IMG/VR virus record: IMGVR_UViG_3300042540_001399
Span: 62,001 to 126,000 of that record
Direction: 5' to 3' (one strand)
DNA: 64,000 nt
Positions 1 through 64,000 of the stretch are shown here, one piece after another; the stretch's first letter is position 1; each line of letters opens with the position of its first letter. Both the position numbers and the translations under genes were made by a program. The notes beneath the pieces are model-generated. The model was not told the origin of the DNA. It ran no database searches and saw nothing but the letters and a program-made list of their open reading frames with translations.

Positions 1-3000
1 CCTGGCCACGTACCTACAGGTAGTTTTTTCGATAGGGATGAGGTAATTTTAGAAAAATCTATAATAGAAGTTTACGATAAGTATTATAAATATACTGTAA
101 CTACAAACGAAAGTGGTGACTTCATGATTTTTGGAGTACCAACAGGGCAACAAACATTGGTTTTAAATCTTGACTTGTCCAATATCGGTTGTTTTTCTTT
201 GACACCCCAAGACTTGATAGATAGTGGTTTTGCAGTTGAAAGCCAATTTAATGGATCACAATTTAAATCTTCAAACAATTTAAATGAATTACCACAAATT
301 ATTACTTTAGTTAAGCAAGTCAATGTTGAACCCCTTTGGGGTGAACCTGATATTTGTTTTATTGGTATCACAAGACAAGATTTTGATCTTTCACAAGAAA
401 TCAATTTAACAATCAAACCAAGTGCTGTATTCATGGGGTCAATAGCGTCAACCCAAGATGATCAGGCACTTAAAACTACCTGTAGAGTACCAAGTGCTGC
501 CGGTAGTTTTTGTTCATTAAAGGCAGGACAAGGAAGAATATCCGCAGTCAGACAAACTATTGCTGTTGATGGTAATGGTTATCCTATTTTGGAAGAATAT
601 CAAATTGAACAAGGGGGTAAAGTTATAGACGGGGACGGAACTTATCTTTTAAAAGTACCTATGAATTTGGATTACATAACTACTGATGAATTTGGTAATC
701 AAGTTATATCATTAGACCCAACAGTTGGTATACCTACTAAAGGAAAATATAGATTTAAAATTAGTTGGCAAAATGATGGAGGAGCTCAAAGCGATGTCTT
801 AAGAGCTAATTTTTTAGTTCCGAACATCAAAGAATATGGTTGGGCATCAACAACACCTAATGCAGACCCAACTTTGGGTGTACCTTTGAATTACTCTGTA
901 TCAATACCGGGTACAACGACAAGTCAACCATCCGCATTAGTTTTACCAGCACAAACAGGGGGACTTATTCTTCAATCTTTTGTTAATACAGGTGACGTAT
1001 CGGTAACAATAAACGGTGTTCCTTACACAGGTAGTTTAACATCAATTCCTATAAACTCACCAGGTTCAGTGATAGGGATAAATTCTACTGCGGTTGACAC
1101 AACCCAAACACAAGATTTCCAATTCACGTTTTATGATCAGGCAACTTATGACTCTTTAAGGTCTTATGCTTTTAGTTTGGATTGGGACGATTATGGTGAT
1201 TCGTCTATGATTCAAGAAGCAATTAATTGTGAAGACAGATTTTATGAATTTAACTATAATAAAGTTTACACAACGGCCATGTTCTTGGATAGATACAAAA
1301 ATGGTATTTGGAAAGCAAGACATTTAGGTATTAAAGAAATTGACGACAGAGAATGTATATCAACAAGCAATCCATTTCCAGTCAATGATGCAGTACAAAA
1401 GTTTGATTTTATTTATTTTTTGGGGATGTTGTTGTTAAACATACTCACATTTCCAATACTTGTTCTACTTTTTGTCGCTCACTTTGTAGCTTGGATATGG
1501 CCTGTTATTAAGTGGGTTTTAGTTATTCTGTGTATATATTTTCTCTATATCCAAGTTCGTGAAACTATAGACGCAATAAATTCAGCACTTGAAACTGCCG
1601 CTGCGGCAATTCCTGGTGGACCAATAGTGAATATAGGTGCAATTCTTAGAGCTGCTTGGCAAATATTACAGGCCGTTTTTAAGTTAGCGTTGTATTTGGT
1701 TTTCTTTGCGTTTGTAATAGTATTCATAATAAGATTGAAAGGATTTCCAAGAATCGGATTACCAATGATATCTTATCCAGAATGTAACGCTTGTGATTGT
1801 GCGTGTAATAACGCCGAACTTGATGATGATTTTGATATCAGTTCCGTCACTCAACAAATAAATAATGAATACAACAATCAACAAACACAAGCCGGTAGTC
1901 CCGCTCAAACAACAACAGATAATACTTTTTTAGCCCCGTTGAGTTCACCAGCAACCTATTCCTTGGCTGAACACCCAAACTACCTTCAGAACGACCCTAA
2001 CGATGATATTGATCAAAATAATAAAGGTAAATTTTATTGTGGTGGTAGTTTACAATATAAGTCTTTAATCAACAGAGTCACAGCTCAAGAAATAACATCT
2101 GATGTTTTGTCACAAGCTCTTTTAGATTATCAAAGAATATTTTCAGGTTATGACCTAATAGATTCAACAAACAAATATAAATTACATGCACCACAACCAT
2201 TCTTGTTTGCTGCCGATAAAACCGCTGGACCTGATGAAAGATGGTTTGCTTATCCAACACAAGAAACGTATCCACAAAAATTGAATGAATTTAATACAAG
2301 GGACAAGTATTTTTATAGCAACACTTCTAATACACCAAATAGTGGTGTTAACAAAATAAAAACAACAGTAAACCCTTCTTTACCCTTACCAAGCCAACCA
2401 TTTGAAGATCAAGTTCTTGTTGTTGTTGCTAAAGCCGGCATGATTCAACAACTTGGAATAGGTGAAATAATATCGTTCCAAGACCCAACATTATCCAACG
2501 GATGGATCAATTTGACAGGGGCAACACAAAACCAATTTAATAATACGGCAATTACAGGTACTACTTCGACAGGAAATACAACAACACCTATTGTAAAAAC
2601 AATTTCATATGCGGACCCGTCACAAAACGGATCGGTTTCATTATCGAGTACAATTTACCTATTGAATACGGGCCAAACAGAATCTTATCTTCAATATCCT
2701 AATGATATAGAATACTTCCAAGTTATAACAGGATTTACTTATAATAGTTTTACGTCAAATCCTAATTTTAGTATTGCTGACTTACAAAAATTTCCTAAAA
2801 AATACTTATTTCATGAAATAGGATATGTGTATGAAGACGAATGTAATCCAAATACAAATAATTTCCCAATAATCAAAAATTCAGGTAGAGCGATTGATAA
2901 CATCGCAACATCATCACGAAATTCATATGAAATTATAATCCTAACAAGGGGTGTTGATCCTCATACCCCAAAACAAGAAATTGAGTATGATTTATCGATT

Positions 3001-5124
3001 ATATTCGGTAATGCATCTTATGGTGTAGGACCAATAGTTACGGGACAATATTATTTGAACTACCCAATTCAAGCGGTCCCAACACAAGTTAAACCTGTAT
3101 CACATGATACATTAGATAATACAACTGTTAATTTATACTTCCCGTCATTTACATTTAATTTAACACCTGGACAGTATACACCATTCACATCTACGTTACC
3201 ATACTATTATTTATCAACTGATGACAATTCAGGATCATACACTCCTGACCCCGTCTTTCAAACTGTTTCTGTCATATCTTCCGTACCATATAACTTATTC
3301 ACTACAGCACCATACAATTATGTAATACCTAAATATGTACAAGACTATTTTGTTGGTGGTACTTTTATTGGATCCCAAAGTACCTCAGGACCATCATCAC
3401 CAATTTATATATTCAAAACTACAGTGGGACAAAATAGTGATTATGGTACTTCACCAAGTGGATACAACGGATTATACTCAAGAGCATATTATAGATACTT
3501 GGCGGGTTCTGTAAACTTTTTAGATGAAACTAATTTGGTGATGAGAAGCGATAGATTACCAACATCTTCTAGAACTGAAGAAGGTAACTCAAGTGAAACA
3601 TCATATGCACTTCACCAAAATAGTAACTTCTACTTTTACAAAGGTGGTGGAGTACAAAATAACCCAAGTGTTTCGGCACCAGGAACACCTCCAACAGGAA
3701 TTTATGCAGATTCAACACCATTAGTTACAGGATTGACTCAAACACTAACATGTGAAGGTATGGTTGCTCTAAAATGTTATTCAGGAACCGGTACAGGTAT
3801 AACTGTAAACACCAATTGTGACATACCGGCCAACCGCGTTGTTAATGGATGTTATTGTCTACTTAATAAAAAATACATAAGCCAATATGATGAAGATGTT
3901 AAGTTATTTTTAGAATGGAAAGTTAGATATCTAATTATGTTAGCGGCATGTAGAGGGGTTTTTGGAAGAGTATTTCAAAACAATTGGATTAATGGTTTTC
4001 TATATATGCCTTCATTTAGTAAAACATCTACCTACGGACCTGGTACAATAACAAACCCAACTTACAATTATTGTAAAGACACGATTGTTTATGAAGATGC
4101 TCAAAATAGTTTTTATTATAGATCATCACCATGGGATAGATTTATAAACCAATTTATAGGTAAACCGGCACCAACACCTCCAAACAACATATTATCTGCT
4201 TTTGTTAGTAATCCAGGATATAACACAAAACAACTTCAAAGTCCTACTACAATTGTCGACTTAGGACCAAGAGATGAATTTATAAATCAAGTATGTAATA
4301 ACGAAAATTTAGAAGGTTATTATGCTAATCAACTAAAATCAACTTCATATAGTGACGATTCTGATATTATGCAAATGGGATTCATTTCTAGATTACTCAA
4401 TCAAACTATAATACAACAAATGTTCCCTATTGCAACAAACGGAAATCAAGGAGAAGGTATTGGAATAATTCAGTTTTTCAATAGTAATCGTGGTGGGGGA
4501 AGAATTGATGGAGATTTTGCACAAGCACTATCAACAAACAGTGAATTCAAAGTTACGCCTTATTTGAATGAAAATTACCCGAACAATTATCTTTTCATAG
4601 GTGATGACGCACAGTCACCATCGAAACCTTTGTTTGGTATTTTCTTTCAGGCAAATAATAATGAAACAATATATAGAAAACAGCTATCACCTGGTGTACA
4701 AACTTACAACTTGTCACCATTTGTTGGTTATACATATGGATACCCAACAACACAAGAAGTACCTTTTTACAAGTGGCAAATAACAAACCCAACTACTTTT
4801 ATTTTTGGAACTGAAAATAACAATTGGTATACGGCACCTTTTACAACTACAGGTGGTTTTTATAAAAACAAATATCAATCTTTAGACTTCCAAACATCAG
4901 ATTATTTTAAAACAACAACGACACAAGAAGGTCATATTACCAACTTTACCCCAGGACCTAACCCAACAATCGCTAACGTCACATATGGTGCACCAAACAC
5001 ACCTGGTGTTGACCCTGTTTTAGTTGGGGCACCCTTCCATTTTTATTTCGGGTTAAGTAATGGTTACACGGCACTTGACAGATTTATTAAACTTTATGTA
5101 AACAACAAAAATACTAATGGGTAA
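1..5124 (+). CDS. Very large virion structural protein (baseplate/hub-like) with internal hydrophobic segments; 5'-truncated by window edge
   Basis: Frame 1 is open from base 1 (PGHVPTGSFFDRDEVILEK...) into the Met at 124, so the true start lies upstream. Over 1700 aa, rich in N/T/G/Y. Hydrophobic stretch at about nt 1405-1740. Heads a co-oriented, overlapping cluster of structural-type genes. Confidence 0.6.
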   Translation, partial: PGHVPTGSFFDRDEVILEKSIIEVYDKYYKYTVTTNESGDFMIFGVPTGQQTLVLNLDLSNIGCFSLTPQDLIDSGFAVESQFNGSQFKSSNNLNELPQIITLVKQVNVEPLWGEPDICFIGITRQDFDLSQEINLTIKPSAVFMGSIASTQDDQALKTTCRVPSAAGSFCSLKAGQGRISAVRQTIAVDGNGYPILEEYQIEQGGKVIDGDGTYLLKVPMNLDYITTDEFGNQVISLDPTVGIPTKGKYRFKISWQNDGGAQSDVLRANFLVPNIKEYGWASTTPNADPTLGVPLNYSVSIPGTTTSQPSALVLPAQTGGLILQSFVNTGDVSVTINGVPYTGSLTSIPINSPGSVIGINSTAVDTTQTQDFQFTFYDQATYDSLRSYAFSLDWDDYGDSSMIQEAINCEDRFYEFNYNKVYTTAMFLDRYKNGIWKARHLGIKEIDDRECISTSNPFPVNDAVQKFDFIYFLGMLLLNILTFPILVLLFVAHFVAWIWPVIKWVLVILCIYFLYIQVRETIDAINSALETAAAAIPGGPIVNIGAILRAAWQILQAVFKLALYLVFFAFVIVFIIRLKGFPRIGLPMISYPECNACDCACNNAELDDDFDISSVTQQINNEYNNQQTQAGSPAQTTTDNTFLAPLSSPATYSLAEHPNYLQNDPNDDIDQNNKGKFYCGGSLQYKSLINRVTAQEITSDVLSQALLDYQRIFSGYDLIDSTNKYKLHAPQPFLFAADKTAGPDERWFAYPTQETYPQKLNEFNTRDKYFYSNTSNTPNSGVNKIKTTVNPSLPLPSQPFEDQVLVVVAKAGMIQQLGIGEIISFQDPTLSNGWINLTGATQNQFNNTAITGTTSTGNTTTPIVKTISYADPSQNGSVSLSSTIYLLNTGQTESYLQYPNDIEYFQVITGFTYNSFTSNPNFSIADLQKFPKKYLFHEIGYVYEDECNPNTNNFPIIKNSGRAIDNIATSSRNSYEIIILTRGVDPHTPKQEIEYDLSIIFGNASYGVGPIVTGQYYLNYPIQAVPTQVKPVSHDTLDNTTVNLYFPSFTFNLTPGQYTPFTSTLPYYYLSTDDNSGSYTPDPVFQTVSVISSVPYNLFTTAPYNYVIPKYVQDYFVGGTFIGSQSTSGPSSPIYIFKTTVGQNSDYGTSPSGYNGLYSRAYYRYLAGSVNFLDETNLVMRSDRLPTSSRTEEGNSSETSYALHQNSNFYFYKGGGVQNNPSVSAPGTPPTGIYADSTPLVTGLTQTLTCEGMVALKCYSGTGTGITVNTNCDIPANRVVNGCYCLLNKKYISQYDEDVKLFLEWKVRYLIMLAACRGVFGRVFQNNWINGFLYMPSFSKTSTYGPGTITNPTYNYCKDTIVYEDAQNSFYYRSSPWDRFINQFIGKPAPTPPNNILSAFVSNPGYNTKQLQSPTTIVDLGPRDEFINQVCNNENLEGYYANQLKSTSYSDDSDIMQMGFISRLLNQTIIQQMFPIATNGNQGEGIGIIQFFNSNRGGGRIDGDFAQALSTNSEFKVTPYLNENYPNNYLFIGDDAQSPSKPLFGIFFQANNNETIYRKQLSPGVQTYNLSPFVGYTYGYPTTQEVPFYKWQITNPTTFIFGTENNNWYTAPFTTTGGFYKNKYQSLDFQTSDYFKTTTTQEGHITNFTPGPNPTIANVTYGAPNTPGVDPVLVGAPFHFYFGLSNGYTALDRFIKLYVNNKNTNG

Positions 5125-6865
5125 TAATGAAAACATACAAATATTGTTAGGTTCTAAAAAAAACAAAGTATCATCTGATGTTGATATGGCGATAAGGGTT
5201 CCTTTGAATCAAACATTTAAACAACAAGTTGAGTACGATAGAACGGAAGAAATTGACTTGGCACAGTTATATCAAAAAGAAAGACAAGAATCAACAATTT
5301 TTAGACCAACCACTAAAATTGTTTTTCTTTTCAATAACAGTTATAGTGGTAGTACTTCATATGTACCTTTCAGGGATAATTTATATTACACTAATTCAGT
5401 TGCAAACGCGATCACATCAAGTGGTAACCCAAACGCACCTTGGGATGGATTTCCACAGTATACAGAATTTGACTTCATAAGAACAGACAACAATATTAAT
5501 GGTTATACTACAGGACCAAATAGTCATATTAGTTTCATAAATAAAAGTGCCACTTCATATAATTGGATGTATTATTTAACTTATCCACATTTAAATGTTG
5601 ATAGACAATTATATGCCGACGATCAAAACACATCCAACACTTGGACATGGCAAGCATTTGATGGTATACCATTTATAATTGAAAACAATTCACTTTATGG
5701 AAATGATGTAATTTCTTTCAGATGTCCTATGAAACATGGGTTATCTGTTGGTGAATATGTAAAACTCAATTTCAACTATAACGGTGTTGATACTTTTCAA
5801 GTAACATCACTTGGTAATCAGAACTTTGGGTCTGGTGAATTTATTTTTAACATTCAAAATATAGGTTATTTACCACCAACATTTAACAACGGTACAACAG
5901 GTACTTTTAAAAGAGTTATAAATAATACAAACGAAATTGACACAACTTCGAATTATTATGTTAGAGTACATAAAATATTAACATCAATTAATGATTCTGT
6001 ATTAGTCAACGCTGGCTTCGAAAAAAATGTTTTTGGTAAAGTTACAAAATATGAAAAGGCAGTATTAACCCCAAATAATTTGAATAGATCTTCAATCAAA
6101 CAAGGTAATGATACTTACAATTTATTATTCAATAATGACATCAATATAGAAGGATTAAGAGATAATCTTAATAGACCAATTAGCGAATTGTTTTTTAGTT
6201 TTATTTGGAAAGGTTATTTTGGTTGGACTTTAGGACCAAACACTAACCTGAAAGAAGGTTATGAGTTTAATCTACCTTTGGAAAATAACCAACCAAGTGT
6301 TTGGTGGGATCAAACAAATACGTTATCTAATACTAATTTACCAATAAACACTTACGTTTCTAATGGTAACACGTTTTACTATGTTGAAAATTTGAACTTA
6401 GGTGATAACATTAATGGGGATTTTTGTGAATTCAACCCATATGATCAAACAGAAAGAGTAATTTCTGATGTATACCAAAAACTAATATTCAATAACAACT
6501 ATTTCAGTGCACCAACACTTTTAGCGCCAAATAACCCATTAGGATATTACTATAAAGTACATCACCCAATGACAATAAAGGTATTTTCAACATCGATAAA
6601 TGATGAAGGATATCAAAATATTAATTTAGTTCCTGATTACGCATACTTTTCAACCACAAGTCAAACTTTCAGATGGAGAGATATTTACCCATATGGGTAT
6701 AAAGACAGTGAAGGTTTCGGTGTTGACTATCCTTTTTTGAATGGAAGTCACTACCCCTACGACCAAATTATATTTAGGTTAGTTGGGGATGGAAGTAACG
6801 TTGACGGAACTCTATTAAATAATCAAAATGTAATTGCAGAACCTACTATAGATGATTGTGAATAA
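5117..6865 (+). CDS. Putative virion structural protein (582 aa)
   Basis: Long ORF overlapping both neighbours. Asn/Thr/aromatic-rich beta-type composition. Structural cluster context. Confidence 0.55.
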   Translation: MGNNENIQILLGSKKNKVSSDVDMAIRVPLNQTFKQQVEYDRTEEIDLAQLYQKERQESTIFRPTTKIVFLFNNSYSGSTSYVPFRDNLYYTNSVANAITSSGNPNAPWDGFPQYTEFDFIRTDNNINGYTTGPNSHISFINKSATSYNWMYYLTYPHLNVDRQLYADDQNTSNTWTWQAFDGIPFIIENNSLYGNDVISFRCPMKHGLSVGEYVKLNFNYNGVDTFQVTSLGNQNFGSGEFIFNIQNIGYLPPTFNNGTTGTFKRVINNTNEIDTTSNYYVRVHKILTSINDSVLVNAGFEKNVFGKVTKYEKAVLTPNNLNRSSIKQGNDTYNLLFNNDINIEGLRDNLNRPISELFFSFIWKGYFGWTLGPNTNLKEGYEFNLPLENNQPSVWWDQTNTLSNTNLPINTYVSNGNTFYYVENLNLGDNINGDFCEFNPYDQTERVISDVYQKLIFNNNYFSAPTLLAPNNPLGYYYKVHHPMTIKVFSTSINDEGYQNINLVPDYAYFSTTSQTFRWRDIYPYGYKDSEGFGVDYPFLNGSHYPYDQIIFRLVGDGSNVDGTLLNNQNVIAEPTIDDCE

Positions 6866-7634
6866 TTATAAAATATTGAATAAACCTACTGATAAGTTCA
6901 TTAACATTCCTGTTGAAGTAAAATGGGATTTACAGGGTAGTGATGATGCAATTGATGAATTTGTAGCCGAAACAATTGATGAAGTGATTGGAAAGGAAAA
7001 TGATTTTGAAGTTGCAAGATTTTCACATAAAAAACATGATAGTAGTGATAGAACCGACATAAATTATGATTTTGGATTTTTTGACCAAAACTTAAATATT
7101 TGGAATTCGTCTTATCTTACTGAAGGTTTTACTGTGAATGAAGTTTATTATTATACAAAACCTTTTACCAAAAGCTTCTTTAAGTTGGACTTGTATGATA
7201 CAAAGGATTCTGCGACACAAAAAAATTATCTAACAATAATACTTCCTGTGCAACAGGGAAAATTAGAAACAAATGTGGTTTTGAGTCCATCAATACCTAA
7301 TGTAGATATCAAGAAACCTGAATACCTTTTGGACTTTATAGGTGATAAAGAAGGTTTTTTTATTTATTGGCTCAGAAGTAGGGATTTTATAAACATAGAC
7401 ACCTTTTATATGAGTGCTAAATTCTTCAATGGAAGAACAGGTAGTTATGTTGTAATGACAAATACTCAACAGAACAATATTTTACCAAACCAATTCAATT
7501 TTGATCCTGCGGAATATTTGTATTATGAGGTAAAATTGGACTATAATGATTTTACATATGTAATTAATGATAACAACGGTAATAGGGTTGGTACAACTAC
7601 ACCGATAAACTGGTTTGAATATATTAACCCATAA
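6852..7634 (+). CDS. Putative virion structural protein (260 aa)
   Basis: Overlaps both neighbours in the structural operon. No recognisable catalytic motif. Confidence 0.5.
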   Translation: MIVNNYKILNKPTDKFINIPVEVKWDLQGSDDAIDEFVAETIDEVIGKENDFEVARFSHKKHDSSDRTDINYDFGFFDQNLNIWNSSYLTEGFTVNEVYYYTKPFTKSFFKLDLYDTKDSATQKNYLTIILPVQQGKLETNVVLSPSIPNVDIKKPEYLLDFIGDKEGFFIYWLRSRDFINIDTFYMSAKFFNGRTGSYVVMTNTQQNNILPNQFNFDPAEYLYYEVKLDYNDFTYVINDNNGNRVGTTTPINWFEYINP

Positions 7635-8779
7635 TGGAAGAACAAAGATATTACATACAAATTGGTTTAGAAGATATTAAAAATAAAATATTTCCTGTTA
7701 ATTGGACGGGTGATTGTGAAGAAATTATTGTCGAAGATCCTTGTTGCCCAATATCAGGAATAACTTATGTAAATTGTGAAACTGGAACAACTTACGTTTA
7801 TTCATCTATGACTCAACTATTGTCGGGTGGAACTAACGGTGATTCACTATTGACAGGTTTAACTATACCAATTATGTTAACACAAAGTACCTACGATATG
7901 GGTTGGTACTCAGTTTTTGATGGTATGGTTTACCAAAAAGAAACTCTCAATAATTTTATTTTTTCTTCTGACACTATAAATCCATATACATTTTATGTGT
8001 ACAACACTTCTAACAATGTCTTACAATCAACATTTGAAGTAGATTGGGGGGATGGATCTCCTATAGTACCTATAAATATTTTTGCTCCATCATCCTTAAA
8101 TCATACTTATCCGGCATCAAACGGTACATATACAATTACAATAAAAGGGACTACACCGTGGGGAATAACCGAAGTTTCTAAAACTATTAATGTACCATAC
8201 CAAAATATTGTCCCACTTAACCCAAATGGTACAGTAGTTTTTTACCAACAAGGCGGGAATTGGGCAAACATACCAATAAGTTATGATTTTTTATTTAGTG
8301 GTGATTCGAATACTAATATCAATGCCTACATAAGCTCAAGTTATGTTGGGGTTCCTTTTTTGGTCACAGGGACTACAAACTCTACATTAAACGATTTGGA
8401 ACAGTATGGGCCAATACCTTATCCTGTTGGTGTGCAAGTTACTGGCGACACTGGTGTTGTGGGTACATATTGGGGATCAATACCAAATGGATCTTATTCT
8501 GCGTACACAATTAATGGTGTTGACTATTGGGACTTGAGTGGTGGAACTACATTATATTTTGTTCAGTCTTCAGGTTTGACACAAAACGACTTAGTTTTAT
8601 CAGGATTGACTAAAGAAGAAGCATTGATTGGAGTTGCGTATGAACCAGAAATAAGATCAGATCTATTTGTTGAACGAGGTAAAAATTCTGCATTGGAATC
8701 AATAGAAAGATTAGGTGAAGTTGATAATATGGGTGATCTTGAAAAATATGGTTATGGATTTTTTAATGTAGAAACTTAA
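7634..8779 (+). CDS. Putative structural protein with PKD-like domain (381 aa)
   Basis: EVDWGDGS...LNHTYPASNGTYTITIKG matches the PKD W-x-(F/W)-GDG...HTY...G-Y-x-I pattern. Confidence 0.55.
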   Translation: MEEQRYYIQIGLEDIKNKIFPVNWTGDCEEIIVEDPCCPISGITYVNCETGTTYVYSSMTQLLSGGTNGDSLLTGLTIPIMLTQSTYDMGWYSVFDGMVYQKETLNNFIFSSDTINPYTFYVYNTSNNVLQSTFEVDWGDGSPIVPINIFAPSSLNHTYPASNGTYTITIKGTTPWGITEVSKTINVPYQNIVPLNPNGTVVFYQQGGNWANIPISYDFLFSGDSNTNINAYISSSYVGVPFLVTGTTNSTLNDLEQYGPIPYPVGVQVTGDTGVVGTYWGSIPNGSYSAYTINGVDYWDLSGGTTLYFVQSSGLTQNDLVLSGLTKEEALIGVAYEPEIRSDLFVERGKNSALESIERLGEVDNMGDLEKYGYGFFNVET

Positions 8780-8786
8780 ATAATAA

Positions 8787-8793
8787 TATTTAT
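8787..8793 (+). promoter_or_regulatory. TATTTAT motif, representative of a candidate late promoter class (about 15 copies listed in findings)
   Basis: Recurs in short intergenic gaps upstream of structural or putative late genes. The AT-rich background lowers certainty. Confidence 0.5.
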
Positions 8794-8814
8794 AAAATAA
8801 CAAACTAAAATTAT

Positions 8815-9723
8815 ATGGCAACAGGTACATATGGAACTATAAGACCGGCGGATGTAAGTCCTACTGATGTAGACATAATATTGAATTATACACCATCACG
8901 AGATGTTACAAATGATTTCCAATTAACTAAACTTAATTCATCTGCGGTTTTAACACCATACTTTAACAATGCGAATACTGGTGGAAATGCTGGTATAGAA
9001 ATATTAGGTGGTTTATATAATTTAAGACTACCGGCAAATGTTTTCAATCAACTTGGAATTTACACTTTATATATTAGACCGGCCGAAATTAGAACTAAAA
9101 TAACTGATTGTGGTATTTTAGCCGCACTTCCAAACATAAAAGGTCTTGTTATAGACATAAGTAATGTACCTGTTGCTTTCAGGGACAAATTTGTCAATCA
9201 AGGATTAATTGGATATAGGGTCGAATATCTTCAATCTAATGGTGCTAAAATTCCTAATTTTTTTAGAATTATAACTTCATCATTTTATTGTGAACCTGTT
9301 GTACAAAATACAACAAATACATCAACAAGTACTGTAAGATATCAATATGTCAATGGTGTTACAAATTTAATTTTTTGTACCTTGTCACCATCATCGTCCC
9401 CATCAAATAAACCAAACGCAACACCATTTATTGGGCAACCCGATCAAGACATTATTATAAGTAATACTTTTTTCAATCCTATTACTATGGAAATTGAAAT
9501 GGTTGAACATGATATTTCTACTTTAGCAATTGCATTGTTTGGTAATCAGACTAAGTCTCTTAATGACGGTATCTACACACTTTACGATTCACAAAATAAC
9601 ATTTACAAACAGTACAATTTATTTGAAATTAGAGATCAATACAATGAGTTGTTATATGAAGTTAGACAAGATAGAAATAATAACATTGATTTTAGTAAAA
9701 ACTTTGCAAACATAACACAATAA
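8815..9723 (+). CDS. Putative baseplate/structural protein (302 aa)
   Basis: Own TATTTAT motif. Stop overlaps the start of the baseplate-wedge-like gene. Confidence 0.5.
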   Translation: MATGTYGTIRPADVSPTDVDIILNYTPSRDVTNDFQLTKLNSSAVLTPYFNNANTGGNAGIEILGGLYNLRLPANVFNQLGIYTLYIRPAEIRTKITDCGILAALPNIKGLVIDISNVPVAFRDKFVNQGLIGYRVEYLQSNGAKIPNFFRIITSSFYCEPVVQNTTNTSTSTVRYQYVNGVTNLIFCTLSPSSSPSNKPNATPFIGQPDQDIIISNTFFNPITMEIEMVEHDISTLAIALFGNQTKSLNDGIYTLYDSQNNIYKQYNLFEIRDQYNELLYEVRQDRNNNIDFSKNFANITQ

Positions 9724-12700
9724 TGGCGGTAATAAAATATAAATGGCCACCTCAAACCGACACAGGAGCGAGTACTTTTTCCGACGACTTGGTTGGTGTA
9801 CAACTTGTTGCCGGTGGAGGTTTAACTAACGCTAATTTTGAATTCACAACGGGATTAACGGAAAAACAAAATAGGAAATTTAACATAGGTGCCTTTTCTA
9901 GTCCAATTAGTTTAGATGATTTGGACCTAAAAAGTGTTGAAGAATCAAAAGTTTTAATTGCAAAAAATTTACAGGTATACCCTAATTTTGATTTAAGTCA
10001 AATAACTAATTTTACTTTGTTCGGCTCGTTGACCAAAAGGATATCAACTTCAATAAGTAGAATTATAAATTACTTTCCGGCGGGTATAGAAAGTTTGTCG
10101 CAAAATTTGAATTTCCAAACAGGACTTACCGCGGTAAATATGTATTACGATAAAGTTCTTGATGAAACTTATTTAGAATTACCATTAAACAGAATCAGAA
10201 ATCCTTTTGATATTGATTTTACTACTACAGCTACACGAAATTTTGAACTTAGCGAAATTGAAGTTTCACCCTTAAGAAATCTTACAGTGGAATATCTAAA
10301 CTATTCAATATTTGTTAATAGTTCAGAATATAATGTAATATTCTTAGATCCTGTTGATGATACTGATACTGTGTTAAAACTTTATGTCACTGGTAACCCA
10401 TTCAGTGGATTATCAGCTACGACCTCTGACATAGTGTTAAGACCTAATACTTTTTATACGGAAAAATCTTTCAATGACTTTTTTGATGAGGTTGAAAAGT
10501 TTCTTCTTAATAGATTGATTCTACCTATTTACACTGCGACTTTTCAAGTACCACAAGAAAATGATGATGGAACTTATTCTACAGTTAACCAAACAATAAG
10601 TTGGCCGTTGGACGGTTCATGGAACCTTGATATTAGAACAAATGATTTCGATAAGTATTTGACAACATTGAATACAATTTGTGAAAATTTAGATTCGTAC
10701 AACACAAATTTAATTTCAAGATTTTTGACCACAGGTGCATTAAAAGAATTTGATACAAGTGATAGAAAAATAGAAAAAGTCTTACAAATTTACGGTAGAA
10801 GTTTTGATGAAGTTAGAAAATTTGTTATGTCCTTGGCAAATATGACATCAGTAAATTATAATACTGGCAACGATATTCCATCACAACTTTTGAAAAACTT
10901 AGCAGAAACATTAGGATGGAAAACAAATATTTCTCCAATAAGTAATGAAGGTTTGTTGGATTCAATATTTGGTACTAATCAAGAAAGTAATTTTCCTGGA
11001 TATTCAAGAGCACTTACACCTGATGAAATTAATTATCAATTCTATAAGAATTTAATACTAAATGCGGCATATCTTTTTAAATCTAAAGGTACTAGAAGAT
11101 CCATTGAAATTCTTTTGAGACTTGTTGGTGCGCCAGAAGCCCTAATAGATTTTAACGAATACATATATATTGCTGATGAAAAAATAAACTTATCACAATT
11201 TGATAAACAATATTTAAACATTTCAAGTGGACTTTATGTTCAACAGACCCCTGTATTGGATCCAACGGATATCTTTTCTATCATGGGAGTTCAGTATACT
11301 GGGTTTACCTTACAAACGACTGTAAGTGGTGTATCTACAACTAGATTGGACTATCCTATGGACAATCAAGGGTACCCAACGGCACCACAAGAAAATGATG
11401 GATACTTCTTTCAAATTGGTGGTGGATGGTTTGAATCAACACCTGATCATCACATGCCAGAACAAGTAGTACCTACTAACCAAGTTTTTGTTGGGCAGAA
11501 TCCTAATTATCAGACAGTTTTATTACCGTTTAATTACGGGCAAATATATTTGGATAGATACCGTAAGTTTCCATTTATGAGTGTTGGTTACGGATTAAAC
11601 AAAACTATAGATAATAAAAAAAGTTGGACTATTGATAATGTTGGATTAAGAAAAAGTTCTGACGGAGGGTTCAATGCTTATTATAGGGTTTATGATGAAA
11701 GATATGTTGTAAACGTAAAAAACGTAGATGTATTTCTCAATCCAGCCCAAGGGTTAGCTTACGACGTTTGGTCTATGTCAAGAAGATACAATTACCCAAT
11801 ACCTAATGAAGGATTAGATTATGTAGAACCAACTTATTGTAATCCAAATCCAAATGGACCATATCCAAATAGGGGTGGTATAGATTGGACAGAAATAAAT
11901 CCTAAGCCAAAACAAAAAACATTTTTTGAGTTTGCCCAAACTTTTTGGAAGAACATGATTAATGTAAGGAATAGACAATTTATTACCGATGGTAAAACCG
12001 GTGGTTACCCAACTTTACAATCAATTTATTGGAAATATTTAGAGTCTAATCAAACAATCAATATACCTAATGATAATTTCACATATAGAACAATGATCGA
12101 CTATGTGAATGGTTTAGGGGATTATTGGATTAAACTTGTGGGACAAATGATACCAGCAACAACTTTATTAACATCTGGTGTGAGGTTAGAAAATTCCATA
12201 TTTCATAGACAAAAATTTGTTTGGAGAAGGCAAATGGGATGTCAAATTATACCAGTACCTTGCAAACCTTGTTCTTTAATTGGTCAACTGTTTGCGGTAG
12301 ATTGTCCAATACAATCGGCAACATGTCCTGTTTATCCTTGGGGATCTAACCCTTTAATTACATCTTTTGCGGTTGTACTGAATCAACTTCTACAAAATAA
12401 AGGATTAGTACAACCTAATTGTGACCCAAATACATTGGAAAGTACTTGGTATGTAGACTTAGTTTTAAACGGGGATTTACTATCACACTATGAATTTTTC
12501 ACGGGTTACGGAAATACAAGTCCTACAGCTAGTTATCCGTCAAACACGGTTTGGTTGTCGGCTTTACAGTCTGCTTTAAGTAATTTACAATCAGAAGGAT
12601 TAGATTATGTTATCAACAGTGATGACACTGTCACAATATATAATAGTAACTGTATACCCCTAAGTGTTACCCAAAATTTTGAAATAAATGTTGGGATAAA

Positions 12701-12725
12701 CTTTAATTTACTTTGTATTCAATGA
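9723..12725 (+). CDS. Baseplate wedge-like protein (P2 gpI / T4 gp7-type segment), 1000 aa
   Basis: IPSQLLKNLAETLGWK...AAYLFKSKGTRRSIEILLRLVG resembles the Tail_P2_I pattern (L..LA...G......KGT...I...L..LG). Confidence 0.65.
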   Translation: MAVIKYKWPPQTDTGASTFSDDLVGVQLVAGGGLTNANFEFTTGLTEKQNRKFNIGAFSSPISLDDLDLKSVEESKVLIAKNLQVYPNFDLSQITNFTLFGSLTKRISTSISRIINYFPAGIESLSQNLNFQTGLTAVNMYYDKVLDETYLELPLNRIRNPFDIDFTTTATRNFELSEIEVSPLRNLTVEYLNYSIFVNSSEYNVIFLDPVDDTDTVLKLYVTGNPFSGLSATTSDIVLRPNTFYTEKSFNDFFDEVEKFLLNRLILPIYTATFQVPQENDDGTYSTVNQTISWPLDGSWNLDIRTNDFDKYLTTLNTICENLDSYNTNLISRFLTTGALKEFDTSDRKIEKVLQIYGRSFDEVRKFVMSLANMTSVNYNTGNDIPSQLLKNLAETLGWKTNISPISNEGLLDSIFGTNQESNFPGYSRALTPDEINYQFYKNLILNAAYLFKSKGTRRSIEILLRLVGAPEALIDFNEYIYIADEKINLSQFDKQYLNISSGLYVQQTPVLDPTDIFSIMGVQYTGFTLQTTVSGVSTTRLDYPMDNQGYPTAPQENDGYFFQIGGGWFESTPDHHMPEQVVPTNQVFVGQNPNYQTVLLPFNYGQIYLDRYRKFPFMSVGYGLNKTIDNKKSWTIDNVGLRKSSDGGFNAYYRVYDERYVVNVKNVDVFLNPAQGLAYDVWSMSRRYNYPIPNEGLDYVEPTYCNPNPNGPYPNRGGIDWTEINPKPKQKTFFEFAQTFWKNMINVRNRQFITDGKTGGYPTLQSIYWKYLESNQTINIPNDNFTYRTMIDYVNGLGDYWIKLVGQMIPATTLLTSGVRLENSIFHRQKFVWRRQMGCQIIPVPCKPCSLIGQLFAVDCPIQSATCPVYPWGSNPLITSFAVVLNQLLQNKGLVQPNCDPNTLESTWYVDLVLNGDLLSHYEFFTGYGNTSPTASYPSNTVWLSALQSALSNLQSEGLDYVINSDDTVTIYNSNCIPLSVTQNFEINVGINFNLLCIQ

Positions 12726-15484
12726 GTTGTGGTTCAATAAATATATTCAATTATTCAATTACGGGAGACTGTGAAAACACAGGATCTGGAGGTGTATCCT
12801 TTTCAATAAATGGGGGATCTCCAAACTATACAGTAACTGAATATTCATCAACAGGATTATTACCTACATCGGCAGATACCACATCATATTTTTTTGTAGG
12901 TCTTACCGCAGGAACGTATGTTATTGAAATAGTTGACAGTTGTTTAGAAGAACCACTTATTTCACAATTTGTAGAATTCACTATTTCTTCGGGAAGTTGT
13001 ATTTCTATCCAAAGTCAGGGAACAACGTGTGGACTAAACAATGGTTCTATAACGGCATCGACAACTAATATATATGGAACAGGATATTATTATTTATATG
13101 AAATTAATGATGGATACATAACAAGTGGTACCAACTTTAGTAATATTTTTAATAACCTGACACCTGGTTTTTATTATGTTATTGGAGATGATGGTGGTGG
13201 ATGTACCGGTCGTAGTGAAACTTGTCTAATAAAAGAAACAAACTCGTTGGACTTTGGTTTATATATCGTAAATGATGCTAGTTGTGTGCCAATAGATGGA
13301 ACCGGAAAAATATTTGTAACAGGTACAACAGGAACTCCACCTTATACATACAATTGGACACCGAATGTTGGACCCCAAACAGGTCCAATTGTTACTGGTC
13401 TTACCGCAGGAACCTATTCTGTAACAGTAACCGATAATTTGGGATGCTCAAAAACACAAAGTGTTTTGTTGACAGATGTGCCAAATTTAGGTATTGCCGC
13501 TATGTTAACAACAAGTCAACCATCTTGTTTTTCAAATGACGGAGTGGTTGATGTTATTGTTTCTGGTGGAACAGCACCTTATTATTTTTCAGGATCAAAC
13601 GGAGAAGTTGTTATACAATATAGTAATACATATACCTTTACGGGACTATCAAATGGTGTCTTCACAATTTCAGTCACAGACGCGGGTCTTTGTAATGTAA
13701 CATCATCAGTTTCCTTGATTACACCAAATGGTTTCATTGTAACATCTATGGTTGTTACAAATTCGAATTGTAATCAAACCGATGGCTCAGTTCATATTGA
13801 ACTCAATAATGGTCTGGCTCCAGGTAACTATCAGTACACACTCTATGATTATAATAGTAATCAAACAGTTATAACCACAACTTCTATTTGTGATTTTACC
13901 GGATTAGAAAGTGGAAGCTATACAATAACAATACAAGATGTACCCAACAATTCAGGATGTATTTATACAGGTTATTTTTCTGTTGTAAATCAAAATAAGT
14001 TCGAAATAAGTGTAAGTAATACTGACACAACTTGTGGATTGAATAATGGTGTTGCAATTATTACCGCAACCACAGGAGGAACATTACCTCTAAACTATAC
14101 ATTGTCGGGTGGTACACCTGTTACGACTACAACACAATTAACGAACGTATTTAACAATCTAAGTCCTGGTTTTTATCAAATAACAGTAACAGATTCTGCG
14201 GTACCATCATGTTCACAAACTGAATTATTTTATGTTGCTCCGTCACAGAACGTTAATATAAATTTAATTGGTGTCCCACCAGTAATAGGTAATGATGGTG
14301 AAATATTCCTTAATATTACAAGTGGTAATCCTCCATTTACAATTACGTGGAGTCCAAATGTTGGATCACAAACAGGACTACATTTAACAGGTTTGTCAAA
14401 TGGTAGTTATAGTGTTTTGGTTACAGATAGTGACGGATGTATTTCATCGGACATAATATCATTACAAGGCACTGAATTAGTTACAACTTACGCGTCTTTT
14501 AATTTGTGTACCGATGATTTCATAGACACAAAAACATATGGAAAAAGAGGAGTTCTTCAAATGATGAACGAAGGATTTTTCGATCTTACAACAGGTGATA
14601 CTGGTTGTGAAATAGTAGAAGCCTACTTTACAACCCAAGTCGAAATTGATGGTGTTGTAAAAGAAGATTTATTTTTAACTTACACGGGAACACCTTTTCC
14701 ACAATACGCAGACATTTTATGGATAGAAAGTCTTAGAACCACACTTAAAGAATTTGACGAAGTAGGAGATGTGATTATTGATTTGGCAACAAATAAAATA
14801 ACTATAACAAACAAATGTAACACAAAAATAAAGGACTGTGATATTGTAACTTTTAACGACTTTAGTGATACTAATGTCAAAATAAATTTGTTGGTTGAAT
14901 ATCTAATAAATTGTCAAACTTGTGGTAAAGCGCCTGATTGTATAGGATTCTATGCTGATATGTCAATTGTAAGTGGTGATTGTAGTGGTTTCAGTGCAAA
15001 TATGAATTTAGTGGGACCAACACCAACACCGTCAGTAACACCAACACCAACAATTACTCCTACACCTACAATCACACCTACAGTAACTCCGACAATTACA
15101 CCAACACCTACTATACCAGCAACTGGTTGTACCTGTTTCATATTAGAATCAAACGCCGATCTGGCGATTTTTGAATATACTAAATGTGGGGAGTCTACAC
15201 CAAGTACAATTCCTATTTTGTTTGGTACGGGATACACTTGTTCATCAACTACCCCTATTTTAATTAGTGGTATGGGATCGGTATTGGGTTCATCGGGTTC
15301 ATGTATAGTTTATGAATGGGAAATCACCTTTAGCGGTGGTGGATCATACACTACATATAATTGTGGTTCATCAAATGAAACTTCCGTTTTAAGTGGAGGT
15401 ACTTTCACGGTTTGTTCGACTATAACACCAACAAGTTCATCACCAAATTTTGTGTCAGCAGTAAATATTGGAATATGTCCTTAA
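12713..15484 (+). CDS. Fibre/adhesin-like protein with multiple SprB-like repeats and a Pro-Thr linker (923 aa; start may be 12722)
   Basis: Repeated C...(N/D)G.I.....GGT.PY.Y.W......GL.AG.Y.V.VTD..GC units (e.g. GTTGTPPYTYNWT...GLTAGTYSVTVTDNLGC). PT tract near the C-terminus. Confidence 0.7.
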   Translation: MYSMSCGSINIFNYSITGDCENTGSGGVSFSINGGSPNYTVTEYSSTGLLPTSADTTSYFFVGLTAGTYVIEIVDSCLEEPLISQFVEFTISSGSCISIQSQGTTCGLNNGSITASTTNIYGTGYYYLYEINDGYITSGTNFSNIFNNLTPGFYYVIGDDGGGCTGRSETCLIKETNSLDFGLYIVNDASCVPIDGTGKIFVTGTTGTPPYTYNWTPNVGPQTGPIVTGLTAGTYSVTVTDNLGCSKTQSVLLTDVPNLGIAAMLTTSQPSCFSNDGVVDVIVSGGTAPYYFSGSNGEVVIQYSNTYTFTGLSNGVFTISVTDAGLCNVTSSVSLITPNGFIVTSMVVTNSNCNQTDGSVHIELNNGLAPGNYQYTLYDYNSNQTVITTTSICDFTGLESGSYTITIQDVPNNSGCIYTGYFSVVNQNKFEISVSNTDTTCGLNNGVAIITATTGGTLPLNYTLSGGTPVTTTTQLTNVFNNLSPGFYQITVTDSAVPSCSQTELFYVAPSQNVNINLIGVPPVIGNDGEIFLNITSGNPPFTITWSPNVGSQTGLHLTGLSNGSYSVLVTDSDGCISSDIISLQGTELVTTYASFNLCTDDFIDTKTYGKRGVLQMMNEGFFDLTTGDTGCEIVEAYFTTQVEIDGVVKEDLFLTYTGTPFPQYADILWIESLRTTLKEFDEVGDVIIDLATNKITITNKCNTKIKDCDIVTFNDFSDTNVKINLLVEYLINCQTCGKAPDCIGFYADMSIVSGDCSGFSANMNLVGPTPTPSVTPTPTITPTPTITPTVTPTITPTPTIPATGCTCFILESNADLAIFEYTKCGESTPSTIPILFGTGYTCSSTTPILISGMGSVLGSSGSCIVYEWEITFSGGGSYTTYNCGSSNETSVLSGGTFTVCSTITPTSSSPNFVSAVNIGICP
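15017..15118 (+). repeat. Pro-Thr low-complexity coding repeat
   Basis: PTPTPSVTPTPTITPTPTITPTVTPTITPTPTIP, encoded by ccaaca-type repeats. Confidence 0.9.
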
Positions 15485-15513
15485 ATAAAATAAAAATATA
15501 ATATATATAGAAT

Positions 15514-17694
15514 ATGGCACTTCAAGTAACAATTACAAATATAAATTCAGTAACATACCCTGTTGATGTATATGTTTGTACAGATTGTCCAGATACAAGT
15601 TGTACTTTAGTTGACACAATTTTTTCTGTACCATCAACAATAAACATACCCGCACCCTATAGCGGTTCATCTTCTTTTTCTGTTAGAATTGTAGATAGTG
15701 CCAATTGTGAATATTGTCAAACTTTTGGAAATACAACAACAACTACAACAACCATAAATCCATTGTGTTTAAGTTGTGATATTGGTTTTGATTTTTACGA
15801 TACTAACCCAATATCCGAAATTTCAGTTGGAGAAGTTACAGGAAGTTGTGATACAAATATTACTGATTACGTTATAAATTGGTATGGACCGGGTATTGGA
15901 AGTAGTACAGTTGCGTTTACTTCGGGTATAGGTAATTCATATAGTGGTGACTATACATATACACATCCGCTTACAGGATCATCGTCAGTTCCTGTTGTTG
16001 CAGGAGTCTACACACCAATAATACAAAAAATCAAATTGAATGGTATTGAGTACACGGACTTAAATTGTTTCCAATCAACTACAGTTGATGTTGATGCATT
16101 AACATGTATTAATGGACCTGGAACTAATTTGCCACAATATTCCCATTTGTTAAGTTTTAGTGCTGTTACAAATTTGAATCCACCACCGGTAAATGTGACT
16201 TACGCATTGGATCCTTTGAAACCATATTTTGCAATTAGATTCGATACTGAATTAGTTTATGACAGTTTGAAAATTACATTGAATGCTGCGGCATATACAG
16301 ACCCAATTATTTTAGAATATTTTACCGCGGGTCAGTCTTTAGGTGGATCAGATCTTAATTTAAATACAACACCAAAAAAATTCCAACATTCCTTTAGTCT
16401 ACCATTTGTGGCGAAAGTACTTACACTAACAGGGTTTACAATAAATACTGGTGATTATATTGATATAGAAGTTACCCCCAACCCAACAAACAATAACACA
16501 AATTGGAAACTTTATTGTGAATGTTTAGAAAATTTTGATTGTTCTTTGTGTGACGACACAAATAACACAACACCATTTAAAATAATTGAATCTTCTATAA
16601 CCCAAGGTGCTGCCAGCCCATGTGACATTATAAGTATGACTTTCCAAGTAAGTGCTTGTACATCAAGTGATTTTTTAAGATATATGTTAAATACTGGTGG
16701 TACTTTTTCTAATATTAATTATATTGATAATTTTTACCAAGGTATAGTGACCCAATATTTCACAAATATGAGCTCCACACCTCAGATTCAGTGTGTAAAT
16801 GGTGGGTACTACTTAACGCCACAATGTGATACACCAAGCAATTCTACAATTACTTATAGCAAAAATGTACCAGGAGCCGAAGGACAGATAACCATGACCT
16901 TCACTGATTTTACAGATTTTCAAGTATATAATAATGGATGGAATAACTTACTTTTTAGTTATTCGGGGAATCCTACAGATTGTACCGATATTGAATACTA
17001 CAGATATTTTTGGTTAACAATCCCACTAGCAAGTGGAAATGATAATTGTGGTGACACTACAGGTTACGAAACTTATTTTATTCACCCATCATCAACATTC
17101 ACAACTGGTGGAACAGGTCCATGGACAATAACAATTGATATGGCTACCATAACTGACTGTATTACATTTACTAGTTGTGATCTAAATTGTAATACTGAAG
17201 TTTTGACAACTTTAAGTAATGTAAATAATTCATCAACAGGAACAACTAATAATATTTCAATAACTTCAAACACAGGATCAAGATTAGTAACTCCGTGGCA
17301 TTCCGTAACACTTATAGATTCAGGGTCAACCACTTTTTCATCAAGTACAGTTACAAACCAAATGTGGATACCAAAATATATTAATGAAACAGTACCTTAC
17401 TCTGGAAATCCTCTCACCATAATTCCTAATCTTTCAGGGAAGACATGCGATTTCAATAATTGGACATATAATTCTGCAAATCCATCAATTAACAACGGTT
17501 TTTATGTGCAATTCGGGTTTTGGTACGAAGTTAGAAGGACAAACCCATTGAATGTTGCGGATTTCGAAATATGGACAACAAATTTAACAAATGGAACATA
17601 TACTGGTTATCCTGGTCAACCTACCGCATTATTTAAAATATATGAATTTGTAGGTGGGGTTCCTAATGTGATTGATCCAAACTTTTTTGTTTAA
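15514..17694 (+). CDS. Cys/Thr-rich fibre-like structural protein (726 aa)
   Basis: N-terminal ~70 aa domain shared with ORFs at 17696 and 28234, followed by a poly-Thr linker. Structural context. Confidence 0.55.
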   Translation: MALQVTITNINSVTYPVDVYVCTDCPDTSCTLVDTIFSVPSTINIPAPYSGSSSFSVRIVDSANCEYCQTFGNTTTTTTTINPLCLSCDIGFDFYDTNPISEISVGEVTGSCDTNITDYVINWYGPGIGSSTVAFTSGIGNSYSGDYTYTHPLTGSSSVPVVAGVYTPIIQKIKLNGIEYTDLNCFQSTTVDVDALTCINGPGTNLPQYSHLLSFSAVTNLNPPPVNVTYALDPLKPYFAIRFDTELVYDSLKITLNAAAYTDPIILEYFTAGQSLGGSDLNLNTTPKKFQHSFSLPFVAKVLTLTGFTINTGDYIDIEVTPNPTNNNTNWKLYCECLENFDCSLCDDTNNTTPFKIIESSITQGAASPCDIISMTFQVSACTSSDFLRYMLNTGGTFSNINYIDNFYQGIVTQYFTNMSSTPQIQCVNGGYYLTPQCDTPSNSTITYSKNVPGAEGQITMTFTDFTDFQVYNNGWNNLLFSYSGNPTDCTDIEYYRYFWLTIPLASGNDNCGDTTGYETYFIHPSSTFTTGGTGPWTITIDMATITDCITFTSCDLNCNTEVLTTLSNVNNSSTGTTNNISITSNTGSRLVTPWHSVTLIDSGSTTFSSSTVTNQMWIPKYINETVPYSGNPLTIIPNLSGKTCDFNNWTYNSANPSINNGFYVQFGFWYEVRRTNPLNVADFEIWTTNLTNGTYTGYPGQPTALFKIYEFVGGVPNVIDPNFFV

Positions 17695-17695
17695 T

Positions 17696-18004
17696 ATGGG
17701 ACAAATTCAAATTACTAGCACAAGTTTTACATCATTACCATATAATGTTTATGTTTGTGATGTTTATGGAAATCAATGTGTTTTAGTTGCAAATATTGTT
17801 ACATCACAACCACCAACAATAGTAATTAATGTTCCTATACAATTTAACAACGCACCCGCAATTGGAATAAAGATAATTGATTCTTTGGGATGTGAAATTT
17901 TTAAAATTTTAGATTGTTCACCTGATGGCTTTAATCAAAAACAATTTCAGGATGGGTATTTCTTTTATTTTATGGATAATGATTCTTACGATTTCCAAAA
18001 CTAA
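17696..18004 (+). CDS. Small structural protein, paralogue of the ~70 aa Cys domain (likely start 17696)
   Basis: MGQIQITST...PYNVYVCD...CVLV...IKIIDSLGCE aligns with the N-terminus of 15514 and with 28019..28234. The ATG follows the previous stop directly. Confidence 0.6.
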   Translation: MGQIQITSTSFTSLPYNVYVCDVYGNQCVLVANIVTSQPPTIVINVPIQFNNAPAIGIKIIDSLGCEIFKILDCSPDGFNQKQFQDGYFFYFMDNDSYDFQN

Positions 18005-18027
18005 AATATTTATAAGAAAAAAAATTA

Positions 18028-19494
18028 ATGTCATTTTTAACAGATAGAAATTTTGCTTCAGGTGTTTCGGTTAATGATTTAATTCACATTGTTATAACAG
18101 GTGATACATCACAAAATCCTGCCGGATCATCATATAAAACTACTTTGGGTGATGTAATTTCTTTAGTGACAGGAATTACAGGAAATTATTTACCAATAAG
18201 TGGTGGTACAGTTACGGGCACAACTTTCTTTATCAGTGGTTTATCGGCCAACACTTTTTCGGCATCAACTATTGGTTCATCAGGTAGTTGTGTAGACGAT
18301 TTGTATGTTTCGAATATACATTCATGTTCGCCTTTGAATATAAATCCATTTGACGAAGGTGAAGTTCTGTTTGGGTCCAATAAACAAATTTTTGTTGACT
18401 TAGTTGGTAAAAAAGTTGGATTCAATATGACCCCAACATATAATATTGATGCGATGGGAACTACTAATGGTAGATTTTTCTTTAGAGGTGCGTCCCTTCC
18501 AAGTATAAACATTTCTGGTACAAGTAACTCCTACGTATCCACAAACACTGTGGCAGGAAATGTTGGGTTATTGTCTGTTGCTTTTGGGGAATCATACCCA
18601 TCTAACCTTTATGGTGTTGTATCGGGAAATACTTTACTAACAAACACAAATGAATCAAATGATATGGTTATTTTAACCAATCAAAGTTCAACTAATGATA
18701 AAAATATAAAGTTTTTTGCTGGAAAATCTGCGGATACAAAACCTGATATTATTATTTTGGGTTCAGGATCAGGATTAAAAAGAGGGTATGTTGGTGTTGG
18801 ATTAAATAATCCCCAGGAACACTTACATGTTGATGGAAATTCTATAATCAACCAAGGATTAACCGCGGCAACATTTAATATTTCAACAGCACCTAATATA
18901 GATACAAATGTACCTACAGAATATCTAACAAGAGATGCTTCGACCGGTGAAGTTAAAATCAAACAAATTCCAGGACCAACCGTTTTCGGTTTATTTGCAC
19001 AAACAGGAAACAGTGTGGTTATCAGCGGTACCACAGTTGAATCTACTTTAATTGATGGAGGTGTTGGAACTTTATCTGTTCCGGCAAATGGTTTTTCTAT
19101 TGGGGATAGTTTTAGAGCGGACTTTGGTGGTTTAATGAGTGTAAAACCTGGTGGTGATACTTTAAGAATTAGAATAAAAACTGGTAGTGTTATTTTAGGT
19201 GATACTGGAGTTTTAAGTATACCGGCAGTAACAAACGATGTTTGGCTTTTAAATATAAATTTTACGGTAAGAAAACTTGGGGGACCAACGTTTGCTTCAA
19301 TTGTAAGTTTAGGAAATCTACATGTAATAAAAGCCGCAAGTACAACACCAACAAGTTTTGCCTTTAACACTGTTAACTCATCAACTTTTGATACAACAAT
19401 ATCAAATACACTTGACGTTACCGCCGAATGGGGAAGCAATAGTACTAATAACAAAATATATTCTGATATTTTTGTTCTAAATAAAATATATTAA
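18028..19494 (+). CDS. Tail fibre protein (488 aa)
   Basis: YLPISGGTVTG and GYVGVGLNNPQEHLHVDGN are typical fibre shaft motifs (YLPLSGGTLTG; GNVGIGT..P...LHV.G). Confidence 0.65.
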   Translation: MSFLTDRNFASGVSVNDLIHIVITGDTSQNPAGSSYKTTLGDVISLVTGITGNYLPISGGTVTGTTFFISGLSANTFSASTIGSSGSCVDDLYVSNIHSCSPLNINPFDEGEVLFGSNKQIFVDLVGKKVGFNMTPTYNIDAMGTTNGRFFFRGASLPSINISGTSNSYVSTNTVAGNVGLLSVAFGESYPSNLYGVVSGNTLLTNTNESNDMVILTNQSSTNDKNIKFFAGKSADTKPDIIILGSGSGLKRGYVGVGLNNPQEHLHVDGNSIINQGLTAATFNISTAPNIDTNVPTEYLTRDASTGEVKIKQIPGPTVFGLFAQTGNSVVISGTTVESTLIDGGVGTLSVPANGFSIGDSFRADFGGLMSVKPGGDTLRIRIKTGSVILGDTGVLSIPAVTNDVWLLNINFTVRKLGGPTFASIVSLGNLHVIKAASTTPTSFAFNTVNSSTFDTTISNTLDVTAEWGSNSTNNKIYSDIFVLNKIY

Positions 19495-19529
19495 ATTCAC
19501 TTTGTCTATTTTGACAATATATTTTCAAT

Positions 19530-20507
19530 ATGAAAGATATTGTATTTGTTACGGCACAACCAGACGTTCCTTATTTCCATTGGCAAGTTAAATTATATAC
19601 CCACAATTTTATAAAAAAAGGCATCAATCCAAATAACATACATGTAATATTTGCAATGGTTCATGGTGCAAAAAAACCAACTGATGAAGCTTTAAAAATA
19701 AAAGATTATGGTGTTAATGTTCATTTTTATGAAGATAATAGAGATATTAAAACATATATACCAAGCATAAAACCTTATATGATCACACAGTGGTTAAAAG
19801 AGTTTCCCGAACATGGTAAATTGTTTTTTTTACATGATGCGGATATAATATTTAACTACCTACCAAATTTCGAAGAACTTTTAAAAGACGAACTTACTTA
19901 TGTATCTGACACAATTGGGTATATAGGTTATAACTATATTATGGATTGTTGTAATAGATATGAAACAAAACATCCAAATTCACAAAAAGGACAGTTACTA
20001 CAAGAAATGGTTAATATTGTAGGTGTAACAGTAGATTGTGTAAAATGTAATCAAGAAAATTCTGGTGGTGGTCAATATCTAATTAAAAACACTGATCATA
20101 ATTTATGGCAAAAAATATATGACGATTGTTCTCCATTATATTATCAGATGTTAGATTATCAAAAAAGATTTCCCATAAGTCCAGGTGAAATTCAATTTTG
20201 GACGGCAGAAATGTGGTCATTACTTTGGAATCTATGGTTAAACGGTAACGAAACCAAAATAACTAAAGAGCTTAATTTTTCATGGGCAACTGACACCATA
20301 GGAGTTTTCGAAAAAAATCCAATACTACATATGGCAGGTGTAACCGAAAATCTAAAAGGTACTAAGTTTTACAAAGGAGAATACATTAATATTGACCCAA
20401 TCCAAAAATTAAAATCTAACCCAAACCATTTTGATTACATAGATAAAAACAGCTCAACAATCAAGTATGTTGAAGTAATGAAATCTTTCATTCAAAATGA
20501 CTTATAA
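19530..20507 (+). CDS. GT-A glycosyltransferase resembling plant peptidyl-Ser galactosyltransferase / Hyp arabinosyltransferase (GT96/GT95-like)
   Basis: Ordered motifs YFHWQ, YIPSIKP...QWL, FFLHDADIIF (DxD), GGGQY, WTAEMW mirror recalled SGT1 motifs YFDWQ, YPAINKP...YWL, ILDADMII, VGG, WISEMY. No signal peptide. Confidence 0.7.
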   Translation: MKDIVFVTAQPDVPYFHWQVKLYTHNFIKKGINPNNIHVIFAMVHGAKKPTDEALKIKDYGVNVHFYEDNRDIKTYIPSIKPYMITQWLKEFPEHGKLFFLHDADIIFNYLPNFEELLKDELTYVSDTIGYIGYNYIMDCCNRYETKHPNSQKGQLLQEMVNIVGVTVDCVKCNQENSGGGQYLIKNTDHNLWQKIYDDCSPLYYQMLDYQKRFPISPGEIQFWTAEMWSLLWNLWLNGNETKITKELNFSWATDTIGVFEKNPILHMAGVTENLKGTKFYKGEYINIDPIQKLKSNPNHFDYIDKNSSTIKYVEVMKSFIQNDL

Positions 20508-20531
20508 ATGTATTTATAATTAAAATATACA

Positions 20532-21584
20532 GTGGGACAAACAGATAGACCTAAACCAGTACTTGCACCCAGGAATGAATGTGATGTTATTACAATTTTT
20601 CCTATGGGGGCAAAATGTTTTACAAAAGAACCAACTAATGTAACAACATTTGATGGTGCGGTTTCGGTTGGTATTACAGGGGGAACACCACCATATACTA
20701 TAGCTTGGGAAAATGGTAATGTTGCGCCGGCAATAACAAATTTAGGTGTCGGTGAATATAACGTAACAATTACAGATTCCTACGGTGATTTTGTTATAAA
20801 CCAAAAATGTGTTCTCAACGCCACACCACTTCCAACTCCAACTCCAACTCCAACACCGACCATAACTCCAACACCGACCATAACTCCAACACCTTCTGTA
20901 ACACCAACATCAACTCCTATACCAACATTGACACCATCGGCAACACCAGAACCTTTAATTTGTTTTACCACTGAATATGAATTTTTAGGTCCGATTTATA
21001 CATCAATGTCATCAACAGGACAATATAATGGAAGACCATACTACGAACTAATAGGTCTTGGTGGAAGTGCTTTTGTTTGGTGGAATTCCGGATTGTCAAG
21101 ATGGGAAATGACATTATTCTTAGGTGGTGGTCTACTTTTGGCATATTTACCAAGTACTAATTCTTTTCCTGTTGACCAAACAGTTGATTGGGTAAATGTA
21201 AGAACTGTTTATATGTTAACATCATATGGGCTTTGTAGTTATCCACCAACAGAAATGTGTTTTGAAGTTTTAAAGAATGACCCACCAACAACACTGATAT
21301 GTAATGGATATATTGTTGGTACTTATAATAATAAGTTTTATTTTGCAATATACAGTCCTGTAACGTCACCACCAACATTAATTGGGTATGTATTTTGGGA
21401 TGATGTTGACAACAGATGGGAATGTTGGCAAACTTTTAACCCATCTACAGGCCCCACAGGAAGTTTTTATGCTTATTTATCAAATAACGCTAATTACCCA
21501 AATAGTACAATTTCTCAAAACTGGGTTTCAAACCCACTTGTGACATATGGAATAAACAGTTCTTCACTAGGGACTTGTCAGTAA
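20532..21584 (+). CDS. Fibre-like protein: SprB-like repeat, Pro-Thr linker, two tandem aromatic modules (GTG start)
   Basis: GITGGTPPYTIAW...NLGVGEYNVTITDSYG. PT tract at 20823-20954. Duplicated YN(G/N)+..Y...W....RWE module. Confidence 0.65.
   Translation: MGQTDRPKPVLAPRNECDVITIFPMGAKCFTKEPTNVTTFDGAVSVGITGGTPPYTIAWENGNVAPAITNLGVGEYNVTITDSYGDFVINQKCVLNATPLPTPTPTPTPTITPTPTITPTPSVTPTSTPIPTLTPSATPEPLICFTTEYEFLGPIYTSMSSTGQYNGRPYYELIGLGGSAFVWWNSGLSRWEMTLFLGGGLLLAYLPSTNSFPVDQTVDWVNVRTVYMLTSYGLCSYPPTEMCFEVLKNDPPTTLICNGYIVGTYNNKFYFAIYSPVTSPPTLIGYVFWDDVDNRWECWQTFNPSTGPTGSFYAYLSNNANYPNSTISQNWVSNPLVTYGINSSSLGTCQ
20823..20954 (+). repeat. Pro-Thr low-complexity coding repeat
   Basis: [44 protein letters not shown]. 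Confidence 0.9.
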
Positions 21585-21597
21585 AATACTAATTTAA

Positions 21598-22593
21598 ATG
21601 AATTTGTGTGTAGTTACAGAAGTTTTAGAAAATAGGGAAAGAAAAATAGAAACCTATAATTTTATTGAATCCGAAATGTTGAACGGTAAAAGTTCTTGGG
21701 TTTTTGAAGAACAATATTTTTTATATTGGTCTACTGGTACAACAAATCAGTGGATTTTAAGTGGGTTTCCAAATACTTTTATTTATACATTTTCGAATAC
21801 AGAAATACCTTTCACTAATTGGCAAATTTTAGGATCAAGACCCCCAAAACAAATAACAAACTTAAGAATAACAACTGGTGAGTGTGAAAATAATGTCGTG
21901 GTAGATTATAATGTTAATATTAAAAACAGTTCTTGTAAATGTGATGGTATTATATCAATAGATCCATTTAGCGGAACAGAACCATTTACATATTATCTAA
22001 ACGGTCAAATACAGACAGGAAACATAATTCAAAATTTATGTAGTGGTAGATATGTTATTACGGTTGAAGACGTAAACGGAAACACAACAATTAAAGAAGT
22101 AGTAATACCACAAAATGATGTTACCCAATATTTTGTCACGTTGAATTTTGATAAAACAACGGGATATTTTAATATTTTTTGTAACCCAAGTTTAAACAAT
22201 AACATTCAGTTAAGTTTAGATTTAGTGTATCAAAACACACTCAAATATAAACCTAATTTTGGTGATGTAAGTCAAAATACAAATGAACAAATTATTTTAA
22301 ATGGAAATGACATAGGACAGTATACTACCAAAATTGATAATACACAGTCTACGCCACTTTTGAGACCCTGTGTTGGTAATAATTACAATAACGTTACAAC
22401 TAAAGAATGGAAAAATTTAATTATTGGTAATGGTGATACTTTGGAAGGTTACATTAGTAGTGATTTAATCTATAATGTAGATTTGAAAACACCTTGTTTA
22501 AGTGCATCACAGGATCTTGTACTTAATTTGAATAATCTTAGATTAATAAATTGTGAATGTTGTAATGTTACAAAAGTTATTATTAACAAATAA
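21598..22593 (+). CDS. Fibre-associated protein with one SprB-like repeat (331 aa)
   Basis: CKCDGIISIDPFSGTEPFTYYL...NLCSGRYVITVEDVNG. Confidence 0.55.
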   Translation: MNLCVVTEVLENRERKIETYNFIESEMLNGKSSWVFEEQYFLYWSTGTTNQWILSGFPNTFIYTFSNTEIPFTNWQILGSRPPKQITNLRITTGECENNVVVDYNVNIKNSSCKCDGIISIDPFSGTEPFTYYLNGQIQTGNIIQNLCSGRYVITVEDVNGNTTIKEVVIPQNDVTQYFVTLNFDKTTGYFNIFCNPSLNNNIQLSLDLVYQNTLKYKPNFGDVSQNTNEQIILNGNDIGQYTTKIDNTQSTPLLRPCVGNNYNNVTTKEWKNLIIGNGDTLEGYISSDLIYNVDLKTPCLSASQDLVLNLNNLRLINCECCNVTKVIINK

Positions 22594-22621
22594 AAAAAGT
22601 TATTTAATATTTATTATTTAA

Positions 22622-25210
22622 ATGGCATATATAATTAAAAATACATCGGGATTGGTTAACACAAGAGTTACCGATACAGGTAGACAAAAGTTATCACAAG
22701 GTAACTTCAAAGTTGCCTATTTCCAAATTGGGGATAGTGAAATATCATACGATAAATTACCTTCTAATTATAACTTTACAAATTCCTTTGTTTTAGAACC
22801 AGCATTTAATACTCAAAATTCTGCAGGTGTTCCAGAGTCAAATAGACAAAGCATTAAATATCCATACTATGTTGATGGAACTAGTGGATCTACTTATGGA
22901 ATACCTTACATGGATTCTACGATAGATCCTGTTTATAATAGGGCACCACTAAGAGGGTTTTTTACAGGAAACACAACCGCAAGTACAGTCGTTTGGAGTG
23001 CATTAACTAACAATCAATACGTGGTTTCTTCAAACTATATTATTGATATGTCAACTCTAAATGGTACTAATAAAGTTGATTTAATTTATTCTGGATGTAA
23101 TTATACAAATACAAACAAACCATCTATTGGGGATTTAATTACAATATATTATGATGGTTTTGGTGAGTATGACTGTAATTGTGTTAATTTACCAACACCG
23201 ACTCCTACACCTACACCGTCAATCACACCAACCGAAACTATCACACCAACTCCAACACCAAGTATCACACCTAATTATAACCCTTGTGCATCGCCAACCC
23301 CAACACCAACTCCAACAAGGACACCGTGTTTAACACCTACTCCGAGTAGACTTTGTCCTCCACCACCGCCACCAAGTTGTGTTATGTCTATGAATTCATG
23401 TTATCAAATTCTGACATATAGAATAATTGATATATGTGAAAATACTATAACACTTGATAGAAACACACCCGATTTTTGTGGTACAGTAATAACACATTGT
23501 TACGCACGTACATTGATCTATCCGCCAAATATGACTTCTATTTATGATAGTATAACTCCAAGTCCACATTGGGGCGAACAAGTAATCGATTTTGAATCTA
23601 TTTGTGATACAGATCAATTTGATGTGAAAATATGGAACATGAATATTCCATGGACCGAAAATCCCGCTGGTATGATACCTACAAAATATGAAGGATATCA
23701 ATATTTTGGTTCAGTTGATTATATAGGATCAAAAGAATACTTTGGATACAATTCAAATTCAGGACAAACATTTTTTATCAATAATACTTTGAGTGCTGAG
23801 ACTACAGATACTTTTTATTACAATTCTTTAGGTGAAATCGTCAAAGTACAACCCGAAGAACAAAAGGCAATTGCCATCATACATTATACTAATCAAACAA
23901 TTGATTTCTTTTATGGTGAAAAATTTGCACTGGAACCGTATGATCCAAGCAACTTAGACGATACAACAGGACAGGCTAGAAATTTTAGACTTCATATACC
24001 TTGGTTGATGTGGCATAAGAATCCTGAATGTTGTTTTGGTCAAACTTTTTGGGTTGATCCTCCAGGATTTGAAGGTAAAAATCTTTTTGATGTTAGATAT
24101 GTTCAGACAACTAGAAATGATGATATGAATAATCCCGGTATTAGATATTATCATTTGTGGGATACTAATAAAAACAAAAACGGTTTACCTAATCGAATTG
24201 GTAAAGTTTTCCCTGATAGTAAATTAATTATTATTGACGATGAAGAAATAATTGCCGCGATGTCTTATAAGGCAAATAGAAATTGGACTTTGCCGGCACC
24301 TCAATTATCGCTTATAACCCCAAATACTTGTGGATTAGCGTCTTTAACTGCTGATGGGGTTTTGACAGGTCATGGTGAAACTATGTATGTCACTTATAGG
24401 TTTACAAATAAAACTTGTAGTACAAATTCACTTCATTGCAATTACTATGTAAAACTTGTTGGGAATAATAATGATTGTACGCCTAATGTTTCACAAAATG
24501 TTGCCATTAGATTTGGTCGCGAATTTAATTGTTTGGATTATATGATACCAACAACAACGACGACAACGATACCAATATTTACTACTACAACTACAATTCC
24601 ATTCACAACTACAACAACAACAGATCCTTTTCCATTAACAACGACTACAACTTTTTGGCCGTACACCACAAGTACAACAACAATATGCCCACCTTCTTGT
24701 AATATAAATAAAGGTTTCTTTGCTGAATCATTCCAAGTTTTATGTCAGAAAGTGAAAACAGGACAAAGACCGGATCCATCAAGTTGGAAAATAATTGATT
24801 ACACACAAGACTTAGGTAATTTAGTAACACAAGATACTTTGACAAACAATACTTTTGTTATAACGAAAGATCTTTACGATAAGGCTCCATATTACGACTT
24901 GGGTAGTTATATAAACTTGACTAAATTAGGAAATGACAAACCTGATTTAAATTTTGGTGACGAATATTATTTTTACGGTTCCTTTGAATCAGATATAATG
25001 GCAACCATATATCAGATGAAATATAAGATAAATTTAAATTTTACAGAATTTCAAAATTCAACTAACCCAACATGGAAACAAGGAACAAAATCATTCGTAA
25101 CCGAAATTGCATTATTGGATGAGGATAAAGACATTCTTGTAATGTCAAAGTTACAATCACCTGTGTTAAGACAAGGAATACAACAGTATTTAGTCAAACT
25201 TGACTTTTAA
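22622..25210 (+). CDS. Tail/baseplate-fibre junction-like protein with PT, poly-Pro and poly-Thr linkers (862 aa)
   Basis: N-terminal [25 protein letters not shown] and C-terminal [18 protein letters not shown] resemble the two ends of tail-collar fibre (DUF3751-like) domains. Confidence 0.55.
23192..23374 (+). repeat. Pro-Thr and poly-Pro coding repeat
   Basis: [27 protein letters not shown]...[11 protein letters not shown]...CPPPPPPSC. Confidence 0.9.
24548..24690 (+). repeat. Poly-Thr mucin-like coding repeat
   Basis: [48 protein letters not shown]. Confidence 0.9.
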
Positions 25211-25258
25211 CCTTTAATTTTTTTTCATTTAAATTATTTTATAACTAAAACCAACTTT

Positions 25259-25858
25259 ATGGCTAAAATCAAAAATTCACCAAAAGTCTTAGGATTAGAT
25301 ATATCTACTAAAACAATTGGTTGGGCTTTGTTCGATATACAAAGTCAACAACTTTTAGAACTAACACACGTTTCCCCAAGACCAAAAATGAAAGAAGATG
25401 AAAAATTAAAAGAGTTACTTTTAAAATGTGAAATCTTTAGAGAAAAATTGATACAATACAAAAATTTAGGAATTGTCAGTGTGGTAATTGAAGAACCACT
25501 TCTTAATTCGAATAATATCTATACAATCCAAACCCTGTTAAGATTTAATAGTTTTATTTTCAAAGAAATATATGAAATATTAAATGTTGTACCTGAATTT
25601 ATATCAACATATAATTCCCGTAAATTTGCTTTTCCTGAATTAGTCCAAGAAAATGAAAAGAAAAAATTTGTTTTGTTTGGAGGTCTACCAAAAGATATTG
25701 ATAAGAAAATGATTATATGGGAAAAAGTTGCTAAAAGAGAACCACAAATAAAATGGTTATACACAAGAAATAATACACTTAAAAAAGAAAATTTTGACCA
25801 AACAGATGCATATACCTGTGTTTTAGGATATATGAGATCTAAAGAAATTTGGAAATGA
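25259..25858 (+). CDS. RuvC-like Holliday junction resolvase
   Basis: VLGLDISTKTIGWA, VVIEEP, DQTDAY give the RNase H-fold D, E, D/D catalytic set. Confidence 0.8.
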   Translation: MAKIKNSPKVLGLDISTKTIGWALFDIQSQQLLELTHVSPRPKMKEDEKLKELLLKCEIFREKLIQYKNLGIVSVVIEEPLLNSNNIYTIQTLLRFNSFIFKEIYEILNVVPEFISTYNSRKFAFPELVQENEKKKFVLFGGLPKDIDKKMIIWEKVAKREPQIKWLYTRNNTLKKENFDQTDAYTCVLGYMRSKEIWK

Positions 25859-25887
25859 TATCGTTCAAAATACCGATAATTTGAAAT

Positions 25888-25913
25888 ATCGTCTTTTTAG
25901 ACGATTTTTTTTT
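25888..25913 (+). terminator. Intrinsic terminator
   Basis: Stem atcgtct/agacgat, 4-nt loop, long T-run, downstream of the RuvC-like gene. Confidence 0.7.
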
Positions 25914-25929
25914 ATTCAAAAAAAATTAT

Positions 25930-25937
25930 TATATTTG
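25930..25937 (+). promoter_or_regulatory. Bacteroidota-type -7 element (TATATTTG)
   Basis: TAnnTTTG 24 nt before the ATG at 25962, right after a terminator. No clear -33 TTTG. Confidence 0.55.
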
Positions 25938-25961
25938 TAAAATAAACAAATAAAAATAACT

Positions 25962-26378
25962 ATGAAAATCTTATCTTTGGTTTTTTCACTATTATTAACT
26001 TTTAATTTTTTTTCTCAACAAGTCGTAATTCAAGTAGATGAAGTTCAGTCATACTTTGGTGATACTACATCAACCATGACAGAAATATTTGAAAAAAAAT
26101 ATAACTTGGAACCACAACATAAAAATTGTAGGTATATAATCGATTTTACAAATAATAAAGCAAGTTTTTTTAGAGATGGGGAACTTATTGATCACGGATC
26201 TATAAAAGTAGGGCATGAAAACGAATATACAGTTGTTGAGTTTCTTAACGACGGATTTAATTATGGACTAATTTTAAATTTAGATATCCATAATGAATTG
26301 GTAGTTCTTTATCAAATAGATAATGATAAGGTTGAGTATATGAATTTCACTAGATTTCAGATTCTTAAACCAATGTAG
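25962..26378 (+). CDS. Secreted hypothetical protein (signal peptide followed by Gln)
   Basis: [20 protein letters not shown] is a Sec signal with predicted +1 Gln. Confidence 0.6.
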   Translation: MKILSLVFSLLLTFNFFSQQVVIQVDEVQSYFGDTTSTMTEIFEKKYNLEPQHKNCRYIIDFTNNKASFFRDGELIDHGSIKVGHENEYTVVEFLNDGFNYGLILNLDIHNELVVLYQIDNDKVEYMNFTRFQILKPM

Positions 26379-26400
26379 AAATATTTTTTTTTATAATACT

Positions 26401-28017
26401 TTAGTGAATTGAATCTGAACAAAGATCTATAATAGTTCCACCGGCCATAGAAGCCCCATTACCCGAAATTGTTATTGTGGTATATGGTACATCGTTTGAA
26501 AAGGTGAATATTCCCGATCCAATATCACCGTATGGTGCATTTTGTGGACAAGGTATTGCGGAAATTACGTTCCCATTAATTTTTGCACAACAACTACTAC
26601 AAGTACTTATCACTGGATTACCTGTATTTGTTGTGATTATAAATTCTTCGTAAACAGTTGATGAAATGTAATTGTAATTTATGAATCTAAGCGTTACATT
26701 ATTAACAGGACTATCAAAAGTTAGAGTGTAAGTAAATGGGTTGTTTCCTGGTAAAATATCATTACCCAAATATAAAAAGTTGTCTTCTACATTTGGACCC
26801 GAAATACACCAACCTAAAAATCCACCAAAAGTTCCCGCTTCTATTTTTCCAGTACCACTACCTGTAATATTAACACCGTTAACAACTATTGAATTACCAA
26901 CTTGAGGTAATGTTACAACTTGTGAACATTCAAAACAACCAGGTGGTGTTGTAGGTGTGGGAGTTGGTGTTGCTGTAGGCGTTGGTGTAGGTGTTTGGGA
27001 AGGACTTGGGATACAATCTAAACATTTACCTTCATTTTCAGGACCTAATTCTGAAATTAATTCTATTTGATCTACACCACTTATGTTATCAACCAAACCT
27101 ATGAAGGTTGCACAAATTGATTCGTTGTTTATTATAGTTTTATAAACATATCCTTCTAAAGGAATTTCACCATTTATTAACAATAATTCGGTTGAGTAAT
27201 ATTCTATACCTGTGAAACAATCTCTGAATTTCTTACTACTTGAACATCTAATGTAATCATCAATCACATTAAATGTTACTTGACCAGAAACCAAACAATT
27301 TATTGTAGGTGTTGGTGTTGGACTTGGAGTTTCACTTGGAGTTGGAGTTGGTGTTGGTGTGAATGTTATTCCTGTTGCTTGAAAACTCAAACTATTACAA
27401 ACATTTGATGGTGTCGGTGTAGGTGTCGGTGTAGGTGTCGGTGTTTTTGTCGGGGTGACAGTAGGTGTTGGTGTAATGTCACAATTAAAATATGCTTCAA
27501 AATCTATTAGCTCACAACTTGGAAAAGTTGTTGATGTAGTTATGACACAGTATCCTTCAGAAAAAAATGAATCACATAAATCAGGACAATCACTTGTACA
27601 TGGACTTTTACCAAATAGTAAACACGGCTCATCAAGGTCGTTAGCCAAACACCAACAATTCTCATCAGAACTATAGTATATTACAAAATCACCAGTCCCA
27701 CCTGTGTAATAAGGAAGTCCATTATATGTTCCATTCGAAGTGTAGTTACCATCGTACAACGATGTCCCTGAAATACAATACTGATTTGAACACGGACAAT
27801 CATCAATGGAATCAATCCCCGATATTTGTTTATATTCTAAAACTATTGACCCATTTGAATAGTACCCGTTTGTTGCTTCTGAAGTACAGATTGAATCGAA
27901 ATATAAAATTGTACCAAGATTCAAATCATTCCCATACAATGGTATAATCAAAGGTTCTGAACATAATTCAGGGTCAATAGTTGAGTTTGAAAAATATCCT
28001 AAAAAAATACAAGCCAT
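26401..28017 (-). CDS. Cys-rich fibre-like protein with three Pro-Thr linkers (538 aa)
   Basis: Three PT tracts separate Cys-rich modules. Contains the GTYNGLPYY...W module shared with 20532. Confidence 0.65.
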
Positions 28018-28018
28018 T

Positions 28019-28234
28019 TTATACTTCTATTATGTTTGTTTTTATACATTCATTGTCATCGATTACTTTTACTACAAACTGTGAAAAACTTGAATATATT
28101 GAAGGTATTTCAAATGTATACGGGGCGGTTGTAATTGTGTCGACATATATACATGTAGTTAATCCCGTATTACATACCCAAACATCAAAAGGTGATGAAC
28201 CGGCAAGATTTGTTATTGTTACTGTTGTAGGCAT
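28019..28234 (-). CDS. Small structural protein, stand-alone ~70 aa Cys domain paralogue
   Basis: VTITN...PFDVWVC...CIYVDTI...VKVIDDNEC aligns with 15514 and 17696. TATTTAT at 28250-28256 on the minus strand. Confidence 0.65.
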
Positions 28235-28281
28235 AATTTTCTGTCTTAAATAAATATAGAAAAATAGAAAAACATGTGAAG

Positions 28282-28312
28282 TTGATAAATTTAAATAATG
28301 TACCTATCTTTT
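28282..28312 (+). promoter_or_regulatory. Candidate middle promoter TTGATA-N17-TATCTTTT
   Basis: Same architecture as the motifs at 31114, 35682 and 48670. Directly upstream of the primase. Confidence 0.55.
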
Positions 28313-28317
28313 AAAAG

Positions 28318-29220
28318 ATGGAAGAACAAGAAGCTTTAGTTGAGTTATTAGAAGAAGTTTTAGGTAGTCACGGACTTCACTATCCCAATAGGGGTCAAAT
28401 ATCTTTTAATTGCCCTGTTTGTGACGAAGAAAGAAACAAACATAATTTGGAAGTGAACTACTTCAACGGAGTTTACAAATGTTGGGCTTGTGGTGATAGT
28501 GAAAACACACACGGTTCTTTAGGAAAATTATTTGACAAATACGGAACTAGAAAACAAAAAAAATTGTACAAAATTCTAAGACCCGAAGAAGAACAAAAAG
28601 TGGTAAGAAAAAAAAAACCAAAAGTTGTTTTACCTGAAAATTTTATATTATTTAAAGAATCAAACCCAATCTATCCTGTAAGAAGACAGGCATATAATTA
28701 CTTAAAAAGTAGGGGAATAACTGAAGATATCATAGAAAAGTTTGGAATCGGATTTTGCGATAAAGGTAGTCACCAAGGAAGAATAATTATTCCATCATAT
28801 GATAACAAGGGTAATTTGAATTATTATGTTGGTAGAAGTTGGGACCCACACAGTAGGGCGAAATATCGAAATCCTGAGGCAGAAAAAGAAAAAATTATTT
28901 TTTGGGAAAATTTAATAGATTGGAATAAAGATATTTACTTAGTGGAAGGTGCTTTTGATGGGATGTTTTTGGATAACCCAGTTGTAATGTTAGGTAAACA
29001 CATGTCTGAATTATTGTTCGAAACAATTTATAACAAGGCTAAGGCTAATGTAATTATTTGTTTAGACGGTGATGCATGGGAAAACGCTGTGAACCTTTAT
29101 CACGAATTAAATGGTGGTGAACTTTGGGGTAAAATTAAAATTGTCAAACTTCCAAAAGACAGGGACGTTTGTGATCTGAAGGGTGAAATAAATGAATATT
29201 ATTATGAAATTAAAGATTGA
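28318..29220 (+). CDS. DNA primase (Zn finger + TOPRIM)
   Basis: CPVC...CWAC zinc-binding domain, GRIIIP...YYVGRS, TOPRIM LVEGAFDG...CLDGD. Confidence 0.9.
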   Translation: MEEQEALVELLEEVLGSHGLHYPNRGQISFNCPVCDEERNKHNLEVNYFNGVYKCWACGDSENTHGSLGKLFDKYGTRKQKKLYKILRPEEEQKVVRKKKPKVVLPENFILFKESNPIYPVRRQAYNYLKSRGITEDIIEKFGIGFCDKGSHQGRIIIPSYDNKGNLNYYVGRSWDPHSRAKYRNPEAEKEKIIFWENLIDWNKDIYLVEGAFDGMFLDNPVVMLGKHMSELLFETIYNKAKANVIICLDGDAWENAVNLYHELNGGELWGKIKIVKLPKDRDVCDLKGEINEYYYEIKD

Positions 29221-30083
29221 TGGATTTATATAAAGTTGCAGAAGAAATAAGAAATATCTTATCTGAAAGACAAAAAGAGTTCAAATTAACTTTTGAAGAA
29301 GATACTCACAAATATACAATGTTGAGTTTAGATGGGGAATTAAGGTCGGACTACCCATCAGTTTCAAAAGTTATGAAGCTTTTTTATGATGAATTTCCTT
29401 CCGAACAAAAAGCATTTGATATGGCCGGTGGAAATCCTGATGAAGCCGAACGAATCTTAGCTGAGTGGGCGGAAAAAGGTAAAAAGTCAACCAACATGGG
29501 ATCAAGAGTTCACTATTTTTTAGAAGAACATGTGTTAAAAGTTTTTAATCAAAACAAACAAGTCAGAGAACCAATTTTTGAATGTGATGCACAACAAATA
29601 GTAGTTAGTGATACTATGATTGTTGCAGGTAAAAACTATATTGATCTATTGAAACAAAGAGGTTGTGTTTTGTTAGATACAGAAATAGTTTTAGGTCACC
29701 CTGAGTTAGGTTATACGGGTCAACCAGATAAAGTTTGGATAGTGTTAAGTACAAAAAATGAGATAGGTTTATTAATTACCGATTGGAAAACTAATCAGGA
29801 AAAGAATTTTTTAGTTCAAAGATATACTAAACCAATGAGAAAGCCATTTGAGTACTTACCAAATAATGCATTAGGTCATTATAAAACACAATTACCGTTA
29901 TATGGTAAGTTGCTTATTAAAATGTTGGAAGGCACAAAATATGAAAAAATACCCTTACTTGGATGTATAATTGTAAGACTAACAGAAGATCGTGAATACG
30001 TGGAATATAGGGTTGATAAATCAACAATTACAACTATACTTGAGATGGACATTAAATCAAAATTGAATAAATTAAAAAAATAA
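29217..30083 (+). CDS. PD-(D/E)XK exonuclease
   Basis: PSVSKVMK, GSRVH, DTE, YTGQPDKV, ITDWKT, YKTQLPLY. Confidence 0.8.
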   Translation: MMDLYKVAEEIRNILSERQKEFKLTFEEDTHKYTMLSLDGELRSDYPSVSKVMKLFYDEFPSEQKAFDMAGGNPDEAERILAEWAEKGKKSTNMGSRVHYFLEEHVLKVFNQNKQVREPIFECDAQQIVVSDTMIVAGKNYIDLLKQRGCVLLDTEIVLGHPELGYTGQPDKVWIVLSTKNEIGLLITDWKTNQEKNFLVQRYTKPMRKPFEYLPNNALGHYKTQLPLYGKLLIKMLEGTKYEKIPLLGCIIVRLTEDREYVEYRVDKSTITTILEMDIKSKLNKLKK

Positions 30084-30089
30084 TATAAA

Positions 30090-30305
30090 ATGGATGAAAT
30101 TATAAAACCAAGGATTGACCTCAAGTCACAAGAAACGGTAAAGTGTGAAAAGTGTGAATCAAAATTCTTCAAAGAAGTCACAATGATTAAGAAAGTTCCA
30201 AAACTTTTAACAGGTAGTTCTGAAGACACTTTAGTACCATTCCCAACATACATGTGCAATGAGTGTGGACATGTAAATAAAGACTTTGAACTTTTTATTG
30301 ACTAA
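30090..30305 (+). CDS. Small zinc-ribbon protein
   Basis: CEKC...CNECGH. Confidence 0.7.
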   Translation: MDEIIKPRIDLKSQETVKCEKCESKFFKEVTMIKKVPKLLTGSSEDTLVPFPTYMCNECGHVNKDFELFID

Positions 30306-30451
30306 TGGAAATAGGTAAAATGACCATAAGCGAAGCGTATCCACACCTGAAAACTGTGGCATTAGCTTATGGATTAAAACTAAACAGAGCTAAGGAATTT
30401 AAGTTCGCAAGAATTGTTTTAGCAAACCTTTATTGTAGAGAATTAGTATGA
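30305..30451 (+). CDS. Small hypothetical protein (48 aa, not in ORF track)
   Basis: MEIGKMTISEAYPHLK...CRELV. Start overlaps the upstream stop (TAATG) and stop overlaps the next start (ATGA). Confidence 0.55.
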   Translation: MEIGKMTISEAYPHLKTVALAYGLKLNRAKEFKFARIVLANLYCRELV

Positions 30452-30672
30452 CACACAAAGAATTTTATATTTGGTTAGAAGGATACCTTCACGGTAAACT
30501 TGAAAACAAACAGATAGATATTGCACCTATTGTGGAAAAGATGAGTCAAGTTAAGGATGAACCTAAAATTGGTATTGCTGAACCATACCGAGTCCCTATA
30601 CCCGTAAATCCTTTTCCTGTGAAAGACGATCCATATAAACCTCCTTACGAAGTTTTGTGTAATCAAAAATAA
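30448..30672 (+). CDS. Hypothetical protein (74 aa)
   Basis: Translationally coupled to the previous ORF. EFYIWLEGYL motif. Confidence 0.6.
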   Translation: MTHKEFYIWLEGYLHGKLENKQIDIAPIVEKMSQVKDEPKIGIAEPYRVPIPVNPFPVKDDPYKPPYEVLCNQK

Positions 30673-30710
30673 TTTTTTTAATTATAGGTATATTTATCAA
30701 TAAAAAAAAT

Positions 30711-31064
30711 ATGAAAAATATACTATCAAGTCTAACCACATCAGAAAAAAATAGAATTCTTGAAATGCACAGAAGAGCAACATCAAAATTTTATTTATTT
30801 GAATCAGATATAGATGGTGAAATTTATTGGCAATCTTGTGATCAAGAAATGAATTTATTATCAGATGAATCAAAATCTGGTTTAAAACCTGCGGGGAATG
30901 AAAATGGAAAAGATTTATTTTATTTTGAAATTTTACCCGAAGATAAGGCAAAAAATCCGCAATATGACATACAAGGTTGTGTCGGGATTGAAGGTAAAGA
31001 TAGTAAAGTCTATATTGAAGAATATGATGGTAAAAAAGTTTTAAGACTTTATGAAGGTTTTTAA
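30711..31064 (+). CDS. Hypothetical acidic protein with EKNRILEMH leader
   Basis: Own TATTTAT motif (30691) upstream and a terminator downstream. Confidence 0.6.
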   Translation: MKNILSSLTTSEKNRILEMHRRATSKFYLFESDIDGEIYWQSCDQEMNLLSDESKSGLKPAGNENGKDLFYFEILPEDKAKNPQYDIQGCVGIEGKDSKVYIEEYDGKKVLRLYEGF

Positions 31065-31083
31065 AATTAAAAAATAAATAAGT

Positions 31084-31108
31084 AACCCACCCAAAAGGTG
31101 GGTTTTTT
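31084..31108 (+). terminator. Intrinsic terminator
   Basis: aacccacc-caaaa-ggtgggtt followed by a T-run. Confidence 0.85.
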
Positions 31109-31113
31109 GTTAA

Positions 31114-31144
31114 TTGACAATCTAATCAAATATGACTATATTTA
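31114..31144 (+). promoter_or_regulatory. Candidate middle promoter TTGACA-N17-TATATTTA
   Basis: Lies between the terminator and the SbcD-like start. Confidence 0.65.
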
Positions 31145-31148
31145 GTAT

Positions 31149-31928
31149 ATGATTAAAAAACTTATACACTTTTCTGATTTACATATAAGATTATTCAAAG
31201 ACCATGAGATTTACAGATTAATTCTTGAAAATGCATTTAACGAATGGAAAAATTTAAATCCTGATAGAATTGTGTTTACTGGTGATTTAGTCCATTCAAA
31301 AAATCAAATGACTCCCGAACTTATTGAAATGGTAAGTTGGGTATTGAAAGAATGTTCTTCGATTGCAAAAACAATAATTATACCTGGTAACCACGACTTT
31401 TTAGTGAATAACACAGAAAGATTAGACGCTCTTTCACCAATAATAAATTCTTTGAACAACCAAAATATTGTATATTACAAAGATCGCGGTGTTTATGAAG
31501 ACGAAAATGTTAGTTGGTGTGTTTATTCTCAGTATCAACATAATATACCGCCAGATATCAACGTAGCAACAGGAATAAAAATTGGATTGTTCCATGGACC
31601 TATATCTGGTCTTAAAACGGATTTAGGGTTTGAATTTGGTGAAGAAGCTTATGATGTTGAAAAATTTGATGGTTTAGATGTTGTTTTGTGTGGGGACATT
31701 CACAAAAGATCTGAATTTAAATTCAAAACAGGAAAAGGATATATGATTGGGTCTACAATCCAAAATAATATTGGTGAAAGTGTTAACAATCACGGATATG
31801 GTGTTTACGACATACCAAATAAAGATTATGTTTATGTTGATCTATTTAATCCTAAACCATTTCTTAAGTTTTCAATTAGTTCATTCACAGATTTAGAACA
31901 TGGAACCGAAAAAATCCAAAATATTTAG
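31149..31928 (+). CDS. SbcD/Mre11/gp47-like metallophosphoesterase nuclease (short, 259 aa)
   Basis: SDLH, GDLVH, PGNHD, LFHGP, GDIHKR calcineurin-like motifs. An SbcC gene is nearby. Confidence 0.85.
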   Translation: MIKKLIHFSDLHIRLFKDHEIYRLILENAFNEWKNLNPDRIVFTGDLVHSKNQMTPELIEMVSWVLKECSSIAKTIIIPGNHDFLVNNTERLDALSPIINSLNNQNIVYYKDRGVYEDENVSWCVYSQYQHNIPPDINVATGIKIGLFHGPISGLKTDLGFEFGEEAYDVEKFDGLDVVLCGDIHKRSEFKFKTGKGYMIGSTIQNNIGESVNNHGYGVYDIPNKDYVYVDLFNPKPFLKFSISSFTDLEHGTEKIQNI

Positions 31929-32610
31929 TAAAGAAACAATGCAGGCAGTGTCTGCATATTGTGAGTCCGAAGATATTAAAGACGTTGATAAGTTTATGTA
32001 CCTTTGTTTTAAACAAGGATTTGATATCAAAAGATATGGATTTTTGGGGGAAACACTTAATGAAGGTGAAAAAGACTTAAAAATGAACGAAGTCCAAGAA
32101 AAATGGGTGGAAAAGGAGGTAATTGTTGAAAAACGAGTGGAAATTCCTGTTGAAGTCATCAAAGAAGTTGAAAAAATTGTTGAAGTCATAAAAGAAGTTA
32201 TTGTAGAAAAGGAAATAATAAAAGAAGTTCCAGTTGAGATTGTAAAAGAGGTTGAAAAGATTGTAACAATAACCAATAATGAAGAGCTTGAGGAAAAAAT
32301 TTTCCAATTAAACAAAGATTTGGAGTCAGAACGGAAAATTTTTTCCACTAAAATGGAAGAAATGGAAAATAATTTCCAAAATGAAATGTCTAAAAAGATT
32401 AAAGAATTAGATGAACTTAGACATAATTTAGACATTATAAAAGAAAATGACAAAACAAAACTCCTTCAGGATACTTTACAAAAATTAAGAAAAGAAATTT
32501 CAGATAAAAATAAAAAAATTGAAGAATTAGAAAAAATAAACAATAGACCAAATAGTGATGTAATAAATGCAATTTTCATGAAAGGGTCAAATTTAAAAGA
32601 TATATTATGA
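31900..32610 (+). CDS. Coiled-coil protein with alveolin-like E/K/V/I/P repeats
   Basis: VEKEVIVEKRVEIPVEVIKEVEKIVEVIKEV...KEVPVEIVKEVEKIV followed by a coiled coil. Confidence 0.7.
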   Translation: MEPKKSKIFSKETMQAVSAYCESEDIKDVDKFMYLCFKQGFDIKRYGFLGETLNEGEKDLKMNEVQEKWVEKEVIVEKRVEIPVEVIKEVEKIVEVIKEVIVEKEIIKEVPVEIVKEVEKIVTITNNEELEEKIFQLNKDLESERKIFSTKMEEMENNFQNEMSKKIKELDELRHNLDIIKENDKTKLLQDTLQKLRKEISDKNKKIEELEKINNRPNSDVINAIFMKGSNLKDIL

Positions 32611-33014
32611 TACAATTATTAATTTGGGTGATGGTTGCCTACGGAATGACAAACATTTTGGTTTACGGATCAATTTTTAATGGAATAAGGGATGGAATAC
32701 GTAATTGGGGTAACAATGAGTTAGCTCCTTTTAACTATATGGGATCTTTTATATCGGCATTAATATCGTGTGTTTTATGTACATCAACATGGGTTGGGTT
32801 TTTCTTATCATTAACATATTTTTCACCAAGTTATAATATCATTGGAACTAATAAAATTTTATCCGTATTTTTTGACGGGATGTTATCTGCTGGTTTTGTT
32901 TGGGCAATAAACTCTATAATCGAATGGTTCGAAGAAAATAGATTGTCAAATCAAAAACAAGAAGTTACATATGTGATACCTGAAGATGAAGAAGAACAAA
33001 TATTAAACGATTAA
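32607..33014 (+). CDS. Membrane protein (3 TM, CxxC-like CVLCTSTWVG)
   Basis: Three hydrophobic segments. The C..C.S.W.G motif is reminiscent of DUF1360-like proteins. Confidence 0.6.
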   Translation: MIQLLIWVMVAYGMTNILVYGSIFNGIRDGIRNWGNNELAPFNYMGSFISALISCVLCTSTWVGFFLSLTYFSPSYNIIGTNKILSVFFDGMLSAGFVWAINSIIEWFEENRLSNQKQEVTYVIPEDEEEQILND

Positions 33015-33024
33015 TAAAAATAAA

Positions 33025-33309
33025 ATGGGAAAAAAAGCAAAAGAACACAGAAAAAAAGTTGAAAAAAGAAATGCAAAAATAAAATCACAAAAAAGTGCAA
33101 TGCAAAAAGCTTTTGACATTCTAATGAAACAACAAATAGAAAAATTGAAAGAAAATAATAATTTGAATGTAAGTTTATCAGGACAACCATTATCATTCAA
33201 TGTTATGGATGAGAATGAAGAATTAATTGATGAAATTAATATTGAATCTGTAAAACCAACTGAATTTATTGAACTGAAAACACAAGAAAATAAGGAAGAA
33301 GAAGAATAA
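33025..33309 (+). CDS. Hypothetical protein (basic N-terminus, acidic C-terminus)
   Basis: Abuts the SbcC start. Codon usage consistent with neighbours. Confidence 0.55.
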   Translation: MGKKAKEHRKKVEKRNAKIKSQKSAMQKAFDILMKQQIEKLKENNNLNVSLSGQPLSFNVMDENEELIDEINIESVKPTEFIELKTQENKEEEE

Positions 33310-35685
33310 ATGGATCTATTTAATCCACCGAAGTTATTTAATTATGAATTTATGATAAAAGAATTAGACTTTTCTAAGTTTGAAAATCCAACAATACAGG
33401 TAGTTTGGGAAGATAATCAAGAAAACTTTACGCAAGATAAAATTAAAAGTGTAAAATATTACTTTCAAAAAAAGTACAACACAACTAATGTTAATGTGTT
33501 AACAAAAGTTAAAACAAAAAATGAAGATACACAACAAACTATTGATGTTTCTTTGAACGTTACTGATAGTAATTACCAAATAGATTTGTTAAAAGGTTTT
33601 TTAGAATCTAAAGGATATGACAAAAGTTTGAAAGAAGTTTTGGATCTCAACAAAACTGTGGAATATAAAATGGAAGAAAGTGATGTTGATATCACACAAT
33701 TCAAAAAATGGTATATTAAAAATATTGAGTTTTCTAATTTTTTATCCTATGGTGAAAATCAAAAATTAGATTTTGACAGGTTAAATGGTTTGATTGTTGT
33801 CGAGTCTAATCCACCAAACTTTGGTGGTAAAACTGTTTTATCTGTTGACCTTCTGATGTTTTTATTTTTTAATGAAACAACAAAAACAACAAAGGCTGAA
33901 GAAATATTTAATCGATTTACCGATAAAAACTCGGTAGTTGTTAAAGGTGAAATAACAATAGACGGTGAAGACTACATTATCATAAGAAAAATTGAAAGGA
34001 AGTTATCCAAAAAGGGAGAATGGAACGTAAAAACAGAATTAGATTTTTTTAAAAAACTATCTGATGGTAGTCTACAAAATTTCACTGGTGAACAAAGACG
34101 TGAAACTGAAACTTTCATCAAAAATTCTATAGGGACTAAAGAAGATTTTTTGATGACAATTTTAACTACTGCCACAAATTTAGAAGAACTTTTGGAATCT
34201 AAACCAACTGCAAGAGGACAAGTATTATCAAGGTTTATGGGACTTGAATTTTTAAAAAAGAAAGAAGAAGTCGCTAAAGAAATATATTCAGATTTTTCAA
34301 AACAAAAACTTTCTAACATATATTCATCCGAACAACTTAAAACTGATATATCTGATTATGAAAACACAATTAAATCACTTAATAATCAAATTGAAGATAG
34401 TAATAAAGAATTGACAAATGTGGAAGAAGCGATCACAAAAGGTAAGTCCTACCGTGATGATATGTTGAAGAAAAAACATTCCAACATCGATCAAGAAATT
34501 AGTAGATTAAATCCGACTAAAGTTCAAGAAGAAATTAACACGATTGATTTTGAAAAGAAAGGTTATATTTCCAAGATTAATGAACTAAAAGTTGTTGAAC
34601 CAAGTGAATATTATCATGAAGATAAACACGATGAGGTTAAAGAACAATATAACGATGTTTATAAAGAAGTGGTCCAGATTGATACTGAAATTTCATCAAT
34701 TAACAAATTGAAATCTGAAGTTGAGGGTGGTATTAAATGTGAACACTGTGGAATTGAGTTAATGAACGCGGCAATAACAAATGCCAAAATTGCAGAACTT
34801 GATGGACTTATCATGCATAAAACCACAAAAACGACACTTATGCAGGATTTATCCCGCAAAGAACAAAGTTTTGTACAATTAAAGAAGGAGTTTGATGAAT
34901 ACGAAAAAAACAAACTTGTTAAAGAAAAGTATGAGATTTCTGTTGAAAGTTGTGATTTGAAAATAAGCGCGTTAAAAGACAAACTCAAAAGGTGGGGAGA
35001 AATTCAAGACAAAATTCAAGAAAATCAAAAGATCGACGGACAATTAATAAAGGCCGATATGCGATTAGAAGAACTTGAAAGAGAAAAAACAAGAATTAAT
35101 TCAATCCTTTCGACAAACAAGGTTTCTATAGTTTCTTATCAGGAAAAGATTGAAAAAAATAAAACAATGATTGAAAAAATTCAAAAAGAAGAAGATAAAG
35201 AAAAAATATATAAAACTTATCTTGAAGCTTATGGAAAAAATGGTGTTTCTAAAACAATTATGAAAACTATGATGCCAATCATAAATTCTGAACTTCAAAG
35301 ACTTATGGAAGATTCTTGTTACTTTAAATTAGAAATTAGAATCAATGATAAGAATGAAGTTGAATTTATTATGATTGATAATGGAACGGGTATAGAAAAG
35401 TTAATGACATCTGGAAGTGGTTACGAAAAAACTATCGCATCATTGGCACTTAGATCAGTACTAAGTAAGATATGTTCACTTTCTAAACCCAACGTAATCG
35501 TTTTCGATGAAGTATTTGGGAAAATAAGTAATGATAATTTGGAGTTAGTATCTGAATTTTTTATGAAAATTAAAGATTACTTCGAAAAAATATTCATAAT
35601 CAGTCACAACCCAATGGTTAGTCAATGGGCTGAGTCAACCGTAAAAATTTCTAAAGAAAACAATATATCTAAAATTGTCAATTGA
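33310..35685 (+). CDS. SbcC/Rad50/gp46-like SMC ATPase with ~125 aa N-terminal extension
   Basis: IEFSNFLSYG, Walker A variant NPPNFGGKT, coiled coil with CEHC zinc hook, signature SGSGYEK, Walker B IVFDEVFG, H-loop IISHN. Confidence 0.9.
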   Translation: MDLFNPPKLFNYEFMIKELDFSKFENPTIQVVWEDNQENFTQDKIKSVKYYFQKKYNTTNVNVLTKVKTKNEDTQQTIDVSLNVTDSNYQIDLLKGFLESKGYDKSLKEVLDLNKTVEYKMEESDVDITQFKKWYIKNIEFSNFLSYGENQKLDFDRLNGLIVVESNPPNFGGKTVLSVDLLMFLFFNETTKTTKAEEIFNRFTDKNSVVVKGEITIDGEDYIIIRKIERKLSKKGEWNVKTELDFFKKLSDGSLQNFTGEQRRETETFIKNSIGTKEDFLMTILTTATNLEELLESKPTARGQVLSRFMGLEFLKKKEEVAKEIYSDFSKQKLSNIYSSEQLKTDISDYENTIKSLNNQIEDSNKELTNVEEAITKGKSYRDDMLKKKHSNIDQEISRLNPTKVQEEINTIDFEKKGYISKINELKVVEPSEYYHEDKHDEVKEQYNDVYKEVVQIDTEISSINKLKSEVEGGIKCEHCGIELMNAAITNAKIAELDGLIMHKTTKTTLMQDLSRKEQSFVQLKKEFDEYEKNKLVKEKYEISVESCDLKISALKDKLKRWGEIQDKIQENQKIDGQLIKADMRLEELEREKTRINSILSTNKVSIVSYQEKIEKNKTMIEKIQKEEDKEKIYKTYLEAYGKNGVSKTIMKTMMPIINSELQRLMEDSCYFKLEIRINDKNEVEFIMIDNGTGIEKLMTSGSGYEKTIASLALRSVLSKICSLSKPNVIVFDEVFGKISNDNLELVSEFFMKIKDYFEKIFIISHNPMVSQWAESTVKISKENNISKIVN

Positions 35686-35712
35686 TTTAGTACTGTTTAA
35701 AATCTATATTTT
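35682..35712 (+). promoter_or_regulatory. Candidate middle promoter TTGATT-N17-TATATTTT
   Basis: Same architecture as 28282, 31114 and 48670. Confidence 0.55.
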
Positions 35713-35719
35713 ATAAGAA

Positions 35720-36397
35720 ATGTTTTATTACTACGGAAGAAAAGAAAAAATATTCAAGTACTACCCAAAACCCAAGTACGATACTATTGTGGAACCATTC
35801 GCGGGATCTGCGGCATATTCAATGAACTATCATGACAGAAATGTAATTTTAATTGAAAAAGACGTTAGAATTGCAAAACTATGGGAATATCTTATAAATG
35901 TCAGTTCTGAAGAAATTTTATCGTTACCTATTTTATCAAAAGGACAATCATTGAATAATGATAATTTCAATTATTTAAATGAAAACCAAAAGTCTATCAT
36001 AGGTTTATTTTTAAATCCTGGTTCTGCACAACCAAAAAAGTCCCCAGGTAAGTTTTGTGCTTGGAATGAAAAAAATAGATTAAAACTTTCACAAGATGTG
36101 AATAAAGTTAAACATTGGCAAATAATAAATAATGATTATACGTCAATTGAAAACATAGAAGCAACTTGGTTTATTGACCCACCATATCAAGGAAATGGTG
36201 GTAAGTATTATAAACATGGTAATAAAGGTTTTGACTATGAATTTTTATCCGAATGGTCACTCAATCGTAATGGTGAAATTATAGTATGCGAAAATTCTGA
36301 AGCTGATTGGATGGACTTCAAACCTTTAGTTGAAATACAAGGACAAAAACACAAAACAAAAGAAGTTATTTTTTATCAAAATAACGCCTTAGTTTAA
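35720..36397 (+). CDS. DNA adenine methyltransferase (D12/alpha class)
   Basis: Motif I VEPFAGSA near the N-terminus, motif IV FIDPPY later. Confidence 0.85.
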   Translation: MFYYYGRKEKIFKYYPKPKYDTIVEPFAGSAAYSMNYHDRNVILIEKDVRIAKLWEYLINVSSEEILSLPILSKGQSLNNDNFNYLNENQKSIIGLFLNPGSAQPKKSPGKFCAWNEKNRLKLSQDVNKVKHWQIINNDYTSIENIEATWFIDPPYQGNGGKYYKHGNKGFDYEFLSEWSLNRNGEIIVCENSEADWMDFKPLVEIQGQKHKTKEVIFYQNNALV

Positions 36398-36407
36398 AAA
36401 AAAACAC

Positions 36408-36415
36408 TATCTTTG
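36408..36415 (+). promoter_or_regulatory. Bacteroidota-type -7 element (TATCTTTG)
   Basis: TAnnTTTG 18 nt upstream of the ATG at 36434. Confidence 0.55.
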
Positions 36416-36433
36416 TACTATCAATAATAAAAA

Positions 36434-37309
36434 ATGGGTATTTCATCATCGACAAAAACAATTCCTGAATTTGTACTAAACTATATAAAGTTTCAAAACT
36501 CTATCGGTAACATAATAACTCGTACCGATATTAAAAATGCTTTAAGACAAGCTTTAAATCAAATGCCTTGGATGTTTGGTACATCAAACAATGGTTCTGA
36601 TGTTGCATCTTGGGAAAGTAGTATATACCCCACTTTTAGATCGATGTATTCAAGGGCTAAAAATGGCTCAGGTGGGTCAAAAGGATTAGAAGATATTAAA
36701 ATCATCACAAAAGATGGTATAGATTATGTTTTTCATATTGACACATTTTTGATGTCGAGCATTGGTTTCAACCTTGGTGAAATATATGGGGGAGGTCAGG
36801 AAAAAATTTCAAAAGATCCACACACAACACTACAATTCATGTTATGTAGTATCGGTAGGAAGGCGGGATATAAATTATTTGTACCAAATAACAATAGAAC
36901 ATCTTTCAAGGCCGATAATGGACTTACAATCGGGGGTGAATTTTCTAACGATTTAGTTGATGATTTTATAGGATATAATGATATAACAAGACAAATTGAT
37001 GTTATTTTTTTAGAAAAAACTGAAAACGGGTATCTACCAATTAGATCTTTCGAAGTTGAAAATTCTACAAGTGTTGTTACTGGTTTAACAAGAATCAAAT
37101 CATTGGGTGTAAATGGTTGTATTATATCAACTCAAAAATCTTACAAAAATATTTTTGATAAACAATTGGAACACACCTTTACAGAATTACAAGGGAAAGT
37201 TAAGTACATAGAAGGGTCAAGAATATTCAAAATGTCAGAAGACTTTGAAGAATATGAAAAATCATTCAGTGAAGAAGAAATCAGAGAACATATTAATACA
37301 AAACTATAA
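36434..37309 (+). CDS. Putative PD-(D/E)XK restriction-endonuclease-like protein
   Basis: C-terminal IDVIF...SFEVENSTSVVTGLTRI fits a D...E-x-E nuclease core. Adjacent to an MTase. Confidence 0.5.
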   Translation: MGISSSTKTIPEFVLNYIKFQNSIGNIITRTDIKNALRQALNQMPWMFGTSNNGSDVASWESSIYPTFRSMYSRAKNGSGGSKGLEDIKIITKDGIDYVFHIDTFLMSSIGFNLGEIYGGGQEKISKDPHTTLQFMLCSIGRKAGYKLFVPNNNRTSFKADNGLTIGGEFSNDLVDDFIGYNDITRQIDVIFLEKTENGYLPIRSFEVENSTSVVTGLTRIKSLGVNGCIISTQKSYKNIFDKQLEHTFTELQGKVKYIEGSRIFKMSEDFEEYEKSFSEEEIREHINTKL

Positions 37310-37312
37310 AAA

Positions 37313-37843
37313 ATGAAATACATTTTATTTACGTATCGTTGTGACGATAAAAAAAATGAAACGGAATTTATTCGTCGCATCGCAGAAGAAATAAGTCCTG
37401 TTGTTAAATCAGATGAAATAAAATATATTTTTGGTGATACAAGTTCAGTTTTTCATTTTGAAACTGAAATGTGTTTACCTGAACTAAATATTTATATTGA
37501 TTTAGTAAGTAAGGATTTTGAAAACTTTACGTACTTTTTATTACCAAAAGGTAGAAACTTTGCCAGTAACATGGAAGAAGAAAATCTAAACCATTTAATG
37601 GAATTATATCCAAATAAAAAGAAACGAAAAAGTAATAAAAACGTATTTCAGTTACCAAAAATTGAATTTAATGATGAAGAATTTATAAAAAATTATTTAT
37701 CATCTATTGAAATAAAAGAAAAAAAAGAAGATATTTGTAATCTTACAGTTGATGAAATTTTAGATAAAATTCTTGATCAAGGAATGGATTCTTTAACAAT
37801 TGCGGAAAAAAATAAACTTGACGAACAATCTAAAAGCATATAA
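37313..37843 (+). CDS. Hypothetical protein with C-terminal DUF6576-like helix motif
   Basis: TVDEILDKILDQGMDSLTIAEKNKL. Confidence 0.55.
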   Translation: MKYILFTYRCDDKKNETEFIRRIAEEISPVVKSDEIKYIFGDTSSVFHFETEMCLPELNIYIDLVSKDFENFTYFLLPKGRNFASNMEEENLNHLMELYPNKKKRKSNKNVFQLPKIEFNDEEFIKNYLSSIEIKEKKEDICNLTVDEILDKILDQGMDSLTIAEKNKLDEQSKSI

Positions 37844-37845
37844 AT

Positions 37846-38646
37846 ATGAAAGACAAAAATGTTGGGGCACCAATAAATCAAGAAGAAATTCAACACTATC
37901 TTAAAGACATAAGAAAAATCAAGGTAATGACTCCTGATCGGGAAAAAGAACTTGCTAAGATTATGAAATCAGAAGGTATTAGTTTAAGACAACGTAAAGA
38001 AATTGAAGAAGAATTACTTAGGGGTAATTTAAGATTTGTTATAACTGTGGCAAAACAGTATCAAAATCAAGGTATGGACCTTTCAGATTTAATTGCTGAA
38101 GGAAACTTTGGATTAATGAAGGCGATCAAAAATTTTGATTGGAACAAAGACTTAAGATTTATTTCCTACGCAGTTTGGTGGGTAAAACAATCAATAATTC
38201 AGTCTCTAAATGACAACGCAAGAACAATAAGACTACCGGTTAATGTTGTACAAGATTTACAACGAGCAAAAAAAGAAGTGGAACAAACAGGGAAAAAATT
38301 AGACGATAAATTTTCTACACTACCATCTATTATTGATTTAGACATGACAATTAATGAAGATGGGGATACATTAATTGATATGATATCAAATCCTGATGCT
38401 GAACAACCAGATTCAGTATTTAACACAAAAGATATTTTAAAAGATAAACTAATGTCTCTTTTAAATGTTTTAGACGACCGTGAAAAAACAATCATTGGTG
38501 ATTACTTTGGTCTTACCGGCACTCCAAGAACTTTAGAAGATATTGGATCAGATTTCGGACTTACAAAAGAAAGGGTCAGACAGATTAAAGAAAAGGCATT
38601 ACGTAGACTTAGAAACGATAGTTCAGAATTATTTGATTATTTATAA
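37846..38646 (+). CDS. Sigma-70 family RNA polymerase sigma factor, similar to the Bacteroidota primary sigma (no region 1.1)
   Basis: NLRFVITVAKQYQNQG...LIAEGNFGLMKA...FISYAVWWVKQSIIQSL...IRLPVN, and region 4 TLEDIG..FGLTKERVRQIKEKALRRLR. Confidence 0.93.
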   Translation: MKDKNVGAPINQEEIQHYLKDIRKIKVMTPDREKELAKIMKSEGISLRQRKEIEEELLRGNLRFVITVAKQYQNQGMDLSDLIAEGNFGLMKAIKNFDWNKDLRFISYAVWWVKQSIIQSLNDNARTIRLPVNVVQDLQRAKKEVEQTGKKLDDKFSTLPSIIDLDMTINEDGDTLIDMISNPDAEQPDSVFNTKDILKDKLMSLLNVLDDREKTIIGDYFGLTGTPRTLEDIGSDFGLTKERVRQIKEKALRRLRNDSSELFDYL

Positions 38647-38659
38647 AAATAAAATTAGT

Positions 38660-39064
38660 ATGGGAAGTGTAATAGATTATATTGAATGTCCAAATTGTAA
38701 AGAAGAAGCTTTTAGTGACTTCTATTACAAGACAGGTGAAGAATATGTAGGATGTAATAATTGTGGGTATCATAGATCTGCTTTTTATAAAAGAGATGAA
38801 AATGGTAAGTTTGTAACTAAAGATGGTACTGATGATTATAAATTTGAAAATCTTGTGATGGAATTTTCGGAACTTAAAAATCCATATGGTTCATACCGAT
38901 TGAAAGTTTACCATTCGATTGCGACACAATGTGGATCATTTGAAACTGAAGAACAATACAATCAGTTCAAAGAAAACATTAAAGAAGATGTTGAAATTGA
39001 ATTTTGTTCCGTTTCAAGATTTGTTGATGGTGAAATAAAAAAAGAAGTTTTGATTGAAAATTAA
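38660..39064 (+). CDS. Zinc-ribbon protein (likely start 38660, not 38543)
   Basis: CPNC...CNNCGY. The ATG follows an A-rich spacer after the sigma stop. Confidence 0.65.
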   Translation: MGSVIDYIECPNCKEEAFSDFYYKTGEEYVGCNNCGYHRSAFYKRDENGKFVTKDGTDDYKFENLVMEFSELKNPYGSYRLKVYHSIATQCGSFETEEQYNQFKENIKEDVEIEFCSVSRFVDGEIKKEVLIEN

Positions 39065-39102
39065 AATAGTAATTAATAAACAAACAACCCTATCATATAT
39101 AG

Positions 39103-39127
39103 ACCCCCACCTTAAATGGGGGTTTTT
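39103..39127 (+). terminator. Intrinsic terminator
   Basis: accccca-ccttaaa-tgggggt followed by a T-run. Confidence 0.8.
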
Positions 39128-39164
39128 CTTTATCTTTTATATTTATTAAGTATAGTTTAAAGAT

Positions 39165-40271
39165 ATGAATAAAAAATTTTTACCTTGGTTTTTGTTATTT
39201 TGTGCAATAGGATTATCAGGAACCGCAGCGTATTACAGTGTTATAGGTTTATCTATAATATTTTCGGCAGTTGCCATTCCTGTGATCATTATGGGATCTT
39301 TTTTGGAAATATCCAAGATAGCAATCGCGACGTACTTACATGATAAATGGAAAGAAACTTACGGTATTCTAAAGATATATTTAACAATAGCATTAGTTAC
39401 TCTTTCAATACTCACATCTGTAGGAATTTATGGATTATTATCTACAGGATTTCAAAAAAATATCGCAGGACTTGAAATCAATAATAAAAAAATTGAAAAC
39501 ATCGAAGTTAAGAAAAACAGGTTTGATGAAATAAAGAAAGAATATCAAAAGGAAAAAGATGTGTTGGATAAAGACATAACAAATTTAAGAAATGCACTTT
39601 CCACAAATACAACAACTCAGACCATTGATAGAACAACGGGTCAAGTAGTTACAAGAGCTAATGGTGGTAATAGAAAGGCTTTCGAAACACAATTAAAAGT
39701 TGCTCAAACAAACAGAGATACACTATCAATCAAAATAGAAGCACTAAATGATAGTATAACCAAGTTAGATTTAGAAGTTTTAGATCTCACTTCACAAGAA
39801 ATTCAATCAGGAGAATTAGGGGCAATTAAGTATTTAAGTGAAATAACTGGATGGGACGTTAAAAAAACCGCTAATTTTTTTATTCTTACATTAATTTTTG
39901 TTTTTGACCCATTAGCTATTGCATTAGTTATTTCTACTAATCAAGCTTTTAAAAACTATAGAAAAAAAGAAAGTAATGAAATTCACAAAGTTTCTGAACC
40001 AAAACCCGAAGTTGTTGAAAAAATTGTAGAAGTCATCAAAGAAGTGGAAGTACCTGTTCAAGTAATTAAAGAAGTGGAAGTACCCGTCCAAGTAATTAAA
40101 GAAGTTGAAAAAATTGTAGAAGTACCTGTGGAAGTTATAAAAGAAGTGGAAAAAATTGTAGAAGTACCTGTAGAAGTTATAAAAGAAGTTGAAAAAATTG
40201 TAGAAGTACCGATTGAAACAACGACAGTAGGTGAAAATAATAAAAAAAGATTGGTTTATAAAAAAGAATAA
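39165..40271 (+). CDS. Membrane protein with coiled coil and C-terminal alveolin-like repeats
   Basis: 3 N-terminal TM segments, a ~130 aa coiled coil, a TM (FFILTLIFVFDPLAIALVI), then EKIVEVPVEVIKEV repeats. Confidence 0.75.
   Translation: MNKKFLPWFLLFCAIGLSGTAAYYSVIGLSIIFSAVAIPVIIMGSFLEISKIAIATYLHDKWKETYGILKIYLTIALVTLSILTSVGIYGLLSTGFQKNIAGLEINNKKIENIEVKKNRFDEIKKEYQKEKDVLDKDITNLRNALSTNTTTQTIDRTTGQVVTRANGGNRKAFETQLKVAQTNRDTLSIKIEALNDSITKLDLEVLDLTSQEIQSGELGAIKYLSEITGWDVKKTANFFILTLIFVFDPLAIALVISTNQAFKNYRKKESNEIHKVSEPKPEVVEKIVEVIKEVEVPVQVIKEVEVPVQVIKEVEKIVEVPVEVIKEVEKIVEVPVEVIKEVEKIVEVPIETTTVGENNKKRLVYKKE
40009..40216 (+). repeat. Tandem coding repeat: 30-nt units (KEVEVPVQVI) x2 then 42-nt units (KEVEKIVEVPVEVI) x~3
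   Basis: Near-identical DNA units such as aaagaagt(t/g)gaaaaaattgtagaagtacc. Confidence 0.9.
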
Positions 40272-40864
40272 TGGATATTATAGAATACGGTAATTTCAAT
40301 ACTGAGTTTGTTTCAAACCAAAAAAAACAAATAATTTTATTACATTCAGGAAGAAATTCTGAAAATTATATAACATCCTTGAAATACAGACATAATGGAT
40401 CATATAGTAAAATACCTAACTATTTTGTTGATCGTGAAGGTAAAGTTGTAAAACTACTTGAGGACAATCAATACTCAAAATTTTTTTATAAAAATGAAAT
40501 TAACAAGAAGGCAATATTTGTTTGTTTAGAAAATTTAGGGTGGTTAGAAAAACAACCATTAAAAAATGGATACATAAACTGGATTGGCAATATTTATAAT
40601 AGTGTTGTTGTACAAAAAAAATGGAGGGACTACTACTATTGGCAACCATATACTGAAGAACAATTAAAATCGACTTCAGAACTATGTTTGAAATTATGTA
40701 ATAATAACTCAATAAAAATCCAAGTTTTAGGTCACAACACTAAGATAAATGGGATAGAAAATTTTGAAGGAATAGTGACAAGAAGTAATTTTCTAACAGA
40801 AATAACCGATCTGAGTCCGGCTTTCGACTTTGAATTATTTGAAAAACAAATTAAAAATGAATAG
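40271..40864 (+). CDS. N-acetylmuramoyl-L-alanine amidase (Amidase_2-like, endolysin candidate)
   Basis: IILLHSG, NYFVDREGKVVKLL, VCLENLG, LGHN, DLSPAFDF give the H/E/H/D layout of AmpD/T7-lysozyme-like amidases. Confidence 0.7.
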   Translation: MDIIEYGNFNTEFVSNQKKQIILLHSGRNSENYITSLKYRHNGSYSKIPNYFVDREGKVVKLLEDNQYSKFFYKNEINKKAIFVCLENLGWLEKQPLKNGYINWIGNIYNSVVVQKKWRDYYYWQPYTEEQLKSTSELCLKLCNNNSIKIQVLGHNTKINGIENFEGIVTRSNFLTEITDLSPAFDFELFEKQIKNE

Positions 40865-41438
40865 ACACGAAGAAATTAAAAAACTACTTTCAGCATCTAG
40901 AACTTTATTAAATAAAGAATCACTAAGTGAAAGTACAGAAATACTTGATAAGTATTATGGTTTAATCAAAGAAGATTCAGAAGAAAAAGAATATGAAACG
41001 GCTGAGTTAGAAACAGACCTTGAAAGTGATACGCCTGAAGATAGGAAGTTTGAAAAGAAAAAAACTTATAGAATTTCAGGTGGTTTAATGACAATCAACG
41101 CTAAAGATAAAATGGGGTTACAACTTACTACAGATGACAAAACCGCATATCAAGAATCGATGGATGAGTTTGTTAGTGAAGTTTCTGAATTAGTAGATTT
41201 TAACACTTTGAACCTATATCAAAACAATGTTGAATGGTCCGGTAAAATACAAGATTTAGATATAGAATTCTTTTTTTCAATTGGAGAAACAAATGGTGTT
41301 TATATAAATGGGGACATGATAAACATAAATGATGAATTTGTTGAGTTCATTGGAAAACTTAGAAGTTACTATGAAAAATTTAAAGCTAAATGGTCAAAGG
41401 TTATTGCCAATAGAAAAAAAACACCAAGTGAAAAATGA
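40857..41438 (+). CDS. Hypothetical acidic protein (likely start 40857)
   Basis: ATGA overlap with the amidase stop. Confidence 0.6.
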   Translation: MNRHEEIKKLLSASRTLLNKESLSESTEILDKYYGLIKEDSEEKEYETAELETDLESDTPEDRKFEKKKTYRISGGLMTINAKDKMGLQLTTDDKTAYQESMDEFVSEVSELVDFNTLNLYQNNVEWSGKIQDLDIEFFFSIGETNGVYINGDMININDEFVEFIGKLRSYYEKFKAKWSKVIANRKKTPSEK

Positions 41439-41788
41439 AAAAGTTTCTGATAAAAAATTATAAAGATGTCTTATTAGTTGTTTTAACTCTGTTATTAACA
41501 ATCATACTTGTGAAGTTATTCAGACCGGTAGAAGATAGGTCAGAATTACTCAAGTATAAATTAGAACAACTCGATCAGAACATTAATAAGATGAAGGAAT
41601 TACAATTAAAGTTGAACGATTCTATAGTTTCTTATAAAAAAGACATTGAAAAAATAGATCAAAATATATCAAAAATTAAGTTCGAAAAAAATGTAATAAA
41701 TAATTATTATGAACAGAAAAAAGAAAAAATAGAAGGTATGGGAAAAAAAGAAATTGACAGCACCTTTAAACAAAGATACAAATATTAA
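41435..41788 (+). CDS. N-terminal TM + coiled-coil protein (spanin-like candidate)
   Basis: VLLVVLTLLLTIILVKLF followed by heptad coiled coil. Located near the amidase. Confidence 0.5.
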   Translation: MKKFLIKNYKDVLLVVLTLLLTIILVKLFRPVEDRSELLKYKLEQLDQNINKMKELQLKLNDSIVSYKKDIEKIDQNISKIKFEKNVINNYYEQKKEKIEGMGKKEIDSTFKQRYKY

Positions 41789-41790
41789 GT

Positions 41791-42207
41791 ATGAAAAAAT
41801 TTTTATTTACATTATTTATTTTTATTTCCTGTCTAAGTTACGGGCAAAAAAATTTACAAAAAGAAGATACGACAACAATATGTTTTCCTGTAAATGTAGG
41901 AAAACAAATACTTTTAGACTTGAACGAATTGGATAGATTGAAAAAACAATCATTAATGGATCAAAAAGAAATTAATCAGTTAGAATCGAAAGTAGAAAAA
42001 AAAGATACTATAATTGGGCTGTTAGAGCTAAAAGATAAAAACAATGAAATAATAATTAAAAATACTGAAGAAAAAGTAAAATTATTGGACGAAGAAAATA
42101 AAGAACTTAGAAAGGACATAAGAAAAATTAAAACAAAAAATACAGTTATAGAAATTGTTTCAGGATCAATAGTTGCGGCATTAACTTACGTATTAGTTTT
42201 TAAATAA
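41791..42207 (+). CDS. Signal peptide + coiled coil + C-terminal TM protein (spanin-like partner candidate)
   Basis: MKKFLFTLFIFISCLSYG-Q signal, coiled coil, IVSGSIVAALTYVLVFK tail. Confidence 0.5.
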   Translation: MKKFLFTLFIFISCLSYGQKNLQKEDTTTICFPVNVGKQILLDLNELDRLKKQSLMDQKEINQLESKVEKKDTIIGLLELKDKNNEIIIKNTEEKVKLLDEENKELRKDIRKIKTKNTVIEIVSGSIVAALTYVLVFK

Positions 42208-42210
42208 AAA

Positions 42211-42939
42211 ATGGAAGATTGGAAATCAGAAATACAAAAAAGTTTCTCTGATGTAATCGCTAAGGCTAGAGGTTACGAAGGTGGTGATCAAGTAGATCCT
42301 TCTTTAGCTATGCAATCCAAAAACGAACTATTATCAAACATACAAACAGAAGAAGAAAATGATAATGGTAAAAAAACTCATTATTTAGATTTCTTAAAAA
42401 ATAAAAGTGAAATTGGTGAAATTTACAAACTTATTAAAAACAAAAAATTATCCAATAACAAAATTAAACAAGAAATAAAAAATTACTTGAAAAACCCTGA
42501 AGACATAAAAACCTTCTTAGAAACTATTTTGGATAATAAAAAAACCAAAAAAGAAACTAAGGAAGCCACAGGAACAGGATCTGCTGGTGGATATGAGGCA
42601 CCTCTTTTTTCTGGCGAAGAACCTAAAAAAGTAGAAGCCACTGAAGCAACTGATTCTTCATCATCAGGGTCATACGTTACTACCGCGGCATGGGCTAAAT
42701 CTTTAAGTAAAAAAGATTGGAGAGGAAGATCAAAAACACAAATACCTGGAGGAAAATTCGTCCAAGTTAAAAAAAAATGTAAACGTTTCCCATATTGTAA
42801 TCAGGGTGATATCAAGGCTCTTAATATTTTTGAAAATAAAACATTGAACGGTGTAATAAAACGAATCAGTGATCGATATCAAATTCATGAAGATATTATA
42901 AAAGATATTATCCTGAGTGAAATGAATAAACTCCACTGA
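42211..42939 (+). CDS. Hypothetical protein (242 aa)
   Basis: Repeated EAT-x-x-S-x-G-x-Y motif (EATGTGSAGGY, EATDSSSSGSY) and CKRFPYCNQGD. Confidence 0.6.
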   Translation: MEDWKSEIQKSFSDVIAKARGYEGGDQVDPSLAMQSKNELLSNIQTEEENDNGKKTHYLDFLKNKSEIGEIYKLIKNKKLSNNKIKQEIKNYLKNPEDIKTFLETILDNKKTKKETKEATGTGSAGGYEAPLFSGEEPKKVEATEATDSSSSGSYVTTAAWAKSLSKKDWRGRSKTQIPGGKFVQVKKKCKRFPYCNQGDIKALNIFENKTLNGVIKRISDRYQIHEDIIKDIILSEMNKLH

Positions 42940-42966
42940 TCATATATTTATAATAAAAACAAAAAA

Positions 42967-44397
42967 ATGAAAAACTATTCTAGATTTCTAAATGAAAAAT
43001 ATAATACGACAAAATTTAATAGACCTGGAAAGTCTTTTGATTATGTTGAAGAAGAAGAAACATCCGAAGGAAATGCTTTCACAAAAATGTTGAAAAACAC
43101 AAAAAAAGGGGATAAATTTTCTTTGAATGGTAAAGAATATACTGATAGATCATCATTAGATGAAGAACCAATTTATGAAATTGAAGTCAACGATGGTGAA
43201 ATGTGTGAATGTGGTGGTCAAATGATGGAAGGTGAATGTACAGAATGTGGATACATGAAAGAATCTGAAATGAATGAAAAACTTCATGGAAATCAATTCA
43301 AATTGGACAAAAACAAAAACGGTAAAATTGATAAGTCAGACTTTGATTTATTAAGGAAAAGTAAAAAAAATATGAACGAAATTTCTGATGAGTTTGATTA
43401 TGAAATGCAAGAACCATGTCCTCATTGTAATGGTACGGGATATAACGAGTTTGATGATGTTGAATGCGAATGGTGTGATGGGACTGGTGAATATGATGAA
43501 TATGGGGATTTAAAAATTTCTGACGACATGCCAGATTATAAAACCAATTGGAAAATGCCTGAAGACGATTTTAATACAGATAGTAGTGATATTGTTTATG
43601 AAATAGAAATTGACGAAGACATGTATGATAACGCCGAAAAAACAACAGATTTTTGGAATCCTGGAAAAAAAGAATTGAGAACTAAAATGTATGAATACGA
43701 AATTTTTAATGAAAGATTAGGTAGATCAATTCGACTTACAGAAGAACAAGTCGTTAATTTAATTGAAAATTTGGCGGAAGAAAAAATGAAACCCGCCAAA
43801 AAAACTAGAGGATACACTGAATATGAAAGATCATTCAAAAAATCTGGAGACGAAAATCAAGACTATTATAAAGAGGTTGGGCAAAAAATGAAAAAATATG
43901 CTAAAGATGGGTCAATGGAAGATTTCACTATGGACGCAAAACATTTTCCTATGGGTAATGGTGAATTGAAAAAGATGGATAAAATGGCATATGTTCCATC
44001 AGACAGTGTGGCGGAATATGTAGAAAACTTTACAGCGGCGGCACTTGAAAACATTGATTATGATGAATTTGCTCCTAATGAAGAATGGGTAAAAGACAAC
44101 ATTGTCGGTTCTTCAAGAACAGGTAACAATCCTGAATGGGGCAATGCGGTCGAAACACCAACAAACAAAAAAAGAAACGAAATTAGAGAAAAAAATATGT
44201 TGGCTCAAATAAAAAGGAAGGCATATAATAAATCCGCACAACCTGTGGTTAAAGATAGACCAGGAAATGATGATGCATCCGATTTACTAAATAAAGTTGA
44301 AAAAGGTGAAAAGGCCGTATCAAAAAAGTCAAAAAAAGTTAATGAAAATATTGAAAGAATTGCTGGTTTGATTACCTACAATTCCAAAACACAATAA
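42967..44397 (+). CDS. Acidic mosaic protein, putative prohead core/internal head protein (476 aa)
   Basis: N-terminus MKNYSRFLNE, CECGG..CTECG, EF-hand-like DKNKNGKIDKSDF, two CxxCxGxG repeats, many (I/L/M)xE sites, own TATTTAT motif. Confidence 0.5.
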   Translation: MKNYSRFLNEKYNTTKFNRPGKSFDYVEEEETSEGNAFTKMLKNTKKGDKFSLNGKEYTDRSSLDEEPIYEIEVNDGEMCECGGQMMEGECTECGYMKESEMNEKLHGNQFKLDKNKNGKIDKSDFDLLRKSKKNMNEISDEFDYEMQEPCPHCNGTGYNEFDDVECEWCDGTGEYDEYGDLKISDDMPDYKTNWKMPEDDFNTDSSDIVYEIEIDEDMYDNAEKTTDFWNPGKKELRTKMYEYEIFNERLGRSIRLTEEQVVNLIENLAEEKMKPAKKTRGYTEYERSFKKSGDENQDYYKEVGQKMKKYAKDGSMEDFTMDAKHFPMGNGELKKMDKMAYVPSDSVAEYVENFTAAALENIDYDEFAPNEEWVKDNIVGSSRTGNNPEWGNAVETPTNKKRNEIREKNMLAQIKRKAYNKSAQPVVKDRPGNDDASDLLNKVEKGEKAVSKKSKKVNENIERIAGLITYNSKTQ

Positions 44398-44434
44398 TTT
44401 ACATAATTTTATATTACCGTATAATTATCCATAG

Positions 44435-44908
44435 ATGACCTCTATGGATAATTTTTTTAATTACATATCAAAACCAATCAATAAAGAAGACATTGATTTA
44501 TGGTTCAGAATAAATAATATTTTACCTGAAAAATTAGAATTATATTACGATTTTTCGTATTCCCTTTACGATTTAATAAGAAAAACTTTTTTGGGTGAGG
44601 AAGACAATAGCGAAACCAAAATTCAAATGTCTGAAGAAGACATCGTGAACCACTTCAAGTGGTGTTGGAATAAAACAATCGAAAGTTTTGAAAAAGAAGG
44701 AATTATTTTTACAAATGAAGGAGATCATTTGAAATACTTCAAGTCATTTTTTATTGAAATATTTTATAAACAAGAAGATAAAAAAATCAAAGAGTCTATT
44801 GGTGAATTTTTTGATGATATTTTTAACATAGAAAAAACATTTACCCAATCTGATTTAGATATTATGTTGAACATATATAAATCTTTAGATAACAATTTAA
44901 GTATTTAA
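44435..44908 (+). CDS. Hypothetical protein (157 aa)
   Basis: Clean ORF with upstream TTTACA-N16-TATAAT (44398-44425). Confidence 0.6.
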   Translation: MTSMDNFFNYISKPINKEDIDLWFRINNILPEKLELYYDFSYSLYDLIRKTFLGEEDNSETKIQMSEEDIVNHFKWCWNKTIESFEKEGIIFTNEGDHLKYFKSFFIEIFYKQEDKKIKESIGEFFDDIFNIEKTFTQSDLDIMLNIYKSLDNNLSI

Positions 44909-44969
44909 ATGTTTACATAAACATCATAATTAATATGTTTAACATTAAATAAACCTATAATATTTAAAA

Positions 44970-45140
44970 ATGGAAACACTTGAACAAATTAAAGTTTTGA
45001 CAGAACAATTGAGCGTGGATACAACCAAATTCTTTGCTGGTAACAAAAGTGCTGGTACAAGAGCTAGAAAATCAGCACAAGAACTGAAATCTTTATTACA
45101 ACAATTAAGAGGTGAAATTTTAGAAAGTAAAAGGGCTTAA
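44970..45140 (+). CDS. Histone H1-like (Hc1-family-like) small nucleoid protein, 56 aa (not in ORF track)
   Basis: METLEQIKVLTEQLSVDTTKFFAGNKSAGTRARKSAQELKSLLQQLRGEILESKRA. GNK(S/A)AGTRARK is the hallmark of Bacteroidota/Chlamydia Hc1-like proteins. Confidence 0.75.
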   Translation: METLEQIKVLTEQLSVDTTKFFAGNKSAGTRARKSAQELKSLLQQLRGEILESKRA

Positions 45141-45141
45141 T

Positions 45142-45336
45142 ATGACTAATATCGATACGTTATATTTGTTTGTATTTATATTTTCGATTATATCAATAAC
45201 TAGAATTTTTCTAAAATTTATTATTTCCCTATTACAGACAGATCCTAAACCTATTTTGTTTAGTAATAGGGAAATCTTTCTTTATGGTTTATTTTTAACT
45301 TATATAATAACATTTCTAATACAAAACAACAAATGA
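45142..45336 (+). CDS. Small 2-TM membrane protein
   Basis: Two hydrophobic helices. Coupled to both neighbours. Confidence 0.6.
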   Translation: MTNIDTLYLFVFIFSIISITRIFLKFIISLLQTDPKPILFSNREIFLYGLFLTYIITFLIQNNK

Positions 45337-45755
45337 GTTTATTTAAAGAATTTAACATTCTATTTCCGTATTTACAATCGGTAAGAAAAATGAAAAACTA
45401 TCTATCTTTTGATATAGAATTTCCAAATACTTGGAAATTACCAAAAAAGTTTGTAGATGAAAAAAGTGTTGTTGAAAACGACCCAACCAACGTCGGTGTA
45501 AGATTTTTTTCTTTTGTAACTCAGTTCAATGAACAATCTGTAGAAAATCAAATATCTAATATAAAAAACATTATTGCTTACAATAAAGAAAGAGAAGAAA
45601 AAGATCGACTATTTCAACAGAAGATAGATGAACTAAAACACATATTTGAAAAACAAAAGTTAAATGATCTACAAGGACTAAAATTTGAAATTAATAATCC
45701 TAAAATAGAATTAGAAGATGACGAAGAAGAAAACCAAGTTGGAAGCGGAAATTGA
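45333..45755 (+). CDS. Hypothetical protein (140 aa)
   Basis: ATGA coupling with the upstream gene. Confidence 0.6.
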   Translation: MSLFKEFNILFPYLQSVRKMKNYLSFDIEFPNTWKLPKKFVDEKSVVENDPTNVGVRFFSFVTQFNEQSVENQISNIKNIIAYNKEREEKDRLFQQKIDELKHIFEKQKLNDLQGLKFEINNPKIELEDDEEENQVGSGN

Positions 45756-45918
45756 TTGGTTGAAAAGTGAAATAGAAAAAGACAAAAATGATCTTGATAT
45801 TGAAAAACACAATTTAATTGCTGAAATTAAAAAACTAAAAAAAGAAGATATATTACCAAAAAAACCTGAAAAACTAAGTGTATGGGAGAAGATGAAAAAA
45901 ATATTAATGATATCTTAG
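45718..45918 (+). CDS. Hypothetical coiled-coil protein (66 aa)
   Basis: Fills the gap between neighbours with short overlaps. Confidence 0.5.
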   Translation: MTKKKTKLEAEIDWLKSEIEKDKNDLDIEKHNLIAEIKKLKKEDILPKKPEKLSVWEKMKKILMIS

Positions 45919-46208
45919 AAAAATTGTTAGTTGTTACTGAAGCGGCTAATGAAATTTTCCCAGAAGGAAAACCGATCTTGGTTTATGAATTGAATGATCA
46001 AGATTTCAAAAAAGTACAAAGTAATTTTAGAAAAATTGATATAAATAAATTAAGATTTAAAATAGATATTTCAGGTACAGAAATAGTTTTTGTTAATACA
46101 AAAGTTTACGAAGAAACAAAAGACGAAGAAGTAAAGAATGAAAAAAAACCAAGTTTTTTCAAAAGATTATTCTTTCGTAAAAGTAGTGAATCTTCTGTAA
46201 AGAAATGA
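45882..46208 (+). CDS. Hypothetical protein (108 aa)
   Basis: Clean ORF ending KKPSFFKRLFF. Confidence 0.5.
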   Translation: MGEDEKNINDILEKLLVVTEAANEIFPEGKPILVYELNDQDFKKVQSNFRKIDINKLRFKIDISGTEIVFVNTKVYEETKDEEVKNEKKPSFFKRLFFRKSSESSVKK

Positions 46209-46805
46209 TTTGTTAATTCCTTTTGATTCTAAAATATTATATAAATATTTTTTTTGTTCTTTAGAAGAATCTTTGACTAAAATACAATCCAACCTGTTAT
46301 TACTTATCAAGTAAGATTCCAATACATCCATAAACCTTGAACACTCGTCGATAGACTTCAATGAAATCAAATTGACATCATTATCATTTTGTATCGCGAC
46401 TTTATTGTTCAATTTTGAAACTAACTTTATGTTTGATTTAGGTAAATATTTTTTTACAAAAGAATCAAAATTAATTTTAGATTTTTCCTGAACGTCATAA
46501 ACTTCTTCATGAATATTATATTTCGAAATTTTACTTAATCTATAGTTAGTATCGTCGAGATCAACTTTTACCTGCCTTCCGAGTTCATCTTTTACAAAGT
46601 ATAAATCAAAATTTGTACTACCCGATTCCAAAAAACCAATTTCGTAATCACACAATTTTCCATTTTCAAAACGTTTAGGAAAATTCACTGAATTGCTAGT
46701 TTGTAGTAAAAAATCAAAGTATTTTAATGCTCTTTCTTTATTCAAAAATTTATTTAGAATCTTTTTTCTTTTTTTATTTTTGAATAGTACTATTAGATAT
46801 TTCAT
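46167..46805 (-). CDS. Hypothetical basic protein (likely start 46805)
   Basis: MKYLIVLFKNKK follows an A-rich leader. The longer start at 46937 would overlap dnaJ. Confidence 0.6.
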   Translation of the reverse strand: MKYLIVLFKNKKRKKILNKFLNKERALKYFDFLLQTSNSVNFPKRFENGKLCDYEIGFLESGSTNFDLYFVKDELGRQVKVDLDDTNYRLSKISKYNIHEEVYDVQEKSKINFDSFVKKYLPKSNIKLVSKLNNKVAIQNDNDVNLISLKSIDECSRFMDVLESYLISNNRLDCILVKDSSKEQKKYLYNILESKGINKSFLYRRFTTFTKE

Positions 46806-46849
46806 TTTTTTTATCCTATAATTTAAAATATACAAGAAAAAAACAATAA

Positions 46850-47773
46850 ATGAACGCTGAAAATCATTACTCTGTTTTAGGGGTTGAAGAAACCGCAACT
46901 CAAGAAGAAATAAAAAAAGCTTATAGAAAATTGGCAAAAGAAAATCATCCCGATAAAGGTGGGGATGAAGAATTATTTAAAAAAATTTCCGTGGCATATG
47001 ATGTAGTTGGTGATGAACAAAAAAGAAAAGAATACGACATACAAAGAAAAAATCCGTTTGCCGGGTCCAACTTCAGGGATTTTAGTAGTATGTTTAATAT
47101 GTTTAATCAGAATTTTAGACAACAACAGAAACCTTCAAGAATTATTACACTTTCTGTAGATGTTATAAAAAGTTTCATGAATGAAAAAGTTAACTTGAAT
47201 TATCAAAGAAAAGAAAAGTGTGATCCATGTAATGGTACTGGTGGGGACAAACGATCATGTGCCACTTGTAAAGGTGAAGGTGTTTTATGGGCACAAGTTG
47301 GTAGTGGGATGTTTGTTCAGATGGTACAAAAGATTTGTACTTCATGTAATGGTTTTGGTCATACATTGATTAATGCATGTCATGTTTGTAAAGGTGATGG
47401 TAATAAAGATGAGGTAAAAAGTGTTGAACTTAGAATACCACATGGGATTGATGATGGTCAAATGATGCGTTTACAAAACATGGGAGATTTCGAAAATGGT
47501 ATTTACGGTGATCTTTTAGTTAAAATAACATTAACAAATGAAAGTGGTTTTGAAAAGTTTGGTGAACACCTATTATATAATAAATATTTCACATTGGACG
47601 ATCTCAATCAGGAAAATTTTGTTATCCCACATCCACAAGGTGAAATAATGGTTAATTTTCCAAAACAAATGGATACATCAAAACCATTAAGACTTAAAGG
47701 AAAAGGATTTAAAGGTAGAAACGTTATTGGGGATCTACTTGTCAAACAATTTTTAAAATATGAAAGAAGTTAG
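46850..47773 (+). CDS. dnaJ: DnaJ chaperone (J domain, Zn finger, C-terminal domain)
   Basis: HYSVLGV...[13 protein letters not shown]. Four CxxCxGxG-type repeats. [21 protein letters not shown]. Confidence 0.92.
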
Positions 47774-47928
47774 AAAGAACTAATAATGTCCTGTACTAAT
47801 CTTACTGCCCCATATATAGAAAGACCTAATAAAACTATACCAAAAGTGACCAAAAATAATTGTAATTTTTCTTGTCCTTTATTACATTTTCTACATCCTG
47901 TAACTTGTGTTGCTTCTTTTTTTTCCAT
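47770..47928 (-). CDS. Small membrane protein with CxxC (52 aa, not in ORF track)
   Basis: [52 protein letters not shown]. Confidence 0.6.
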
Positions 47929-47935
47929 ATAATAA

Positions 47936-48442
47936 TTATAATATTACAGTCCTTAAATGAAAATACTTTTCTAACATAACTTTTCTTGATTGAAGAACAT
48001 CTTTACCGTATAGTTTTAGATAAGTACCATTATCAGAAAATGTACTTGACACAATTAAAAATGTATTATCATCACTTCTTGCAAGTATGAATTCAATATA
48101 GTCAAATACGTGTTCATCTTTATTATCTTCTCTTTTAAATACAAATTTTATTTTTTTTTCTGTTGGATCTTTAGAAAATTCATATAAAATTTTTTTATAT
48201 TTATCACGAATTATATCAGAAAGCATAGTATTAGGTACTCCAACTCTTGTATGAATCTTACTACCTGAATAAATTGCATTTAAAATTATATCTTTTATTT
48301 CCCCATAACTTAAATTACTTTTTCTATCTGAAGTTTGATGAGTTGTTGCAATAAATTTTGGACCTTCAGGCGCAGTAAAAAGTTTATGGTGTTTACCACG
48401 ATTTTCTATTATTATACTTTTAAGTACACTTAATACTTTCAT
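47936..48442 (-). CDS. Hypothetical protein (likely start 48442)
   Basis: MKVLSVLKSIIIEN leader. TATTTAT at 48448-48454 on the minus strand. Confidence 0.6.
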   Translation of the reverse strand: MKVLSVLKSIIIENRGKHHKLFTAPEGPKFIATTHQTSDRKSNLSYGEIKDIILNAIYSGSKIHTRVGVPNTMLSDIIRDKYKKILYEFSKDPTEKKIKFVFKREDNKDEHVFDYIEFILARSDDNTFLIVSSTFSDNGTYLKLYGKDVLQSRKVMLEKYFHLRTVIL

Positions 48443-48465
48443 TAGTAATAAATAGCACAAAAAAT

Positions 48466-48490
48466 AAAAAAGGGGACAAAGTCCCCCTTT
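48466..48490 (-). terminator. Intrinsic terminator
   Basis: ggggac-aaa-gtcccc stem followed by a T-run on the minus strand. Confidence 0.8.
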
Positions 48491-48514
48491 ATGTTTTTCC
48501 TGTTAGGAAGGTAA

Positions 48515-48586
48515 TTAACCTGTCTCTAATAACCGTAAGATGACATCACGACTTGCGTTTTTTAAATGGTGTACCAAATCATCCAT
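48515..48586 (-). other. Short transcription unit: 23-aa micropeptide (MDDLVHHLKNASRDVILRLLETG) or sRNA
   Basis: Bounded by a full Bacteroidota-type promoter (48617-48647) and a terminator (48466-48490). Confidence 0.45.
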
Positions 48587-48616
48587 TTTGTTTAGTGGTT
48601 AACCACATCAACAATA

Positions 48617-48647
48617 CAAAGATAGTGGTTTTTTATTAATATCCAAA
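48617..48647 (-). promoter_or_regulatory. Bacteroidota sigmaA-type promoter TTTG-N19-TATCTTTG
   Basis: Both -33 and -7 elements at canonical spacing. Confidence 0.7.
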
Positions 48648-48669
48648 TAAATTATAAAAAAGTTTGATG

Positions 48670-48700
48670 TTGATTAATATGATTAAGTTTATTATTTTTT
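48670..48700 (+). promoter_or_regulatory. Candidate middle promoter TTGATT-N17-TATTTTTT
   Basis: Same architecture as the other DNA-metabolism promoters. Confidence 0.45.
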
Positions 48701-48704
48701 ATAC

Positions 48705-49544
48705 ATGTTAAGTTATATCGGAGGTAAAAGTAAAATCGGGAAATGGATTGTTCCTTATTACGATAAAAATATGGAGGTTTATTTAGAAACTTTCGGAGGA
48801 ATGTTTTGGTGTTTCTATAATATGGATCTAAAACAATTCCCCAGACTTAAAAAAGTTGTATACAATGACTTCAACCCACTAAACTATAATCTATTTAAAT
48901 GTGTTCAAAATCCAACTGAATTATTAAGGGCAATAAACAATATTGATTGTCAAAAACAAGGAGTAGATAATACCCCTGAAATATATAAACAACAGTTTAT
49001 AAGCTTTCAGGCTGAATTATTTAATGAAGGTTTCAGCTTAGAACCTGGCAATTATGAAGTCGCGGCTAAGTATGTTTACATTTTAACACAGGTTTTCAGT
49101 GGATCAAAACCTGAAACATCAAACTTTATTGACCTTAAAGGAAAATATAAATCGAAATATCTTACGTTTAGAGATAAGTTGTCTAAACCTGATTGGGTGG
49201 ATCACTTTTTAAAAATTACAGATGTTGAAAATATGGATTTTGCGGACGTGATACAAAAATACGATTCACCATCTACGTACATTTATTTGGACCCACCATA
49301 TTGGAAAACAGAAAACTATTATTCCAATCATGATTTCGATAGACAAGACCATGAAAGATTGGCAAACGTATTACACAAAGTCCAGAGTAAGTTTTCTCTA
49401 TCATACTATGATTTCGAACTACTTCACAATTGGTTTCCTGAAGATCAATATACTTGGGTCAGAAAAGAATTTGCAAAAGCCGCCGCAGCAAAGAAAGGTG
49501 AAAAACAAAACATGGGTGAAGAATTACTTATTATGAATTATTAA
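48705..49544 (+). CDS. Dam-like DNA adenine methyltransferase (D12 class)
   Basis: LSYIGGKSKIGKWI, YLETFGG, YNDFN, YLDPPY, LSYY, EELLIMNY. Confidence 0.88.
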   Translation: MLSYIGGKSKIGKWIVPYYDKNMEVYLETFGGMFWCFYNMDLKQFPRLKKVVYNDFNPLNYNLFKCVQNPTELLRAINNIDCQKQGVDNTPEIYKQQFISFQAELFNEGFSLEPGNYEVAAKYVYILTQVFSGSKPETSNFIDLKGKYKSKYLTFRDKLSKPDWVDHFLKITDVENMDFADVIQKYDSPSTYIYLDPPYWKTENYYSNHDFDRQDHERLANVLHKVQSKFSLSYYDFELLHNWFPEDQYTWVRKEFAKAAAAKKGEKQNMGEELLIMNY

Positions 49545-49582
49545 TTTTTTGACTTGTTGAAATATTTATTAATAAAAAAATT

Positions 49583-51520
49583 ATGGAATTAGTAAAGTTA
49601 TTATCCAATATAGTAAAAGAAAACACCAAAGTTAAAAATAGTTTATTATTAGAATATCCAGAATCAACAATTAAAAGGTTAGTCCTTAAGTTTAGTGGAA
49701 GTACAGAAGACACGGTAGATCAAATTAGACAAACCATTTCTGATTTTGAAAGATTCAAAAATACCTTGGTAGGAGCTGAAAGGGACATCTTCACATATGA
49801 TTATCAAAAATTAAAGGATCTTGTAAAGTCTAAAAGTGAAAGTCAAAAATCTAAAAGAACTTTTGATGATGTTTTTAAAACATTCATGGAAAAAAATGCT
49901 GGTGCAGACAAAAGACTTACTAAATTGAATATTAAAAAGTTTTTTGAAATGAAAGCTTTAGATCCAAAAAGATTCAGAAAAGACATTTTGGACATGACAT
50001 CTATGGAATTGTCATCTTTGGTTAGACGTGAATTTGAAAATTTCATGAAAGAAAAATTAACAGAAAAGTTAATAAAAGAAAATCCTCAAGAAAATATTGA
50101 ACAAATAGTCAATAGGGTTGATAGATATGTTGCAAACTACACATTAGTCCCTATAAATACAAAACCTGCAGGTATGATGAATTTTGTTGAATTCGAACAT
50201 GTTGTGGATGTTTTACCAATGGAAGACGAATATAAAATTCCTGAAATTGATGTTTCTGATGTTGATGTTGTTTTTGAAGACGACAGCATTCTGATATTCA
50301 ATCCTGATCAAAAACACAAGTGTATCAATATACGAAAAAAGTTTGCCCCTGATAGAAGATGGTGTACATCTTGGGAAGGGTCATCGAATTATTTTTATAA
50401 TTATAGGCTTAGACAAAATCTTACATTATACTATGTTATAAATAAAAATTTAAATGAAAGCGATGTAAATTTTGCGGTTGTTATACTGGTTGATTATGAT
50501 TGGAGAAAAAATGTACAATTTAGATTAGCCGATGGTACAAACTCAGGAAAATACGCCGGAGCAACCGTTTTACCTTGGAGTGAAATAACTAAAAAAATAC
50601 CAAATTTAATCGGTAAAGAAAAATATTTTGTACCGCATCCATACTCTTCTGAACAACAAAGTATGATGATGAGCTTCGAAAGAAAAAATTTGACATCTAC
50701 CGACGCAATAAAAGAACTTGGTTCTGAAGAAAACGTTGAATTATGGTTAGAATTAAGGACTCCTGATTTAACTCAGATCGCTACTGGCCCAATAATTTGG
50801 AAAAATTTTACACCTTATTTGAGACATAAATACATTGGTATGGACGGTAAATTGAATGCTGAAATGTTGAAATTTACTGATAAGGAAAGTAAAGATTACT
50901 ATCTTACTAAAAAACGTAAATCACTTTTGTTAACTGACATTGACAAATTGACAGAGGCGGATGTTTCTTTGATTATGAGTGATGAAATGTCACCATATCA
51001 TGAAGCACTTATTAATTCATATGCAAAACAATTGGCAAAGAAAAATATTGATCTTAGTTATCTACCGATATCATTCCCTAATGATTCCGCAGCTAAATTT
51101 GCCACCATGTTTGGTTTAGACACATTGTTTTCTATTTTACCTGAAGATACAAGATTCCTTAATTTGGAAAACAAATCAGACAAACAGGAACCATTTGACG
51201 TACCCGCAAACATATCAAGATTCAAAAATTTGAAAACATTTGTTGCTGACAATATTATCAAAAGTTTACCTGAATCAATTGGTGAATGTAAAATGTTGTC
51301 TTTCCTAAATGTCACAGGAAATAAAGAATTAAAAACTTTACCAAAGTCACTAGCAACTTTGTATTGTCTCAACTTTATTTCAGTTATGGATTCTGGCATT
51401 GATATTGATAACCTACCAAAGGAGCTATTCAAACACATGATACCTACTGAAGATTTTTTCATAGTCAATTTCCCTGAAGAGCTCAAAGTTAAAAGAGGTT
51501 GTAAATCTAACGAAGACTAA
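49583..51520 (+). CDS. Large protein with central WCTS module and C-terminal leucine-rich repeats
   Basis: RWCTSW...YFYNY...LYYVINK, then LKTFVADNIIKSLPESIGECKMLSFLNVTGNKELKTLPKSLATL LRR units. Confidence 0.65.
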   Translation: MELVKLLSNIVKENTKVKNSLLLEYPESTIKRLVLKFSGSTEDTVDQIRQTISDFERFKNTLVGAERDIFTYDYQKLKDLVKSKSESQKSKRTFDDVFKTFMEKNAGADKRLTKLNIKKFFEMKALDPKRFRKDILDMTSMELSSLVRREFENFMKEKLTEKLIKENPQENIEQIVNRVDRYVANYTLVPINTKPAGMMNFVEFEHVVDVLPMEDEYKIPEIDVSDVDVVFEDDSILIFNPDQKHKCINIRKKFAPDRRWCTSWEGSSNYFYNYRLRQNLTLYYVINKNLNESDVNFAVVILVDYDWRKNVQFRLADGTNSGKYAGATVLPWSEITKKIPNLIGKEKYFVPHPYSSEQQSMMMSFERKNLTSTDAIKELGSEENVELWLELRTPDLTQIATGPIIWKNFTPYLRHKYIGMDGKLNAEMLKFTDKESKDYYLTKKRKSLLLTDIDKLTEADVSLIMSDEMSPYHEALINSYAKQLAKKNIDLSYLPISFPNDSAAKFATMFGLDTLFSILPEDTRFLNLENKSDKQEPFDVPANISRFKNLKTFVADNIIKSLPESIGECKMLSFLNVTGNKELKTLPKSLATLYCLNFISVMDSGIDIDNLPKELFKHMIPTEDFFIVNFPEELKVKRGCKSNED

Positions 51521-51524
51521 TTAT

Positions 51525-51821
51525 ATGACTAATGTTGATATTGAAGTTTACATAAGTAATCTAATCAATTTTTTTGAAAAGAATCCTAATGATTTAATGG
51601 TTCTGATAGGTAATTTACAAAAAGAAGATTTTTATAAAAAACTTAAAGAAAAATCAATACAAAATTTTGATAACGGTATTGATTATATACTATCAAAAGA
51701 CCAAATAGTTGAAATTGTAATCGAACTCAAGTTACCTGAACTTGTAGAAACTTCTAATCCAAAAGAAGTAATTGAAGGGTACATCCAAAAAACAAAGTTT
51801 GGTAATATAATTTTGAATTAA
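51525..51821 (+). CDS. Hypothetical protein (98 aa)
   Basis: Clean ORF downstream of the LRR gene. Confidence 0.6.
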   Translation: MTNVDIEVYISNLINFFEKNPNDLMVLIGNLQKEDFYKKLKEKSIQNFDNGIDYILSKDQIVEIVIELKLPELVETSNPKEVIEGYIQKTKFGNIILN

Positions 51822-51823
51822 AA

Positions 51824-51854
51824 TTTGTTTTTATTGAAAAAACGTTTATCTTTG
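51824..51854 (+). promoter_or_regulatory. Bacteroidota sigmaA-type promoter TTTG-N19-TATCTTTG
   Basis: Both elements at canonical spacing, upstream of the DUF932 gene. Confidence 0.7.
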
Positions 51855-51876
51855 TTCAATAATTAAAAACAAATAT

Positions 51877-52632
51877 ATGATCTACACTCCTGAACTTATT
51901 AAATCCCAAGCACCTTCAGTATTCGCAACTTCAGCATCTCCAAAGATGACTAACAAGTACACTTTTGTACCAACTGATCAAGTTTTAGAATTTTTTGATC
52001 GCGAAGGTTGGCAAATAGCATCTGTTAAACAAACAGGTAAGGGAATACATTCATTACACGAAATCAGATTCCGTAACAGCGAACTTCCCAAAGTTGGTGA
52101 TACATTAGTTGAAGCAATTGTCAAAAATTCACACAACGGTACTTCTGCTTTTTCTTTGAGTGCTGGACTATTCAGATTAGTTTGTTCAAACGGATTGACG
52201 GTACCAACAGCAGTGGCGGATAGATTTACTATGAGACACAATCATTTTCAACTTGACGATGTTAAAGAACTGGCAGATCAATTTTCTAAAAAATTACCAT
52301 TGATTGAACAATCGGTAGGAAGAATGATGGAACGTGAAATGTCAACTGATGAAAAAATTAGTTTTGTTCGTGAATCTGCTAAAATCAGATTTAACGCTGA
52401 AAAAACATTGAACGATATGGAAATTATGGGTCTTCTAACACCTAATCGGAAAGAAGATGAAGGAGATGACCTTTGGAAAGTTTTTAACACAGTACAAGAA
52501 AAATTTATTCGTGGTGGTGTTCAGGTATCAAACCAAAGGGGTAGGGTTTCTAAGATGAGAAAAATTGATAGTATTATCGCACAAAATAGTATCAATACGA
52601 AACTTTGGGAGTTGGCCGAAGAAATGATCTAA
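51877..52632 (+). CDS. DUF932/DUF945-family protein
   Basis: KYTFVPT, IVKNSHNGTSAF...GLFRLVCSNGL, DLWKVFNTVQE, NTKLWELAE. Confidence 0.8.
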   Translation: MIYTPELIKSQAPSVFATSASPKMTNKYTFVPTDQVLEFFDREGWQIASVKQTGKGIHSLHEIRFRNSELPKVGDTLVEAIVKNSHNGTSAFSLSAGLFRLVCSNGLTVPTAVADRFTMRHNHFQLDDVKELADQFSKKLPLIEQSVGRMMEREMSTDEKISFVRESAKIRFNAEKTLNDMEIMGLLTPNRKEDEGDDLWKVFNTVQEKFIRGGVQVSNQRGRVSKMRKIDSIIAQNSINTKLWELAEEMI

Positions 52633-52634
52633 AA

Positions 52635-52670
52635 ATAAAGTGGTGACTTTTTCACCACTTTATTTATTTT
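52635..52670 (+). terminator. Intrinsic terminator
   Basis: ataaagtggtga-ctttt-tcaccactttat followed by a T-rich tail. Confidence 0.75.
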
Positions 52671-52676
52671 TATATT

Positions 52677-53018
52677 ATGACAAATACTAAAGAACTTTTT
52701 GATAAAGAAACTGAGTTTCTAAAATCTATTTATGATAGGGAAGGAAAAATATTATCAAAAAACAGAATCCAAGGTCAATTAAATGTCACACCCGAAATTC
52801 TTTTAGAAAAAAACTATAAACCAGAATATCTTAATATGTACACTTATGAAAATGGTGTTTCTTTTATAGATGCAATTTTTCGTAACAAGTCTGACATTTT
52901 CATATATTTATCTAAAAAGATAGCTGTAGACTCGGGATATCAAATAATGATTTATTTTGAACCAGAAAAACTAGAAGAAACTAAATTCTTTGTAAAAAAC
53001 TTAATAAAATTAAAATAA
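52677..53018 (+). CDS. Hypothetical protein (113 aa)
   Basis: Clean ORF upstream of thioredoxin. Confidence 0.6.
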   Translation: MTNTKELFDKETEFLKSIYDREGKILSKNRIQGQLNVTPEILLEKNYKPEYLNMYTYENGVSFIDAIFRNKSDIFIYLSKKIAVDSGYQIMIYFEPEKLEETKFFVKNLIKLK

Positions 53019-53025
53019 TAAAAAA

Positions 53026-53340
53026 ATGGAAATTACCGCAACTGAACTTAAAGAAAAAATAGAATCAGGTAAAAAAATTATTGTTGAATTTTGGGCTGAA
53101 TGGTGTGGTCCCTGTAAAATGATGAAACCTAGATTTGAAAAAGTATCAAATGAAAATGAAACTGACGTGGAAATGTACACCATGAATGTTGATCAAAATA
53201 AAGACATAAGTGTTTCACTTGGCATTAGAAGTATCCCCACAGTTAAAATTATTAATGGTGGTAAAGTTGTTGAAACAAAAGTTGGGGTTTTAGAAGAAGG
53301 GGACATTAAAAATTTAGTTAAAGAATTATTATTGAATTGA
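53026..53340 (+). CDS. trxA: Thioredoxin
   Basis: VEFWAEWCGPCKMM...GIRSIPT. Confidence 0.92.
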   Translation: MEITATELKEKIESGKKIIVEFWAEWCGPCKMMKPRFEKVSNENETDVEMYTMNVDQNKDISVSLGIRSIPTVKIINGGKVVETKVGVLEEGDIKNLVKELLLN

Positions 53341-53341
53341 T

Positions 53342-53494
53342 ATGATTAAAGTAGTCTTAACATTTTTTATTTTACTATTTTTGTTTTCATGTAAAACCAG
53401 TAAAAGTAGTTGCGATGCTTATGGAAGCAATGATGATCATAAAAGAATTTACAAATATGAAAATTCATCTAAAATAATACAAAACAGTAAGTAA
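53342..53494 (+). CDS. Small lipoprotein (50 aa, not in ORF track)
   Basis: MIKVVLTFFILLFLFS-CKTSKSSCDAYG has lipobox LFSC. Coupled to trx and to grx (TAATG). Confidence 0.65.
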   Translation: MIKVVLTFFILLFLFSCKTSKSSCDAYGSNDDHKRIYKYENSSKIIQNSK

Positions 53495-53781
53495 TGGATA
53501 AGTTGGTTGTAGTTTACAGTATGGTTGGTTGTCCTTTTTGTACAGAGTTAAAAGAAATGTTAGACAAGGAAGATCTAAATTACGTTGATAGAGATATTGA
53601 CAAATATAAAGATGAATATGATATTTTTGTTGAAATTACTGAAAACGAATATGTACCGGCATTTATGACCATTTTAGATCCTGATTCAGAAAGACCAAAA
53701 ACAAAACTATATGCTCCTGACAGAGATTTTGATGACTTAGAAGAAGGTCTTAAAATAATCAAAAACTTTTATGAAGAATAA
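53494..53781 (+). CDS. Glutaredoxin-like protein
   Basis: VVYSMVGCPFC...YVPAF. Confidence 0.85.
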   Translation: MDKLVVVYSMVGCPFCTELKEMLDKEDLNYVDRDIDKYKDEYDIFVEITENEYVPAFMTILDPDSERPKTKLYAPDRDFDDLEEGLKIIKNFYEE

Positions 53782-53813
53782 AAAAAACCACCTATAAACG
53801 GTGGTTTTTTTTT
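53781..53813. terminator. Bidirectional intrinsic terminator
   Basis: aaaaaaaccacc-tataaac-ggtggttttttt between convergent genes. Confidence 0.85.
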
Positions 53814-54507
53814 AAATTAATATTACGTGTTCTAACATATCTTGAATCAAGTATGGTTTTTCTTTGTTTTGAGTTAACAGATCCTCAAACAAATTATAAT
53901 TATTAATTCTTTCGTTAAATTTATCTAAATCAAAATCGAATACATCTAAAATCAAAGATTTGATTTTTTCTTTGGGTATATTTGAATTTGAAATTATGTC
54001 AATATCAAAGTCTTCATCACTATTAAGTTTTTTGGTAAAATAAAATTCCAAATTATTTACACCTAACAAATTATACATGTGGTTAAACATATAGTTTGAA
54101 TAATAAACTATAGACCGACCACAATTCAAACTATGTCCATAAGGAAATTCAGACACTGTAAATAGATTTGTCACAGGTTCAGACTTACTTGTGAAAACAT
54201 TTTTATCTAAAGAAATCCAAACATCTTCCAAAACATCAAAATCTGATCCATACGAAAGTAAATCAATAATATTCATATGGTCTACGTTTGCATCTTCTAA
54301 TTCGGACGAATATTCTTTGAAGAATTCTTCTTTTATTTTTTGTAAATCCAAGATATCTTTGCTTGAACTTTTACCCGAAACAACAACAAAATTTATGCAA
54401 TCACATACTTGAATTATACTTTTTTCTGACTTGTTAATTTTTGATAAAATGTAGTCAGAAAATAAATTTACAATAAATCTTTTTGTTTTTTTATTTATTA
54501 ATCTCAT
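53812..54507 (-). CDS. Degenerate S-adenosylmethionine synthetase (MetK)-like protein
   Basis: IVNLFSDYILSKI...IIQVCDCINFVVVSGKSSSKDILDLQKI resembles MetK IADQISDAVLDAI...[29 protein letters not shown]. It lacks GHPDK and is only 231 aa. Confidence 0.4.
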   Translation of the reverse strand: MRLINKKTKRFIVNLFSDYILSKINKSEKSIIQVCDCINFVVVSGKSSSKDILDLQKIKEEFFKEYSSELEDANVDHMNIIDLLSYGSDFDVLEDVWISLDKNVFTSKSEPVTNLFTVSEFPYGHSLNCGRSIVYYSNYMFNHMYNLLGVNNLEFYFTKKLNSDEDFDIDIISNSNIPKEKIKSLILDVFDFDLDKFNERINNYNLFEDLLTQNKEKPYLIQDMLEHVILI

Positions 54508-54556
54508 AATATATTTTTTTACAATTGATATGAGATTTATTTGATATTATAAATAG

Positions 54557-55552
54557 TTAATAGACGTAATCTAAAAATGCATCATTAAGGTATTGTTTAA
54601 CTCTATAAGAATCGGAATATTCTGAAGTTCTAAAACTTAAAAAATCACCACAATATTCAAAGTATCTAGTTAACATATCTAAATAAGATCTTTCGTCATA
54701 TATATTATACTCATAATCACTCATACAATTAAAATAATCATATAGATCTGACTTTAAATTTTTAATTTTACACAATAAGTATTGTTTTTTATTTTCGTCT
54801 TGATCCCACTTAAATTCTGTATCAATTAAACTTCTTAGTTCATTTTTAATATCTTCATATACCTCATCGTTCCAAGCTTCGTTATATGCCATATTATGTA
54901 AACTTCTTAGATTACTTCGTAATTCGTCTAAATAACCAGAATTAATTAGTTCATTGAAAACTTTACGATCCGATAAAACATAGTTTATATTGTTATAATT
55001 GATAGTAACATAACCTTCTTCATTTGAGTTTTCAGAGAAAAAATTTCCACCAAACTCATCAGAATCCATATTTTGATTCTTTAAATCTCTAAGTATTATT
55101 TCCTTTAACTCATTTAAATTTTTTTCATTTAGTTCTTCTACAACATCATCATAATAATTATAAATTGTATCAGAAAACATCTCGAACCAATCTTCATCTA
55201 AAATTCCATTTGCAATTTCTCTATTTGAAATATTTCTATAATCACTATCATCAAACAAAACGGATAACTCAACTAATTTGTTTAATTTAAGGTAATAGTC
55301 ACCCCCAATTTTTTTAACATCCCCAAGAAGAGGTAAAAAATACTCAACACCATATTCTTTTAGAAGACTAATACAAAGTTGGTTAAGAAAACTATTATCA
55401 TCTGACTCCCGATAAACGGAGTATAAATCAACTTTATTCAATTTACCAATACCTTTTATGTATGAAATGAATCTTTCTACCGACTTAAATATAGGCTCAA
55501 TCCTTTCCCACTTACCGGTATTGAAAGTATCTATTAATTCATTAGTTGTCAT
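54557..55552 (-). CDS. Acidic hypothetical protein, paralogue of 55549..56691
   Basis: Shares FNEL...LDEL.SNL.SL...A.N.A..DE.Y and C-terminal FR..EY.D......N..F.DYV with its neighbour. Confidence 0.7.
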   Translation of the reverse strand: MTTNELIDTFNTGKWERIEPIFKSVERFISYIKGIGKLNKVDLYSVYRESDDNSFLNQLCISLLKEYGVEYFLPLLGDVKKIGGDYYLKLNKLVELSVLFDDSDYRNISNREIANGILDEDWFEMFSDTIYNYYDDVVEELNEKNLNELKEIILRDLKNQNMDSDEFGGNFFSENSNEEGYVTINYNNINYVLSDRKVFNELINSGYLDELRSNLRSLHNMAYNEAWNDEVYEDIKNELRSLIDTEFKWDQDENKKQYLLCKIKNLKSDLYDYFNCMSDYEYNIYDERSYLDMLTRYFEYCGDFLSFRTSEYSDSYRVKQYLNDAFLDYVY

Positions 55553-56691
55553 ACGTAATCATAAAACAGTTCATTTATATTTTTTCTTGTTCTATTCCAG
55601 TCAGGATATTCAGGGACTCTAAAATCAATACATTCAATATCATCATTATTAATCATAGCAACCATCAATTCAGTTAAACCACCATAATATTCTAAAAAAG
55701 AATCACTATACGCACTTCCTTTATAATTTTCTAAAAATGTTTCAACTAAATTTCTAAAGTTTCTAATTTTAATATAACTGTCATATCTAGTCACTTTACT
55801 ACCATCGCTCTTTGTAACTTCTCTTGGTACCTCATCGATTCTTCCTTCAAAGTACTCATCTAAACCACCATAAACTAAGTCATATATTTCATCTTCATAT
55901 GCACTATTTTCTGCTTGCCAATATAAACTTGTTAAATTAGATCCTAATTCATCTAAATCTTTATTACATAATTCATTAAATGCTGCTTCATCGTTAATTA
56001 ATCCATTCAAATCTTCAGCTCTTATTCTAAAATAACCTTCAGTTCCTTGTTCTTCAGAAAGTTCAGAGAAAAAATCAGAATCATAATCTTCTAAAGACAA
56101 TTCTTTATCCCCAATTTCTTTGAAAATAAAATCTATAAGTGTTGTAATATTTGCATCATCAAGTTCATCAACAACTTGGTGTGGTTTTACGCTGTCATCA
56201 AAATACCAATCATGTCCTAAACCATCTTCACTTAAAATGAGTTTTGCAACATATCTTGCACTTTCACCTCTTTGTGAACCACAAAAAAGTATTTCCAATT
56301 CTTCTCTATCTCTTAAATGAAGATAAAATCCATCTTGTCTAATATTTACGTCACTTAATAGATTTTTTGTAATAAATTCCATGGCGTCTTCATAGTTAGT
56401 ATCAATGTAATATAATAATAATTGATTTTTTGTTGATTCGTCAATTTCATCGTATAAACGCGAAAAGTCATCAAAGTCAATTAAGTTATTTTCAATTAGA
56501 AAGTCAAATAAGGTTGAATCATGATCGAATTCATTACCAGATATAGTAGTTGGGTCTATGTAATCTACTTTATTATTTTTAATTAAAAATGATAAAAAAT
56601 TACGTGTAGATTTGAAAACTTTCATCAGTTTAACATAATCTGTTTCATCCCCACTACGATACCATTCTATAAAAGTGTTAAGATCTGCCAT
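55549..56691 (-). CDS. Acidic hypothetical protein, paralogue of 54557..55552
   Basis: Same shared blocks. TATTTAT at 56697-56703 on the minus strand. Confidence 0.7.
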   Translation of the reverse strand: MADLNTFIEWYRSGDETDYVKLMKVFKSTRNFLSFLIKNNKVDYIDPTTISGNEFDHDSTLFDFLIENNLIDFDDFSRLYDEIDESTKNQLLLYYIDTNYEDAMEFITKNLLSDVNIRQDGFYLHLRDREELEILFCGSQRGESARYVAKLILSEDGLGHDWYFDDSVKPHQVVDELDDANITTLIDFIFKEIGDKELSLEDYDSDFFSELSEEQGTEGYFRIRAEDLNGLINDEAAFNELCNKDLDELGSNLTSLYWQAENSAYEDEIYDLVYGGLDEYFEGRIDEVPREVTKSDGSKVTRYDSYIKIRNFRNLVETFLENYKGSAYSDSFLEYYGGLTELMVAMINNDDIECIDFRVPEYPDWNRTRKNINELFYDYV

Positions 56692-56704
56692 ATATCATAA
56701 ATAC

Positions 56705-56729
56705 AAAAAAGGTGGAAAAATTCCACCTT
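56705..56729 (-). terminator. Intrinsic terminator
   Basis: aggtggaa-aaa-ttccacct stem followed by a T-run on the minus strand. Confidence 0.75.
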
Positions 56730-56754
56730 AATTTCTTTGGCCAAAGGAATTAAA

Positions 56755-56901
56755 TTACTTTTTATTATAGTATTTTTCAACTATCTTCTTCACCGATTCT
56801 TGAACGTTCTGATTTTTTTGGGCTTGAGCCTGTGGTCTAGCCGCTTGATTTGGTGTTGAAGCCTGTTGGTTCCCTTGTTTGTTTTTACAACCGCATCCCA
56901 T
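56755..56901 (-). CDS. Small MGCGCK-leader protein (48 aa, not in ORF track)
   Basis: MGCGCKNKQGNQQASTPNQAARPQAQAQKNQNVQESVKKIVEKYYNKK, with its own TATTTAT motif and terminator. Confidence 0.65.
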   Translation of the reverse strand: MGCGCKNKQGNQQASTPNQAARPQAQAQKNQNVQESVKKIVEKYYNKK

Positions 56902-56983
56902 GGTCAATTGTTTTTATAAGGTTTATTTATTTATAAATATCAACACTAAGACTATTTTGTAAATCACAAATATTTATGATTGT

Positions 56984-58513
56984 ATGAAAAAGAAATTAAT
57001 TCTAACCGAAACACAATTTAAAACTGTTTTACAAAGGATTGTAGAAGATGATGTTGTTGAAAAAATATATTTAACACCTGAAGAATATATGCAGTATTTG
57101 AAACAAGTAGGGTTTATGGCACACGCTATTCCATATTTACCAAAATTTACAGGAAAAAAAATTGTGGTAAAAGGGAACTTGAACCTTTCAGATCTCAGTG
57201 GTAAAAATAAAATTTACAAGTTAGGGAATATAGAAGTAACAGGTAATTTAGATGCTTCTAAAACAGGAATTAAAAATTTCGATGATGTTGTTGTTGGTGG
57301 AAGAATATCATTTTGGGATACACCTTATGAAAAGGAACTTATAAGAAAAAAACAACTTGCAAAAAGAAACGAACAGGATGGTAAAAGGGATAGAAATGAA
57401 TGGAGTTTAGATGGTACTGATGAAGAAGGTGAAAAGGCTAACGCAGCGTTTGAATATGCCGTTAATGAAGGGTATTTAGAAGGTATAACTGATGATGAAC
57501 AAGATAGAATATCTGAAATAAATAGAGAAATTGAAGAATTAGAAGAAGAACAAGAAAATTTGGATGCTGGTGATGAAAATTATAGTGAAAAGTTTGATGA
57601 AATTACTGATAAACAAATGGAACTTGAAGATGAAAAAAATGAAATATTATCTGATAGAGTTGATGTTTACGATTTATATAATATCGGAAGACATTATGAT
57701 CTAACAAATTTTGAATCTTTATCCACAGGCCATCAATATGCGGTTGGTACTGAAGATGAATGTGACGAGTCATTAAAAATGTACTATGAAGAAATGGTCG
57801 ATAGTATGGAACATTATTTTGATAATAATTTTATTTCAAGATATGTTGATGGGGATGAAGTGGCAGAGTACTTCGAAGATTCTGTAAGTGAATGGGTTAG
57901 GGATGAACCAGATAGTTATGGGGTCGAAAAACAATTAAGTAAAGATCAAGAAAAAGAAATTTGGGTTTTAGAAATGGAAAAATGGGTATATGAAAACGAA
58001 GGTGTTAGATTTCCGATAAAATACCCAACAATGGAAGAAAATGGTAAAGTATTTGATTTTTGGGATGAAAATGAAGAACATGAGTTTCAATATAGAAATG
58101 AAAGTTCAGACCCATCCAAAAGTCATTGGGTGTTATATAAAGATGGGCAAGTTGTCCCACCTCACCAAATATATGATGATGAAGAAACCCAAGAACAAAA
58201 AGATGATCGTGAAAGTAGAATATCCGATATTGATTATGAAATAGAAGAAATAAAAGATAATCCTGATGGTGAACCATCAGAAGAAGATATAGAATATGCG
58301 ATAGAAAGTTATATTGATGACAACATTAAAAACGATCCTGTAAGTTTTTTACAACAGATGGGATATGACGACTATTCGAATTTTGTAAATAAACAGGAAA
58401 TGTTAGATGATCTTGTAAGTGATGGTGAATATGGTTCGTTAAATGGTTACGACGGTAGTTATGATTCTGTTAGAATTAACGGTACATACTATATAGTAAT
58501 GAGAATTGATTAA
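56984..58513 (+). CDS. Highly acidic hypothetical protein (509 aa)
   Basis: MKKKLILTETQFKTVLQRIVE leader, D/E-rich body, TATTTAT at 56971. Confidence 0.7.
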   Translation: MKKKLILTETQFKTVLQRIVEDDVVEKIYLTPEEYMQYLKQVGFMAHAIPYLPKFTGKKIVVKGNLNLSDLSGKNKIYKLGNIEVTGNLDASKTGIKNFDDVVVGGRISFWDTPYEKELIRKKQLAKRNEQDGKRDRNEWSLDGTDEEGEKANAAFEYAVNEGYLEGITDDEQDRISEINREIEELEEEQENLDAGDENYSEKFDEITDKQMELEDEKNEILSDRVDVYDLYNIGRHYDLTNFESLSTGHQYAVGTEDECDESLKMYYEEMVDSMEHYFDNNFISRYVDGDEVAEYFEDSVSEWVRDEPDSYGVEKQLSKDQEKEIWVLEMEKWVYENEGVRFPIKYPTMEENGKVFDFWDENEEHEFQYRNESSDPSKSHWVLYKDGQVVPPHQIYDDEETQEQKDDRESRISDIDYEIEEIKDNPDGEPSEEDIEYAIESYIDDNIKNDPVSFLQQMGYDDYSNFVNKQEMLDDLVSDGEYGSLNGYDGSYDSVRINGTYYIVMRID

Positions 58514-58515
58514 TC

Positions 58516-58548
58516 TTTACTGCCAAGTAATTTATTGTTATAATTTTG
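58516..58548 (+). promoter_or_regulatory. Candidate promoter (TTTACT-N17-TATAAT overlapping TAATTTTG)
   Basis: Fits both a sigma70-like and a Bacteroidota -7 reading. Confidence 0.45.
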
Positions 58549-58552
58549 TCAG

Positions 58553-59323
58553 ATGGGAAGAAAAAAGAAAATAGAATTTTTGATGGACACTGATTGGATG
58601 TTCGAAAAACCAATTGACAGAGAACATAAAGAATACAAGTTATTGTCATATTTTCAAAAAATGGGGGAAAAGTTGGATAAAATGGAACTTTATCCAGGTT
58701 TCATTGAACTTTCTTTGCACCTAGCAAACGTACAAACCTTAATCAAAGACAAAAAAATAATGTATACCAACAAAAAGTTAGATTCTGTTGACGACGAACT
58801 TTTGGTTAAAGATCTAAAATTGAAAGATATTCCTGAATTAAACAATGAAGAAATAGATGAATTTGTACAGATACTCAGTTATAGTGCACCAAGGATGTTA
58901 GAATATTTTAACATCGCTAAATCAGTTTGGACAATAGTTTATGAAAACGTAGATATGAAACCTAATAAAAGGGCTAAAGAAGTTATTTCTGATGTTGGTT
59001 ATTTTCATTTCACTGATACTAAAACAAATAAAATATACGTTTGGGAATACAATATTAAACCAGCAGCAAAAAAATCCCCTGAAAGTAAAACTTCTGTGAA
59101 TTTAATTTACTGTGATGAAAAAAATTTGACAATCACTAAAATAATTAATAATTTTTCTGTGTGGAATTCTGAAAATAAAAAATTACCCGTATTCGAAATG
59201 ATTAGCCGTGGGGATTTTCCAATTTTCGAAACACTATTACCAATTTTTAAAAGAAAACTAATTTCATACATTAATCAAAAGAAATTTTTAGAAAGCACAA
59301 AAAAAACACAAGAAGTAATTTAA
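58553..59323 (+). CDS. Hypothetical protein (256 aa)
   Basis: PIDREHKEYKLLSY...LYPGFIELSLHL. No confident family. Confidence 0.6.
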   Translation: MGRKKKIEFLMDTDWMFEKPIDREHKEYKLLSYFQKMGEKLDKMELYPGFIELSLHLANVQTLIKDKKIMYTNKKLDSVDDELLVKDLKLKDIPELNNEEIDEFVQILSYSAPRMLEYFNIAKSVWTIVYENVDMKPNKRAKEVISDVGYFHFTDTKTNKIYVWEYNIKPAAKKSPESKTSVNLIYCDEKNLTITKIINNFSVWNSENKKLPVFEMISRGDFPIFETLLPIFKRKLISYINQKKFLESTKKTQEVI

Positions 59324-59324
59324 A

Positions 59325-59567
59325 ATGAAACAAAAAAACTATCCGAAACCTCAAGAAAAATTTCAACATTATAAAGGTGGTCAGTACGAAGTTATTTGTA
59401 TGTGTAATCATACAGAAACTAAAGAACCTCTTGTGATTTACAAATCTCTTTCTTTTGGTTCACAATACGCAAGACCATTTTCTCAGTGGTATGAGGAAGT
59501 TGATATCGAAACATACGGGGGAAAGGAATACCCAATTTCAAGATTTATAAAAATAGAAGAATTTTAA
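59325..59567 (+). CDS. DUF1653-family protein
   Basis: FQHYKGGQYEVI...HTETKEPLVIYKSL...YARPFSQW. Confidence 0.8.
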   Translation: MKQKNYPKPQEKFQHYKGGQYEVICMCNHTETKEPLVIYKSLSFGSQYARPFSQWYEEVDIETYGGKEYPISRFIKIEEF

Positions 59568-59851
59568 TGGATAATATTAAATCATGTGTTTGTGGTGGCA
59601 TCGAAGATTGTAAGTGCCCCACTATTAAAGTAGAACAAGTAAATCACCCAACACACTATGGTGGGGTTAATAATCCTTATGAGGCGATAAAAGTTATTGA
59701 TGCTTGGGATCTAAGTTTTTCGTTAGGTAATACAATAAAGTATATTTCAAGAGCAGGTAAGAAAAACAAACAAAAAGAATTAGAAGATTTAGAAAAGGCC
59801 GCTTGGTATCTTAACCACCATATTCAAAAATTAAAAGTTGAAAATTTATGA
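59567..59851 (+). CDS. DUF3310-family protein
   Basis: VNHPTHYG...EAIKVI...FSLGNTIKYISRAGKK...EDLEKAAWYL. Confidence 0.85.
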   Translation: MDNIKSCVCGGIEDCKCPTIKVEQVNHPTHYGGVNNPYEAIKVIDAWDLSFSLGNTIKYISRAGKKNKQKELEDLEKAAWYLNHHIQKLKVENL

Positions 59852-60774
59852 AAATAGTAGTAACAGGTGGGGCTGGTTTTATAGGTTCCGCATTTATAAA
59901 TCACCTACTTGATAATTTTGAATGTGATGTTCTTTGTGTTGATAAATTGACTTACGCTGGTAAAAAAGAAAATATCAAACACAATATTCCATTTCTACAA
60001 AAAGACATTTGTGATGTAACCGAAGACGACCTTGGTGATTTTGATTACATAGTTCATTTTGCTGCGGAATCTCACGTTGACAACTCAATTAAAAATGGTT
60101 TACCTTTTGTTAGAACTAATGTGGAGGGAACCTTCAACTTATTAGAGATATCAAGGAAAAACAAAAACTTAAAGAAGTTCATTCACATATCAACTGATGA
60201 GGTTTACGGAGATATGGATGAACATATTGCAATAAATCATACGGCAACGGAAGATGATAAGATTAAACCTAGTTCATATTATTCATCAACTAAGGCGGCT
60301 TCTGATATGTTAGTATTTTCGGCAAATAGAACATATGGTCTACCTTACTTAATTACAAGAACTTGTAATAATTTTGGAGAACATCAATTTGAGGAAAAAT
60401 TCCTCCCAACGATTACACGATCAATTAATAAAGGTAAAGCGATACCGGTTTATGGTGATGGAAAACAAATTAGAGAGTGGATGTATGTTTATGACAACGT
60501 TAAAGTCATATGTGATCTTATGTTTGACGATGAGGTCATAAACCAAGTTTTTAACATTGGAACCCGATTCAGGGTAACTAATTTAGATATAATAAATCAA
60601 ATTGGTGTGATATTAAATAAAAAAGTTAAAATAAAACACGTCGAAGATAGATTGGGGCATGATAAAAAATATGGTCTGAATTCATCAAAAATGGAAAATT
60701 ATTACAGACAAAAACACGGACAATTTCCTAATTTTTTAAATTTATTTGATTATCTAAAAAAAGTGTATGGATAA
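59848..60774 (+). CDS. rfbB: dTDP-glucose 4,6-dehydratase
   Basis: VTGGAGFIG, DKLTYAG, HFAAESHVDNSI, HISTDEVYGD, YSSTKAASD, TCNNFG, YGDGKQIREWMYV, DRLGHD. Confidence 0.92.
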   Translation: MKIVVTGGAGFIGSAFINHLLDNFECDVLCVDKLTYAGKKENIKHNIPFLQKDICDVTEDDLGDFDYIVHFAAESHVDNSIKNGLPFVRTNVEGTFNLLEISRKNKNLKKFIHISTDEVYGDMDEHIAINHTATEDDKIKPSSYYSSTKAASDMLVFSANRTYGLPYLITRTCNNFGEHQFEEKFLPTITRSINKGKAIPVYGDGKQIREWMYVYDNVKVICDLMFDDEVINQVFNIGTRFRVTNLDIINQIGVILNKKVKIKHVEDRLGHDKKYGLNSSKMENYYRQKHGQFPNFLNLFDYLKKVYG

Positions 60775-61096
60775 AAAACTTACAAAACCAAGGAAAGGCC
60801 TAAATAAAAAAATAAATATTTTGGACGCAATAACAACTCCTAATGAACTTATCAGAGAAACCCTAATAAATTTTATGTGGGGATTCCTTGGTAATTCTAT
60901 TGTTGTTTTTGTTGCAAAAGAACTAGATTTTTTGGTTTTGATAAATTATATTGTCTATTACATTCTAATTTCTTATATTGTAAATAGAAAAAAGTATGAA
61001 ACAATGTTAGGTAAATTTATTGTGTTGCCAGGTTCCGCAGCGGCGGGTGCTTACACGGGATATAAAGTGGCACAAATGTTAACGCAAATGCTTTAA
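60767..61096 (+). CDS. Membrane protein (109 aa)
   Basis: Three hydrophobic segments. Confidence 0.6.
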   Translation: MDKKLTKPRKGLNKKINILDAITTPNELIRETLINFMWGFLGNSIVVFVAKELDFLVLINYIVYYILISYIVNRKKYETMLGKFIVLPGSAAAGAYTGYKVAQMLTQML

Positions 61097-61207
61097 AAAA
61101 GTTGAAATCAGAAATTATTTATCGAGTAATTTTTTTTATAATCATGATTGGTACTATAACTTTGACATGGACTTTAATATACAAGTTAATAAAAATAATT
61201 TTTTAAA

Positions 61208-62056
61208 ATGATAGAAACAGGAAAAATAATAAATGGGGATTGTGTGGAAGTAATGAAGACACTACCTGAAGGATGTATTGATTTGGTGGTAACATCTCCC
61301 CCATATGGTGTTGGAATTGACTATGACGTACATAATGATGACATGGAATTTAATGATTATGTTGAATTTGCAAAGTCATGGTTAACAGAAACATATAGAG
61401 TATTGAAAGATGATGGAAGAATTGCTCTTAATATACCATATGAGATCAATCGTCAAAAAAAAGGTGGTCGTATATTTTTTGTTTCAGAAATATGGCAAAT
61501 TATGAAAGAAATTGGTTATGGTTTCTTTGGTATTGTTGATTTAGAAGAACAATCACCACACAGAAGTAAAACCACAGCTTGGGGTTCATGGATGAGCCCA
61601 TCGTCACCATACATTTATAACCCTAAAGAATGTGTAATATTGGCTTACAAGAAAAAACACATCAAGAAAGTTAAAGGTGAACCTGAATGGACCGGTGAAT
61701 TAACAGAAATTGAAAATGAAGATGGGACAAAAAGAAACAAAATGGTTTATGAAGATAAAGACAAAAAAGAATTTATGGAACTTGTCTTCGGTCAGTGGAA
61801 TTATTTTGCTGACACTAAATCTCTCACTAAAGCAACCTTCTCTATGGACATCCCGACCAAGGCAATCAAAATATTGTCATATAAGAACGATATAATATTA
61901 GATCCCTTTGCTGGAAGTGGAACAACTTTGGTTGCCGCTCAAGTGTTAGGAAGAAATTGGTTAGGTATAGAATTAAGTCCAAACTATTCAGAAATTGCAA
62001 AAACAAGGGTAGAATATTTCAAAACCTTGGAACAAATAAAAGAAATAGAGTTTTAA
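61208..62056 (+). CDS. Beta-class DNA methyltransferase (N4-C/N6-A)
   Basis: INGDC...VVTSPPY (motif IV first) ... ILDPFAGSGTT...GIEL (motif I later). SPPY suggests m4C. Confidence 0.9.
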   Translation: MIETGKIINGDCVEVMKTLPEGCIDLVVTSPPYGVGIDYDVHNDDMEFNDYVEFAKSWLTETYRVLKDDGRIALNIPYEINRQKKGGRIFFVSEIWQIMKEIGYGFFGIVDLEEQSPHRSKTTAWGSWMSPSSPYIYNPKECVILAYKKKHIKKVKGEPEWTGELTEIENEDGTKRNKMVYEDKDKKEFMELVFGQWNYFADTKSLTKATFSMDIPTKAIKILSYKNDIILDPFAGSGTTLVAAQVLGRNWLGIELSPNYSEIAKTRVEYFKTLEQIKEIEF

Positions 62057-62058
62057 GT

Positions 62059-62085
62059 AAACCCCCTTAAATGGGGGTTTTTTTA
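62059..62085. terminator. Intrinsic terminator between convergent genes
   Basis: aaaccccc-ttaaat-gggggttt followed by a T-run. Confidence 0.85.
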
Positions 62086-62622
62086 TTGTAATGAAATCCA
62101 TTTAGATTTATAATCTAAATTGGTGGCACAATATCTACCATAGTCATTTACAACTGGCCTACCTGTATTGTACCAACCACAAACAATTGACCAATTACCA
62201 TACTTTTTGTGCAAGTAATTAAGAAGTTTCATACTTGTCATGACATTTAATTCTAAATCAGACATTATTTTATTTTTACTGTAGTTTGAATTGTTGATCC
62301 AATTACAAGTTTTTGGTAAAACTTGCATCGGACCAACAGCTCCAACAGAAGAAACCTGATTCGGATTGTAATTCCAATGAAACGGTCCCATATATCTTGT
62401 TTCTTTAAACGCAACATTGTAGGCGATGTATTTTGGAACTGAATATTCATCAGAATATTTTTCTATTAAATCAAAAAGAACCATAGAACTAAATTGTTTA
62501 GTTTTGAAATTACTTTTGTTGTCTAATGGTTTGTAATCGTTGGAAAAACTATCGAATGAAAATGAAAAATATATCAAAAATGAACAAAAAAGTCCGTAAT
62601 AAAAAACTGTTTTTATCTTCAT
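62083..62622 (-). CDS. Lytic transglycosylase (SLT) with N-terminal signal/anchor
   Basis: IAYNVAFKETRY (catalytic E), SSVGAVGPMQVLP, YLHKKYGNW, WYNTG. Confidence 0.85.
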   Translation of the reverse strand: MKIKTVFYYGLFCSFLIYFSFSFDSFSNDYKPLDNKSNFKTKQFSSMVLFDLIEKYSDEYSVPKYIAYNVAFKETRYMGPFHWNYNPNQVSSVGAVGPMQVLPKTCNWINNSNYSKNKIMSDLELNVMTSMKLLNYLHKKYGNWSIVCGWYNTGRPVVNDYGRYCATNLDYKSKWISLQ

Positions 62623-62623
62623 A

Positions 62624-62941
62624 CTATTTTTCCGATTTGACTATAACATTTCTGGCGTACATATTAAAAATTGCAACACCAATTGAATCTTCATAAACAG
62701 TGTAATTACCATTATTCTTATCAATTATGATTAAGTGGTTATTTTCATCAATTGCCAAATTAACCTGTGACTTGTCCAAAGAAATCATTTCTATGGTTGG
62801 TGATTTGGGACCATAAATTCTGTGGTAAAGATAACCAACAGAAAACCCACTAACAATGGAAAGTGAAAGTACAGTTATGACTGTGACTTTTTTGATCATT
62901 GGTTTTGAATTCTCGATTAAAGCTTTGATTTTTTCTTTCAT
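62624..62941 (-). CDS. Single-TM membrane protein
   Basis: VTVITVLSLSIVSGFSVGYLY. Co-transcribed with the SLT gene. Confidence 0.65.
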   Translation of the reverse strand: MKEKIKALIENSKPMIKKVTVITVLSLSIVSGFSVGYLYHRIYGPKSPTIEMISLDKSQVNLAIDENNHLIIIDKNNGNYTVYEDSIGVAIFNMYARNVIVKSEK

Positions 62942-62967
62942 AATATATTTTTTTTATTGGTTTGATA

Positions 62968-62999
62968 CAAATATAATAATTTTATCAACAATTTACAAA
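62968..62999 (-). promoter_or_regulatory. Bacteroidota sigmaA-type promoter TTTG-N20-TATATTTG
   Basis: Both elements at canonical spacing. Confidence 0.7.
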
Positions 63000-63031
63000 A
63001 TTTAATCTTCAACAATCGATATTTATGTTAT

Positions 63032-64000
63032 ATGAAAAAAGGAATATTAGTAGAATCAGGAATTAGGGACATTAAAAAGCTTGCTGATAGATACAAAAAG
63101 GCTAAAATTTATTTTCATCAAGATTTGGATGGTGTAACTACTGCAATTGCTATGAAAGAATATTTGGAAGATAATGGTATTGACGTTGTTGACGCCGAAA
63201 TAATACAATATGGTGATAAAGAATTTGCAATAAAAAAACTTGACGCTGAAGGTGATACGATGCCGGTTTTGGTTGATTTTGCCCACGGAAAACCAATGTT
63301 TGTAATTCACACAGATCACCATGATACACAAGCTGGTGTAGAAAAAGGAACATCTACATCATTCAAAAGTTCAAGGTCTAACGTTGAAACAATATCTCAA
63401 AGTTTATCACCTAAAGAAATTTTTACACAAGAAGACATAACGTTAATATCAACTGTTGATTCTGCAAATTTTGCTCAATACAATATATCAGTTGACGATG
63501 TAATGAAGTATATTTTCAAATTAGATAAGAATTCTGATGTTAAAAGAAATAAAATGTTGTTAGGATTAGTTGCTAATAAATTACTTTTAGCGTTCAAAAA
63601 TAAACCCGGATTTCTTGAAGAATTAGTATTAGACTGTAAACCATCGTTACTGAATATTTTATTAAAGATCAAATCAATTATGAAACGAGAAGGTTTTGAT
63701 GATGAAGAAAAACTCACACAAAATCAACAGGCCTACATCCAAAATATGAATGTTAGCCCCAACGTTAATGTTAGCGGTAACATATTAGTTCAATACGGAG
63801 GTGGATACATGACACCACAAGGTTCATATGATAGATATACACCATTTAAAAACAATCCAGACGCTGATTTTTTAGTAATTGCATGGCCGTTGGGATTAGT
63901 TCAAGCATCATGTAACCCATACAAAAAAGAACGAGCACTTAAGGGTGTTGATTTGGGTGAAATCAAAAATGAAGTATTGGATGAAATGAATCCAGAATTA
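63032..64000 (+). CDS. DHH-family phosphoesterase, 3'-truncated by window edge (not in ORF track)
   Basis: Open frame to the end of the window: IYFHQDLDG, LVDFAHG, IHTDHHD. TATTTAT at 63020. Confidence 0.8.
   Translation, partial: MKKGILVESGIRDIKKLADRYKKAKIYFHQDLDGVTTAIAMKEYLEDNGIDVVDAEIIQYGDKEFAIKKLDAEGDTMPVLVDFAHGKPMFVIHTDHHDTQAGVEKGTSTSFKSSRSNVETISQSLSPKEIFTQEDITLISTVDSANFAQYNISVDDVMKYIFKLDKNSDVKRNKMLLGLVANKLLLAFKNKPGFLEELVLDCKPSLLNILLKIKSIMKREGFDDEEKLTQNQQAYIQNMNVSPNVNVSGNILVQYGGGYMTPQGSYDRYTPFKNNPDADFLVIAWPLGLVQASCNPYKKERALKGVDLGEIKNEVLDEMNPEL

Follow-up and report, generated by a model that had tools for sequence, protein, structure and literature searches.

The window analysed here is a stretch of 64,000 nt (positions 62,001-126,000 of IMG/VR record IMGVR_UViG_3300042540_001399) from a freshwater T4-like jumbo phage with a genome of ~291 kb, and it holds six genes whose products all start with a short leader ending in [I/L/V]-x-Glu (Table 1). 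A preliminary description of this DNA had quoted the N-termini of all six and had assigned each gene its own late-type motif; the N-termini are exact and the motif lies 12-22 nt upstream of the ATG in every case.

Table 1. Leader genes of the window and their late-type motifs (positions are those of the window)
Feature	Position	Strand	Product	Leader	Distance to gene
Late-type motif TATTTAT	30691..30697	+			20 nt before g94
g94	30711..31064	+	117 aa	D-type, ~31 aa (30711-30803), end YLFE; leader HMM D match	
Late-type motif	42945..42951	+			22 nt before g111
g111	42967..44397	+	476 aa, acidic (pI 4.8)	short, MKNYSRFLNE (42967-42996)	
g120	47936..48442	-	168 aa, basic (pI 9.5)	MKVLSVLKSIIIE (48404-48442)	
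Late-type motif	48448..48454	-			12 nt before g120
Late-type motif	49563..49569	+			20 nt before g122
g122	49583..51520	+	645 aa	MELVKLLSNIVKE (49583-49621)	
Late-type motif	56971..56977	+			13 nt before g133
g133	56984..58513	+	509 aa, very acidic (pI 4.25)	A-type, 21 aa (56984-57046), end IVE	
Late-type motif	63020..63026	+			12 nt before g142
g142	63032..64000, continuing 414 nt past the window end	+	460 aa	8 aa, MKKGILVE (63032-63055)	

The window genes and their orthologues

The clear leader HMM members among the six are g94 and g133. g94 has a paralogue elsewhere in the genome (f247), with which it shares SEKxRILEMH...YLxE, and its cargo is an orphan with no Pfam or PHROG match. The g94 slot in relatives is occupied by an unrelated secreted Lcl_C-domain gene; a 119-aa gene of this kind was considered as a g94 orthologue and rejected on its translation, which shows a secreted protein unrelated to g94 that occupies this slot. 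The leader of g133 matches HMM A with E = 4e-13, and an orthologue 42% identical to it carries the canonical MKKVIKLTESDL...KLNE leader at its N-terminus; the protein itself gave no Pfam or PHROG match. A third gene, g122, is a borderline match to HMM E, found in one of two leader HMM scans, and its Glu13 has the top site score among 49 Glu. Of 22 distinct orthologue N-termini, 20 keep the g122 leader (L226 and L253 lack the Glu). Behind the leader come a variable linker, a helical and then a beta domain and, at the C-terminus, an LRR domain. The AlphaFold model is arranged similarly, with a helix at residues 2-15, a linker at 14-23 with pLDDT < 50 and then folded domains, and Foldseek matches to LRR proteins span the C-terminal 100-200 columns.

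For g111, g120 and g142, the case for membership of the leader set comes entirely from their orthologues, whose N-terminal sequences support it. In ten of eleven distinct g111 orthologues a leader of varying length ends in (I/L)-x-E, and all follow ATATTTAT; the exception (L109) is without the Glu. Further features of g111 are an EF-hand-like loop, a zinc-finger motif of the DnaJ type and, at residues 255-269, a weak leader-like module inside the protein; its Pfam matches are weak. The resemblance of MKNYSRFLNE to MKTYQEFIAE of T4, seen in g111 alone of the leaders, which had first suggested a capsid-targeting sequence, is probably a coincidence, with Tyr4 and Phe7 not kept in the g111 orthologues. 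g120 is not matched by the leader HMMs and its site score is weak; of seven distinct orthologue N-termini recovered, six keep the leader with its I/L-x-E end, and the seventh (L269) has a different start, probably a mis-called one. g142 is a putative DHH-like phosphoesterase and a core gene of the clade, found on at least 599 IMG/VR contigs. The earlier assignment as a DHH phosphoesterase stands as DHH-like, the Pfam DHH match (21.8 bits) falling below the cut-off. Its Glu8 has the top site score among 25 Glu, and orthologues whose start could be read keep h-h-x-E followed by SG(I/L)RD; in six distinct N-terminal variants a full canonical leader is joined straight onto ESGIRD. The cargos had been described as unrelated, which the differing folds bear out, with the LRR end of g122 confirmed by fold. 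Some had been described as acidic and DNA-mimic-like; g111 and g133 are acidic.

A leader family across the genome

The loose leader pattern is not distinctive and no commoner than chance: [ILVMF]xE ends somewhere in the first 25 residues for 45% of N-termini, and 43% of random internal windows contain it as well; [ILV]-x-Glu is short and common at 16 per 1000 residues. A whole-genome scan with leader HMMs, as the preliminary description had proposed, matched 42 of 346 N-termini. Convincing HMM copies away from the N-terminus numbered only two, one internal (f299) and one at a C-terminus (f345); a resemblance by eye between the scaffold C-terminus and a B-type leader received no support from the HMM. 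A site matrix picked out 13 more long proteins against 4.7 +/- 1.9 expected, which suggests about ten more carriers. Instead of the six genes originally listed, the total leader set comes to about 50 late proteins, or ~15% of the phage's genes, most of them outside the window. Of the 42 HMM-matched genes, 30 cluster at 180-240 kb, often in tandem.

The leaders are 8-31 residues long (mostly 11-31), fall into several sub-types and form a basic amphipathic helix with a net charge of about +4. They are charged throughout and lack a hydrophobic core, so they are not Sec or lipoprotein signal peptides; other genes of this genome do encode genuine signal peptides, and these cluster separately. Hydrophobic-hydrophobic-x-Glu is enriched 3-4x at residues 10-21, and N-termini are depleted of [AGS]xE. 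Among 35 curated leader ends, 17 have I at P3, 15 have L and 3 have V, with no S, A or G, while the Glu at P1 in all 35 is there by construction because the ends were chosen at a Glu; these ends and the top-150 sample are also partly circular, since the same motif was used to select both.

In metagenomes, a single leader type of 22 residues is present on at least 7,146 protein clusters (50% identity). Across 168 metagenomic carriers, pairwise identity is 81% over residues 1-22 and only 10% over residues 23-34; position 22 is Glu in 167 of 168 and position 20 is I, L, M or V in 167, whereas position 21 varies. In f256 and f323 the leaders are identical at 22/22 residues and differ by 9 synonymous codons, and such synonymous change under an identical leader indicates selection on the peptide rather than on the DNA. 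Orthologues of f213 have an invariant leader, an indel-rich linker and then a conserved domain. What survives of the leader system first proposed is not the unspecific loose pattern but a genuine, selected N-terminal module ending [I/L/V]-x-Glu, beyond which the similarity between carriers stops; the sequence comparisons support this reading. The internal or C-terminal leader copies of some carriers mean that a simple N-terminal model needs extending.

The cargos have unrelated folds, among them cell-wall hydrolases (M23 peptidase, tail lysozyme), and most are orphans. Cell-wall hydrolases are typical of virion-delivered enzymes. Looking up f323 in the ESM Atlas yielded no usable lead, and a full-text literature search returned nothing relevant to the leader strings.

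Late-type motif

The motif ATATTTAT is the top A/T 7-mer at -27..-10 before genes, with 83 occurrences against 11 for the median 7-mer and 18 for its own reverse complement, and it precedes tail, baseplate, terminase, protease and scaffold genes alike. It lies directly before 19 of the 42 leader genes compared with 64 of 304 others (p = 0.0016), and a link at operon level is found for 33/42 and 131/304, respectively (p = 2e-5), leaving nine leader genes without any late-motif link. The association of leaders with late genes proposed earlier thus persists as an enrichment, the loose pattern itself being present in 64% of late-motif genes and 47% of others. Metatranscriptome contigs over 42000-47900 are sparse fragments which carry no start-site information.

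The head module and its relatives

Scans of ~40 large proteins of the window's contig against PHROG and Pfam found no capsid, portal, protease or terminase, which reflects an assembly break and not a real absence of the head module. A second, complete contig, G001 (290,887 bp), is 99.97-100% identical to the window's contig over the overlaps and contains 16.6 kb missing from it, including the head module. G001 encodes a prohead protease (Pfam Peptidase_S77, 1e-22), a capsid protein (Gp23, 2e-73), a portal (Portal_T4, 6e-52) and a terminase (Terminase_6N, 2.5e-15). The capsid protein matches T4 gp23 structures at 3e-27; the protease, known from this near-identical contig and absent from the window's own record, matches T4 gp21 (5JBL) at 1e-13 with His and Ser at aligned positions, and its S80 Pfam match is marginal (0.007) against 1e-22 for S77. 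Judged from these predicted proteins, the head lineage is T4-like, with gp23-type capsid protein, T4-type (gp20) portal and gp17-type terminase all found in G001 beside the gp21-family protease. The scaffold protein is highly acidic.

Comparison of genome sequences showed the leader system to be conserved across the clade: each of five of five divergent relatives (194-322 kb, four near-complete) encodes one S77 protease and 2-14 A-type leaders. Searches of 50,697 phage records by megablast and tblastn returned no close relative of the window genes and no cultured member. The best distant relatives by baseplate wedge (24-28% identity) are Flavobacterium phage immuto, Microcystis phage Mel-JY01 and a 484-kb uncultured phage; a leader profile search of these three and T4 found no A-type leader.

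Discussion

The likeliest purpose of the leader is that of a capsid-targeting propeptide which loads cargo into the phage head, a reading to which we give a probability of roughly 0.6. The leader helix would carry the attached cargo into the core of scaffold while the prohead assembles; cleavage behind the leader's Glu by the gp21-family prohead protease would follow, and the mature cargo would stay inside the head with the DNA. Core binding, cleavage, virion residence, ejection into the host and any part played in anti-defence or DNA mimicry are steps that we infer. T4 gp21 cuts after L/I-X-E (PMC9026906), and the boundary motif of the leaders is the kind of site cut by proteases of the class to which the phage's own prohead enzyme belongs. 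In addition, the leader-derived matrix ranks Glu60 of the capsid protein (FLINE, followed by A) first of 31 Glu, and this residue sits just upstream of the region aligning to the start of mature T4 gp23. Real T4 sites score at background in the same matrix. Cargos reach 832 aa and would need to exit through the tail, which counts against this reading.

The alternatives differ in how much of this they retain. It is unlikely, though the least so of the three, that the leader targets the virion or its assembly and is not removed by the protease, acting as a permanent helix that binds scaffold, DNA or the capsid interior, or as a tail or baseplate anchor. The pairing of a basic leader (about +4) with a highly acidic scaffold protein would suit such a helix, as would the internal and C-terminal copies, and the M23 peptidase and tail-lysozyme cargos also fit tail-associated enzymes. 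However, an invariant Glu, a variable P2 and a hydrophobic P3 are what a gp21-type site needs and are unnecessary for a binding helix, the leader matrix also singles out the expected propeptide boundary of the capsid protein, the Glu is followed by a linker rich in indels, and about 22 residues is short for an anchor domain. Somewhat more doubtful is a role in the infected cell unrelated to the virion, in which late host-takeover proteins would share the leader as a localisation signal, as a tag for degradation or for chaperones, or as a helix for oligomerisation. That most cargos are orphans is in keeping with this, and g142, a conserved DHH-like enzyme, could equally serve nucleotide or DNA metabolism; yet the promoter motif of the leader genes is common to head and tail genes, the boundary motif fits the class of prohead protease that the phage itself encodes, and the absent hydrophobic core leaves no Sec or lipoprotein signal.

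A leader with no targeting function at all, whether a relic of duplication, a recombination linker used in shuffling cassettes or, the genome being AT-rich, a constraint on translation start or mRNA, is largely refuted and very improbable. AT-rich genomes do generally favour MK(K/N) starts, and the tandem clustering at 180-240 kb (30/42) is what duplication might leave, but heavy synonymous divergence lies beneath identical peptides and the folds downstream are unrelated. The near-invariant leader on at least 7,146 clusters is followed by residues that are 10% identical, some internal leader copies have no start codon, and among the DHH orthologues the full leader comes and goes at a single, exact junction.

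Taken as capsid-targeting propeptides, the leaders are a greatly expanded variant of the T4 capsid-targeting system, and a new one. T4 internal proteins have N-terminal targeting propeptides of 10-19 residues (PMC3012670), which in IPII and IPIII is MKTYQEFIAE before an A and in IPI is a 19-residue propeptide ending in ITE before an A. As with T4 IPI, IPII, IPIII and Alt, an N-terminal propeptide ending L/I-x-Glu is found here on mutually unrelated cargos, a gp21-family protease and a gp23/gp20 head module occur within one phage, and the expression predicted from the late-motif link would fit the timing of morphogenesis. In contrast to the handful of carriers in T4, there are about 50 per genome here, and the leader is longer, basic, helical, divided into several sub-types and not alignable to the T4 sequence, with internal or C-terminal copies in some carriers; it is also known from sequence alone. 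The internal proteins of T-even phages make up a very varied collection with only the CTS in common (Rao and Black, PMC3012670), and their polymorphic loci, which encode injected defence-countering proteins, resemble the present case in having a conserved tag, hypervariable cargo and one slot with different genes in relatives; the difference is one of scale and setting, with one leader type on at least 7,146 clusters in uncultured freshwater phages.

Other phages also package proteins. The antirestriction Dar proteins of phage P1 are head-packaged and injected, with an N-terminal region directing incorporation, but belong to another head lineage and are not known to share a short cleavable tag. 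The jumbo heads of phiKZ, 201phi2-1 and SPN3US contain about 50 protein species, many of them ejection proteins, and phiKZ-type inner-body and ejection proteins are processed behind a Glu by gp175/gp245, a diverged homologue of gp21 (PMC9026906, PMC7411985). Those proteases cut S/A/G-x-Glu, whereas P3 here is I/L/V and the protease is clearly S77, and the propeptides of phiKZ-like phages are long and share no short tag.

If the leader is a capsid-targeting propeptide, then the proteins that a very abundant uncultured lineage (at least 575 to 599 IMG/VR contigs) packages, and probably injects, could be recognised by a sequence tag alone. It would provide thousands of candidate first-strike effectors, including counter-defence proteins, cell-wall enzymes and the conserved DHH-like phosphoesterase, and would mean that tag-directed cargo loading of the T4 kind can expand to ~15% of a genome, whilst offering a second, longer natural tag for putting foreign proteins into T4-type capsids. 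A bolder proposal, which we hold tentatively and at somewhat less than even odds, is that this widespread clade of uncultured freshwater T4-like jumbo phages uses a plug-and-play delivery system. Unrelated proteins in their thousands, about 50 per genome and at least 7,146 clusters for one leader type, would be directed to the prohead by a near-invariant leader of 22 residues and its sub-types, and the protease would free them there for injection. If this is true, these phages would have by far the largest known phage-injected effector arsenal, with a catalogue that can be read from sequence.

Results

Six N-termini (those of genes g94, g111, g120, g122, g133 and g142) had been put forward in a preliminary description as a leader set, each with its own TATTTAT motif, and both parts of this observation are borne out, our translations being identical to the quotation and the motif lying 12-22 nt 5' of every ATG. 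The loose pattern used to define the set is not distinctive, given that 45% of N-termini, vs 43% of random internal windows, have a hydrophobic-x-Glu that ends by residue 25; its frequency is 64% in late-motif genes and 47% in the remaining genes. Recurrent leaders are striking in a full listing of N-termini. When the first 40 residues of all proteins were compared with one another and the resulting HMMs iterated, five overlapping types emerged (A-E, see table), and their HMMs together match 42 of the genome's 346 proteins. Thirty of these members are located at 180-240 kb, outside the window, and convincing matches elsewhere than at an N-terminus number only two, one inside f299, a leader gene that itself sits within a tRNA gene cluster, and one at the C-terminus of f345. 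Hydrophobic-hydrophobic-x-Glu is enriched 3-4-fold at residues 10-21, with no enrichment at N-termini of the control motifs [ILV]xD, [ILV]xQ and [AGS]xE. A site matrix built from 35 curated leader ends adds 13 more long proteins in which an N-terminal site scores highly, against 4.7 +/- 1.9 expected from internal windows, and this excess together with the HMM members therefore points to approximately 50 leader genes in the genome. As an explanation, the idea behind the six-gene set still fares best, although the motif that defined it caught too much and the system extends far beyond those genes.

The window spans bases 88,638-152,637 of a 274,138-bp IMG/VR virus record with a G+C content of about 30%, and TATTTAT is the top A/T 7-mer at -27 to -10 before all genes (83 occurrences vs a median of 11; 18 for the reverse complement). 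Across upstream regions of the whole genome, two classes of spacing from the ATG are favoured, -22 to -19 and -13 to -11, and a late motif merely 11-22 nt from the ATG implies that transcripts would have very short or missing 5' leaders. Given that the genes behind TATTTAT include baseplate and other virion genes, in the complete genome also terminase, prohead protease and scaffold, and that the motif was not found at its usual position before those replication genes that could be identified, it can reasonably be read as a late or morphogenetic promoter. In the g103 product, the N-terminal region resembles sigma-factor region 2 on visual inspection, and this protein could be a candidate reader of the ATATTTAT motif. 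Leader genes lie directly behind the late motif in 19 of 42 cases, compared with 64 of 304 other genes (odds ratio 3.1, p = 0.0016), and at the operon level in 33 of 42 compared with 131 of 304 (odds ratio 4.8, p = 2e-5). An equally common pattern in early genes had been named as evidence against the proposal; the specific leader is rarer in genes without the motif.

The point at which similarity between leader proteins ends is well defined. At the 35 curated leader ends, where Glu at P1 is present by construction since ends were picked at a Glu, P3 (two residues earlier) is Ile (17), Leu (15) or Val (3), and P2 is free, with Asn most frequent. Amongst orthologues of f213, which share 51-77% identity overall, the leader hardly varies as far as V-I-x-Glu, after which come an indel-rich acidic linker and a conserved domain. 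For the A leader, 168 metagenomic carriers were compared, a sample picked by profile so that its conservation is partly circular; pairwise identity is 81% at residues 1-22 and only 10% at 23-34; Glu occupies position 22 in 167 and I/L/M/V position 20 in 167, whilst position 21 varies freely. The paralogues f256 and f323 are identical at all 22 leader residues despite nine synonymous codon differences, and selection therefore acts on the peptide rather than on DNA or RNA.

Amongst the six genes, the clearest result was obtained for g142, a core gene present on at least 599 contigs. Wherever the start of an orthologue was read, h-h-x-Glu is preserved ahead of Ser-Gly-(Ile/Leu)-Arg-Asp, and in six distinct N-terminal variants a full-length canonical leader (A or E) is fused straight before the Glu-Ser-Gly junction. 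Clear HMM members are g94 (type D) and g133 (type A), the latter having a 42% identical orthologue that starts with a canonical A leader. Whilst g122 is a borderline HMM match, its Glu13 scores best of 49 Glu, 20 of the 22 distinct N-termini amongst its orthologues keep the leader, and an AlphaFold model (18 orthologues used) has a lone helix at residues 2-15, a low-confidence linker at 14-23 and folded domains thereafter. The g120 leader is conserved across its orthologues, yet its site score is weak. The ten-residue g111 leader is a short form of longer orthologous leaders, and the [I/L]-x-Glu end is present in 10 of 11 distinct orthologues. It had been presented as a match to T4 MKTYQEFIAE, but Tyr4 and Phe7 are not kept in g111 orthologues and the likeness is thus probably accidental. 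The g111 protein also has an EF-hand-like loop (DKNKNGKIDKSDF), a DnaJ-type CxxCxGxG zinc-finger motif and, at residues 255-269, a weak internal leader-like module.

Most leader cargos are orphans. With regard to the cargo domains named previously, the LRR assignment holds for the C-terminal part of g122, where it comes from predicted-model comparison, and the acidic character of g111 (pI 4.8) and g133 (pI 4.25) is confirmed, whilst the DHH assignment of g142 is reached only at sub-threshold level. The cargo slots are hyperplastic. In the syntenic relatives L013 and L014 the g94 slot holds an unrelated secreted Lcl_C-domain protein, and a second slot is occupied in relatives by an A-leader cargo of 166 aa, and here by other genes.

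The window's own contig yielded none of the T4-type capsid, protease and terminase proteins, the reason being a break in the assembly that falls precisely at the head and packaging module. An identical copy of g3 occurs on two IMG/VR contigs of ~290.8 kb, and G001 (290,887 bp), the one examined in full, is 99.97-100% identical to the window's contig over overlaps of 12.4 kb and 4.5 kb, joining both ends of the latter via an additional stretch with this module. The G001 protease aligns with the T4 gp21 structure 5JBL (1e-13), with His and Ser opposite two Ala of the 5JBL chain, which we take to be inactivating mutations of the catalytic pair. When the capsid protein was scored by the leader-end matrix, the best of its 31 scorable Glu was Glu60 (FLINE|A), with Glu23 of the same N-terminal region next. 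Residue 61 onward aligns with full-length T4 gp23 from residue 80, which is mature-chain position 15, and the predicted cut thus falls at the expected propeptide boundary. Two head-module proteins have a leader-like N-terminus followed by Glu-Ala: f333, whose gene sits immediately upstream of that for the terminase, and f345, encoded a short way downstream of the capsid gene.

Leader types, cargos and located features (L-handles are sequence pieces; Pfam or other match values as given)
Feature	Location	Strand	Description
Type A			MKRIVRLTESDL.RIVRRVI.E
Type B			MNLQENI.RIK.MMG...E
Type C			MKNIIR.IL.EE
Type D			..SEK.RILEMH...
Type E			MKIIITE.Q...
f260			M23 peptidase cargo
f317			M23 peptidase fused to tail-lysozyme domain, cargo
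f222			DUF2237 cargo
g122			cargo with LRR end
g142			DHH-like enzyme cargo, below Pfam threshold
Second cargo slot	near window 25.9-28.3 kb		
g94 slot	window 30305-31928		
g103	window 37846-38646		
g111	window 42967-44397		
Bridging stretch	G001:247499-264114		16,616 extra bases
Terminase	G001 bridging stretch		Terminase_6N, 2.5e-15
T4-type portal	G001 bridging stretch		6e-52
Protease	G001 bridging stretch		238 aa; Peptidase_S77, 1e-22
Scaffold-like protein	G001 bridging stretch		585 aa, very acidic
gp23-type capsid protein	G001 bridging stretch		2e-73
f345	L018:12846-13799 (G001 head module)	minus	317 aa, basic; second leader module at extreme C-terminus
tRNA cluster with f299	genome 248.5-254.7 kb (L010:18552-L011:4744)		22 tRNA genes
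Late-motif protein	genome 51403-53535, outside window (L003:11403-13535)	minus	710 aa; encloses complete Fe/Mn superoxide dismutase (Sod_Fe_N 1e-20, Sod_Fe_C 1.5e-39)
Adjoining peptidase genes	genome 270168-273027		M20/M28-like peptidase; 686-aa ATP-dependent protease homologue (phrog_4871, 2e-236)

Discussion

The A leader is widespread, its profile matching at least 7,146 of the cluster representatives (E <= 0.001) in a search of 1.84 billion proteins. The match begins at residue 1 in nearly all of the best 150 carriers; the shortest carrier has 30 residues and the longest at least 751. In five divergent relatives of 194-322 kb, four of which are near-complete, a single S77 protease is encoded per genome, together with 2-14 A leaders. 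The A leader was not found in T4, Flavobacterium phage immuto, Microcystis phage Mel-JY01 or a 484-kb uncultured phage, and no leader carrier was found in cultured phages. Signal-peptide style, SprB-type domains and the distant relatives amongst Flavobacterium phages suggest that the host is probably a freshwater bacterium of the Bacteroidota.

In T4, gp21 cleaves after L/I-X-Glu, and internal proteins have N-terminal propeptides of 10-19 residues which direct them to the core before being cleaved off (PMC9026906). In the T4 record, IPII and IPIII start with MKTYQEFIAE followed by Ala, and the 19-residue IPI propeptide ends in Ile-Thr-Glu. Some metagenomic A-leader carriers have two or three copies, C-terminal ones included, which is reminiscent of the C-terminal processing of T4 Alt and gp21 (PMC9026906). 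The leader observation of the preliminary description stands, even though its pattern was too loose and the T4 resemblance partly coincidence.

The best explanation, to which we assign a probability of roughly 0.6, is that the leaders are cleaved capsid-targeting tags: the leader would be cleaved, the cargo packaged into the head and, possibly, injected. Two other readings are its main competitors. That the leader is a virion or assembly tag which is kept without cleavage seems to us unlikely, and its use as an intracellular tag is slightly less probable again. The internal proteins of T-even phages are described as very diverse, with only the conserved capsid targeting sequence in common (PMC3012670). 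Heads of SPN3US contain ~50 protein species (PMC7411985), so that around 50 leader cargos are not implausible. On the favoured reading, the system described here would be a greatly expanded form of T4 capsid-targeting that uses a different leader.
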